Part shown: positions 1-64,000 of the stretch, piece after piece
How the letters are laid out: each line of letters begins with the position of its first letter
How positions within the stretch are numbered: the first letter of the stretch is position 1
Assembly (NCBI GenBank): GCA_020891255.1
Contig: BQFW01000002.1
Location: 992,001-1,056,000 of the forward strand
From: Entomortierella parvispora E1425
Taxonomy: Eukaryota; Fungi; Mortierellomycota
Length of the DNA stretch: 64,000 bases
Direction: 5' to 3'
Program-made: the position numbers and the translations under genes
Notes under the pieces: model-generated
Seen by the model: the letters and a program-made list of their open reading frames with translations, nothing else
What the model was told of the DNA's origin: nothing
Databases searched by the model: none

Positions 1-1328
1 GGCGCTCGCTGGGACTACGGGCGGATGCGGATGGGTCCAGCACTCCAAGGGACACAAGGCCTTGTATGGTAATGATGGTGTTGGTGGTTTGTTCATTCTA
101 CTCTGCCTGGATCATTCGGCCTCCTGGCTCTTTTGCTTTCTCTTTCCTCTCTCTCCCTCCCTCTCTTCTCTCTCTTTCCTCGCTTGGATATATTCATTTC
201 TCTTTCCTTCTCGTAACTCATTCGCAGACCTTTCACCCTTCTCTCTGCTCCTATTCCGCCTTCCTATCCCTCACCTCTGATTTTGATGATCGGAATACAT
301 CTATAGCAAACAACCTGGATGCCATTTCCTATTGACTTGTTCAACCCCCCACAGCCATTCGCCTTATTATCATATCTGGGGCGTACTTGAGTACCACACT
401 CCCCTTCACCCATATCACGTATGTATTCATACCCCAGGCAGGACTTCCGCTCTCGACGGTTCAGTACTGCTCCGGGTCTGCAAACCCTTCACCTGCACCC
501 CTTCTGCTTCTGGCTTACTGCCTTTGCACAAGCGATACACCCGAGACGCCTCCGCGCGTCTAGGTTGTGTAGGCTATTTCTGGCTCCCCATGGCCCCGCC
601 CTTTTCTTTTACTTGTCTAGTATATGGCCTCACACGCGTGTTTCCTTATTCACTCACTGGGTTCAGGATGACCATGGAGATGTGTCAGCACGACGCGCTT
701 GGTTGTCTGTCCAAGTTGTCACTCTGCTATTTTTTGGTTGTTGAGGCTCAACCTCCTGGCGGTGTGTCCTCCCGGCAGGTTTTGAGCTTGCTGTTTCTAT
801 TCTGCGTGCTCGCAGGCGCTCTTACTCTATCTCTTTCTCTCTGTCACTCTCTTTCTCCTCCTACGTGCCGCTCTCTCTGTCTCTCTCTCTCTCTCTCTCC
901 TTCTCCTGTCGAATTATTTAACCCATTTGGGGAGTCGTCGGTGCGAGCCATTGTCTCCTGAAAAACCCATTTGTCCTCCACGTTGGAGAGAGAAGCTCAT
1001 TTTTTTTCTGCAAAGGACAAACACGCCAAGCGCGTTCAAACCTACAAACAAACATGGTTTTTTTTTCTTTTCGTCCATTCATATTTTCTCTCGCTCTGTT
1101 GTCTTTTTATATCCTTCCAGTTCTCTTTTGACCTATCAATCGGCTTTGGACTTGTGTGCCTTTTTTTTTATCCCATGCAACGCTGTACCTTGTGTCCCTC
1201 TGTTGCCGATATCTCAATACCCCGCCCACTTCACAACACAACAAATGACAAAAAAACAGCACTACCAACAACATCTCGAGTCCAAAAAGAGGTTGATGCA
1301 GCTTTTGAGAACTAACCCATGCCGTTCC

Positions 1329-1330
<2 letters not shown>

Positions 1331-1374
<44 letters not shown>
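1331..1374. repeat. (CT)22 microsatellite upstream of the cyclin ATG
   Basis: Read directly. Confidence 0.95.
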
Positions 1375-1377
<3 letters not shown>

Positions 1378-1722
1378 GCCCTGGCATCTTCCTCTTCTCC
1401 TTCCTGTCCCTAGTTTTCTTGAAATCCGTCCCAACTTGTGCGACCATCGAGTCCGGAGCATTTTTTTTAACCCTCTCTTCTTTACCTCTCCCGCTCTGTC
1501 GTACACCATTCATTCACCTCATATCTGCAACCATTCCAGCTCGATCCTCATAAGCAACCCTTCTTGATCCGATACCCTTTCCTCCCTCACTTCACTGCTC
1601 TTGCGCCTCGCATTCACTCTCTCACACACAGAGCGCGTACCTTTTCTCCGTTCCTCTCTCTCTTACTCTCTCTTCCCCTTCCTCCGTTCATCCTTCTCGA
1701 TCTTGACCACAAGCACACCAGT

Positions 1723-4700
1723 ATGAACGGCATCATCCGAGTCGACTCCCACCAGGGATTGGTGATGAACATGAAGAAGAAGCAACAACAACAACAACAG
1801 TCGACCATCGAACACTCTAGTCCTTCTTGCAACACCAACAACAGCATGAGCAATGCCAATGGCAAAACATATCAGCAACAGCAACATGGACGAGGAGGAC
1901 AGCGACCAACACTCAACAACGTCTCCTCGATGAGTCTGAACCCTCACACAGCACCTATTTCTGCAGTTGTTGCACCCTCCATGATCAGTAACGCGATGAC
2001 AAGCACTATCGGTTGGGCCAAAGATGAGACGGACAAGCTGCTTGAGCTTGAATACAAGGAAGAGATCTTTCAATATATGAAGCAAATGGAGGTAAGAAAA
2101 ATGAGACTCACACTCCTGTTACAACACTCTCATTTTTTTTGGTTATTTCCTTCTACCCTTTCTTTCCCTTCATCCTGTCCGAGTTTCCCCCAATTGCTCA
2201 TTCGACCGTGTCAAGTTTGCAGCACCATTTGCACTCGCACCCCTGAGACCAAAGCACTGACCAGACCCGAGGCAGACGGTTGGGCTGACTGACGGACATG
2301 GGGTTGTCAGCCAGTCCTGTCAATGTGTCTGGGTAGTCGCGCAGTGGATCTTCGTCTTTTTTTGTCCCTCCTTCCCCTTGCATGCAGCCGCCCCCCCGTA
2401 TCCTTGGCTTCCCTTTCCTTTGGTCCCCCTCCCCTTCCTTCTTTCCTTCCTTCCTTCTCTTGTCGTTCCGCCATTGGGTTGTATCATCATGATCTGCTTG
2501 TATCCTTCTTTACTTCGAACCAATCCCTCACTTCGTTTATCCGCCTTCGACGCAAAAAGAGGAAAAAAAACATCAACAATAATCTTCCCGGCAATCATGC
2601 ATGCAGAATTCGTTATGCCTGCCTGATCTGCCCCTCAGTTCGTCACTGTTGACGTCTCTTTTGGACTCTTGTCCTCTCTCTTCCCTTTCCCCCCTTTTTT
2701 TTGTACTTTTTGGGGCATCGCATGCCTGTCATGCCTTTCGATCCCATTGACACCCAACCCAACCTTCTGACATTCCCCTGTTTTCCCTACCCTTTTGTCC
2801 CCCTCCTTCTTTCTTCCAACAAACAATCACAGTCTCTTCTGTCTCTGACGCAACAAACTAAAAAAAAATATGACGATCTTTTTCTTTTTTAGAAAGAAAC
2901 GATGGCCGTGCCTGAGCATATGGACCTTCAGCCAGAACTCACCTGGGATTTGAGACCTCTGTTGGTCGACTTTCTGATTGAGATTCATGCCCACTTTTTG
3001 TTGCAACCTGAGACACTCTACTTGGCCATGAACATGATGGACCGGTATCTGTCCAAGCGTGTGGTATACAAGAAGCATTACCAACTCGTTGGCATGACTT
3101 CGCTCTGGATCAGCAGCAAATACGAAGATTCCAAGGAACGGCTACCATCCGTGAACCAATTGTGCAAGCTGTGCAGTAATACATACGATGAGGCCGCCTT
3201 CATCACGATGGAGCGCCATATTCTCAAGACGTTGGATTACGGTCTTGGCCACCCAACTGCAGAGGCGTTCCTGAAGAAGGATTTGGAGGTCTCGGGCCAG
3301 GATGACTCGAGACTGCGTCATGTGGCTCAATTCCTGATGGAATTGACCATGTTCACGCGATGCTTTCTCTCCTTTGGTTCGTCGACTATTGCGGCCAGTG
3401 CTCTGTTCCTGGCCAGAAGCATCTGCGGGCATCCTTTGGTGGTAAGTGTATGTCTGTGGGCATTTTTATTGGTCCCTCCCCCCTACCCCCTTACAAGGAG
3501 GAGAAGGGGAGGGGATCCCTCTTTTGTTTCAACAGCAAAGACCCTGCATACTTATTCCCGTTGTTTTTTTTTTGTGTTTTTTTTCTTCCATTTGCAGATC
3601 CCCGAGGATCCAAACGCGTTTGATTGCATCCGGTATTTGGATAACAGTCTGACCAACGTCTCCAAGACAGTGCACGAGAAATACGCGCGTCAAAGGCTGT
3701 CCCAGGCCAGTATAGTGGTCAAGGATTGGGTGGATGCTGGAGGACGGGCTTTGATCCAGCCCATCTCGACCGAGAGTGGACCCAACAATATCTGGACCTT
3801 GTCCAACATGCTTTGGCAGCCACCTTCGCCCATCCCAACTACCTTTCCTACCCAAGGAACCATTGGTCACACCCCCACAACGGCAGCGACAACGACGGGG
3901 GCAACGGCAGGTACTGCTAATAACGGCACTGCCAACACAGCCACTGCCGCCTCGACCACAAATGGAGGTGCTACCGCACAGACCATGACCACAACCGTGA
4001 CCACAACGACGACAACCACGGCCACCGGTGTTGCCGTTGCGACTACCTCGTCCATGACAACGACGGGTGGATCAGCGACCGCAGCACCGTCCTCTGCTGT
4101 CGAGTCCTCTCGGGATGATTTCACTGCCTACAACAATGGCGGCAATGCTGCAGGTTATGGTCACACACAACCGCAACACAACCACCATCATCACCCATCA
4201 CAGGCACAGCATTCTCAACGGTCAACGTCCACATCTCAACAACAACAACCATCTTCACACCAGATGCACTCTGGTCGCCATCACAGCCACTCGGCCTCTT
4301 CAATACATTCCCAATACGCACCCAATAATACTATCTCGTCATCACACCACCACCCATCACAACAACATCACCACCACTCCTCACAACAGCAACAGCAACA
4401 ACATCAGGCTTCTCATTATACCCATCCTCACCACCACCAACAACAACAGCAGTCCCACCATAATACTCACCATAATACCAGCCACCACCACCACCACCCA
4501 CACTCACACCACCATCATCAAAGGACAGGGTCCAGTCTCTCGGCCCATCATGTGAGTTACGCAACATTGCCTCAACAACCTCAACCGGCCGTGATCACGC
4601 ACCAGACCACCTACGATATCCGGTCCTCGGCTACCTCAATGATCGTCGCCCCTTCGTCCGTATCCTCGTCTCATTCCGTGCACTCTATCGTAGGGTCGCT

Positions 4701-4749
4701 GTCGGATTGTGGCGGCTCAAGATGGGTGGATATCAACATGGACATGTGA
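1723..4749 (+). CDS. G1-type cyclin (Cln/Puc1/Ccn1-like) with long Thr/Gln/His-rich disordered tail; exons 1723-2091, 2893-3441, 3598-4749
   Basis: Cyclin box LRPLLVDFLIEIH...ETLYLAMNMMDRYLSKRVVYKKHYQLVG...SKYED; the RVVYKKHYQLVG motif is typical of fungal G1 cyclins. GTAAG donors at 2092 and 3442 and TAG/CAG acceptors at 2892 and 3597 keep the frame (YMKQME|KETMAVPEH). Confidence 0.9.
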
Positions 4750-4982
4750 GCCCCCCTCCCACTCCCTCCTCTTCCAACCTTTCGTATTTTTTTTCCAGGT
4801 CAATAAAAAAATATGAGAAACTTTTTTTTTTGAAAAAAAAAAAAAAAAAAAAAAAGAATGAAATCCTTTCAGTGGTGTCATGGTGAGGAAAGACAGTGTA
4901 TTATGAGGTAAACAAATGAGTGCGATGGTATAAGTGAATGGATAGTATGGAGGATAGCAAAAGCGAGGAGAGCGATGGGGTT

Positions 4983-6712
4983 TTACTTTGGCACCCTGGC
5001 CTTACCACCCACGCGAAGCTTCAAGATGAACAACACGATAGCGCCGGCCAACATGATGCCACCAATGAAAGCAATCGCGCCTTTGTAAGCGTGGTTGCCA
5101 TTGGTCTCTCCACCTCCCAGACTCGACAAGATCGCGGCGGCGATCGGTGTTCCCGTCATGGAGCCGACACCATTGACGCCAAAGGTCACGCCGACCAGGA
5201 TGGTCAACGAACCCATTCCAAACTGTTCAGCCAAGACAGGAGCCAACAAGGAGATGAAGCCACCGCCCAGCAATCCGTAGAGGATCGAAAACACAATCAT
5301 AACAGGGAGCGTCGTGGCAAACATCCAGACCAAGAGTGTGGTCAATGCACTGGCCAACACACAGACCAGACACAGGTTCACCAACCCGAAGCGGTCTCCA
5401 AACACGCCTCCAGTAAACCGACCAAAGAACGAAGCTCCGTTCAAGAAGGAGTTGAGCATGGCTCCCTGAGCCTGGGACAAACCGTGATCCACCGCGTAGG
5501 CTAGAAAATACCAATCATGAGAGGGGGAAAAAAAAGAGTCAGAAAAAAAGAAACTATTTTTTTTTGTTTCTTTTTTCGATCGAGATGAAAAAGACAAGAT
5601 TAAAAAGGGAGGGGCACTTACAAGGCATCAAGTTCAAGGGCGAAAAGTAACCAAAAGAGGTCAACAAGACTCCTCCGAGCAGAATCAAGAAGTTGGGTCT
5701 CTTCATGGTCTCCACATCCTTCATGGACACATTCACGGCCGCGGCTCCATTGACCGAGAATTGTCGGATGAACGTACCACAGGTCGCCATGCAGCAAAAG
5801 ACCACGATCGCCAACACACGCAAGCACCAGCGGAATCCGATGGCGGCATTCAGTTTTTCAATGAGAATCGAAAAGACCAATCCTCCAATACCTGACCCGG
5901 AGATGCCGATTCCAGAGGCCATGCCTCTCCGGACCACAAACCATTGAGCAGGAGCTGACAAAACACAGGGGTTGGCCATTGCTGCACCCAACTATTAAAA
6001 GGGTCAAAGAGATTGGCCAGATCAGAACAGTGAAAATTAGAAAGGATGCAGGGGTTGACAACTTGATATTGTAATGAGGAGAGCAGACTTACACCGTAGA
6101 GAATACCCTGGGTGAGGTAGAGATGACTGACCTAATAGAGAAAAGCGAAGTTGCAATATCAGAAACTCTGCTGGCCAGCGCAAACTGCCCTTCTCTCTTC
6201 TTTACAAGTATTGGCAGTCCCACTGTGTTTACCTGTGTCGCAAACGAAGCTCCTACGAGACCACCGGCGACCAAAATGGACCCTGTGAGGACCATGCGAC
6301 TGTATCCAATCTTGGCTGCAAACAGTGAGAACACTCCTCCAGCGATGTACATGCATCCAAAGGCCAAGGTACCGATCCAGGAGACGGCCGAGACTTGACC
6401 TGGGAAGACATCAGTCGTGTACAATTGCTGAAAGATACCCCAGGAGAACATGACGCCGAGCATGGAAAAGTTGTTGAGGAAGCAGGCTCCAACCACGACC
6501 CAGCCATAGCCACCATCGGGGGGACCTGCATGGGTAGCGGTCATGGCCTCCGTTTGATCTGTGGGATCGGCAATGGTAGAATCCTCTCTCAAATCCTTTC
6601 CATAAACGGAATTGGCTTGTGAGGAAGGGAGTGTCTCATCTTTCGGATCGGGGATTGAGATTCCTGTGGCTGCAGCCATAGAGGGGATTGAAGATCTGTC
6701 CTTCTCGTCCAT
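4983..6712 (-). CDS. MFS transporter, monocarboxylate porter (MCT/Mch) family; exons 6712-6233, 6131-6093, 5991-5622, 5500-4983
   Basis: Signature PPDGGYGWVVVGACF; multiple hydrophobic helices; GRFTGGVFGDRFG MFS loop motif; GT-AG introns join the ORF fragments in frame. Confidence 0.9.
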
Positions 6713-7830
6713 GGTTATTGCCTTTAGTTGTTCACTGTTTCACGGGATGTGGAGAAAGAAAGGAGGGAGGCAGACGAAAGAGGACCTTGTGTCAACAGGT
6801 GTGTGGTTTGTGTTGCAAAAAGGGCGTAGGTCAGCGAATGCCAATAGACTCGAACGAGCGAAATGAGTGAGATGAATGAACAGCTCAGTGGAAGAATGGA
6901 GGAAGAGGGGGGATGAGGCAGCGACCAGAAGGAATGAAGGAGAAAAGGAGAAAAGAAAGCGGGAGGATGTACCTCTTTATAGACTACAAAGCTCAATCCT
7001 CGGTTGCAGGCCGGACCCTCAAAACAACCAGCGGTTAACCTAAAACATCGCATGCCATTTGTCACCTAGAGCGCCGATCCAAAAAAAATATGAAAAAAAC
7101 TGGGTTCTGTTCAGGATCCCTGTCTCTGCCCCTGTCTCTCCGCATTTGCTTGGTCTCCAGTCTTGACCAGAAGGAAAAGAGACTGAGAGAAGGAGTACCT
7201 ACATCCACCGTTGATGTATCTCAAGGAAAGCAAAAACGAAGCAAGAAAACCCCGCGGTTAAACCAACAAGGATCACTGCCAAAAAAAAAAAGGCGGGGAA
7301 TAAATCAAGCATTCCCTGGGACTTCACGCATCGGCAGACCAGAGAGAAAAAAGCGGGCTACGTCGTTAATGTCGATCACCTCGCAGACTTAGGTTCATTG
7401 TTGAGCAGAGCAAGGAGTCGGTGGCTGCGTCACGCGTTCCGTGGCGGATGGCACTTCGCCACCAAATTCGGCATTGGATAATGGGCGCGTTCATTGGTTC
7501 TTTCTGGGCTTGCTACCTTTTGTCAAGATGCATCATATTGACCGGCTTGAAGTACACGGTTGTTTACGGATTTGGTTTCTTTTTATACAAGCATGAAGAG
7601 TAAAAAGTCGATGATGAGCAAATACACTCATACCGGAAGGAAAAAAAAAATACGAAGGGCTTTGAACTATTGCGACAGGATTGCTTTGACCTGGTCAGCA
7701 TTTTCCAGCTCTTTGACAGGCAAAAACAGTTGGTGGCATCGAGTGTCAACAACGACAACGACGACGGCGAAATCCAGGCGAGACTTGATGGAGGACGACA
7801 TACGTTACAAAGCGAGGCTTTATAGAATAT

Positions 7831-8547
7831 CTAGGCGCGTTTGGGGTTGAGGGGTGAATCCTTCCACAACTGGGCGACTTTCTTGAAGGCCTCCTGGAAT
7901 GTGCAATGATTGTCCATGTGCAGATCATTGCAGAATTGGTTGAATAAACCACCCGTAAGGAGAAGAGGATGGCCATTGGGGACAGATAAAGAGATCATTG
8001 GGTTAGTCAAATGATGGCAAAGAGGGCGTAATAATGCCCAAGAAAAGAGATAAAACAAATCCGAAAGGTGGCTTCTTTTCCTTGCTGGTAAGCAAAATCC
8101 ATGTTACGATGCGAGCAGACGCTAGCCGATTCTCCTTTTCCCAGCCCTTTCCTGTCTGCAAAGTCGGTTCTAAACAGAAGGGCTCATCCGCAAATACTGT
8201 TCCTCGGGAGAGAAACGAGTTGGTAGATAGCTTTACCTTGTGTTCGACGTTTGGATGGGCAGCCTTGAAGGTGGGGAGTTCAGTCTTCATGAACTCGTTA
8301 TAGGCGGACATCTTCTTCTTGGGGGCTAGAGAAAAAGATTAAAACGCAGATAGACGTGTGAGGTCGAGAGCAATGCCGAGTAGAGGGGAGAAGAGGCATT
8401 CGATGTCTTCGCGTTTTTCTATCTGTCAAGAGCTGCGGGTCCCTCATTGTGTTATCAATGTTATTGCTGAAGTCAAAGCGACAACTTACGGGCCTTGGAA
8501 GTGGCAGTCTTCTTTGGGGGGATAGCGGCAGCCTTGACCTTTGGCAT
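7831..8547 (-). CDS. Small (69 aa) YABBY-like HMG-box protein; exons 8547-8490, 8325-8237, 7893-7831
   Basis: Spliced product MPKVKAAAIPPKKTATSKAPPKKKMSAYNEFMKTELPTFKAAHPNVEHKEAFKKVAQLWKDSPLNPKRA resembles the YABBY/HMG pattern SAYN.F.K.E...K...P...H.EAF...A..W; canonical GT-AG sites, 210 nt total. Confidence 0.85.
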
Positions 8548-9416
8548 TTTTATAGTGGTTACTTGAAAAAGGGGGCTTGGGTGGTTGTTGAGATGGGAAT
8601 CCGATGAAGAGCGATGAGCACACGAAAGGAATGAGGCAGGTGAATGAGGGATGAAGAAAAAGGGAAAGGAGAGAGAGAAAAAAAAAAGAAAAGAGCAGAG
8701 GAAGAAGAGAGGCGAGAACGAAGAAACGAAGAGGGGGACGACCAAAAAGAAGCTGGACCCCCTCCTCTTTGTCCTTTTTCCCTGCTGCCACATCCACCAG
8801 TCGGGAGTGTTGTTGTTGTGTCTGTGTGCCTGTGTCTGTGTCTGTGCTGTCTGTGTGTCTGTGTGGTGCGTGATGCGCCATGGAAAGCACCAATTGCTTG
8901 CCGACGGTAGGGTGACTTTGGCTCGCTCCTCGAGGGAGGAGCGAGGGGGAGAAAGAAAACAATAGGGCAGGACAGGACAGGACACGACAGGACCATATGA
9001 TGCTCTCTCTCCCTCTCCCTCTCTCTTTTTTTCTGTTGCTTTGTTTCCTTTGTCTGTCTGCCCAATCGAGACGATACGATGGATGGATGGAGAGATACAC
9101 ACGACAAATGGTGCCACGAACTCTCTTCTTGCTCTGGGTTGGGTCCGTCAGTCGGGTTTCTCACCCGCAACCCTCCCTCATCCGTTCCCTTCTGTGCTCT
9201 CGCCTATCCGCACTCCTGCCATCCCAACAGGCCGTGCCAATATGGCACACTGCCACGTTCCCGCGACATGAGCACAATCCATTCTAAACAGAGTCTCGAC
9301 CGCGTGTTTTCCGCCGTTCACTGGTCAAAATTTACATGAAACACGCGCCATATGAAAGGCCAGTACGGCACGCTGTACCTGCGGTGCTATGGCAGAAAGA
9401 GAGGGAGCTAGACTAA

Positions 9417-12034
9417 CTAAATGACTTCGTCCACCATCGCTCTCAGCTTCGAGACGGCCTCAAGGGTGCTGAGAAGGTCCTCTTCTCCACTAACAAAGTC
9501 TTCGGGCGACCAGTCGGCCGGCTGACCAAACCCCAAGTGTGGATTGTCACTGAAGCGGCCTGCCCAAGACTCCTGGTACATCTAGAGGAAACAGAGTCGT
9601 CAGCTCGTTGGTCTTCTGTCTTGTACAACGGTATCAAACAACGCTCTACAGCTTTCAGGCATACCGAGATAGAGTACACCTGTGCATCCGGTGTCTGCTC
9701 CAGGACAGCGATTTGACATGGCCTGAACAACCTCTCAAGACTCCAGAAATACTCTGATTTCAGTTCGTATATCCAAGATCCGCAGGTGAAGAGAGTCTTT
9801 TGTTCACGTCGCACACGCTTCAGTTGAATATTATCCGTGTTGGAGTATGAGAGTCGATCAGTTCTAACGTTTTAGAATAAACGAGGTCAGCCAGCGGTCG
9901 CCATGAAGTTAAAACAAAAGTCTCGTCTTCGCATCATTACCGTGGGTCGAGTGAGAGCTTGTGCACAAATTCTCCTTCCAGGCCAAACTTCTCGCAAGGC
10001 AGTCGTCTCCCAGACACAAGTACCCAGTTCCAAGAGAGACGCCTACTCAATCAAATATAGTCAGTTTACGATTGCCCCACAAGAAAAATAGAAGCTGATA
10101 ATAATAGGACCTACCTTTCTGAAGAGACGACTCTGATATCCATAGGAGTAACTTTGTCCACTAACGCATTCCATAGAGCAACCTTTCCATCTGGGCGAAA
10201 GGTGACTTCCAGCTCCACTTGATCAGGGTCTTGGTTGACTGCCTGCGCTCTTTTGAGGATGTCAAACGACCACATAGCCTCAGGTCGCATGGCCTGGAGT
10301 GGGTCTGATACTTGCAGCCTGTTTAAAAGACGTTCAAAGACCGCTTTGTTCGACGTTATATATGGGTTGAACTCGGATATCAAACGGCTTGTTTGGATGA
10401 TCCTGGTGTCTGCTTCCATGACGTTCCATTTGTCGCTATGCGGATATGTCCTGAGGCCGACCAGACCGATCCTACATAATATCCACGTTAAAAAATATAT
10501 TACATACATGCAAACACTCCTCTAATGGGCCCAGTGGGCTTCGGTAGTGCATACCTGAGTCGCATTTTATAATCCCTATTCAAAAGCTGGGCGATTTGCA
10601 GGGACTCCAAGATCTTTCGACGAATCCGAGAAACATTGTTGATAGTCATTTTCCCGATCCACTCCAAGACTTTGACTTCGTCACTTGATAGATTTGGGTT
10701 GTCGCTTGAGGATATCAAACCTGCGTCAATTTGAGACAGATCTTCATAATGGCCAAGGATTCTAGCCTTCAAGAACATGAGCGGATTGATGTTCTCTGGA
10801 GGTCTTGCAAGGGTAGGCGGCAAGCTGATGTACTTAATAGGGCTCTCGCCCACCCTACATATCTGCACAGGTTTTGAGGGCCTCTCAAGGACGTGCAAAA
10901 TAGGCGGGTCGGAAGACATTTTCCGTTTCTAAATAAGCACATAAACCGAGATGTTCAGGTGACAATGATCCTATGGACGCGTAAAGTTCGGATTTCTGAG
11001 CATAGCTATCAAGAGACGAGGCGAACCTGGATCATGCAAAAGTTCAGAATGCGATTCATGGCTGTTTCTGAGCGACCTTCGTTGTGTCCAGCTACAAAAA
11101 TTTTCTAATGAAGACAAAAGTCATTCAGTCATTGTTCTGCACCCAGTCGATACAATGCCAATTAGAAAAGAAACTCACCACATCCTCGCGCAATTTCTCC
11201 ATCCAAATGAACGACTCAAACTCGGTTCTGATGCCATTGAGTGCTTGCAGGTTACCGCCTAACATAAAGGACACTGACATTTCTTTCGGCCAAAGGAAAG
11301 AAAAAACAAAAGGGAGAATTTCCGTGGGCTGTCCCAAGTATTTTTGACTTTCTTGCTCCCTCCTTTCAGCACGTTCTTTCTTCTTTCTTTCGGTAGGGGT
11401 AAGCTCACGTTCCGGTTTCGCCCATCCTTTAGATCGTTTCGCCCTGACCTCTCCTTTGTGATGCTTAGAGTAGAATTAATCCAGGTTGCAAGGTCAGCTT
11501 CAAGGTGAACGGTCGCCTTAGACTCGAATAAACAAAATACTTCAATATTGGCCAATGTACCTCCAAGTAATACTCTGCTGCAACTCTCAGGGCATTCTTG
11601 GCGTCAACGATGCACTCGGGCGAGCCCCAAAGATTGACTCTCTAGTAGAAAGAGATGGATCAGCGTGCGGAGCAAACCTCGGGGAATTTTATCATTTCAT
11701 CACTGTGCAGCACAGTACCTCTTCAAACAGGGCCAAGTGTGTCGAGGTATTTTGACCGATATGCTCCAACTGGCCACGAATGACATCCATTGGGCAATAA
11801 GCAGGGATCTGTTCATGAGTAGAATGACAGCAGTGAATGAGCTTGCAATAGAGAAAAGCGCGTTGCCCTGGCAGACGAAGCTCGAGCCAAAGCGGTAAAG
11901 CCACTTACGAACCAGCAGTCGTCACAGGGTGCGGGTTCCTGTGTCTGGTTGGTGGTGGCGTGTTCCTGCTGGGTCTCCGTGGTGGTTGGGGGTGAACTCT
12001 GCCATTCCAATGCTCGTTCGTCGTCGGAATCCAT
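9417..12034 (-). CDS. Uncharacterised 618-aa protein, 10 exons (12034-11909, 11808-11719, 11641-11561, 11463-11179, 11104-11027, 10928-10555, 10471-10115, 10042-9941, 9863-9665, 9581-9417); possibly degenerate KH-like folds
   Basis: Nine GT-AG introns stitch many short ORF fragments into one open frame of 1857 nt from ATG 12034 to TAG 9417. Segments such as IRGQLEHIGQNTSTHLALFEERVNLWGSPECIVDAKNAL and KIFVAGHNEGRSETAMNRILNF look like alpha/beta KH-type repeats (inference). Confidence 0.75.
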
Positions 12035-12411
12035 TTGGGCAGCAGGTATATCAGGAGAGTAAGGTGGATGGTCGGTGACAGGGGACTGAGAATGGAACAA
12101 GGAAAAAGGAGGAAACAAAAGAGAGGCTTCCTTCATTCATGAATGCATTCATTCGAGACGGCGTTTGTGCGCTGTTGCCACCGAATTGTGCCCCTGGCCT
12201 GCCTGGCTGTGGCTTTTCTTTTTCTCTCTTCAGTCATTGCTCCTTGGGCCATGGGCAGTTTGCACTCTTAGCACGTTCGCGTCCATTCATCCATCTGTTC
12301 ATCCATTCATTCTTTGTATCGCTTCGATTTCCTCAATCTCGCGTCCCATTGTCAACACTGCTGCCCTGATCCATTACCGCACGTGTGAGCCTCCAGGACG
12401 AGCTTGGAACC

Positions 12412-15400
12412 ATGATGACCACGACCGTCGACCTGCAATCCTTGGAGCAGCTTTGCGAGACTCTTTACAACCCACCATCCTCGGATAGCCGAATCCATGC
12501 CGAGTCTGTCCTCAACTTCCACTTTCCGGTCTTTAGCAGTCTTGAAGGCGCATCTGGAAGCGATCAGGACGGATCCAATGGTGGTCTCGACGGAAAGTTG
12601 CAGTCTCACAACCCCAATATCAGCTCTCCAATCGGCTCCGCCCTTCTTTGTCGAGATTTGCTTGAAAGCTCAAAAAACCCCTATGCCTTGATGTACGTGG
12701 ATCTTGTGGGTTGTGTTCGATCTGCGAACTCTTGCCGATCTGCATTGTTGACAACATCCAAAGGAAGAGCTGGGAAATGAAACTCTATACTGTTATACTG
12801 TGTTGACCTTGTCCTGGTACTTCCTGAATAGGTTTGCTACGTCTCGTTTGAAGGCACTCGTGGATGACCACTTCAACACCTTTTCCCTGCCAGAGCAGAG
12901 TGGTCTCCGTGAGTACCAACTCCGTACTTTATGAGTCTGATGAACTTGGAGAGCAGGGACTAACCCATCATATCCCACAACTCGCTCATTAGGATCTTTT
13001 GTCCTTCAACATATATACCAACACCCAGACTCGCCGCAGTTCATCCTTGCCTCTCAGGCACAGCTTTTTGGCGTTATTACGAAACTTGGATGGATCGGAA
13101 ATGCAGAATTCCGGCCCTTGCTGGATCACGTCCAAGTGTTCTTTCAGGTACACCTAAAACAACACCTTGGACTCTGGATTTGCGGTGGCTTTACATGAAG
13201 ACTCATAAATGATCTCTTCCTTGTCTTTAGCATGGACTTAATCATCGGATCCTAGGAATTCAACTTCTTAGTGCTGTTGCTTTAGAAATGAACTTTACAG
13301 GGACCAAAAACGCGGCCACCCATCGCAAGGCAGCAGTAGGATTCAGAGATGGACAGTTACTGCCTATTTTCAAAAACGCCTTGAGCATGCTCCAGACCGC
13401 ACTTCAAATGCAGCAGTCAGGTATGTGGACACAAGATACTGTGTTTATGTTTGCAAGCGGCATCGCTACTCTATACTAACCATGTGGCAACAATGCTCAG
13501 ACAATGAAACCAGCAAATTGAACATCGCCATCCTGTCGCTCATCAAGACGTGTCTCTCATTTGACTTTATTGGAACATCGTACGAGGAGACATCAGACGA
13601 TGTGGGGAGCATTCAAGTTCCTGCCTTATGGAGATCTGTATTCGAGGAGCCAGGGTATCTGGATCTACTTTGGGGCTGCTGGAAGTCGTTCTCCAGTCCA
13701 GCATCTGTGGTGGCCATGGAGTGCCTTTCTCAGGCAGCCTCAATCCGCCGATCCCTCTTTTCCACTGATGCAGATCGCCACACGTACATCTACCACATCA
13801 TGAGGGAGACTATTTGGACACTGACGACAGCTGCAGGACAAAATAAGTTACAGGATCTTGGGAACTTTCACGAGTTTTGTCGAATGCTCTCTCGTTTCAA
13901 AAGTACCTATCAGTTGGCCGAAGTCTGCGATTACAAGGAGTCTGATCAATGGCTGGCTGCAGTCAGCGAGTTTACAGCTCGGGGGTTCCATGCGTGGAAG
14001 GTAGGATGCTTTCAAGCCTTTATGTTCAAGGGTCATCGAGGATGATATTCTTATCGGTAATTAACACGCGTATGTATCCAATGTGTTGTAGTGGTCGCCA
14101 AACAGTGTTCAGTACTTACTGATGTTCTGGAATAAGACCGTGTCGTCGTTGATGTCTGCCAAGCAAGAAACAGAGATGTTTATTGGAGCGTTGACGGTTG
14201 ACCTGACTCGAGCCTACCTCAAGTCTCGGCTGGACTGTGTCCACGCTGTGATGGACGGTGAAGTGGATGGTAATTGATTGTTATAGCCACGAGCGAAAGA
14301 GTTCCCTAATTGTAAGCCGAAAGCTTATTCCTGTATTCCACCCGTGAATTGATAGATCCATTAGAATCCGAGGAGACTCTGCTGATTTCACTGGAGGCTT
14401 TTGCCAATATTGCTCGCACGAAATACGTGGAATCTGGACAATTGATTCTGACAGAGGTTAGAACACTTTCTCAAAAATACCAAGAACTGATTCAAAGGGC
14501 GTCAAGTTTGGCAGGATCCTCGTCTGCCCCTATCGGATCGAGTGACTTGAAAGAACAGCTTATGGTTGTCGAGATGCAGCTGACATGGATGGTGTACATC
14601 ATTGGCGCTTGCATTGGGGGACGAGTGGTACGTGTATTATTCTCGTTGTTTTTTTTTACAATTTTTTTCTTTCAGAAATTGTTCTTTAAAGACAAGGCGA
14701 GTTCTTGATTACTAATCTTTGTCAACCTTTTTCTGTTAGCTCTATCAAAGTACAGCGGAGCAGGATCAGATGGATGGTACTCTGGCCTGCGAGGTATTGG
14801 GTTTTATTCATCAGTTACAGGTCTGGACAGCGCGCCGATCCCTCTACTTGGCCTCTCCGGACGCACATCTTCACGTTCAATCCTCAATCATTTACTTTTA
14901 TTCCCGATTCCGCGAGTCCTACATTGGCGAGGATGCAGCGAAAGCGGTCAAAGTCTATACTCAATTGGGCGATCGGTGGGGACTCCAAACTCCGAAGGAC
15001 GTTCTGGACGTGATTGTGAGCTCTTCGCTAAGCAATTTACAAACTAGCAATGACCCTGCTTGGAAATCTCAGGAGGACCAGCTAGTCGTTAGAACTTTGC
15101 GTCTGTACACGAACCTATCCTCAGGGTATGACGAATGATGCGTTTGTGAGAAAAAGCAAATGGCGGCCTCCCATAATGTAGAACCCACTAACAGGTATAT
15201 TTCCTTACAAAAAAAAAATAGATATAGCTCGGTCAAATACATGCGAAAGCTGAAGTCTATGCAAGACCTGTTGAGGAACCATAACTCGGATGACTTCAAA
15301 TTCTTGGATCCCAGTCGGCGAAGCTCTGATACCGTTGTCTCACGTTCAAGAACTGTCTACTACACCATGTTATCTCGAATCCTATTTGCTGATGACAATG

Positions 15401-17192
15401 TGGATGCAGATTTTTGGAGGTTTATCAGGCCATGGGAAGTGATCTTGAACCAGGTCATGCTCGCCTTTGAAGGAAAAGGGGGCCTCGGAGAGGCTCAAAT
15501 CAGGGTAAGTCATTCATTCTTAGGTATCAGCACTCTCTCGCAAGCAATCATTCTCATACCTCTTACTTTGCTTTTGGATCTGACTTAGATGATACTGCTG
15601 GGCATGTTCAAGGATCTGCGAGGGTTTGTGACAAGTATTACCAACCGGAGACAGTTTACTCTCTTTTTCGAGTGGTTTTATCCTACCTACACGCCCATTG
15701 TTCTTAGAGCAATTGAACTTTGGCCACAGGATGAACTAGGAATCGCCACGCTTCGTTTCTGGCACGAGTTTGCCACAAACAAGAGTAACAGGGTCACGTT
15801 TGATAGCAGCAGTGCCAATGGAATTCTTCTCTTCCGAGAAACTAGGTACAATATCTCGTCTACTGACCATGATGATTGTACTGAATCATTGTAAAAAATT
15901 GGGATTGCTGACGTTCTATTCTTGTTCTCATCTTTTGTAAATAGTAATATCCTTTATACCTATGGGCGCGACCTGTTGAATAGACCCATTTCAAGCGAGA
16001 GCTCCAAGTGGCGCGAAAAGTAAGGGTGAACAAATGATGGTTACCACTGAATGCTTTGACACGAAGCTGATGCATTTTGCCTGAAATGTAGGTACAAGGG
16101 AATCATGCTTTACTTCAATATCATGTCGGTATCTCTGTCTGGCAAGTATACCAATTTTGGGGTGTTCAAGCTCTATGGCGACAAGGCCCTGGATCGCGTT
16201 CTAGAGATCTTTTTCCAGCTGATGCTCGCTATTCCTGTCGCAGATATGATTGTAAGTCGTGGAACAGCATGATGTACAAACCGACCCACTGCCATTGAAC
16301 TCTAACACCCCTTGTACTATTTGTATAGGCGTTCTCCAAACTCTCGGTTGCATACTACACTGTATTGGATGTATTTGCGGCGGAGCACATGATGGGGCTG
16401 CCTATGATCCCTCACTCAGTGTTGGAGTACATGTTCCGGTCTTTGGGTGAGGTGGTACCTGCTCACGTTCAAGACGCGTCCTGCTCCACGTTAGCCTGTT
16501 CTGCCATCGACAAGATCTGTACTTTTGTGCTGAACTGGTTGATCAAGAACAAGATCCGGCAAGACGGCAACGGGGAGGGTCAAGATGCGGTGGAAATGAT
16601 TGACAGCGACATTACAGGATCCGGTGGCATTGCGGGAGGTGGCGAGGCCAGTTTCAATGGTGTCCCATCCCTTGGACCGATCTCGCTCTTGAAACTTCAG
16701 CAGCAGCATGGCAGCTCCTTGCACTGGCTTGTAGAGTATGTGTTGTCGAACAAGGCGCTGATGAGCCACCTCTTTGTAGTACTCTTCCAGGTCTTTGCGT
16801 TTGAAAACAGAAACAACCATTGGAGCTTGAGCCGACCCTTACTGGGCCTCATTCTCTTGAACAGAGAGTTCTATGAGGAATACTCGCAAAACTTTGTGCA
16901 GAACCAGCTGCCGGATCGTCGAGATCATGTTCAGGTTGCCGTCGCTGGGGTAAGAAAAATGTCGCGTTCGTCATTCTGATACTTTGTTCAAGGTAGAAAG
17001 GTCCAAAAAGAATTAGCCTTATTCATCGTTTTATTTTTATGTTCTCCTTACTAGCTGATGGAGGGTGTCGAAGACAATCTGACGATGCAGAACAGGGACC
17101 GTTTCACCACGAACGCTACAGCGTTCCGGCGTGAGTGCTCCCAACTGACACTTATGGCCGTTCCACTTGGGGATCGAAACGAGATGCAGTAA
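12412..17192 (+). CDS. XPO7: Exportin-7 / RanBP16-17 family karyopherin-beta (about 14 exons)
   Basis: N-terminal DLQSLEQLCETLYNP; family-like motifs HRKAAVGFRD, NFHEFCRMLSRFKSTYQLAEV, WSPNSVQYLLMFW, FKDLRG, NKSNRVTFDSSSANGILLFRET, YTNFGVFKLYGD, NHWSLSRPLLGLIL and DNLTMQNRDRFTTN; GT-AG introns throughout. Confidence 0.92.
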
Positions 17193-17463
17193 CACGATAA
17201 ACTTTGAACCAATAAAAACTGTTTTTCTTTCACCTCATCATTGATCAGCAGTGAAGCATTCTCACTCGTCGACAGCAGAAGATGAAAGGAATCGTCAAGC
17301 AAAGTACAGAAGTGCAAAACATTAGGTCGTTCTCATCGTTGGTCGTGAAGGGAGTTTTTTTTTTTTTTATTTTTTTATTTTTTTATGTGCGTGTGTCTGC
17401 TGCGGCTATGGATATGGGGCGCAGCAGAAGGTTGGCCTGGCGGTGGCTGAAAGAGGCATCCCC

Positions 17464-18708
<1,245 letters not shown>

Positions 18709-18763
18709 TCAACTCGAACTCGCTGAACTCACTCTCTCACTCTCCCACTCAAAAAAGGGAATC

Positions 18764-18788
18764 AGAATGAACTCGAAGGACCTGGAAT
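18764..18788. promoter_or_regulatory. Putative step-type heat shock element
   Basis: aGAAt-N5-cGAAg-N5-gGAAt with GAA at 18765, 18775 and 18785 (exact 10-bp spacing), upstream of a polyubiquitin gene, a classic HSF target. Confidence 0.45.
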
Positions 18789-20303
18789 CGCACACTGAGT
18801 AAGCACCCACTGACTGAATCAACTGAATCGGATCTGACTGGTCAGGTCCTGCCTGCTCCCCGGTCCACTTGTCATGTGGCCCCAACCTTGATTTTGTGAC
18901 CAGTGCGCTCTTTTCCTGTCTGCCCTTCTCCCTGTTTGCCCCTCATTTTGCCCCTGGGTGGGTCGATCGATGGATATTTGATTTGCATTCTTGTTTCTGG
19001 ACGTCTGTCTCTCTTGTCCCCTCCCTCCCTCCCTCCTGGCTGCATGTGTGTGTGCGTGTGTGTGTGTGTTTGTGGTGGATGTCTCTCTGGGTGGGGTGCA
19101 GGTCGGCATCGGGAGTCAGAGGCGGGAAAGGGGCTTGCTTTGCATTTACTGTACTCCCTTTCCTGAACGCCATCTTTTTTTTTGATCCACTCAGGGACCT
19201 CGCCTTCACTCGCCTTGCCACGCTGCACCGCGCCACGGACGGACGGCTAAAGGTCAGTCTCGATTCTCCCTATCAACCGGTGTATTTTTTGTTGGTTGCA
19301 CAGAAGGGAAAAAAGGACTTGCAAACAAAGCTTGGACAGGAGAAAAAAGAAGCATCATCCGAAGCAAAGAGTGATGTCAACGAAGTGAGCCCTTTAGGTT
19401 GAACGCGAAAAAAAAAGAAAAAAAAAAAAAGCTGGACTTTTTTTGTCCCTTGACTTGTTGAGCAAGAGTGCTGCAGTGCAGTGCAGGTATGCTGCTGTGG
19501 ACGAACTGCCGCCACAGGGCAAGGACCACGTCCCTGACAACTTTGCCACAGGGAGAACAAAGGCATTTGTCACAGCCGCTGTCAAAGAATTGTGGCGCGA
19601 AAATTGGACTTCGCCAGATAGCTGTCTCCCCCCTTGGTTTATAGGACATGGCGAAGAGAGATGAAGCGAGACACGTCCCACTCTTTGATTCAAGTTGATC
19701 CTCTCTTCCAGTCTTTTGGAGGCATTGTCAGAAAACTCAAGACGCTCATACGATAATGTCTTTCTAGCGTGGTCAAACCAGGCACGCCTCGTCGCTGAAT
19801 TGGTTGCAATTGATAGGCGCACACGGGAATAAGCTTGTCGTGGCAGGAACGATGTTTCTCACGCCTGGAGAGCTTCTGGCCCAGTGGTCTACAGATGTGA
19901 CTATGTGCTATCAAGAGAGTGTGGTTCCCGGCAAAAAGAAACTCGCCAGGATGAAGCCATGGTTTCTGAAGAAGGGTTGGTAACATCCTGATAAAAATAG
20001 AATGTCAATCCTCTCTCCTCCTGGACCATCGTTTTCCCCTGGACTGCTGGTCAGCCAGTCCGCTCCAATCCTCCATATTTTTTTTAAATGCGCTCTGGCT
20101 GAGCATCAGCCCAATCCGTGGCGTCCGTTGGGGGACCCAGCGCGTGCAGACAGACAGACAGACCGACTGGCGCAGAGCGTCAGCATGGACCGAGGATTGG
20201 ACGGGACAGGATGCGCATATTTATTTCAACAGTACTTCCTCGGACTCTTCTTCTCTTTCCCACACTCATTTCTTTTCATTCATACTCTCATCCTTCATTC
20301 ATC

Positions 20304-21959
20304 ATGCTCAAGAACTCTACCTGGAGTAAGAATGTGCTTGATGGACATTCCTTTTCATCCTCCAGTGCAAGCAACATTTGTCTGACCTGTTACATTGCCA
20401 ATCGCCCTTTTTTCTCCTGCTCGTTTGTCTATAGAACTCGAGGAGACCAACCTGGCTCTATTCGGCAGTGAGCTTGAAAAGGCGCACCGCAAGGAGGAAG
20501 GCGCGCTCGAGAAAGCCTGGGGCAAGGAAACTGGCGTTGGATCCCAGACTGGACTCTGGGTCTGGCGTATTGAGCAGTTCCAGGTCGTGGCTGTTCCCAA
20601 GAAGGATTACGGTACCTTCTACAATGGCGACAGTTACATTATCTTGAACGTAAGGTGTTTAGGGGTATAGACAGGGGCCGTGGAAGTGGGGACGAATTAT
20701 CAGGGGCATGAGGAGAATGATGGCCAATTGGCTCCCCAACCAAGAAAAACGTTAACCTCTTGAATGGTTTCACTGTTCGTAGACCTACCAAAAGAAGGAC
20801 TCAGAAGTGCTTCTGCACGACATTCACTTCTGGCTCGGTGAGGAGACCACCCAGGACGAGGCCGGCACTGCTGCCTACAAGACCGTTGAGCTTGATGATT
20901 GTATGGACAAGACGAATCAATATATAACGAATGGCTGGAAAGGGAGACTGGAGAGTGAGGAGTGCTTACTAACATCCAACCCCACATTCTTTAATAGACC
21001 TGGACGGTAGACCCATTCAGCATCGCGAAGTCCAGGGCCACGAGTCTAAGCAGCTTTTGTCGTACTTCAAGACTTTTGCAACCCCAGTTGGAGGCGTCAA
21101 GTCTGGATTCCACCACTGGTCAGCTCCCGAGTACGTTGCACGCTTTTTGATGGTCAAGTCTGCCGCCATTGCTGGAGGCCACAAGTCCTCAGTCGTTGTG
21201 CGCGAGGTGCCAACGTCCATGATCAACAGCGGAGACGTCTTTATTCTCGACACTGGCAAGGTTCTTTACCAGTGGAACGGAAAGGAAAGCTCGGGTATTG
21301 AGAAGGTCAAGGCTGCTGAGTACGCCCACGGCATCGAGGCCGATCGTGCTGGAGCTGTCAATGTCGAGACCTTTGGTGAGTGGCTATGTCCTTTTTCGTG
21401 GATGTCGTGTTGCTATTCTCGATCGCTTCTAACATATCAGTCGTAACATCTTGTTTTAATGCTTCAGATGAAGGTGACCGTGATTCCCACGTCTTCTGGG
21501 CTGCTCTCGGTGGTGAAGTGGAGGTCAAGCCTGCCTCAGCTGTCACCACTGAACCTGAATACGTCAAGAAGCTGTTCCGGTAAGAATGACGCTGTTTTTA
21601 TTCTCAGAAAGAAAAAAAAAAAGAGACCCAGAGTTTATGATAGAAAAAAACTAACGAGTGAATTCTTTGCAAGTCTTAGATTGAGCGACGCTAAGGGTCA
21701 GCTTCAGTTCACCAAGGAGGGATCTGGACCAGAGGTGACCAACGCTCTTTTGGACTCGAACGACGTCTTTATTTTGGATGTCCAGCACGAGATCTTTGTC
21801 TGGGTTGGCTCTGGCGCCAATGCCCAGGAGCACAAGAACGGATTGCACTACGCCCAAGAGTACCTCAAGCGTGAGGGTCTTCCTAGCCATACCCCTATCT
21901 CCAAAGTCTTTGAGGATGGAGACCATACTATGTTCGACAATGCCTTGAACCGCTTTTAA
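20304..21959 (+). CDS. Gelsolin/severin-like actin-binding protein (three gelsolin repeats, 6 exons)
   Basis: [13 protein letters not shown]...[13 protein letters not shown]; [27 protein letters not shown]; [10 protein letters not shown]; [10 protein letters not shown]; [11 protein letters not shown]. First exon ATG 20304 (MLKNSTW) splices to 20435. Confidence 0.93.
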
Positions 21960-22304
21960 AACATCCGATGTTTAAAAAAAAAGTCGTCTTCATTCGTGGC
22001 AATCCCTGTCGAGTTGTAAATATCGAAAACCAATAAGAAAGGGCCAGCAGGAAACTGCATTGAATACTCATCCATACACATGTAGCTTTCAATGGTGGGT
22101 CTTGGAAGGAGAGAAAAGAGGCGACAGCAAAGAGATACGTAATTTGCACATGCCGCGTCTGCCCGCGTTGGGCACGCGAGACGAGACGGCCGGGAAATTT
22201 TCGCCATCCAGTCAAAAGTGACACATTTTTTTTTTTTTTTTTCTTTCTCTCTTTTTCCGCTTCCTCATTTCCCTCCATTCCATCTTCACCATCGTACATT
22301 CCCA

Positions 22305-22828
22305 ATGGCTTCTCAACAGACCCTTGTCCAAGAGTGGTTTACATCACCTACTCAGAAATTTGCCGTCGTGGGTGCATCCTCCAACCGCACAAAGTTTGGC
22401 AACAAGGTGTTGCGATGGTAGAGTCTGCAAGCCAACCGAACTCTTTTCTTTTTTTTTCCTTTTTTTTTTTTTTTGAAAATACATCTAATCTTTTCTGCTT
22501 CGATCAACTCAGGTACATTGAGAATGGCTACACAGCTGTCCCTGTGAACCCAAAGGAACCAACAATCGAGTCCCTAAGCTGCGTTCAAAATTTGTCCTCA
22601 CTCCCAGGCAACGCCTCTGAATACAACGTCTCCATCATCACACCCCCTTCCATCACCAAATCTGTTCTCGAAGAGGCACACAAAAACGGCATCCGACGTG
22701 TTTGGCTGCAGCCTCAGGTTGACTCGCCTGAAGCCCTTGCCTATGCCAAAGAAGTCGGACTTGAGATCATCGCAAGCGGCCCTTGTGTCTTGGTCGATGG
22801 CATCCCCAACAGGAAAGCCAAGCTGTAG
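22305..22828 (+). CDS. CoA-binding Rossmann-fold protein (YccU-like); one intron 22419-22511
   Basis: FAVVGASSNRTKFGNKVLRW|YIENGYTAVPVNPKE...VSIITPPSIT...GIRRVWLQP...GPCVLV. Confidence 0.88.
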
Positions 22829-22900
22829 AATCCATTTGAAAAAAAAAAAATTGCAAAGAAAAAAAAATAGTAATATAGATGAAACGTTTATTCATGGCTT

Positions 22901-24930
22901 TCAAGCAACGGGGACATCAATCTCCCCATTGACAATCTTGAGAAGCTTGGTAAGGATGCCGTCGGCATCACGCAGACCAGAGTGCATGTATTCATTGGTC
23001 ACCCACAGCTGCATTCCTTGGATACCAGCGGCAGTCTTCTCGGAACACTCGCGGCTGACATACATATCATCATAGTACACGGCGGCTGCGACAGGGACCT
23101 TGTTCTTGGCGAGGACTTCCTCGTTATACAACTTGGGCCAGGTGGTGCACTTGGCCAAGATATCGGCGCACTCTTTCAAAGGACGAAGCGAGGCATAGTC
23201 ATCCAACATCCAGTCGTACATGTGTTCGCCTATTAAAAAAAAGGGAGGATATCAGTCCAGTACCAGTGCCAGGAAAAAAATATATATCCGCTCTATAGCA
23301 ATGCTTACCAGTAAAGTAGACGATCCTGCTTGCATCATCCTCGTAGTTTTCAAATGCGTCCACGGAGTATTCAAAGAAAGGCTTGAACTCGCCGCTCAAG
23401 AGCTTGGAAGCCGTCCAGTTAGAAGCATAGCCAGGACCATCGCAATAGATTGATTCGTGCAAGACCGCATAAATAGGTGGGATTTGGTCCTGCGAGGCCA
23501 TCTCGGCCAAAAACAGGCTCGACATCTCCTCCTTGCCATCAATGTTCACAAAAGCCTGGAGACAGAGAGAGTGAACTCGATCCATTCCTCCCGAGACACC
23601 AAAGTTGAGACCCAACTGCTGGAATTTACGAGGAGTCAGGATGCCTCCAGATGGGAGCTGAACCCTGTGGGTTGCAAGATGCTTCATGATCTTCTTGACG
23701 CGCTTAATGTCCATTGGGAAGCGCTTATAATAACGCTCTGTGTGCCCCATGACGCTTTTATAAGAACGACGGTACACGGTTTCCAGAGAGTCCTTCATTG
23801 GTGGGATACCTCCAGTGAGATAGGCTGCAGTAAGCGATTCTGGGCTGAATTTGTACAAAGTGCGTCGCATGTCAGTTATAGTCTACGATAAGTCATACAA
23901 TTTCGTCCGAGCAACATTCGCTTACAACATGGAAAGATAGGTCGTAATACAGAATCCTCCGTAGCTTTGGCCAAGCAGACTCCATTTCTTCTCTGAGCAA
24001 TTGGCTATTTTGAAAGGTAAGGGGCCAGGGTTAGACATTAGATTGGATCCGATAGTAGTTGCCGATAACCCTTCTCCATGGACCATTTGTCGTACCAAGC
24101 AATGTATCACGGATCAGCTCCGAGTCCCGAACGATCGAGTCTGCTCTGAACTGCATAAAGTATTCAGCCTGCTCCTGAGGGGTCTTGAAGCGTGAAAGCG
24201 ACTGAACAGTGATTGCAGTCGAAAGACCAGTTCCGCGCTGATCCAGCAGGAGCACGTTGTACTTTTTCGCAGCAACCTTGACCCAGCCACTAGTATTTTA
24301 AAAGTTAGTCTCTTCAGATGTCTTTCTCTTCTTTTCTTCTCTCAATTGCCACCCACAGGAACAGGAACATCAGGGATGACTTACGAATTGTAGGCGGGTC
24401 CTTGGAATCCAGGGCCTCCCTGGAAAAAGATGAGCCAGGGCATCTTGTCGGCATCTCCTTGTCTCTCGATAGCGACGACCTTTTTTCAATCAAGTAAAAA
24501 AAACGCCGTCGTAGTTAGCTGACTAAAGAAAAGATAAAAAGAGCCATATTGTCGTACAGGGAGCTGAGGCAGATGGCGATAAGCTTACTCTGCGGGCAAA
24601 GACAACGATAGTCTCCTTGCATGAGCTATCCGTGTGTTTCAAGGGAAGATCAAAGTAGTAGTCCTGAGTCTTGAGTCCATTGGAGACGAAGGATTCTACG
24701 GGTCCTGGGCGAAGGTATCCGGACCCAGTCTTGAGGTCAGTTGAGTTGGTCATGGCAGGGCTATGAATGGGAGATTGGACTTGAGACGACGCTGGCGACG
24801 AGGATGTAGACGTAGACATGCGACTTGAGATCAGCAAGGTGCGAATTGGGGCGCGGAGGGGGGTGCGGAGTCGAGTTGCGGCGGGAACAAGAAGAAGCTG
24901 ACGACTGAAAAGAAGACACTGGGTCGTCAT
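22901..24930 (-). CDS. pip: Proline iminopeptidase / prolyl aminopeptidase (alpha/beta hydrolase, S33), multi-exon
   Basis: WLIFFQGGPGF, LLLDQRGTGLS, nucleophile elbow WSLLGQSYGGFC, AYLTGGIPP, AAVYYDDMYV (Asp), NEYMHSGLR (His). Confidence 0.9.
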
Positions 24931-25361
24931 GGCTGGGAGGGTCGTGTCCGTGGGAAGAAGAACGACAAAAGAGGAAGGGATGCACTCGCGCCTTTTTTAA
25001 TTTCTAATTTTTAGTTTAGTCGGACCAGTCTTCGTGCCAGCGCGATATCTGGAATAAACTATCCATTTTTTTATTCAAAGTCAGCGATGATTCGACCAAT
25101 GTCACGTCGCAATCAACTCTTTTCTGGTCCTGGGACTTGGACGGGCTAGCTTGGTTGGTCTCTTGCATGCATTCTTCTTTTTCTCGTTCCTTTCCTTTCT
25201 TCTTCTTCTTCTTCTCTCATTCATTTCCTTTCTTCTTCTTCGTCTTCTTCTCTCCTCCTTCATTCCGTTTCACTCACCTTCAGACTCGTCCACTCCCCAC
25301 TCACATTCCTTCGCATTCCTCGCCAAGAAACTTTTCTTGACTGCAGAAAGACGAACCCCTG

Positions 25362-27750
25362 ATGCGTTTCTTTTCTCAAACCAACAGTCTCCCGCGGCTG
25401 TCGAAGCTCTCGCTCGTGATCAGCCTCTCTGCCATAGCGGCCACGACCTCACTCGCTTTGCCTTCGAAGAGCGATGGTTGGCTGAACCTGACTGTTATCC
25501 ACACGAACGACGTGCACTCTAGAGTTGATCCTGCGAACGACTTTGGGGTCAGCTGCACTGCTCAAGATATTGAGCAGGGCCATTGCTATGGTGGAACTGC
25601 CCGCCACAAGACTGTGATCGACCGCTTGCGCCAGGCCAGCAAGAACTCTCTCCTTCTGGATGGAGGCGATGAGGTAAGCCACAAATGTTTTCCCCACTTT
25701 CTCTGAAGCAAAAAAAGAACTCAGCCTAACTCATTCCTCAATTGCCATTTTTCTAGTTCCAAGTAAGGACACGCATGCATGAATCTTTGGGAACGAGCAA
25801 ACGTGCAGGATCGGCGTGTGTCCATTCGCGATTGTTGTTTGTCTTAACGTCTAACGAACTGTGCAACCTTTTTCTTTCCGCGTAGGGCACCCTCTTTTAC
25901 ACATACTACAGGGTAAGACCCGCCCCAGAGAATTTCAAAGAAAAGCAAAAAAAAAAAGCCAACTTCAAACTAACGTATCTCCGTGTCCCTGATTCTGTGC
26001 CTGAATTCTCCTCTAGGGCAATGTTACGGCCCAAGTCATGAATGAGCTGGGATATGATGTCGGCACCATTGGTAACCACGAATGGGACAATGGCCCTGAA
26101 AACCTGGGTCGTTACTGGCCAAAACTCAAGTTCCCTATCGTTTGTGCGAATGTCGATTTTTCCAAGAACCCCGAACTGGGAAAGCTGGTCAAGCCTTACC
26201 ACATCTTTGAGGATCTGGGTGTTGGTGTCATCGGCTATATCACCAATGTAAGCGCGACAATCGACTCATCTCTTCAATGGATTGTCTTCTTTTTCCGTGG
26301 TTGACCTCTAGCTATTTTTTGTGCTTTAGACCACTGGTGATATCTCCAATGCGGGCCCCAGCGTCTCTTTCACGGATCCAATCCCTGCTGTTCAGAAATA
26401 TGTTGATGAGTTGGAGGCGAAGGGTATCAAACGCATTCTTGCAGTCTCCCACAATGGCTACGGACCAGATATGGAACTTGCTGCCAAGACCCATGGTGTC
26501 GATTTGATCGTCGGTGGCCACAGTCATTCCTACCTTGGTGACCCCAAGAATCCTCTCTACGAAGGACCTTATCCCACCATCATCCAGAATTTGAAGGGCG
26601 AGAATACCTTAATTGTGCAGGTAGGCGATGGTTGCTCAAAACACTGCTTTCTGCTAGCTGTAACTGCCCTGGGATTCTCACCGACTTGTTTTTTTAGGCT
26701 TTTTGTTGGGGTCGTTATATCGGTCATTTGGATGTCGTCTTCAATCCGGAGGGCAAGATTGTTCACTGGGAAGGCGCACCGATCCTTGTCGAGAACTCTA
26801 TCCCTGCCGATCCTAAACTTTTGAAGGAAATTGATGGCTGGAGACACGAGTTTGAGGAATGGGGTCAAACTGTGCTTGGAGTTGCCACAGAACCTTTCGA
26901 CCAAGCTACCTGTAAGCAAGGCGAATGCTCAATGGGAGACTTGGTTGCAGATGCCATGCTTGACATTGCCAGGACACCCATTCTCACGGCCCAGAACGGC
27001 GATGACACTGAGAGTAAAAGGCCATGGACTGATATTGCGTTCATCAACAGTGGCGGTATCCGTTCTGGATTGCCAGCAGGTAACATCACGATCGAGATGG
27101 TCATGACGACCTCGCCCTTCGGCAACGGACTCATTCAGACGCAGTTGACAGGCGTCGAGATCTTGAATATGCTGGAGGCTGTTTCTGCTGGACGATACAA
27201 GGATTCTCAAAAACAGGTCACCTCCAACATTCAGATCAGCGGGTTGCGTTATACCTATGATTCCTCTCGGCCTTTAACGGAAACACATCTAATTGAGGCT
27301 GAAATCCAGGACTACGATGGCACCTGGGCCGCGATCAAGCCAAGGCGGACTTATGGCGTCGTCACCCTGGATTTTATCATGACGGGAGGCGACAACATCT
27401 TGGAAAAGAAGTCAAGAAAGGAGATCAAGCTCGAGCTGTTGGACAAGGTCTTGATGGATTATATTGAAAACAGGGGCAGGATCACCCCATACAAAGACGG
27501 TCGTATCAAGGACATTGCTCCCAAGAGCCTCGATACTGAGACATTGGAGCCTCGCAGAAGTCCCTGGCGTATTGGAACTCCCGAGCACCTCAAGAGTCAG
27601 TACCCTGGAGGCATTGAGGAGATGTTGGCCCACTACCAGCGCTTAAGACAGGCAGGCGTGGGTTCTCGACAACAAAGTGCAGTGGAGACAGAGGTCTCCC
27701 TTGATGAGAGCTTTGAGCGCGATGAGCCTCAGCAGGACGTGATGGCCTAG
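25362..27750 (+). CDS. 5'-nucleotidase (UshA/CD73-type metallophosphoesterase) with signal peptide; exons 25362-25673, 25757-25762, 25886-25912, 26017-26247, 26330-26620, 26699-27750
   Basis: Motifs HTNDVHS, DGGDE|FQ|GTLFYTYYR|GN, GNHEWD, VSHNGY, GGHSH; C-terminal domain FINSGGIRSGLPAGNIT; hydrophobic N-terminus. Confidence 0.92.
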
Positions 27751-27833
27751 ACGCAGGTTGGCTACATTCTACCTCTTACACTTTACATCAGATAGCCACA
27801 TATATACCAGTTTTTGGCAGATAGTAGATTTTT

Positions 27834-29586
27834 TTATTTTTTTTGCAGTCTTGTAAAGAACGGCCCCAGCACTCTTGGGAGGGAATTAACCTCGTAGTCA
27901 GAGACAATGCTTGAAGTCGTTGATTCGAGGGTATTGCCTTCTTTCGCGCCATTGACAATATCGTCCACGCACATGTATTCATCGTCAGTCTCTGTCCGAT
28001 CAGTGTCACTGCCGTTGTTGTTGTCATTCGCTTTGTTATTGCTGTCGCCAAGGTTCTCGGGCGATGACGATGATGAGAGATCTGAGATCGTATAAACATT
28101 GCAGCGAGGGTCGCTCCATGGCTGTAAATTCTGCTTTGGCGTGAACTCATTGATATCAGATACTGCTATGCGTGTCGAAGGTGCTGTGTTGATCTGTGTC
28201 GAGGGTGCTGTGGAAGGCTGCGTAGGCATTTGTTTGGAGTTTGATACAGAGGAAAGTCCATGGGTATCCTGGACAAAGGCTGCTCCATCCGCCATTGAAG
28301 ATCCAGAGATTGTTGCTGCTACCAATGTCGCTGATGACGATGATGTCGATGGAGATCGTAGGGTACGCCTTTTCACTGTGGCTCTCTCGTGAAATAGCCT
28401 GTTGTGACCCTTCAGGCCCTTAGACGACCTCAAGATCATCCCACACTCCGCGATAGGGCACTCAATGGTCCCATGCAGTTCCCTTAAATGGGTTAGGTAA
28501 TGGTCCACAAGGTTCCGGGGGTTCCGAAATGCTGCGTGACACGTCGGGGTTATCACGTTTTTCCATAGACTTCCTTGTTGCTCTTCCTCTCTCTTGCGAA
28601 GATGTTGATGCCACTGACAGCAAGTGCCAGGCTCGAGGTCAATCTTTGGGCCTTTGCCTCCTGCCCTTTTGCGACTAAAGCCCCCCCTCATCCTTCGGCT
28701 TCCCCATCCTGACCTTTTGCGACTAAAGCCCTCCAGAACAACAGTCGATCTCCTAACATTGGTGTTGAGCAAACTCTCCTTGTGGTCCAACGCTACAACT
28801 TTCTCGGCCAACTTTGCATTCCTAGATTCGTTTGCATCTTTGGTGTCATCTTCTGTATCCGACAATACGATGATAACGGGTGGATGTCCAAGAGTTTTCG
28901 TTGCCGACTGCGGCGCTGGTTTGATTGGTATACGGTTGTTGATGGTGGAATCAAGTGACCTGGGTGTCCCCTGAAGTTCGCTCGTCTTGACCTTCTTCTG
29001 GGCAAGCTCTCCTAGATCGTTCCCAGGGATGGTGTGGTATTCTTTTGTTGTGGATTCCCCGCTGAGCCTCGGTCGTTTTTTAGCTCGATTTTCTCCATTG
29101 TTGTCCAATATTGACCCCGACCCTGAAATCTTCACACGGGCAGGCGTTGAGTTCGTCATTGACACTGCATCTCCTGAGGAGCTAGGTCGCGCTATTGAGT
29201 CGTGTATGGCTTCTGATGCTGGTCCAGGAACCTGAGGACCCCCTCTAGCTCTTTATCGGACAAAAGAGTCAATAAGTACGGGGCCTTCTCTCCATATTTT
29301 TTCCCTTCCTTTGGGAGGCGCAGACAGTAGTAACCAATCCTTACGTGTGATCGCTAAGATGAATTAAGAATAGCGCCCGAGTTGAAAACTGTAGTCTGCA
29401 TCCTTCCTTGTTGCATTTGAACGGCAGATTATTCATGAGAAATGGCCAAGCTGGGTTGAGTTTCGAGGAATGAATGCATGTCAAATGAGCAGCCTTTTCC
29501 CTGAAATGCAACACGTGATTTTGCCACCAATTTTTTTTTAGATGCGCAATCTTCGTGCAAGGTGCTATGGGACAGCGAGTGGACAA
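27834..29586 (-). CDS. C2H2 zinc-finger protein, Ser/Thr-rich; 5' end unresolved; intron 29344-29245
   Basis: Fingers CNKEGCRLQFSTRALFLIHLSDH (upstream exon), TCHAAFRNPRNLVDHYLTH and CPIAECGMILRSSKGLKGHNRLFH; phase-2 GTAAG...CTAG intron links the upstream exon to the 443-aa ORF in frame. True start codon not identified. Confidence 0.6.
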
Positions 29587-29894
29587 AAAAGAAAACCTCT
29601 TACCGCATTACCAGGATTCGTTGTTCCCGATCTTGAGAGAGAGATAGAGAGAGAGAAAAAACAAGGGGCAACTTCAAGGCGTTTCCGCAGGGAGGCTGTT
29701 TGTTTGCATAACCGTCGAATCGTTCTTCTAGATTTCCTGCCTGTGCCCGAGTCTTCTCTGTTCCAAGATGTCACATCATGTTAGTAAATACGTACCTGGA
29801 TGGGTGCCTGACACGAGCACCATCCCCGTCTTTGTAGCCAAAAGGACCCGTCAAGGACAACATCCACCATCTTTCTGAGGTAGTTGTTTTTTAC

Positions 29895-29928
<34 letters not shown>

Positions 29929-31151
29929 AATGGTGGCAAGCTGCATGGTTCCAACGTAAGTGGTCATTGTCGGGGCTCTATCTATTCTGACGTAAACCAA
30001 AGGCATCTCTGTTCGGTCCCTCGACGCCTTGGATGGGACATCATTGTTCACCGAGAGAACAGATTACCAAGGCCAGTCTATCGATAGGTTTCAATTGAAG
30101 CATGGTTGCATTTTTAGAGGACAGACAAAAGACGCGTCTCTGTTTTTTTGAGAGACAAATCAAAGACATTGACTCGATACTTGTATTGCCAGGATATCTG
30201 TATTGCCAGGCCGCATTGTGCGACCAAGGCCGTCGCCCCCACACCGGCTTCGAGGCTGTCACAAGCCCGTTTTGTTGATAGAATGCTGTCATATAGGGAG
30301 AGAGGAAGTGAGAGAGACCGTTCGCAAAAAAAATGCTCACAGCACCCAATGTAAAAAAAAAAAAAAAGTCCAGTCGCTCCTGACATCATGCATTGAGGGC
30401 GAGGGAGTTCACTCGGTTGAATGAAAGCAACAAAGGACCCACGGCCCGATCAACCCGCAGTGCGCAGGACATTAAAAGCCCTGCTCACGACCCTGTGATG
30501 TACATGATCGTGGATATGAACTATGTGTACGTGATATTGGTTGACATGAGGGGATACAGAGCAGACGAGAAAGGGAAATAACGGCAATGGGAAGGATAGC
30601 AATGGCGTTGCAGGACATCATAACAACCTGTGCACACCCTGTGAATGTAAGAGGGACAGGGTCAAAACCTGTTTGAAAGACAAGGCTTTTCATGCCCGGT
30701 CGCCGGAACATAGAGTTCAGAAAAGAGACTGGAACGGAGGTGTGGTTGTGCTCCATCATGGAAGATGATCCGAAAGAAGAAGGAGGCGCGCCGCTGCGCT
30801 TGCATGCACACTCAGTAAAGGATCGTCAACTAATGCAATCAAATTGATTTTTTCCAGACGAGACAAGAGGCTGGCTCTGAGGCCGATGGCCATGGACACT
30901 GCACCCGGAAACAGTAAAAAGACAAAAAAAAAAAAAAAATGTGAGGCGTATCCAATCGTTCCGTCTTTCTCTCTTCTTCCTCTCCTTCTCATCACCGTCA
31001 TTCTCAATCCACAATCCTTTCTTCTGTTCGCCTCTTCCCGACTCTACCTTCTTCTACTCTACTCCACCCAACTCTGCTCCCCACTGCTCTACACCATTCC
31101 TCTCTCACTGTTCCTGCAGATCGACTTTCGTTCGCAAATTATTCCTCCGCA

Positions 31152-33239
31152 ATGATCACCCCAACATCCTACACTAACACGACCGTATTCAACTCCAGTC
31201 CACCTGGCTATTGGGGTCATCCTACAGCATCAGGTATGCCAGAACATAAGTCTCATTCCCCGCGAGACCGAGAGAACTTGCAGCCCGTCTCACATCCGTT
31301 TTCTGACCATTTTTCTTTTCTTTGCTTTCGCTACTTCGCGCATTTTAGTTGGTAAGGCAATTTCTCTGCTCGTCGGTGCGCTCGGTCGCAATGCATTATG
31401 ATCAAGGGGGCAACATGGGACAGCATGGGACAAAGGGGAGGGTGGAGGGCAGGAAAGGACATCCTCATATGTTTGGCTTGTTGTGCACCGGGGACAATTT
31501 TTCTATCGAGTACAAGCTAAGGCTGAGGAAACCTCCGACCAATGCCATTCCATGACATGCGTTGGCTCTGACATTTGACATGCGACTCATTCAGGTTGTC
31601 AATGGAATCAGGGTCTGGACGTAAGCAGGAGCTGATTCTACTACAACGGCTTCGCACTGCAGGCCGACGGAGGAAGCGCAGCGATCTGGACCTAGAGACA
31701 ACAAAGCACCCATCTGTTTGGGGGGTATTTTTTTTGTTATCGCCGTCGATTCTGTCTGCAGGCTGGTTCTCCTACTTTTCTTTGCAGCGCAATTGGGATC
31801 AAACCCTCGTTGCTTGTGTTTACCGGCGTGTGTTTTGTCCGGTCAGGGTGCATGTGCGTGGACTGCACGGGTGCGGGTGTGTGCGTGGCACGGTGCAATG
31901 CGCGTGCAAAGAAACGCGAAGCTGTGCCATCCATTTTGCTTTCAGAGAGCTTTTTTTTTGGTCCAGGTAGCGTCCAAGAGTGTCTGTGGACATGGATCGG
32001 TGTGGAGCATGCTTTGTGTGTGTGGAGAAGGGTGCTCATGGGATGTGTGCGTGCTCGTCCACCGCCTTACCTGCCCCTCGCCCGGGGAATAAGGTGCGAG
32101 CGACCCATCACGCTTGATACCCACTGTGGATTCATCCTGCAACAACACCAAAAAAGACAGCTGGCTCTGGGGAACAAAATTGCTCTCGTGCCCGCCGACA
32201 CTTTCGTGCGACCAGTGGCTTCTTCTCTGGGTGGACTGTGCTCGTTCTTCTGACCTTGGTTGTGTGCTCTGATCCGCAGCATCCGCCCATCCTATTTTTC
32301 CTTGAACTTGAGCCACGTCAAGACAGGGGACAACCTGTGCTCTCACTTCGTTCACGATCCCCCCTCCCCCTCCCATTCCCCCCCCAACTTTTTGTTTGTT
32401 TGTTTGAATCAACAAACAGTATGACTGATCTAATGACTGATATCTTTTGTTTGTAATATCCTTTTGGAACCATAACCATAGACTGGTGCGAGAGTAACTA
32501 TGCTAAATCACACTACATTGCAGAGTTCTTCAACTCGCTGTCGTCTTTCTCCATGATCCTGGTTGGACTCGCGGGCATGTACCTCCACTGGTACTTCGAG
32601 AAGCGCTTCGTGCTGACGTTTGCCTCGATTGTTGTCGTCGGTATCGGCTCAATTGCATTCCACGGTACGCTGCTGTTTCCCCTTCAAATGCTGGACGAGG
32701 TCCCGATGGTGTACTCGTGCCTCACCCTGGTCTATTGCTGTGTCGAAAATCGACCCTATCGCCGGTATGGTCCTTGGTTCCCCATCGGCATCGCTCTCTA
32801 TGGTCTGTTGACGACCGTAGTCATGCTTTACGCTGGACCGAATAACCATCTACTCGAGTTTGTGGTTTTCCAGTCCTCATTTGCGTTCGTGGTCCTGGTG
32901 CTCTTGTCCCACATTATCAAGATCTATGGTAGTCTCCACGATGATTCGATCAAGCGCATGTGGACGTTTACAGGAGCTATGGCCGCAGTGGGATACGGAT
33001 ACTGGAACATCGACTTTAGAATGTGCTCCCTTATGCAAAATTTGCCATTTGGCCTCTGGAACCCTCAGTTCCATGCTTGGTGGCACGCTCTGGCCTCGAC
33101 GAGCTCCTATATGGTCTGTATGTTGGTCTGCTACAACCGCGCAGAGAACTTGGACCGCAAGCCTCAAATCAAATGGAAAGCAGGCGTCCTCCCTTACGTC
33201 GTTGCTCAAGAGCTCCGAAGCAAACCAAAGTCTTGCTAA
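31152..33239 (+). CDS. ACER3: Alkaline ceramidase (ACER3/YPC1-like, CREST superfamily); exons 31152-31233, 31349-31351, 32482-33239
   Basis: Spliced GYWGHPTASVDWCESNY...YIAEFFNSLSS; GSIAFHGTL, QMLDEVPM, HAWWH; 843 nt = 280 aa + stop. Confidence 0.92.
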
Positions 33240-33408
33240 AGTCCAAAATGACGCCAACGGCTTGGTCTACCTGGTCATAATATAGCCTGTAGCCCCTCTC
33301 TCTCAAATGACTCCTCCCCCACCCCTTTCGAACTTGGCTAATGTAGATTATTATATTGTACAGTGGATGCAGAGATTGGATATGGGACAAGAGAAAAGGG
33401 GTGATAAT

Positions 33409-35265
33409 CTATGGGTTGGTTGTCATGGATGCTGCAGCTGAAGGTGAAGAGTTTAGGATAGAAACGCCTGCAGACGTCGCAGAGGGAGAAGCGGTCATAA
33501 TCTCACGAGAGCCACTACTGTTTCGTTGATGATGTCCAGATTCTTTGCTGCCACTTGACCGTCCACCTGATTTGCTGCCATTGCTGCGATGATGACGCTC
33601 ATGACGCTCATGCCGTTCCTGATGATGGTGGTGGTGATTATGGGATCTGAGAGTTGACGACGTCGAGTCTGCAATGGAAGCATCCGTTTGTTCCTGGTCA
33701 ATCTCCTTCTCCAATTCTTCCAGTTGACCAAGAACGAGACCCACGAGGTGATCTTGGCGATCAACATCCCAGTTGGCTCGCTCTAATTCGAATCGAGCCT
33801 TCCGCCGAGCCTCCATCAATCGATCCTCTTCTAGCCTCAGCTTTTTGGTATCATCCCGATGCCTCTGGATGTCTAGTTCCAATTCTGGCGCCCAAGAGAG
33901 TTTTGTGACATCGACCACGGCATTCATGATTTGCTGCTGCTGTTGCTGTAAAAGTTGCTGCGGCGCCAGCTGTGCAGATGAGCCTTGACCCGATGATCCA
34001 AGGGCGGCTCCTCCTGGTCCATGGTAGGAAGACATAGATGAGGATGGTCCTGACCCCTGTGCTCCTCTGTAAGGACTGGATGCGTAGCCGTTGGGACCTC
34101 CGTTCGTAAGGGCTCCAAGATTCGATGAGGAGTGGGATGTGGTGAGGGCAGGCATGGGTCCAGACGTTGGGATGTTGGACGGAAGAGCTGCCTTCGCATA
34201 GGGACCGCCACCGCTGCCGAGAGGGCCTCCATTTCTGACTGGTAGCATATCCCTATCTCCTCTTTCTCTCTCCCGTTCCCGTTCTCGCTCTCGTTCTCGT
34301 TCTCGCATTTCACGGTCTCGTTCACGGTCCCGCAGCTCTCTTTCTCGCTCACGCTCGATGCGTTCTCTGTCTCTGTCTCTATCGCGTAGCTCCCTTTCCC
34401 GCATCATTCGGTCGCGATCCCGTTCCCGTTCACGCTCTCGTTCACGTATCTCACGTTCTCTTTCCCTGTCTCTGTCTCTAGTATCGATTTCGTACTCTGG
34501 GATCTGCCCCGGCTCTGGTAGAGGTGACGAAGGGTTCTGGGTCCCTTGTGGGGAAGATGCTGATCCTTCTATTGATGATGCTGTTGCTGGGTTGGCAGTA
34601 GTCGTTGATGTCAATGCTGCTGACGCCGCTGGTGCCTTTGAAGGTGAAGTTCCCCTTGATCTTGCCGCTGCGGGTCCTGCAGAGACTACAGATGGCAGCT
34701 GAGGAGGGATAGGTCTCCGAGCTGGGGGTGGGGGTGGGTGTGCATGAGGAAGGCGAAGCTGATTGTGGGGGGAGGGCGACTGATATGAAGACGACGATCC
34801 ATAGTGTGACGGAGGGTATCGAGAAGGCGGTGGCCCGCCAACATGTCCAAGAGGGCCTGGAGAGGCTGCACTGGCATGCCTGGATCGTGGCGGTGGAGGC
34901 GAGGGTCGATAGGGATGATAGTCGCTTCCTCCACGTCCATAGTAATCTCTATCGCTGCCTCTGTAATAAGGATGGTGGTCCCGACTGCTTGAACCATAGT
35001 AAGGAGGGGAGCGATGAGATGCACCTCCTCCACCGCCGCCACCGCCTCCACCGCTCCTGTAATGTGAATCGCGATGATAATCAGTCGGAGGAAGACCATA
35101 GCCAGATTCGCCCAAGGGAGAGCGGGATCGGGGTCGGCCGCCATTTCCACCGAGTGGGCCACCGCTGGGTCCTGCAGGTCCTGCAGGCTCTGAGTAACGT
35201 TCTGAGGATGAGCCACGACGGGGCTCTGGTACTGACCGCGAGGAGTAGGGTCCGTGTCGATCCAT
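33409..35265 (-). CDS. Intronless 618-aa low-complexity protein (Pro/Ser/Tyr-rich N-terminus, RE/RD dipeptide block, coiled-coil), function unknown
   Basis: Long ATG-initiated ORF; RDRDREREREIRERERER block; predicted helical segment ELELDIQRHRDDTKKLRLEEDRLMEARRKARFELERANW. Confidence 0.8.
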   Translation of the reverse strand: MDRHGPYSSRSVPEPRRGSSSERYSEPAGPAGPSGGPLGGNGGRPRSRSPLGESGYGLPPTDYHRDSHYRSGGGGGGGGGGASHRSPPYYGSSSRDHHPYYRGSDRDYYGRGGSDYHPYRPSPPPPRSRHASAASPGPLGHVGGPPPSRYPPSHYGSSSSYQSPSPHNQLRLPHAHPPPPPARRPIPPQLPSVVSAGPAAARSRGTSPSKAPAASAALTSTTTANPATASSIEGSASSPQGTQNPSSPLPEPGQIPEYEIDTRDRDREREREIRERERERERDRDRMMRERELRDRDRDRERIERERERELRDRERDREMRERERERERERERERGDRDMLPVRNGGPLGSGGGPYAKAALPSNIPTSGPMPALTTSHSSSNLGALTNGGPNGYASSPYRGAQGSGPSSSMSSYHGPGGAALGSSGQGSSAQLAPQQLLQQQQQQIMNAVVDVTKLSWAPELELDIQRHRDDTKKLRLEEDRLMEARRKARFELERANWDVDRQDHLVGLVLGQLEELEKEIDQEQTDASIADSTSSTLRSHNHHHHHQERHERHERHHRSNGSKSGGRSSGSKESGHHQRNSSGSREIMTASPSATSAGVSILNSSPSAAASMTTNP

Positions 35266-35370
35266 GATGTGAGGATGGAGGATAAGTGCAATGAATGCCT
35301 TTGGTGGCCTTTTTTTTTTTTTTTGGGAAACGGCGAGAACGTGCTAATTCTACGACGATATCACGTTCCG

Positions 35371-35393
35371 TGACGTCATGATTTTGTCACGTG
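35371..35393. promoter_or_regulatory. CRE palindrome (TGACGTCA, 35371-35378) and E-box (CACGTG, 35388-35393) in a divergent promoter
   Basis: Motif match only, about 110 nt upstream of ATG 35265. Confidence 0.25.
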
Positions 35394-35918
35394 GCTCTAG
35401 GTCGGCATTTTTGGCTGCACGTTGCGCACCCTTGCATGGAAAGGCCTGTTGTCGTTGCAAGGGGCAAGTAACTCACCAAGACCGACAATGTCGTTACAAT
35501 AGCCATCAACAGTTCTAAGCCCGTTGATTTGCTCCCCATCTCCAGGACCACCTTGGCGCGCTCTACGGAGTGATATTCAGAAAGGGCGGGAGCCATGTGT
35601 TGAACATGTGCGTGTGCGTGAGAAAGAGAAGAGAAAAAGAGAAGTGGGGTATGGGGGTTGGGAGAGCGAGAGACGAGAGAGAGACAGAGAGAGAGCGAGA
35701 GAGAGGGAAACAGAGAGAGAGAGAGAGAAGGAAGGAAGGACAAAGGGAGCCCAGATATTGCAATTGCTTGCTTGTCCTCGCGCTGGCAAGATCAAAAAAA
35801 AAAAAAAAAAAAAAAAAAAAACGCATGGGATCCGCGAAGGGCGGACCACACCTAGGCACTGTCGAACGGCTCTTTCCTCATCATCTGTCCTTGTCCTTCA
35901 TCCTTCGCATTCTTCTCA

Positions 35919-35951
35919 TTCTTCTTCTTCTTCTTCTTCTTCTTCTTCTTC
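35919..35951. repeat. (TTC)11 microsatellite upstream of the TBC gene
   Basis: Read directly. Confidence 0.9.
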
Positions 35952-36123
35952 TCTCTCTTTTTTCCTCCCTCTCCCTCGCTCTCCCATTCCTTATCCAACC
36001 TCTCCTTATCGCTCCCCTCTTCGCAACCAGGTTTCAAACTTCTCCGCGCGTGGCCCTTTCTCCATCTGTACGCGTCGTTGTCTGTGCCCTTCAGACACAC
36101 ACTCTCTTTTCTCGAGGTCGACA

Positions 36124-39100
36124 ATGGCTGCTACAACAGTCGACACCTCGTCACCCCTCGCCTCGTCCCCATCGCCTTCATCCCTTTCTTCCTGTAAGTG
36201 CTCATTTGAATCACTGCCACACAAGCACCCCTACTCCTTCTCTCCCCTCTCCACGGTGCCTCGTGCGTCTTAGCAAGCAGCTGTGCTCATTCTATCGGAC
36301 TCTGGCTCTGTGCACCCGTGTCCCACGTTGGTGAAATGAGCGGTGACCCAGATTCATCCCTGAATGCAGACAACAGAGGGAAGAAAAAAAGGGCAGCACC
36401 GGCGAGGTCTTGACCTTTGCCAATCCTCCAGCCTCCTGGATCCATCTCTCCCCTTCTCGTCTTCCCTGCCTCCTGCCTCTGCCGACCCTCTTTGTTGCCC
36501 TGTCCCTGAGCGCGGCCCTATCCTCATGAATTGACCCAACTCGTCCCGCCCCCCGGCTGGGCCCCGCTCTTGCTGTTGTTTCTTTTGCCCTTTGGCTGGG
36601 AGTGTCAATGGTGGAGCATCGTCCAGCTAGTTTTTTTTCAACCTCCACTCAATCCGACGTCGGTTGAAGCTTGTGCAAGACAAAACAGTGCAGGTTCCCG
36701 GATTTAAGAGTTAGAGTTTTTTTTTTCTTCCTTTTTTTTTTTTTTTTTTGGGCCCTTGGGAGACCTTTGCTGTTCCCGCACCCTGTCTGCCGTTCGCCCT
36801 CTGAGTGAGCGCTGGGATCTGGGAGTGGAGTGGGAATGGAGGGAGCAAAAGGCAGAAGGAGGAAACCCCGCTTCACTGCACTCTCCATCACAAGGGAACT
36901 AAACCATACCTGGCCTCGATCCTCGCTTGCCTTGCTTTCCGTTTGACCCATCGTAAATATAGATCCTCTCAAGCAAAAATCGGCCGACGACGAGGACCAC
37001 GTTGCTTCGTTCAAGAGAATGCTCGACGATATCCTCGATAATGCCTCTTCCGAGTCGCTCTCGCATGGACTAGAGTCAAGTCTCAATGGCTCTAACAGAT
37101 TCGGTGCCGGCCCTGCCTTCCTGTCCTCGCCCTCGGCGGCAGCCAGTCGGGCCAGACTCAACAACAACACCACCCTGGCCTACTTGCTTCCACAACCCAA
37201 AGGTCACTTCTCAAAGATAAAGGGCGGACACAGCCGATCAGACCTGTCATCGGACAATGCCGTCGATTCAGACCTGCTACACAAACTCGAGGAGCAGAAC
37301 AGCCTGCTGCCTCCACAAGTAAGAAATACACTGCCGCTCTGTACACCCAGGCTGGGCTAGAGTTGTTTATTGTTTGGGGTCTTGTGCGCGAATGCAGGAA
37401 CAGATGAGCAAACTTGGGAGGTGTGTGTGTCAAGGATTATGGACGGCGTGTTTACTCATATCGTTCCTCTCCCCCCTCTTTCTTTCGCCACTAGGACTCG
37501 ACTTCATTCCTGTTGGCGCGATTGGAGCGTCAAAACGGACTTTTGGACACTGACCCAAAGTCCATCTGTATCGAATCCAACATCCTCAAAGGCAACCTCA
37601 GCACTCTCCATCGCCTCATTGCAGACTCGACCACCCTCAACAGCCCAAATTCAGAAACAGTCGACCCAATGTCCTCCCTGGCTTCAGTGCTCGAGCCCCA
37701 GGCCGGCGATGAGGAGATTGACTGGGAGTTCTGGGGAATGCTTGTCCAAGACTACAACGCCGTGGCAAGCAAGCTACCTCACCTTTTATCTGCAAGAGTG
37801 CGTCAAGGGTTACCTTCCAAGCTTCGAGGCTTGATCTGGCAGTCCATGTCCCAGGCCTCATCGACCTATCTCGAAACCATGTATACCCAGCTGCTGAAGG
37901 AGCATTCACCTTACGAACGTATTATCCAGCGCGATCTCGCCCGTACATTCCCCCAGATCGACATGTTTAAGGAAGATGGCGGAAAGGGCCAGGAGATGCT
38001 TGGCAATATTTTGAAAGCATATTCCCTTTACGATCCTCACGTGGGTTATTGTCAAGGTCTTGGATTCTTGGTCGGACCCTTGCTTATGAACGTAGGTTAC
38101 CCACCATGCAAGATGTCACGATTTTTGACTCAGGCAACTTATTGCTCCCTCCTTTACTTTTTTTTTGCGTCCTCAAATTAGATGGACGAAAAGGAGGCTT
38201 TTTGCGTTTTTGTGCGCTTGATGGAGACATACGACATGAGGACAATGTTCACACTCAACATGGAGGGACTTCAACTTCGACTGTACCAATTCTCAGCCTT
38301 GCTTTCTGAGCACCTCCCAATGCTGCATGCCCACCTTTCCTTCCACTCGATTCACGCTGCGATGTATGCCTCACAGTGGTTCCTGTCTCTCTTTGCCTAC
38401 ACTTACCCACTGCCCCTGGTTTTGCGGATCTACGATGTGGTCTTTACGGAGGGCGCCCCAGAAACCATCATGCGTGTTGCTGTGGCTTTTTTGAAAAAGA
38501 ATGAGGAAAAGTTGATGCAGCTGCAGGAGTTTGAGGACTTGCTAGAAGTCCTCTCCTCAAAACTGTACGACGTGTATGACGACAACGCAGGTAGCGTGAT
38601 CAAGGACGCAATGGCCCTCTCTTCCGAGATCTCCAAGGACAAGCTTGATTCGCTCGCCATGGCCTACTTGGCAGAGCTGGAGGACCAACAAAAGCGGGCA
38701 GGCGAGGTCACCAGCAAGCGATTCAGAGATCGGTTTGGCTCCTCCAAGGCCAAGCCAGAGGAACCCAAGGTGGCACAGCTGTCCGCGAAAAAGTCTTCGC
38801 CAAAGTTGAAACGTGGTGGTAGCCGACTCTCCATTGCCGCATCCTTTGGCTCTTCAGCGAGCCTGGCCTTGAATGATGACGAGGAGGACACTTCTGAGGC
38901 AACAACTCAGCAGAAATCCAACAACGCAGACACGATGCTATTGGAGCAAATCCAGGATCTCGCCAAAGCGCTCTCTTGTCTTCAAAGGGACCATGTAGAG
39001 GTCACCGAGGGTTTGGTGGCTGCCAAGATGGAGAAGATGCAGTATATGGAAGAACTGGACGTACTGCGCAAGAAAGTGACAGATATGGAGCGACAGCAGA

Positions 39101-40230
39101 ATCGGGCCTCTATGATGAGTGCAATGGCCCCCTCAGTCATGAGCCAGAGCGACACTGCCTCGTCTGTGACGATGTCTTCGCCTCGCACTCTTGTGCATGA
39201 GGATGGAAAAATGATGTCTGATCGCGCCAGCTCCACCTGGTCCACACACTCTCAGGAAGACGGAGCCGAGGACCAGATAAATCAAGATACCAAGGCATCG
39301 TCTATTTCCTCCATCAACAGCGGAAATGAGGACCTTGCTCTGCGCCTCGCTGCAGCCGAGCGTGAGCTTGCTCATGTAACTGCCGAGCTGGTCCATGCAA
39401 AGGTCTGTGTCATGGAGGCCATGAACGAAGTCGAGTCTCAGCGCCAAAAGACTCAGACGATCGAGAGCGTACTGATGGACTCGAAGGAAGCCGTCGTCAT
39501 GCTCCAAGAACAGCAGGTGGTCCTCCAAAACACAAAGATGGAAATGGCTATGGAAATGGACGGCCTTCGTCACGATCGCGACACTTCCGAGCGTGATCTG
39601 AATGTGATGCGACAGCAGTTTGACGAAACGAAGCGACTGTGGCTCGAGGGTCAGGTTGAGCGCCATTCACTTCAGGAGAAGATTAAGGAACTCGAAATGA
39701 ATGCTGCGTTTGCGGCTTCTAATGGAAACAACAGTCTGGGCAGAGGTCGTAGCTACAGAAAATCCCTTGGCGAAGCTGCAATGATGAACATGATGACTTC
39801 CAGGAGTGGATCGCCATCGCCCAGGCCGTCGACCCAGATGATTTCGGTCTCTGAGGAAGGCAACAGAATCGTACCATTGTCTCCTACGGAGCAGTACCGC
39901 CGTGGATCAGATGAATCAACAGAGAACGGAAGTGGCTATCGCCAGATGGCACCCCGTGGCAGTTCAGACACTTTGAATTCAACTGTATCTGGCCGTGAGT
40001 CGACTTCGTCTGCTCGACCTCCAGCCTTGATCCGGAAAGGATGGCCTAGTGAGAAGGCGGCGAGCTCCGGTGTAGTGCCAACCTCCCCGGTTGCGAGCGC
40101 CTTTGGCACGCGCAAGTTCATGGTGGCACCAGCAGAGAGCACCGAGACCAAGTTAAAGAGGAGCCAGTCGACGCGCAATAGCATGTTCGGCGGTTTGAGT
40201 TTCCGCCGGTCGAACAGTGAGATCTCATAG
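36124..40230 (+). CDS. TBC-domain Rab GTPase-activating protein (EVI5/Gyp5-like) with C-terminal coiled coil; exons 36124-36193, 36963-37318, 37495-38091, 38182-40230
   Basis: GLPSKLRGLIWQ, IIQRDLARTFP (Arg finger), VGYCQGLGFL (Gln finger), MYASQWFLSLF, RIYDVVFTEG; splice phases consistent. Confidence 0.92.
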
Positions 40231-43200
40231 TGAGTGAACAAGTGAAGTGCAATCCCTACAGTTCAGTCAGTCAGTCAGCCAATCAGTCAGTCAGGCAGTC
40301 GGTCTCTCCGTCTTCATTGTGAGTCTCCTTGCCTCTTACTGCGATGGCGGTGTTTCCATTCACTCTTGTTATCTTTGTCACATAGTACCTTTCTATCTAT
40401 CCCGTCTTCCCTCGTACGGGAATCTTCACCTTCCACCCTCTCTCTCCCTTCCTTTCTCTCTCTACTTTTGTTTGCTACCATTGAATAACTATTTCTCCAA
40501 AATATATACTACTTGATGCCATTGTTCTCCACAGCAAAAAAAGTGAAACGCAACCTGTCGATGTTGCGGACACAATCGCTCTGTTTGTTTGTTTGGCAAG
40601 TTGCACTGCACAGCATGGAATTCCAATGGTCAAGTCAAGAACCGATGGTGCGACAGTCTGGCATGCGTGGCGTCATCTCGGAAATTTGGAAATCTTTGAC
40701 GGAAGGTAGAATGGCTTTGGGTTCGAGGAGGGAAAAGAGGGTGAGAATCGAAGATTCCTATCAGTCGCAGATCTTTCCTGAAAAAAAGGGTGCAACGAAG
40801 ATTCCTTCCCAGGCTTCTCAATGGAAAGAGAACAGCAGCATGGATTGTCGACGACGTTCCCATGGTCTTATTGTCTTGTTTGTAGGGAAGTTCCCTCAAT
40901 TCCTTTTGTCTGTGTCTTGGATTCCAAAAAGGGAATATCAGGGTTGTCTCTCCAAATCTCAGCTCAGGAACGGGAGAGCTGCAACCAGGTCCAGCCAACC
41001 AGACTCGAGTTCCCAGGGGGCGGCGGACGACTGACGATTGGCCGAGGGGACTCGATAGTGTTTGTTTGCTGGTTCGGTGCAGGGAAAATTCTGTTTGTTT
41101 GTCATTTCTCCCTGGTTGGCCCCTGCAACCACCCGTCCGTATATTCATCCATTCGTTCGTCCAATTTTTTTCACCCTGAATGACAGTGTTTATTTATTGC
41201 TTGGCTGACGAAAGATGTATCCCATCTTGGTTGCTGTAAAAAGCCTGGTCTCAAAAACAGGGATAGCCTGGATCAGACAATGGTCGTGGGCTCGGCGTCT
41301 TGAGATCTTTCTAGAACCGGGTGCAACCCAATCGCACTCAGTCCAAGTCACTCTCCTCTGGAACCAGATCAGGTCCATCTGGACCAATGCAGGTCGTCAT
41401 TTCAGGGCTCTGATGTCGAAAAGGGGTCTCAGTTGGGACCGTCCAGTGACATCGTCTCGACTGTGCGTGGTCTTGGTCTCGGTCCTTTGGGATTGTTTGT
41501 CTTACGTCTGGTCTGTGGACAATACCCGTTCCCGGGGACACAAAGAATTCATCCATCCCCAAATTCAGGAACAAAGGGCGCTCGCGGAGACACTCAAAGT
41601 TTCGTTTCGCTCTTCTGTGCAACAGGTCGGTGCCTGCAAGTCTTTGTCCAGAGTGCTCTGTCTGGAATCCTCCATCCATCCCTCCATCCACCCAACAAAC
41701 AACGCAGCTGGGTCTCATTGGGTCTCTCAGCCTGGGCTGGCAGGTCTTGGGAAGGAAAAAAAAAGGTAGAGTTTTTTTTTCTTGTACGCGCTTAACTTTT
41801 TTTTTTTTGTACATGTTCCTTTTTGTCTCTTGACCCCTCTTTCTCTCCCTTCATTCTTTCCCTTCCCTTCTTGTTCTCTCTGGTGCCATTTGATCGTCCT
41901 CGATCTTCATCCATATCTCACAACTCGCAAGCAACATCCCCCTGGAGAACAAACAAATTCGAATTACTTCAACCACCCATACTTTTACTCATCATAAACA
42001 ACATCGACAACATCGACACATCGCATCCCTACTTTCATTTTCCAACGTCCTCTCTCTTTCTCTTTCTCTTTCCTTACTTTCCCTTGACGGCACTGTGCTT
42101 CAACCACCAGTCCACCGTTCAACTTTGGGTAAGTACTCTACAAGTATAGTGCCGTTTTTTATGTGGACGATGGCTCTTCTCCGACGATATTGTCAGCCGG
42201 AATAGGAGTAACAACATCAACAACGGCAAATCAACAACAGCAACAACAACATCACCATCACCATTATCATCACGACGAAACCCTTCACCTGCCCGCATGC
42301 CTGATGACATTGCTTAGCCTTGCTCCCATTTTATTATTACTCTTTTTTTCCTTTTCCTTTTTTTGTATTACCCTCATTTCTGACTTCCCTGAACAAACAA
42401 TTTGCAAGTGTGTTCATTTATTTGCATTGCCTCCTTCCTTCTTTCCTGAGCGAGTCCCTCACTCACTCAAACACAACAAACAAACAAAAGGAAGGCACAA
42501 ACAAACGGGGACACAAAGCAGCAGAAACATCTCCACCTTCCGCTACCACATGCTGTGGCAGCGGCACTGAACCAACTCTCAGTTGGCCAAGGTCAAGAAG
42601 AGTGAAAAAAAAGGGTCAATCATCATCACCTCACCATTGTTTTCATCTCTTCTCTCTTCTCCTGTCTTTCTTACTTTTTTTCGATCAGTCTTTGCTTACC
42701 TTTAACTCCATCTCCCTCTCCACCATCCCCACCATTCACTTCTCTATCTCTGTGCTCCATCCTTTGTCTATTTCTCTCTCTCCTCCCTCGTTGTATTTCT
42801 CCAGCTTTTGTTCATTCCCGCTTCTGTCCAGATAATCGTTTCCCTGCCCTGCAACCCTCCTGTCCATCGCTCGCTCTCCTTCTCCACAACACACTTCCCT
42901 TCTGCCTCAGACCAATCAATCGATATCGAAACCTGAATCGAATGTATGTATGCACGTAGACACACGGACGCTGCCGCCCTTGCCCGACCCTCCTTCATCC
43001 CACCAGCGACTTCTCCTTGTTCTTATTTTCCCAGCCCACTGCTCTCTCCTCGATCGAACAAACAACCCATTGAACCACCTCAATGCCGAAAAATAATCAA
43101 TATCGCTCCCGCGCGCACTCCCTCTCCCTGGCCCTCTCCCTCTCGCCTTCTTTACTTGCTCCATTCTCGCTCCCTCTCCCCCCTCCCCTTCCTTTCGGCA

Positions 43201-44717
43201 GCTGCTCTTCGTTTCCGATTCTGCGCACCATAGCACCCTATCCCCTTTTCCGATCTCCCTTCCCCTCTTCCCTCGCCCTCTAGTCATCTATCTGAGCCAC
43301 AAAAGACGCACACACACAACCCACACAGCACACCAGCACCTGTATTTTTCCCGCCGCTGCTCATCCCTCTCCCCCCATTTTGACCTCTGTGTTTCTTTTG
43401 TTGTGTTTGCGCGTGTGTCTATTTTTTCCCTCGCTATTTGTTCACCGGGGTGGCCCTGGCACATCGTCATTTGCGCACAAACGCCCGCACCCACAACTGG
43501 GGACAGCATCACCTCGACCCTTTGCCGATCTTCCCTTATTGGCAAACTTTCTACCTGCCCCTTTTTCATTTCTCTTTTGTTGTTGTCGTCTTGTCTAAGT
43601 ATTTGTCCTCGTTCGTTGATGCTACCAACTGGCTCTACTCCCCATCCCCAATTCCCCAAATGATTGCTCTCAGAGCGGATCTTCCACCTGGTAACCCTCT
43701 TCGGGTAATAACGTCCCCTTCTTTGTGGCCAAGTCGTTATCCATCACCCCTGTTTTTCTCTGCATCGTGGTACCACACAGGAGAGGGTCGGGAATAAGTA
43801 ATTGCTCTCGGCTGTTTATAGGTGTACATTGAACCCCAACATGATACAAACAACAGTGCGATGTTCCCTTGCCCCTCGATGCACAAATGCTTCCATGGAG
43901 TGACTGCTCTTCCAAAATAGTTTATCCCTTGCGAGGCAAGGGGAGGATTTGGCAGTTCCTTGGAGTAATTTACACGCGTTTTGTTGCTTGCATAGAACAT
44001 TGCTTGGATAATATTATCCTGGTTGTCTTTTTTTACTGTTATTTTTTTTTTAGTCCTTTGTACTTTTGGACGTTTCATCTCCTTACTTTTCTCACTCTGC
44101 GGTGGTCACGCAGCAGTGCCAAGTAAGGTCCTCGGACTCTTCTTCCTTCTTGAGATCACCCTGTGGACGAATTGACTTTCACGCTTTTTGCGGTCAGTCG
44201 ACAACTCAGTGCGGCTGAAAAGTCGACTATCGCCGACTTTTTCTGTTTTCACTCGTGGTCTTGTTTCTTTTCTTGTTGACAAACTTTCATCTCTTTTTCT
44301 TTTTCTCATTGTCACTGTTTTTTACTATTCTATCTTTATCGTTCATATTTACGTTTGACATCCGAACCAAACCAAAATCTTCGGTCGCTCTCGTCCCTGT
44401 CTTGTCGAAGCGAACAGGACGTCAGAGCTGAATAGGCGCCCTCTTCTTTTCGATCGCGCCTGTATTCAATCGTCTGATTACCTTCGTTTGTTTGAGTGGA
44501 CAATCATATAATATTTCCCTGGGGTGCACAGGGTGCGTTTTTTTTTTTTTTTTTTTTTTTTTCGTTTGAGATCTTTGCAAAGCTTAGCATTGAACTATCG
44601 CTCTCACTCACTCCTTCAGCGCTTCATTCTTGTCAATTCAATTGCCGTTCTTTTGCTGAGAGATTGTTTATCTCTTCTTTAGTGTTCTTCTTGAACAAGC
44701 CAACATTACTAACCACA

Positions 44718-44738
44718 ATGTGTACTCATCGAAAGTAG
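44718..44738 (+). promoter_or_regulatory. Putative uORF (MCTHRK*) ending 2 nt before the forkhead ATG
   Basis: acaATG TGT ACT CAT CGA AAG TAG cc ATG read directly. Confidence 0.35.
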
Positions 44739-44740
44739 CC

Positions 44741-47700
44741 ATGAACCTTCAGCAACAAGGGTCGCCCACATCTGCAAACGTGGACACGGACTCTCAAGTC
44801 GAGAACCCCCATCGGAATGAAAGATCGACTACCAAAAACCCCCCTTTCATCCAGTTAAGCTCGTCCAACTCACCTCAGTTCCAAGGGTGTCTTCCAATGC
44901 CGATAGCCACTAGGACGGCGCGATCCGGCTCTTCCCAGAGCTTGAACATCTCAATTGACCATCGTTCAGGTACAGTGCAACCTTCCCAAAAGAAAAACCT
45001 TCCCGTACCCTCAGTGTCTTTATTTTAAAAGCGCGTTTTGATTTCTGCACGTCGTACCTACCTTAGTCAGATTTCGTTTGGATTTCGTATCTTTTTTTTT
45101 TTTTTTTTTTGTGAAGTTTGAGCACAACACACGCTTGCGGATCAAAAGAGGAGAGAGGAAGAAGATAAATGGGCCCACCGAACAAACAATCGCCATGAAC
45201 CCCAATCCCAATCTCGGCTGTGACGGACAAGTGTCGCTGCCGTGCAAACCATCGTCCTCCCACACCACTCAAGCCTACTCAATCCCGTCCTTTGCCATCG
45301 CTTTTCCCCCTCCCCTCCACCTTCCTCAACCCCCGTTTGTGGCCATTCATTACACATGGTTAACAAATAAATGCCCACCCAACAACAAACTCGGAACTCC
45401 CTTCCCTTCCTCTCCTCTCCCTCAACTCAACCCGAAGCGTTTCTTTTTTATTATTATTATTTCTTCCTTCTTCCTTCTTCTATCCCATTCTCCTCCTACT
45501 CCAATCTTCAAGTTCTCCTATTTCTTTCCCTCTTATTGGAACACTTCACTTGTGGACTTCTTTCATTTGCTGCTTTCTATTCATTACACAGCACAATACC
45601 ATCGATACCAAAAGAGCCACCATCCACCCTTGACAACAAACACCCTTATCCCTCTGCACTAAGAGTGCCCACATCCACTCCTTCGGGTTGGTTCGTGCAT
45701 CTTTTCCCTTCTTTCCTTGGTATCACTCTTCATCGTTTCTTGGATTTATCTCGCTTTTTGTCTCGGCACATTGTTGTTCTTCTCTTAGTTCCTCACTACC
45801 TTCTTGAGCTGCAGCAACCTGAGGGTATTTCCCCTTCTCCTTCATGGAACACTTCAACAAGAAGATCATAATATCCCAACCTCCTTGATTCTCTGCTCAT
45901 CCTTCCGTGCCCTCCTTTTGTACACCTTTTTTTTTTCTTCAGCTCTTTGAGCTTCCCACTGAACTCGTAATTTTATCCCGCCAGTGTATCTGGGTTCATT
46001 AGTTCCGTTTCTCCCTATTGTTTATTGTTTGTCCTTTCTTTTTTCAGTCTCGTTCGAATCTGTTGCTTTTCTGAAGGATGCAGTTCCTTCAGTCGAGCGA
46101 ATTGAAATTGGCTCACCAACAGGATAACAGCCGAGCCCGAACTCGGCTTGACGAACTTGGTAACAAACGTGAGCAAAGTTTGAAGTTGGAGGGGGGAAGG
46201 GGGGAAGGGCGGAGGTAAATAGGGCATGCGAAGCATCAAAAACTGAATCAAGTGTGAGAGGGGGGGAAATGAATTGAGCGAAGAATTGCTTGGTGATCCT
46301 TTTTGTGCATTCATATTGCCCCTTACTCCAATCCGTATCCAATGTGCTTTTGGTTCTTGTTCGCGTCGGTTGTGGTTCGACGACGCCTTGAGGACAGTCT
46401 AGTCTGTGGGAATTGCTACTTGAACTCGACCATCTTCCAATCCTTTTTTTCCTTTTTTTTTTTTTTTTTTTTTTTTACAAAACACTAATTTTTTTCTTCT
46501 CTTTTGTCAACATCCATCACCACCATCGTTCTATCAGGTCGCTCCAGCCCAAGTCCTCGTCAAAGTCCAAGGAGGAGCTCCACAAGTGCCTCTAGTCTTC
46601 GCCATCGGTCTCCTCAGCCTTCCTCCCAGGACCGCTACATGCCCTACGGTGCAGTTTCACCTCGCTCACCTCTCTCTCCCAAGAGCTCGACATCGCCTTT
46701 CCTTGTCCACTCGCCTCCTCACATGGCTCCAAACCCATCGTCGACGTCGTCGTCGTCCTCTAGCAACTTTTTGTCCGCAACTGTCCGCTCAGACTCGCCT
46801 ACGTATGCCCACCATACCCTCCCGCCTCTCCGGTCCTCCACGTTTCCAGAGCCTAGCTCGGTTAGGTCTCCACCACATCCATCGACCTCGCCTTCTGCAC
46901 TAGCCCAATATCAACAGATCGATGACTATCCAGGAGCCTCCGCAGGCCATGGTGGAAGGCACCTTACAGTTCAGGTTCCCAATTACTCAGAGTCAGACAC
47001 GAAGAAAGACCGATCCTTTCCATCTGCTGCATCCCCTGTCTCATCACCGTCCTACTCTTACCCTTCCTACCCTCCGTTTTCCGTACATGGTCCTGGGCAG
47101 CATCCATCAATGTTGTCCTCTTCACCACAACATCGACGATTATCCGACCAACCTATCACCTCTAATCATCAGCAACGCGCTGTTCCTGGACTAGAGAGTA
47201 GGCAGAGGATGACCAGAGATCAAGCCGAGTCGATAGGAGTATATAGGACTGAGGAAGATGTCCATCGTCAACACCATTACCATCAGCAACAATACCCTCC
47301 TCAGTATTCTAGATCACAGGATCAAACGCCAATGGCAGTGTACTCGAACAGCCCTTACTATGGGTCTGCTCTAGGATCATCTGGTCATGACCAAGGCCCG
47401 ATGCATGAGTTCCATCCTCCCCTCCCACCACAATCGACTTTGCAACGCCCCGGCCACTATGGAACACAACAGCAACCGCAGCAACAACAACATTCGATGC
47501 ACTCTCAAACCATGCCAAATAGGCACTATACCATGCCCTCTGAACACTCTCAGGGTCTGCATCCACTTTCAGCCCCCTCAAACCGTGGTGGTCCAAATAC
47601 AACCACGGGAGCTCGAGGAGGACTTCCTTCTGGCATTGCACGGACAGCGTCCTCCTCTTCTTCCTCATCATCCGTGACTGGGGTACTTGGATCTGGCCCT

Positions 47701-49442
47701 GCAGGAGCGGCGGTTGGGACGGGGCTTTCCATGGGCATGCCCGCCGCAGGATCCTCTTCCGCCGCAGCTTCGTCTTCTTCCTCCAACACTGCTGCACCAG
47801 GCCCAGCGCCGGGGGGAGTCGAACCTCCCAGGACAACGCGTCGTCGACGACGACCCAATGAATCCTATTCCAATATCATCATCAAGGCCATTCGGAATTC
47901 TCCCCTCCAGCGACTGAAGCTTTCTGAAATTTACGAATATGTCAGCCGTGAGATCCCTCACATGAGCGGAAATGACAAGGGTTGGCAGGTAAACAAACAA
48001 CAAGAAACATCATCAACAAAGGACTCTTGTTTATCGTCAGGGCCCTTCACCCCCCCCCCCCCTTTGTTTGGTCCCATTCTTGGTATTGACGTAGTGTTCA
48101 TTCTCTATATCTTTATTTTTTTTCTTCTCTCATTGCATCGGCTGATTAGAATACCGTGCGCCACAACCTCAGTCACAACAAGTGCTTTAAGCGGATAGTC
48201 ATCAAAGACTTGGGGCCCCTCCCTTCTGGATCGTGTGAGGACGATGAGGATGCAGCGTCTGGCTCTAGCAAAGGAGCATCTTCTAAACAGCAACAACAAC
48301 AGCAACAGCAACAGCAGCAGCAGGGCAAGAAGGGCAAGGGTGGTTACTGGGTGTTGGTGCCTGAGAAGTTGGAAGAGTCCATGTCTTCGTCTCGACCCAA
48401 GAAGAGCTCTGTGGACCAAGGGCGACAGGCACTGAGCCCCAAAATACAGCAGGGTCAGCCCTCCGAACCACGTCCTCTGAACATGATGCAACCTCAAGGA
48501 TCGACCCAGCATCCTGCTCAGCATCATCCTCACCAGCCACTTTTCCAACAACATCCTCAGCAGCACCAGCAGCCACCATCACAGCCACAGTACTTTCAGC
48601 CTTCGCGCCCTGAATACGGGGGCTCGTCCCATTCCTCGTCTTCATCAGCGTGGCAGCACCAACAGGCTCCTCGTGATCGAAGGATGCATGGAAGCTCCTC
48701 TTTGGTCATGGACATTGACCGGGATGTGGCATCGATGGCTATCGCTGAGCACCCTACTCAGTATGCTTCCCAGTACTCGCAGCAATCGCAATCGCAATCG
48801 CATCACCAGCACCCACGGCAAGCCCCCTATCAACAAGGTCATGCCATGGAACACTACTCGTTCTCTTACACCCCAACGTCGTTCTCAGCTACCGGCAGTG
48901 GTGCCTACAGCCACAACGACGGTCTTGTTTCTGAGCAGCACAATTCAGAGTCCAACAGTCATCGCCGAACCTCGACCGGGTCTGGTAGCCATGCAGTGCC
49001 TTACAGGGACGATGCTCACCCGCTTCATCCTCGAAAGGGATCCGAACATGATATGGAGAGTGAAAGCGACGGGGGTGGAGGTCAAAGTGGACGGTCAGAA
49101 AAGAGTAGTCCTCGGACTGGTAGCGATTCCGAGGACCTGGAAGAAGGAGAGGCATCGCCTCTCAGTGTCGGACCTAATCGTGGCGAGGATGATGAAGGAG
49201 CTATGGAGATGGATGAAGGTCCTCTGTCTGGTCATCTCTCCGAGGAAGAGGCCTCAAGGCAAAAGGACGAACATCGCCAGAACAAAAATGACAACGAGGA
49301 GGAGGACGGCTCAGAGAGCAAAATGTCGACCGCGGACAACAACAACGGAAGCATGCTGACCGTGCCCTCTTCGCCCTCCTCGCCTTCTTCCTCCACGTCA
49401 GGACGTGGCCGCGGTATGTCGATCCAGAACATGCTCAATTAG
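44741..49442 (+). CDS. Forkhead-box transcription factor (no FHA domain seen); exons 44741-44969, 46538-47988, 48150-49442
   Basis: RPNESYSNIIIKAIRNSPLQRLKLSEIYEYV...KGWQ|NTVRHNLSHNKCFKRI...GGYWVL. The first exon is inferred from a phase-1 donor (TCAG|GTACAG, 44970) matching a phase-1 acceptor (ATCAG|, 46537) and is less certain than the rest. Confidence 0.88.
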
Positions 49443-50541
49443 TAAGGGGAGGAGGCTATCAAGAAAAACCGAAAATTACGTTGAGCCCTTGTCTTTGTTT
49501 GCTTTGCCTTTCAGCTCTTCACAAACAAAAACAAACAGCCTTGACAGTTGAACCAGACCCTTTGCCATTGCCCTCCACACCTTCACTTTACTCTTTCGCG
49601 CCCTTTTCTTTTCTTTTTTCTTTGCTTTGTTTTGTTTTTATTCTCAAAAAGAAACACTTGCACACCCTTCCCTCTACTCTTTGTTCTCTCATTCTTTTTT
49701 TCTTCTTTTATTCTGCATCCTCCCTTCTTTTCTCATGTACCATAGCAATGATAATACCATCATAATAATTCATGTAAAACATTTCACGAGATACAGTGAG
49801 AGAGGTTTTTGGGTTGCGCTGCAGTCCCTATAGTACATGTTGAGATACAACAGGATATCAAGTCGTCCCTCTATCAAAAGAGCCATTGGGTGTTATGCCG
49901 GGGTCGACCCGCTCCCTCCATATTCTCTCCTATAAGAAAGAAAAAAAAATTACGTATCCATTTGAGGTGTGAACGCGACATTTGTGGAGGATCGACGCGA
50001 TTTTCCTTTTTTTTTTTTTTTTTTTTTTTTAGTCTTGTGGGATGAACGGGAACAGAAGCATCTCGTTGATTCTCAAGGGCTCGCGGAATTTTGACTCAAT
50101 TTTCTCCCTGCTCTCTCTCCTTTGTTTGTTTACTTGTCTGTCTCTCCGCCGGCTATTTTTTTTTTTTTTTTTTTTTTGACTCCCTGAACCCCACTGGTTA
50201 CTACCCTGTCGATTGTTGAAGGTTCAAAGGGAAAACAAAAGAGAGCAAAAAGAGGGTGAAGGGGAGAACGACGTGATAGAAAATACGGACTTTAGTCAAA
50301 TAAAACCCCCTGCTTTTCTGAGCAGATGTCGGTACCGATCCTCGATTCTCCATACTAAAAAGTCTAAATTTAATTAAACTGATAAATATCTTCGTTTTTT
50401 TTATAATTTATTGCAATTTTTTTATAACCAAAGTCTTGGAAATATGAAAAAAGACCGAAAAAAAAAGTGTGGTTCAGCAGTGTGGGGGGTTCGTTAAAGC
50501 AGAAAGACGACGTTACGTTTATGTATATAGAAAATGGACGA

Positions 50542-53500
50542 TCACAGGGTAGCCTCCTCACGCTGTCGTCTTTGTTGTTGAAGACAGTCTTGGATGGGAT
50601 CAAAACGATATGTGGTGGGGGTCGCTGGGGTCGATTGAGGGGAAGGAGGGGTCATGGTCATTTCAGTGTCATCGTCCCCAGAAGTCGTCATGATCGATTC
50701 CATCGGTCGACTGGAGGGGACCGTAGAAGTTGATGATCCAACAAGCATGGGAGATGTTAACCTATCCATGGAGTGGCTCGTGTGCAAGGTTTTGTGGGAT
50801 CCAGTAGACTGTGCGCCACCATGGCCATTGCTGGCGCCATGCTGGAATGGCTGATGCAAGTGCCGGGAAGATGAAACCGTTGAAGCGGAAAGAGATCGAT
50901 GTGGAGAAGAACCAGGGTTGTTCATCCACATCAACGATCGATCGCCGTGAGAAGACTGCAAGTCACCATGACCGGAATGGCGGTATGAGGGCGCGTGCTG
51001 TGGATATGAATAGGCATGGGGATGCAATTCCGTAGCAGCCGCTGACGATGGAGACGTCGATGAGGGTGAGGACAACAAAGACGACACCGAGAACGCAGCA
51101 CCATTGCCGCCACCATTCCTGGAAGAGGATGGAGAGGAAGGAGTCGCGGTGGCTAAGTATCTTGGTGCAGAACTTTCACGACTGTGCTCGTGAGAGGAAG
51201 ACGACGACGCATGATAGTGCGCGGCCGCTGCAGCTGCGTGTTGCTGTTGCCTCTGCTGTTGCTTTTGAGCCAAACGCTGCTGATATTGCTGTTGGTATTG
51301 CTGTTGATACTGCTGTTGTTGCTGGTAGTAAAACAATTGTTGCTCTCGAGACGAAGACGGTGATGCTGTCGTTGAAGAGGCTGCCGTAGTTGTTGTATTG
51401 GTCGAGCTCGCAGAGTTGGAGGAGGGCGCTGCCTGTGCCATTGCTGGGTGGGCCTCCCTGTGGTCGTCCGTTCGACGATGGGCCCGAGGCGAGGTAGGTG
51501 AGCCAGGCGCAGACCAAGAGGAGGGGGCCTGTTGTTGACTATCATCCTGTTCACGCCTGGGCTCGTGATCCTGGGTATCTTCCTCTTCCTCTTCCTCCTC
51601 TCCTTCATCATCATCATCATGATCCTCATCGCCGTCCTCGCGGCGACTGGACTTGGGGAAAGCAGACAGAGAGGTCGAGGATGCACTGGGATCTTGAGGC
51701 GGGGACATATCCCCGTGTGGAGTACCCGTGCCAGAGCCACTACCTCCGATCTGCTGAGCAGAGGTTTGTGGGCTTCCCTCAGTCTCCCCTCCATTGCCAT
51801 CCATGTCCTCGTCCTCGTCTCCATCTGCACGCTTGCCATTTGCACCACGACGGGACTTTGGTGAGATATGAGTCCGATAATGTTGCATCATATTGTCCTG
51901 TCGCGAGAACTTGCTTCGACAACCGGGCTTCAGGCATGCAAAGTTACGTTCGCCAGTGTGGATCCTGTTATGACGCGCTAGATGGCCACTATTTTTTTTT
52001 TGTTTGTTTGTTTCGGATGAGAAAAGAGAGTACATGACCATGTGAGTGCATTGTCCTGAACACAAAGGAAAAAAATCCACGGGGACGCTGTGTGTCATCT
52101 TTTTTGCCTTTTTTTTTTTTACCTTGTCGTGAATCGTTTGTTGCATCCAGGGTGAGTACAAGAGTACTTTCGCTTGGAAAGGCCCGCCCCCATTAGCATC
52201 ATGCCGTCTGGCATCATCCCGGGATGGTGTGCAACCATTCCGCCGGGTCCTGCTGACATGCCGCCACTGCCGCGATAAGGGTCCTGGTCTTCTAGTCCAA
52301 TATCTTCAGAGCTGGCTCTCATAAAATATGGCACAGGTGTAGGGTATTGACTGGATCCAGAGGGTGTACGACTTGGTCCTTGGTATTGAGGAAGAGGAGG
52401 GTGCTGAGAATAGTGGCCGTGGTAATGATGGCTATGATGCCCATAGCCGTGTCCGTGTCCATGCCCATCTCCATATCCATAGGCGTAGAGCTGCGCTCCG
52501 CTGCTTAGACTGCGACTCCTTTGCGAATTGGCAACAGAGCGGGGGTCAATAGTCGCACCACCAGCCCCTGCCCCTCCTTGGGTATCAAACACTGGCCGAA
52601 TAGGTGTGGCTGCATTCGTAAGCGAGACTGACCGTCCGGTGGCTTCGTAACTCTCCGATCGATGTCTGTGAGACTTGTACATGGGCGACGACGGCGAATA
52701 GTACGGTGGATCTCGACGATGATGGTGATGATGATGATGATGGTCTTCTGAGAAGTAATCTCGGTAATGACCACTAAGTCGATCCCCGCGTCCGTGGGGA
52801 GATCTCGGGGATCTGGGAGACCTCATCGGTGGCAGTCCACTCCGATCTGTTGCGTAAGCTGCTGAATTGGACGACATCACAGGGATCGCAGGCATGGGAG
52901 GTGTTGGTGGTGGAGGTGGTAAGGAAAGGGGGATCGCTGGGAGGGCTAAAGGAGGTGCAAGGGGTCGCTGTTGTTGGGATTCTTGTTGTCGGTATTCCTC
53001 CTGCCGCTGTTGCTGCTGCTGTTGTTGTTGATGATGATGATGATCTTGATCTGAGTGACGGTGAAGATACTCGTTCCTGATCGATGCCCGTTCGGGATCA
53101 AGAGGAGCCAATTCGTTCAAGATGCTGACCTTTGTTCCTGAAGAGTTGGTGATTGACAATCCAGCGAGCCGCCTGGATTGCTGGTGAAGGGCTGAATCAG
53201 TGGCGGTCATAGCAGAGTGGATTGACTCGGGGCCAGAACTGACACTAGTATTTGTCATATGGGACGCCGCGGTTCTCCTCCGGGGAGAGATCGGTTCCTG
53301 GTGGTGATGAAAAAAGGGCTGTGAGGATAGTGTAGGAGATGAGGCCGAAGAAGGAACAAGTGCGGGAGGCGTGCGAGGTCGAGAATGAGGAGGTCGTGCA
53401 GAAATGGGCTTGAGTGAGAGATTCAGGTCTAGACTGGGAGGGGGCTCCTTCTTGAGAATAGATCGACGATGGGTCGTTGGAGATGCAGGCGTGATTGGTG

Positions 53501-53642
53501 AGGCTGGAGAAGGCTGAGCGTTGGTGGTACTGCTGTTATACTGATGGGGTACTGGAGAGGGGGGTTGGTCGGAGGCGCTCAATGTATTGTAGTGGGAGTG
53601 ATCGAACCGAGGTGGATACCTTGAGGCAGCAGTGATGGACAT
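50542..53642 (-). CDS. NRG1: Nrg1-like C2H2 zinc-finger transcriptional repressor; intron 52122-51989
   Basis: Spliced KYSCTHPGCNKRFTT|SGHLARHNRIHTGERNFACLKPGCRSKFSRQDNMMQHYRTH closely matches the Nrg1/Nrg2 double finger (FTTSGHLARHNRIHTGE...FSR.DN..QHYRTH). Confidence 0.85.
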
Positions 53643-53770
53643 GGCTCGGAAAAGAGAAGAAAGAAAAAGAGGAGGAAAAGAAGAGAGGGGGAAGAAAAGT
53701 GGGAATGGTGGGTAATAGGTGTCGGTATTTAAGCAATGCAGTGGGATGTTCCGACCGTCAGAGCGAGCCT

Positions 53771-53806
53771 GGTGGTGGTGGTGGTGGTGGTGGTGGTGGT
53801 GGTGGT
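53771..53806. repeat. (GGT)12 microsatellite upstream of the NRG1-like ATG
   Basis: Read directly. Confidence 0.9.
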
Positions 53807-56800
53807 GGAGGAGTGGTTTGTTAGTGAGGTGGGAGCATCGAGGGGGAGAGGACGAGGGCACGACGCGCGTGTGCTCATTCAATGGGATGCAGAGGGATGT
53901 TTGTTAATTAAAAATAACAATGAACCACAGGGCAAGAAAAAAAAGATTCAGGGCCAAGACGCCAGCGAGGTCTTTGGCTGGTACGAGAACGTGTTGATGA
54001 AGGGTTTGTTGACTGTTTGTGTCTCTCTGTGTGTGTCTGCGAGGGTGTGGTGCCTTGAGAGCACTCTTCGCTGCTTCTGGACAAGGATAAGGGAGGCCAC
54101 GAAGGACAGCCAGTAAAGGAGATATGAACGAAAAAGCTTTTGCTTAAATTAAAACAAAAAAATCCGGGGGTGTTGCGACCATTGACCCTTAGTGGCGACT
54201 GAAATGATGAAAACTCGATGACAAAAGGGGTGGTAGCACGATGCAAGGAGAAAGGTCGACAAGGCAGGACGCTAGGAGGGGGCGCAAAGGAGAGGAAAAA
54301 GGTGATGGGGAAGGGGTGGTACTGTGAGATCAGGACGACCAAGGATTTCAAGAAGAAACCCAATATGAATAGAAGGACCGATGAAGAATGACGCGCCTCG
54401 AACCTCAGGATGGTACGATAGGATCGGGGGAGGGGGGGGGGATGGCGCCGTTAAGAAGGAGATCAGAGGCAGCCAAAAGTTGATTCCAGGTAGGCAGGTA
54501 GTAGGCACCAGTAGCTTTTGTTGCGAAAATCAGATCCGTCCTCTTCTTACGGTACGATAAAGGATGGGTTGACAACAAGGGCGTGTCAATACGTGTTAAT
54601 CCGGATGAATGGTCCTCGGTGGAGATCGCTCGTAATTGCAGAACGTTTCGATTCTGTTGAGCTCTGTCTGGTGTAATGAGTCTGTGCGGACTACGTTTCT
54701 GCAGTAACCTAGAAAGGCATGAGTGAAATAGATCACAGTTAGGAATGAGCTGCATGCAGAAATTGCAAAGGCTTGATCCTGGGCGCGTTGCGTGCGTCTT
54801 CTTTAGGAGTCCGAGATGATCAGGAACCAAGGCAATCCTTCATTTTTTTTTTGATAAAGCACCCCCCAAGTACGGTCTTGACTCTTTCCCCCCAATTCAC
54901 AGATGATGATGACACGAATGGCGCACGAGGGCAGGGTGAAAAGGGAACCAAACCCAGGAGGACGCCAAACGTCCTGATGACCAGAATCTAAATGACTATT
55001 GATCCCTCCATCCACCCCTCGCCCCTCGCATGCGCTCTCCTTCCAACGCGTGGTGACAATGTGCTCTGCACCCTGATTGCAGCTCAAGGCCACTGTCTTC
55101 TCCCTGCTCAAGGACAGAATGTCATGGTGGGATTCCAAAAATACAAAATAACGGTTGCATCACTTGTTGTCACGACCAACATAAACAAAGACGCAGAAAG
55201 AAAGGGACAGGAGCAAAGGGAATGTCGAGGTCCCTCGAAGAGTTTTCCATCGTTGGGAGATCTTTTCAGCACGAAAAAAACGTGGTTTATCAAGGAGAAG
55301 GGCGTCCCTTGCGGTCACGGAGAGAACAGCATTTTTTCCTTGGGCAAAAAGGAAAAATACCAACACCAGCAGCATCCCTTTCAAAGATGAGATTGCGCTA
55401 AATAGAAAAAGGAACCCGAAGACTAAAAGGGGGAGTCGCTGCAGAAAGGTGGGGAACGCAAAGCCAACAGAGAGCCACTGCTCAGGTGTTCAGGACACAC
55501 TGGAAGATGCCACATCCAAGCACAATCGCAATGCCTCAATGCCACCGAGTGCGCTCTCGGTTGAACCGCCCAAACACAGTTCTCAATTCAAAACACAAAT
55601 TGTGGAAGAACACCCCAGAACTCAAGAATTGGGGGAGGGGGAGAGGCGGGCGCGGGGAGACAAAGAAAACTGATAGGGTCATTTGTTTGTGAGCCATTCA
55701 GCCATTGACGATGCAGTGCAACAGAAGGAGAGTAAAGAAAAGAAAAAGTGAGCAGTAGGAGGCAAAAGGACGCGGAGAAATGATGTGTTTCTTCAAATAA
55801 GTGGGGGACTGGCATGAGCAGTGCAACAGACACAGAGAGAGACAAATGGGACACCCAAGCTCAAACAAATCAACTCTCTCAGAGAGTGCGAACAAAAAGT
55901 ACCGGAGAGGATGCCGTGAGAGCCTCCCGGTGAGGATGAGGTGGAGGGACACTGGGGGGACATGGGTACAAAGAGACCACGGGGTCAGCCAGGCGACAAT
56001 AACAAAGAATGTCAATTGAAAAGGCGAGGGAAGCTGTTGACTCTGTTGCCACGCGCTTCATCTGTGGAACGCAAAAACATCCAACGGACAAATGTGCACA
56101 GAGGACAAAAAAGAAACACTGATGGGAGAGACAAACGCAGGGACAGACGCAAGGGACAAAACGAGGGGGACCAAGGGGAGGACAAAGGGGGCACTGCTCC
56201 TAGAGCTAGGGCTTCAAGGAAACAACAATGTGGTGTGGTGCGGACTAGACGTGAAGTATGGTGCCATGGTCCACACTTGACGGCGAGCGTGTGTTTGTGC
56301 GCGTGTTGCATGAAATAACATCATGCGCAACCCTTGACAATGGCACAGACCTGCCGCGTCCGTATTGCCAGCAAAAGCAGGGCGCCTCTCCCTCTCTTTT
56401 TTTTTTTTTTTGCTTGCACTCTGGAACAAAAAAAAAAAAAAAGGAAGCGAATCGCTCCTTCGATTGAGTGATTGTGCGAGAGAGGCCAAGCGAAAGCGAG
56501 AGATGGATAAAGAAAGAAGAGAAGGAGAGGGACAGGAACAAACATAGTGACGGAGTGGGCTGAATGGATGGCTGGAATTGAAATCACGTTGCGCGCCTTT
56601 GATGTCCGAGGAAGGCTGAAAACAGGCGTTCCCTTTTCCCTCTCTCTTTCTGTCTTCCAGAGTCATTTGAACCCAATGGCTGAAAAAAAAAAAAAAAAAA
56701 AAAAAAGGAACCCAACTGAGATGGAAAGAAGAGACGCCAGATTCCGAGTATCGAGGGCTTGCTCGGTGCAAAGAGAGAAACAAAGAGTGCTCACAACCCA

Positions 56801-59800
56801 AACTGAACTGAATAATCATTTTTGGCTGAAGGACCGATTCCTGTTCACTGGCCCTGAATCGAACAGGGGTCCTGTTTCCTGACTGTCGAGCGGGTTGACA
56901 AGAGAGCGGAACTGAGGGGTTCTGAGAGAATCACTTACCAGTTGTCCCAGTTACAAGATTAAGGTAGAGGGAAGTTCTATTCCACTGGACCAAGGACAAC
57001 AGTGGTGGAATGCGTAGTGTGGTTCTGCGGGAGAGGGAGAGCGAACAAGAGAGCGATGGCTGACGGAGAATATCACCGACAGGTGAGTTGCAAGAGGGGG
57101 GAGCTGGAGGGAAGATTGACAATGGAGGGGGGAGGAAGAGAAAACGGAGACAAGCTGAGAGTAACACGGTGATTTTGTTTGTTGGTCGTGTTCAGTTGAA
57201 GCTGCTACTGGCAAGGTTTGTTGATGTTGGCAAACAGTGGATGCTGCAGACGCTGTCAGATGGTAGATGGTCGATATGAAATGATACGATATGAATGAGG
57301 GTGGCGATTGCAAAGAGGACAAAGAGGATAACGAAGAGGAAGAGAGAAGGAAAATTTAAAATTTGCGCACCACCAGCGTGGAGATGGAAGGTACAAATGA
57401 TGAGCAGGCGGAGGGCGAGGGGGACCGAAGACGGGAAGGAGTTGAGCGAGGGAACTGGATATGAACAGATGCGCAGAGACAGAGACGTTGTGGAAAGTAC
57501 AGTACAGTGCAAAGCGGAGAAGGGAAAGAGGGTCCGTCTGCAGTGGGGCATGCCGCGTCCTTTTATATGTTCCTTGGATGGGTGTCTGTGGTGTCTGTGT
57601 GCTCAGCGTCAGAGCACCGCGGACCGAACGGTGCCTTGTTCTCTTTCTCTCTTTCTCTCTTTCTCTCTTTCTCTCTTTCTCTCTCTTTCTCGTCTTGTTC
57701 TCGAGGCTCTTCTCTCGTCCTCTTCTTCGTCTTCCTTCAGCTCCGAGGGGATCCATCCTCCTCTCGCTCATCCTATCGATCGTCTACTTTCTTTGTCTCA
57801 CCCATCCTCCCTGCCCACAAACTCCCCCAGGGACAAGACCGAGGGAAAAGGTTCAAGTTGGAGCTACTGAATAAGGTAGGTACACCATCATCATTGTTTT
57901 GGTTCTTGCCCTGTTCGCTCGGTCTGCCTGTACCCTGTAACAAACCACTCAGCTCAGCTCATTATTGAAACTGTTCCCTGCAGATGTCTATTCAATTCAT
58001 TCTTTACATCCTTGCTCCACATGGCAGTGAGCACCCAACGTTGCTTTCTTTTGGTTTTCCTTTATTTTGGTTTTTCCTTTCCTTGTGCTTTGTTTGTCTT
58101 CGCCTGTTTTTTTTTGATGGTCCGTCAGTGCTCCCCTCCCGCCCGTCTGTGTGCGCTGGTCAAAACGCCAGATTCACATCCAGCTCGACAATTTTATTTT
58201 ACTTTTTCATTACTCTGCTCTCATCTGCCCTCCTCTCCCTTTACACTCGTCCTTTTGACCTTTTTTTTTAGACTTCAATCCTTTCATTGGAGCCAAGCTG
58301 GTACTCTTTACAGATCGATCTGTGTCGCCTCGATGACCCTGGCGGACAGGGATGCGATGGGCTGTACTAATCTCAGGAAACGACAGTCAACTCAGACGAC
58401 GTCTTCGTATTGCACTTGTACATGTCATTGGCAACAGCAAAGAACAACACAATCGATACCGTCTGGTCGGATTTTCCTTTGGGCCAACGGAATAGACTGC
58501 GGGGGCTGAAGAGAAGGAAGGTTGGAGAGAAGGATCAGGAAGAGTGCAAGAGCCCCGAGAGAAACATGGGCTAAAAGGAGACAAGGAATGCATGACGAGT
58601 ATAGACATACACTAGCAGACAGGCGATTTCTTCTGCGACGGGCAGTCTGGCTGGTTCCAAATGAAAGCATCCGATGATAGGCACGTTCCTCTTCAAACGG
58701 GCGTCTGAATCGGATTGGGGAGGGGGACCGGTGAGCCCATGCAGGTCAAGGGTATCCTCATACGAGCAGCTCTGCAGGGGATCGCCACAAGAGTGTATTT
58801 CTCTGGAAGAACAGAGCAGTGGAGCAACGGCGCTGTATAACCGGTTATTTGACAGTAGAGACCGTTAGCCCGCTTGACTCGGCTCCATCCGCTGTTTCAC
58901 GGACGTTGGGACCGTGTGAACTTGACGATCATTGGCCAAGAAGTAACGCGTCGCCTAAAAGTCAGGGTCGGGGTCGGAGGCACAAAAAAAAGAAGGGGCA
59001 ACGTACCTTGGAGCGAAAGTGAGTGTTTCCTACATGGTTCATGGACCAGAGCAAAGTCTCAATGGAATGGATGGAAAATACAACGCGTGTACACCCTAGG
59101 GATATACATGCAAAGAGAAGAGGGTATGCATGGAGCCACAGAGACACAAAGATACAAAATAAAGAGAAAAAATGGAGCAGTTGGAGTACATAGTGCCCGT
59201 CTCCAGTCAGGGTGCAGTGCCTGAACCCTTCAAGGGTCCTGCTAGGCAAAGATGACAAGAGAACGTCTGTCATTTGCACGGACCCTTATAGCACTGATGC
59301 TTTGGAATTGCACTGACAAAAGAAAGTTGACAGTTGGAAAGGCAGGACGAACCATTGACCTTCTTCCTCGAGCAGAACAGTACATTGTAATGTACATGAA
59401 TATGCACCACCAACAGAGACACAGTTGTACATGTTTTCTTTTTTGTTGTTTTGACCCGGTCGATGCAAAACAAAGTGGAGACCAAAAAAAAAAAAAGGAA
59501 AAAGAAAACTAACAAAAGAATGCTCTCCAGGGATGGACCTGGCACTTCCAAACTGGACAATCACGCACCTTTTGGGAATTTACAGCGCAGGAAGTACCTT
59601 TCAACAGTTCAATGCATCATACTGGCAGTTCTTTTTTTTTTCTTTTTTCCTTTTTTTTTTTTTTTTAACGCAACGGCAATTGGGAAAGGGTGCAGGTCCA
59701 TTATGGACCCCATCGAGTACGCCCGGCATCTGCTGGGAGTGGATCGAGTGATTTTCCCAGAATGTGCTGCTCACAAACCCAACCCGACTCTATTCTTCTG

Positions 59801-60562
59801 TTGGCTGCACCTGCAGGCAATAACGATGCACCCACTTGCACGGGCTCAAGCGATGGAGGCTTGTCCGTTGCATTTGTGTAAACTTTTTGATTTTCCAAAG
59901 GGCATTCACAAGGCACCAAATGGACTTTGGATAAGCGCAGATCAGGCATCAGAAAGCACCAGCGAATGGTTGTTGCTGCAGGAAATATAAGAAAGAACGA
60001 TCCTCCCTCTCTCCAGATGACCAAACCTAGGGATTTTTTTTCCCCGGCAAGGACTGATGAGAACTCTTTTCCCTGTTGTCGCATGCTCGCGAAGCGCCGC
60101 ACATCCTTGTGGCGCAGGACATTGTTGCGTCCACGTTTTCAGGTTTTGGCTTTTCTTTCCACTGCACGCGTTGAGAAGAACAAAGGCCCAGTTAAGAAGT
60201 GACCATCGACCAAACAGAGACCACCAGGGAAGGCGTGGCACGCCCGCGGACAAACAGGTCAACTAACCACTGTCGGATTGAAAGCAACGTGCTTGTGTGC
60301 CCCCTACCAACAAGAAGAACAAACAACAATAGCAATAGCAACAACAACCCTACCAGAGAGCAAAATGACAGCCGCAGTGAGCAACAGGCATGCCATGACT
60401 GAATTACAATCTTGGCCAAACATTCACCCCAACCAACAACAAAAAAAAATGTTGGCAACCGGGCGCCCGCAATAGGATCTCAACATATCAAAAGGTTAAA
60501 AAAAATAAACAAACACCAGTAATGAATTAGAGAGCGCTTCCTTCTCCTTCTCCTCCTCCTTT

Positions 60563-60661
60563 TCCTCCTCCTCCTCCTCCTCCTCCTCCTCCTCCTCCTC
60601 CTCCTCCTCCTCCTCCTCCTCCTCCTCCTCCTCCTCCTCCTCCTCCTCCTCCTCCTCCTCC
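60563..60661. repeat. Perfect (TCC)33 microsatellite
   Basis: Read directly; produces spurious poly-Glu/poly-Arg ORFs. Confidence 0.95.
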
Positions 60662-61719
60662 TTACAATGCCAAATCGGTGAAAGAACAGCACCTTGCAGG
60701 CCCGGACAACGAAACAAGAAGGAATATGAAAGGGCAAGCCGGTCATAGGCACGCGTGTGCTACCTCGGCCTATATCGCTCACCAGTCTAAACGTCTTTAT
60801 ATTTTTTCTTACATGCGGGGGATGAGCAGATTGAGTATCCGGGTAGGATACCCTCTTGCCACTGATAATAATCTACCCCAAAGATCTGAGCGCGATTGTA
60901 GGAGACAAGAAAAGATGGATATCTCTATCGCAATCTTTCAGAAAAACAATGATTCTCGAGAGAACGAGCGATCGCCCATGGTATGGCGTGCTTGACGCGA
61001 TGAAAGATTGCACTCTTTGTCCCTTGATGCAATATGTTAGAAGTCAAGGAACGCGTTTTTTTTTTGGCAAGAGGCGAAGATACTCTTCTCCTTCATTTCA
61101 CAACTGGTGTGGTGATTTGCGTGCTTGGTGCCTTTGTTGGTACTGTACACAACTCCGGCCCTATCATCACTTTTATACCGCGGCAATACAACATCAACAA
61201 ACAATTCTCCTGGCAGTTAAGGAGTTGCGTCAACGGATCGGCGGTTGGAAATGGCCCACTCTTTGTTTTTATTCGCTGTTATTTGCAATGAGATCTGCCG
61301 ACCACAACAGACCAGGACATTATATTCTCCCGCATTGTCAAGGTCAAGGGCCTTGGCGATTGTCCATCGGGGAGCGAAATGGTCAGGGTCATTTCAGGTC
61401 CAGGGCGAGGATAGGATTCAGGGTCTGGGTTGATGTTACTCTTACGAAAGAGAAAAAAACCCGTGTTCGCTCCTTTTATCACGTCAAATCAAACCAATAT
61501 TTTCTTGCCCTCACCATCCGCCCTCCACACTACACAATCGATCGCTAGGAGGCGAGTTCATCCGACGAGAACATTTCTTAGTTTTCTTTTCTCTGCTGAA
61601 ATGGCCTGTGTTATTTTCAATGTGCTCAGCGTTTGTGTTTTGAACCTCGCCCAGCTGCTCCAGAATAATGGAAAAGAGGGGTCCAGTCCAGTCACCATCT
61701 TTTAGCCCCATTATTCTAT

Positions 61720-62308
61720 CCCCCAACGCAAAGCCCAAACTTGCAGCATTCAGTTCGAATCAACGCTGAGTAAGGAAACAAACCACTGCCTATTCGTCGC
61801 CTTATCGAGATCTGCGCAGAGAACGAAAGCACTTACAGATGATGCGCCAGCCATGGTCAGCGCCTATGACCACGCCTTGGAGTCTCAGTCAGGTCGGATG
61901 ATACCATGACGCTGGGCGTAAGGGACAGCCCGAACTACAGTCCTTTGAGTCAAACACTCACTGACATGACGATGACTTCTAAATAGCGCACAAAAGAGCC
62001 TCTCTCTTCGATAGATTCCCACGGGTGATCCCCTGATGGCGCCATTCCAGTAGTGCCCTGTGCTAATGCACAGAATTGGGGAAGGGTCCTTCACTTTTTT
62101 TGCTCCTGAACTGTGTGCAACTCTAAGTGGATGCAGGCTGGCTTTCAATGTTTTGGCGGACCCATTCACTCTCTGGTCGCGGTTGTGGTACATGTACCTA
62201 TCGTACATGCTCATATAGTACCTCCTCAGATATATAATCCCAACCGGACAAACCGGTACCGTTGAGACATCCAACAACGTACTGTAGTGATTCAACATGT
62301 CGGTTCAT
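61720..62308 (-). other. Possible small spliced gene divergent from FHIT (unresolved)
   Basis: ATG 62308, donor GTACGT 62282, acceptor near 62198, donor GTGAGT near 61952, a 27-nt exon flanked by CATAG and GTAAGT (about 61863-61837); no homology recognised. Confidence 0.25.
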
Positions 62309-62445
62309 ATCTGGACAAAGACCTCTGCACAACTGATACGCGGATTTTTTTGGTGGCGAAACGTGACTGCTGGATACATCGACCCTCCAGGGCATGTGCC
62401 AATGCATTCTTTGTTCATTCATACCTGACGACACAATCATTCGCC

Positions 62446-63352
62446 ATGCCGGCAAGCAGTTTTTACAAGTTTGGACCACACTCAATCTCTGCGGGACAGG
62501 TCTTCATGAAGACGACCCACTGCCTGGGACTCGTCAATCTCAAACCTATTCTTCCGTAAGAACACGAGATACGCAGATGCAGGGAGGCGGCGATGCTATG
62601 ATTTGACAAAAAGCTGACTCTTTTTCCTTTTGTTTTTTTTCTTTGTTCCAGCGGTCGTAAGGGATAAGAACCACACTGATAAGCATGTGCAGTTTTTTTT
62701 ATCGTTGGCAGAAAGCTAACGGACTCTACCTTGGATGTACTCCTGTATGTTAGACGTACTTGTAATCAGTCGACGTAATGTTCCACGATTTCTTGATCTG
62801 AGTCCTGAGGAGGTACATTTCTGCATTGTTTTATCATGCGTCCTCTCGGCATGTCGGACGGAAACACATTCGTTCTCAGCTGCAGCAACACTAACAATGC
62901 ACTCTCTATTCCACGCCTGCTGTTAGGTCACTGACATGTTTCAATCAGCGCAACGAGTTGGAAAGATCATTGAAAAGGAATACGGGGCAACGTCTTTAAC
63001 GATTGCGTGCCAGGATGGACCAGCAGGTAGTCGGCCCCCCTCGTTGTTCAACAACATTTTCAGCAAAAAAATTGAATTAACGCCCACGTTGCCCCGTTGC
63101 TTTGATGACTTAGCTGGACAAACTGTGCCTCATTGCCATGTCCATGTTATCCCTCGACGACTGGGCGATTTTGAAAACAATGACGATATTTATGACGAGA
63201 TTGCCCGTAGCACTGCCGAGCTCTTGACAAATGATGATGCCATAGCGGCTGCTGGTGCCGCCAAGCATGGCGTCGATTTTGAGGAACGGGCACCGCGGAC
63301 AGAGGAAGAAATGGCTAAAGAGGCAGCCCGACTTGAATCTCTCCTTGCTTGA
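62446..63352 (+). CDS. FHIT: Bis(5'-adenosyl)-triphosphatase FHIT/Hnt2 (HIT family); exons 62446-62555, 62652-62656, 62754-62812, 62927-63026, 63114-63352
   Basis: YKFGPH, LVNLKPILP|G|HVLVISRR, IACQDGPA|AGQTVPHCHVHVIPR, ENNDDIYDE, PRTEEEMAKEA. Confidence 0.93.
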
Positions 63353-64000
63353 AAGTAAAAAACGCAGACGGGAGTTTAGATGGGAGTTTAGACGGCAAAG
63401 AGGACAATATATATATCAAAACAAATCATCACAGAAAGCTCGATGGGTCTAGGGCGTGCCTACCAAAACGAGGCAATTTGCCTAGGAATGAACTGAACAG
63501 AGCAGACCAATGTGTGGGCCAGAAAGTATTGGCCTTTTTTATGATTGTGTTGCAGCGGTTTTCCTCATTATCATCATATGTTCAATTAATCATCCAAGCA
63601 ACGCCTTGCTGCGGGCGACATGTTGCACTCTTGCACCAAAACGATTTGTTCGCTTTGAGTGTTGGCTGCGGGAGACACAGTTCCAGAATCGGTGGTGCCT
63701 GCTCAGCAGTTTTTTTTTTAACAAACGATCGTCGGGCAAAGTAAACAAGAGAGGAGTAGTGCGGTTCGACCGCTCGTTCGTCCACTCGTTGCGCACAGCC
63801 CGGAGAGCACTTCCCTCTCTCGTGAAACAAGCAAGAAATCAAAACGGACACTTTCTGGGATCGACCTTTCTGCGGGGCGAATCCAGTTGCATGTGCTTTT
63901 CGTTTTGGGAGGAGATATTATTTCCGAAGACAACCCAAGTTCATTTCCTCTGCGGTACACAGTGAACAGACCCATGTGCAAGAACTGGCAGGGGGAGGGG

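Follow-up and report, generated by a model that had tools for sequence, protein, structure and literature searches.

Ultra-short coding exons are known from plants and from some fungi. Land plants harbor conserved coding micro-exons of 15 nt or less, supported by RNA-seq, that lie inside conserved domains between canonical introns, go back to the origin of a major clade and are pervasively mis-annotated (Yu et al. 2022, PMC8831610); the same study stresses that their flanking introns are detained, and the donors beside the smallest of them tend to be strong, such as GTRAGT at the 1-nt exon of VPS55. Among fungi, the long-read annotation of Coprinopsis cinerea (Basidiomycota) contains 1,165 gene models (~9%) in which an internal exon measures at most 15 nt (at most 3 nt in 89 models), and leaving such exons out breaks the models (PMC12230235). 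A functional consequence of a fungal micro-exon has been published for Xlr2 of Trichoderma virens, in which the exon acts as an alternative, glucose-regulated switch (PMC11121469). A literature search for micro-exons in Mortierellomycota retrieved no paper, so that the description of such exons as a poorly described feature applies to this lineage, but not to fungi in general, given the Coprinopsis data (PMC12230235).

The window considered here is the whole stretch of DNA analysed, 64,000 nt of contig BQFW01000002.1 (positions 992,001-1,056,000; GCA_020891255.1) of Entomortierella parvispora E1425. It contains three micro-exons, of 6, 3 and 5 nt, in three enzyme genes, each flanked on both sides by complete, canonical GT-AG introns. 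They resemble the plant set in their position within conserved domains, their canonical introns, their apparent age and their mis-annotation; they differ from it in kingdom, in the genes concerned and in the type of evidence, which is RNA-seq in plants, and comparative DNA and homology here, with all family and structure searches run exon by exon. Coprinopsis cinerea is likewise an intron-rich fungus, with a density comparable to the three per 64 kb of the window, but it belongs to another phylum, and the published account reports no individual micro-exons that are deeply conserved across phyla (PMC12230235). Micro-exons at such a density are thus already published for Coprinopsis and plants, and the three described below add new members to a known class. 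They are most probably (at roughly 85%) ordinary, constitutively needed coding exons that Mucoromycota received from an intron-rich ancestor, with a shared GTAAGG donor that is coincidental. All features are on the + strand, and the boundaries, introns and CTRAC sites proposed in the preliminary description were all recovered:

25362..25673, +, 5'-nucleotidase exon 1, 104 codons, ending in LLLDGGDE, phase 0
25674..25756, +, 83-nt intron, donor GTAAGC, CTAAC at 25726, T-rich TAG acceptor
25757..25762, +, 6-nt micro-exon TTCCAA (Phe-Gln), restoring the FQ of GD-E-FQ-G
25763..25885, +, 123-nt intron, donor GTAAGG at 25763
25886..25912, +, 27-nt mini-exon GTLFYTYYR, CD73 residues 86-94 by spacing
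26017-26247, 26330-26620 and 26698-27750 (stop included), +, remaining 5'-nucleotidase exons, from Pfam and PDB alignment
31152..31233, +, alkaline ceramidase exon 1, 27 codons and 1 nt, ending in GYWGHPTAS, phase 1
31234..31348, +, 115-nt intron, donor GTATGC, CTGAC at 31303, TAG acceptor
31349..31351, +, 3-nt micro-exon TTG, giving G|TT (Val), with the last G opening the Asp codon of DWCE
31352..32481, +, 1130-nt intron, donor GTAAGG at 31352
32482..33239, +, last ceramidase exon, (D)WCESNY to stop
62446..62555, +, exon 1 of a Fhit-type HIT hydrolase, 36 codons and 2 nt, LVNLKPIL and CC, phase 2
62556..62651, +, 96-nt intron, donor GTAAGA, CTGAC at 62614, long T tract, CAG acceptor
62652..62656, +, 5-nt micro-exon CGGTC, giving CC|C GGT C|AC (Pro-Gly-His)
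62657..62753, +, 97-nt intron, donor GTAAGG at 62657
62754-62812, 62927-63026 and 63114-63352 (stop included), +, Fhit exons 3-5, with the histidine triad HCHVHVIP in exon 5

The 5'-nucleotidase is assigned to the CD73/UshA type by its 5_nucleotid_C domain (PF02872, 6e-33) together with Metallophos (PF00149), the match of the latter on one exon being below the cut-off, as this piece is short. Exon 1 aligns to CD73 and to venom 5'-nucleotidases up to GDQ (residue 83 of the 4h1y chain), and CD73 residues 84-94 correspond to a gap between two PDB alignments: 11 residues, exactly filled by FQ and the following nine-codon exon. FQ or YQ are the residues found at this place in CD73-type enzymes; the pair is part of motif II of the metallophosphoesterases and appears to be under strong purifying selection. 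Three Mortierella assemblies (M. antarctica, M. alpina and one other) carry the 6-nt exon as TTTCAG or TTCCAA, followed by the donors GTACGA, GTACGT and GTAAGA; the closest relative was left out of this comparison, its contig beginning within the gene.

The second gene carries a Ceramidase domain (PF05875, 8e-54 on the last exon) and an N-terminal DWCE, as alkaline ceramidases of the ACER3/Ypc1 type do, and its last exon aligns from W20 to the ACER3 structure 6g7o (1e-26), while the N-terminus encoded by exon 1 is shared by the orthologues. Among the 102 homologues in which this homologous N-terminus is present, 80 show V, I or L ahead of DWCE, and the 22 others are exactly the gene models of Mortierellaceae and Glomeromycotina, so that the residue is found in 80/80 correctly modelled homologues. 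At the DNA level, four orthologues have TTG or TCG at the micro-exon site, and intron-less paralogues of the same genome encode the Val/Ile contiguously. The hydrophobic residue and the first base of the Asp codon before WCE appear to be under strong purifying selection. The intron that follows is 462-1331 nt long in Mortierellaceae relatives and 95 nt in Gigaspora; the 1130-nt intron of the window has no match in Rfam.

The third gene belongs to the Fhit branch of the HIT superfamily, as judged by its HxHxHxx triad and Fhit-like N-terminus, exon 5 on its own matching the HIT domain at 0.003, below the cut-off; its homologues carry the name bis(5'-adenosyl)-triphosphatase. Exon 1 aligns to residues 3-31 of human Fhit (E 0.02), and the spacing relative to the solved human structure leads from residue 31 into PGH. 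The 5-nt exon is required here, because the reading frame breaks without CGGTC. It reads TGGTC in Linnemannia, TGGAC in M. alpina and Ambispora, and TGGCC in Thamnidium, with changes across these four orthologues restricted to third codon positions, and the donors that follow are GTAAGT in three cases and GTATCC in one. Pro-Gly-His35 appears to be under strong purifying selection.

Altogether, the micro-exon is kept in 11/11 orthologous loci, at an identical position and phase and with synonymous differences only (TTG/TCG; CGGTC/TGGTC/TGGAC/TGGCC; TTCCAA/TTTCAG). These loci span three subphyla, covering Mortierellomycotina and Glomeromycotina, and Mucorales in the case of Fhit. BLASTN of the flanking introns against relatives, including the closest one, found nothing alignable. 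Could the three segments be motifs matched by chance, each within one longer intron, with the residues absent from the proteins of this lineage? Many deposited gene models do omit them as if they were intronic, but this explanation is hardly tenable: the Fhit frame cannot close without the 5 nt, the segments form islands with synonymous-only changes within unalignable introns at 11 loci, the intron-less ceramidase paralogues encode the residue, and the chance expectation of the ceramidase pattern (YAG-TYG-GTAAG) is 0.05 per window, for one occurrence observed. The rarity of this string and the recurrence in 11/11 loci place the micro-exons beyond chance, and inclusion restores the expected frame or residues at all three sites. 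The comparison points to real coding exons, with a probable age of hundreds of millions of years. That each of them completes a conserved enzyme motif, as put forward in the preliminary description, is borne out by homologues, structures and the 11 orthologous loci; it holds for all three, but the pattern is partly an ascertainment effect, because a reader without tools spots micro-exons only at visibly broken motifs.

The expectation that gene predictors miss such exons was confirmed at each gene: 18 Mortierellaceae and four Glomeromycotina ceramidase models are devoid of the residue, several Fhit models are truncated, and FQ, the 27-nt exon after it, or both are missing from 5'-nucleotidase models, while the 3-nt exon is included in three public models (Gamsiella, Mortierella GBAus27b and Gigaspora rosea). 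Public protein sets of these fungi are thus systematically wrong at these places, with active-site-adjacent residues lost or proteins truncated, and such errors affect function prediction, structure modelling and phylogenomics. The three cases argue for a micro-exon-aware annotation of Mucoromycota, and offer a concrete, checkable case of ultra-short exons in early-diverging fungi being ancient.

How such exons may be spliced can be considered from their surroundings. Each lies between two normal introns of the short-intron type, with their own donor, branch point and acceptor, and intron definition, rather than exon definition, is most likely in this fungus, in which case an exon of 3-6 nt would present no obstacle, provided that the flanking introns are complete. 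Because U1 sitting on the donor after the micro-exon would also cover part of the 3' splice site before it, the two introns would most likely be removed sequentially, the micro-exon being first fused to a neighbouring exon. The context that had been viewed as shared by the micro-exons (a T-rich YAG acceptor, a CTRAC branch point, an upstream intron of 83-115 nt) turns out to be ordinary for this genome. The scores of the 83-nt 5'-nucleotidase intron (D1 8.5, A1 12.8) are inside the normal range of the genome, and the D2 and A2 sites of Fhit, weaker than this range, are the sole exceptions among the flanking sites.

Splicing could also be regulated, the symmetric 3-nt and 6-nt exons being alternative, with both isoforms produced, and their skipping tuning or inactivating the enzyme, a possibility compatible with the preferred reading. 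Neither gene would lose its frame through skipping, the intron downstream of the ceramidase micro-exon is unusually long (1130 nt), and a regulated micro-exon has a fungal precedent in Trichoderma Xlr2 (PMC11121469). Regulation is nevertheless rather unlikely, as the residues are invariant in homologues (V/I/L in 80/80; FQ/YQ in CD73-type enzymes) and adjoin metal-binding residues, so that skipped forms are predicted to be inactive, and as micro-exon splice sites are of normal strength. In contrast to the Xlr2 exon, the three exons of the window show no sign of regulation, and we infer, from conservation alone, that the 6-nt and 3-nt exons would be included constitutively.

The preliminary description had further suggested that GTAAGG is a favoured donor of micro-exons, which would imply a special context in which G at +6 aids the recognition of ultra-short exons. 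GTAAGG follows all three micro-exons of the window, versus ~10% (13/131) of background consensus-type donors, and the GTAAG core is found at 3/3 donors here, 8/11 in orthologues and 21/24 in two tandem arrays of 3-nt exons of the same genome, versus 64/131 ordinary introns. The background is heuristic, consisting of predicted introns (~130 sites in 274 kb) drawn from two sets, a clean one of short introns and a relaxed one, with decoy controls. De novo intron calling by codon bias and open flanks was abandoned, the bias being weak (~0.1 bit per codon), as were early PWM iterations, which drifted into coding sequence; a frame-consistency control was uninformative. Three GTAAGG would arise by chance at ~1e-3 if the hexamer had been pre-specified, any shared hexamer at ~1%, and, given the GTAAG core at all three donors, a shared +6 base at ~6%. 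The sharing does not convincingly exceed chance, the feature having been chosen post hoc among many. The unfiltered count of GTAAGG in the window exceeds expectation (37 vs 16.6) but was discarded as support, most occurrences being without a usable downstream acceptor and at least one being antisense, inside a coding exon.

Several observations run against a dedicated donor signal. Not one of the 11 orthologous donors is GTAAGG (GTAAGT 5, GTAAGA 3, GTACGA 1, GTACGT 1, GTATCC 1), that of the closest relative being GTAAGA, and the hexamer is thus not conserved at orthologous micro-exons. The +6 position after GTAAG is unconstrained in this genome (T17, A17, C17, G13; decoy false-positive rate 3%), and the 5' end of U1 is canonical (AUACUUACCUG), so that a G at +6 is unable to pair with it. 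First donors of the tandem arrays mostly have T at this position (T53, A20, G8, C3), and the two arrays that were read contain GTAAGT in 18/24 cases and GTAAGG in 0/24. The proposed check, an enrichment of GTAAGG over all introns, gave a negative outcome, with only three cases in the window and too few dispersed micro-exons for a formal test, and a signal-based scan of 274 kb yielded no candidate micro-exon with a GTAAGG donor beyond the sites already known. A special donor signal would have been the mechanistic novelty here; it fails to hold up and is very improbable, the identity of the three hexamers being better seen as a coincidence, because GTAAG is the commonest donor core and +6 is free to vary.

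In signal-only scans of the same 274 kb for further micro-exons, the known sites ranked top, and four other candidates were read in sequence. The one in an actin-capping-protein gene corresponds to a true exon of ~135 nt, that in an MFS-type gene to an exon of 39 nt, and that at 23220-23229 of the window to an ordinary exon start; the last, CAT in a neighbouring block, was not upheld as a micro-exon either. The claim of a high density cannot be extended beyond the three exons from these scans, because none of the four was retained.

Numerous further 3-nt exons do occur elsewhere in the genome, arranged in tandem arrays (84 matches of the array pattern vs three in the control). Tentatively, and with less than even odds, Mucoromycota as a whole may keep a sizeable ancestral stock of exons no longer than 6 nt, which this genome would handle routinely, in arrays as well as singly. 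In that case, a considerable fraction of the proteins deposited for Mortierellomycota and Glomeromycotina would be slightly wrong within conserved motifs, and the positions of micro-exons could be used as deep phylogenetic markers, as in plants. The two array loci that were read are chains of 10 single-codon exons, with the YAG-NNN-GTAAG architecture and introns of ~105-115 nt, as at the micro-exons of the window; the arrays are repeated and have mainly GTAAGT donors, whereas the micro-exons of the window are single, ancient and located in housekeeping enzymes.

Direct reading of the three regions gave the same coordinates as the preliminary description for all three micro-exons, located in a CD73/UshA-type 5'-nucleotidase (PF02872 at 6e-33), an alkaline ceramidase (PF05875 at 8e-54) and a Fhit-type HIT hydrolase (HCHVHVIP triad in exon 5).

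Exons and introns around the three micro-exons, by direct reading of the window
ends 25673: 5'-nucleotidase exon 1, C-terminal ...LLLDGGDE
83 nt, between exon 1 and TTCCAA: 5'-nucleotidase first intron
25757-25762: 5'-nucleotidase micro-exon TTCCAA
123 nt, 3' of TTCCAA: 5'-nucleotidase second intron, donor GTAAGG
25886-25912: 5'-nucleotidase 27-nt exon, GTLFYTYYR
ends 31233: ceramidase exon 1, ...GYWGHPTAS plus one base
115 nt, between exon 1 and TTG: ceramidase first intron
31349-31351: ceramidase micro-exon TTG
31352-32481: ceramidase intron 3' of TTG, 1130 nt, donor GTAAGG
from 32482: ceramidase last exon, first bases AC-TGG-TGC-GAG
ends 62555: Fhit exon 1, ...LVNLKPIL plus CC
96 nt, between exon 1 and CGGTC: Fhit first intron
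62652-62656: Fhit micro-exon CGGTC
97 nt, 3' of CGGTC: Fhit second intron, donor GTAAGG
from 62754: Fhit exon 3, first bases AC-GTA-CTT

Protein searches were run on single exons, one at a time. Exon 1 of the 5'-nucleotidase is alignable to human CD73 (4h1y) as far as residue 83, and the alignment of the fourth exon begins at residue 95, leaving a gap of 11 residues that FQ and the 9-codon exon together fill exactly (the CD73 sequence being YQ-GTIWFTVYK). For Fhit, exon 1 aligns with residues 3-31 of the human protein, and CC-CGGTC-AC yields Pro-Gly-His-Val-Leu, the frame being lost without the 5 nt. The alignment of the ceramidase last exon to ACER3 (6g7o) begins at W20; joining it to exon 1 without TTG keeps the frame and leaves one residue missing. 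Of 102 ceramidase homologues whose N-terminus is homologous, V, I or L (52, 24 and 4, respectively) stands immediately before D-WCE in 80, and the 22 lacking it are all gene models (18 from Mortierellaceae, 4 from Glomeromycotina). We take the micro-exon residues to adjoin metal or nucleotide ligands in all three families, namely the bridging Asp of GD in the 5'-nucleotidase, the Ca-binding Asp19 of ACER3 in the ceramidase, and His35 of Fhit.

The DNA of 11 orthologous loci from Mortierellomycotina, Mucorales and Glomeromycotina was fetched to compare micro-exons and their downstream donors, and the micro-exon was found at every one. The ceramidase harbors TTG in Gryganskiella cystojenkinii (donor GTAAGA), Mortierella sp. 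GBAus27b (GTAAGT) and Gigaspora rosea (GTAAGT; A-TT-G giving Ile-Asp), and TCG in Gamsiella multidivaricata (GTAAGA). The Fhit micro-exon reads TGGTC in Linnemannia zychae, TGGAC in M. alpina and Ambispora gerdemannii (all three with GTAAGT), and TGGCC in the mucoralean Thamnidium elegans (GTATCC), while that of the 5'-nucleotidase reads TTTCAG in M. antarctica (GTACGA), and TTCCAA in M. alpina (GTAAGA) and a further Mortierella assembly (GTACGT). Substitutions within the micro-exons are all synonymous across these loci, and the adjoining introns could not be aligned even to those of the closest relative, whose exon DNA shows ~80% identity. The full ceramidase micro-exon pattern occurs once in the window versus 0.05 expected, and two ceramidase paralogues of the same genome (L014, C8:2621308; L017, C4:2779600) have no intron at this site, reading ...TASVDWCE and ...TASIDWCE uninterrupted. 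Similarly, a 5'-nucleotidase paralogue (L050, C8:1771471-1771900) lacks the first intron, FQ being joined to exon 1. Taken together, synonymous-only change, unalignable introns, pattern rarity and contiguous paralogues argue from sequence comparison that the three micro-exons are real, under purifying selection, and no younger than the Mortierellomycotina/Glomeromycotina split, that of Fhit also predating the split from Mucorales. L050 is probably a pseudogene, since it carries an in-frame stop and a Val replacing the metal-binding Asp (GGVEFQ). The C8 ceramidase paralogue has an exon 1 identical (100%) to a deposited Entomortierella parvispora dihydroceramidase (P0053), and the 27-nt exon of the 5'-nucleotidase is joined to the next exon in one Mortierella relative (L010, 1959-1985), where the intron is absent.

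Each micro-exon lies between two complete introns, and its sequence is kept by selection. The T-rich YAG acceptor, CTRAC branch point and short upstream intron pointed out as shared are indeed present, but are generic to callable introns of this genome (typically ~75-165 nt), and the splice sites of the three micro-exons mostly score within its normal range. The 1130-nt ceramidase intron is about ten times the usual length (462-1331 nt in Mortierellaceae relatives, 95 nt in Gigaspora), and has neither an Rfam match nor any sequence conserved with relatives. Splicing would proceed by intron definition, the two flanking introns being removed stepwise; with an exon of 3-6 nt, the U1 footprint at the downstream donor would overlap the upstream 3' splice site.

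That gene predictors overlook such exons is borne out by public models: the 3-nt ceramidase exon is present in three (Gamsiella, GBAus27b, G. rosea) and missing from 22. Mortierellaceae Fhit models are N-terminally cut (75-135 aa vs ~170 expected), within a search spanning 43-136 aa that left full-length models outside its range, and from 5'-nucleotidase models FQ is missing, or the 27-nt exon, or both, depending on the model. Several of the latter drop the 27-nt exon and retain FQ.

The GTAAGG hexamer shared by the three donors had been proposed as a favoured micro-exon context, a special role that is not supported. It occurs at none of the 11 orthologous donors (GTAAGT 5, GTAAGA 3, GTACGA 1, GTACGT 1, GTATCC 1). 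De novo intron calling is difficult here because codon bias is weak; the donor background, from the window and 210 kb of the same contig, therefore consists of intron-like sites flanked by open coding sequence and followed, 50-170 nt downstream, by a good branch-plus-acceptor, a filter passed by 3% of raw decoy-motif occurrences. As GTAAGT, GTAAGA and GTAAGC (17 each) and GTAAGG (13) are nearly equal among 131 consensus-type donors, the sixth donor base (+6) is essentially unconstrained in this genome, and GTAAGG is an ordinary, minor-to-common donor (about 10%; 1 of 22 GTAAGN in a stricter, smaller set). Three GTAAGG hits would have a p of about 1e-3 if pre-specified; the feature was selected post hoc, and the chance is about 1% for any shared hexamer and about 6% for a common +6 base, given three GTAAG cores. 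The U1 snRNA of this genome has a canonical 5' end (AUACUUACCUG), so that G at +6 adds no pairing. In Linnemannia zychae Fhit (L005), it is the first intron, 5' of the micro-exon, that has GTAAGG as its donor, and the hexamer is thus not bound to micro-exons. Raw GTAAGG is in excess in the window (37 sites on both strands vs 16.6 expected from shuffles; 5.8 vs 2.2 per 10 kb in the adjacent 210 kb, or 2.6x), with no comparable excess of other GTAAGN hexamers; the majority of these sites lie outside splice donors, with at least one antisense within a coding exon.

The suggestion that micro-exons are numerous in this lineage fared better. Three successive YAG-NNN-GTAAG units, 60-140 nt apart, gave 84 matches versus 3 in a reversed control, on contigs C1, C3, C5, C8, C11 and C13.

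YAG-NNN-GTAAG tandem arrays, from a pattern search of this genome
C1:2289076-2289861
C1:2309642-2311359
C3:299401-301560
C5:206688-207704
C8:3059016-3061778
C11:1529686-1531143
C13:1844067-1848577

Two array loci comprise ten 3-nt exons in chain, with introns of ~105-115 nt between them. First donors of the arrays mostly carry T at +6 (T53, A20, G8, C3), and the two arrays that were read have GTAAGT at 18/24 donors and GTAAGG at 0/24, which is evidence against the latter as a favoured context. Beside micro-exons, a bias to the strong GTAAG core is plausible (3/3 window micro-exons, 8/11 orthologues and 21/24 array donors vs 64/131 ordinary introns), these counts being non-independent through shared ancestry and duplicated introns. 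A signal-only scan of 274 kb revealed no additional convincing micro-exon, and is insensitive because each of the three known cases has either a short exon next to it or a long intron.

Plants are a well-documented case of conserved, mis-annotated micro-exons within protein domains (PMC8831610). In the basidiomycete Coprinopsis cinerea micro-exons occur in ~9% of genes, 89 having exons of 3 nt or less, a published density comparable to that of this window (PMC12230235); no paper on micro-exons in Mortierella was found. The three cases are thus further examples of a known phenomenon, their useful parts being how deeply they are conserved across Mucoromycota and how widely they are mis-annotated. 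An MFS-type transporter gene on the minus strand also contains a 39-nt mini-exon (VSHLYLTQGILYG, window 6093-6131), with donor GTAAGT and ordinary-sized introns on either side.
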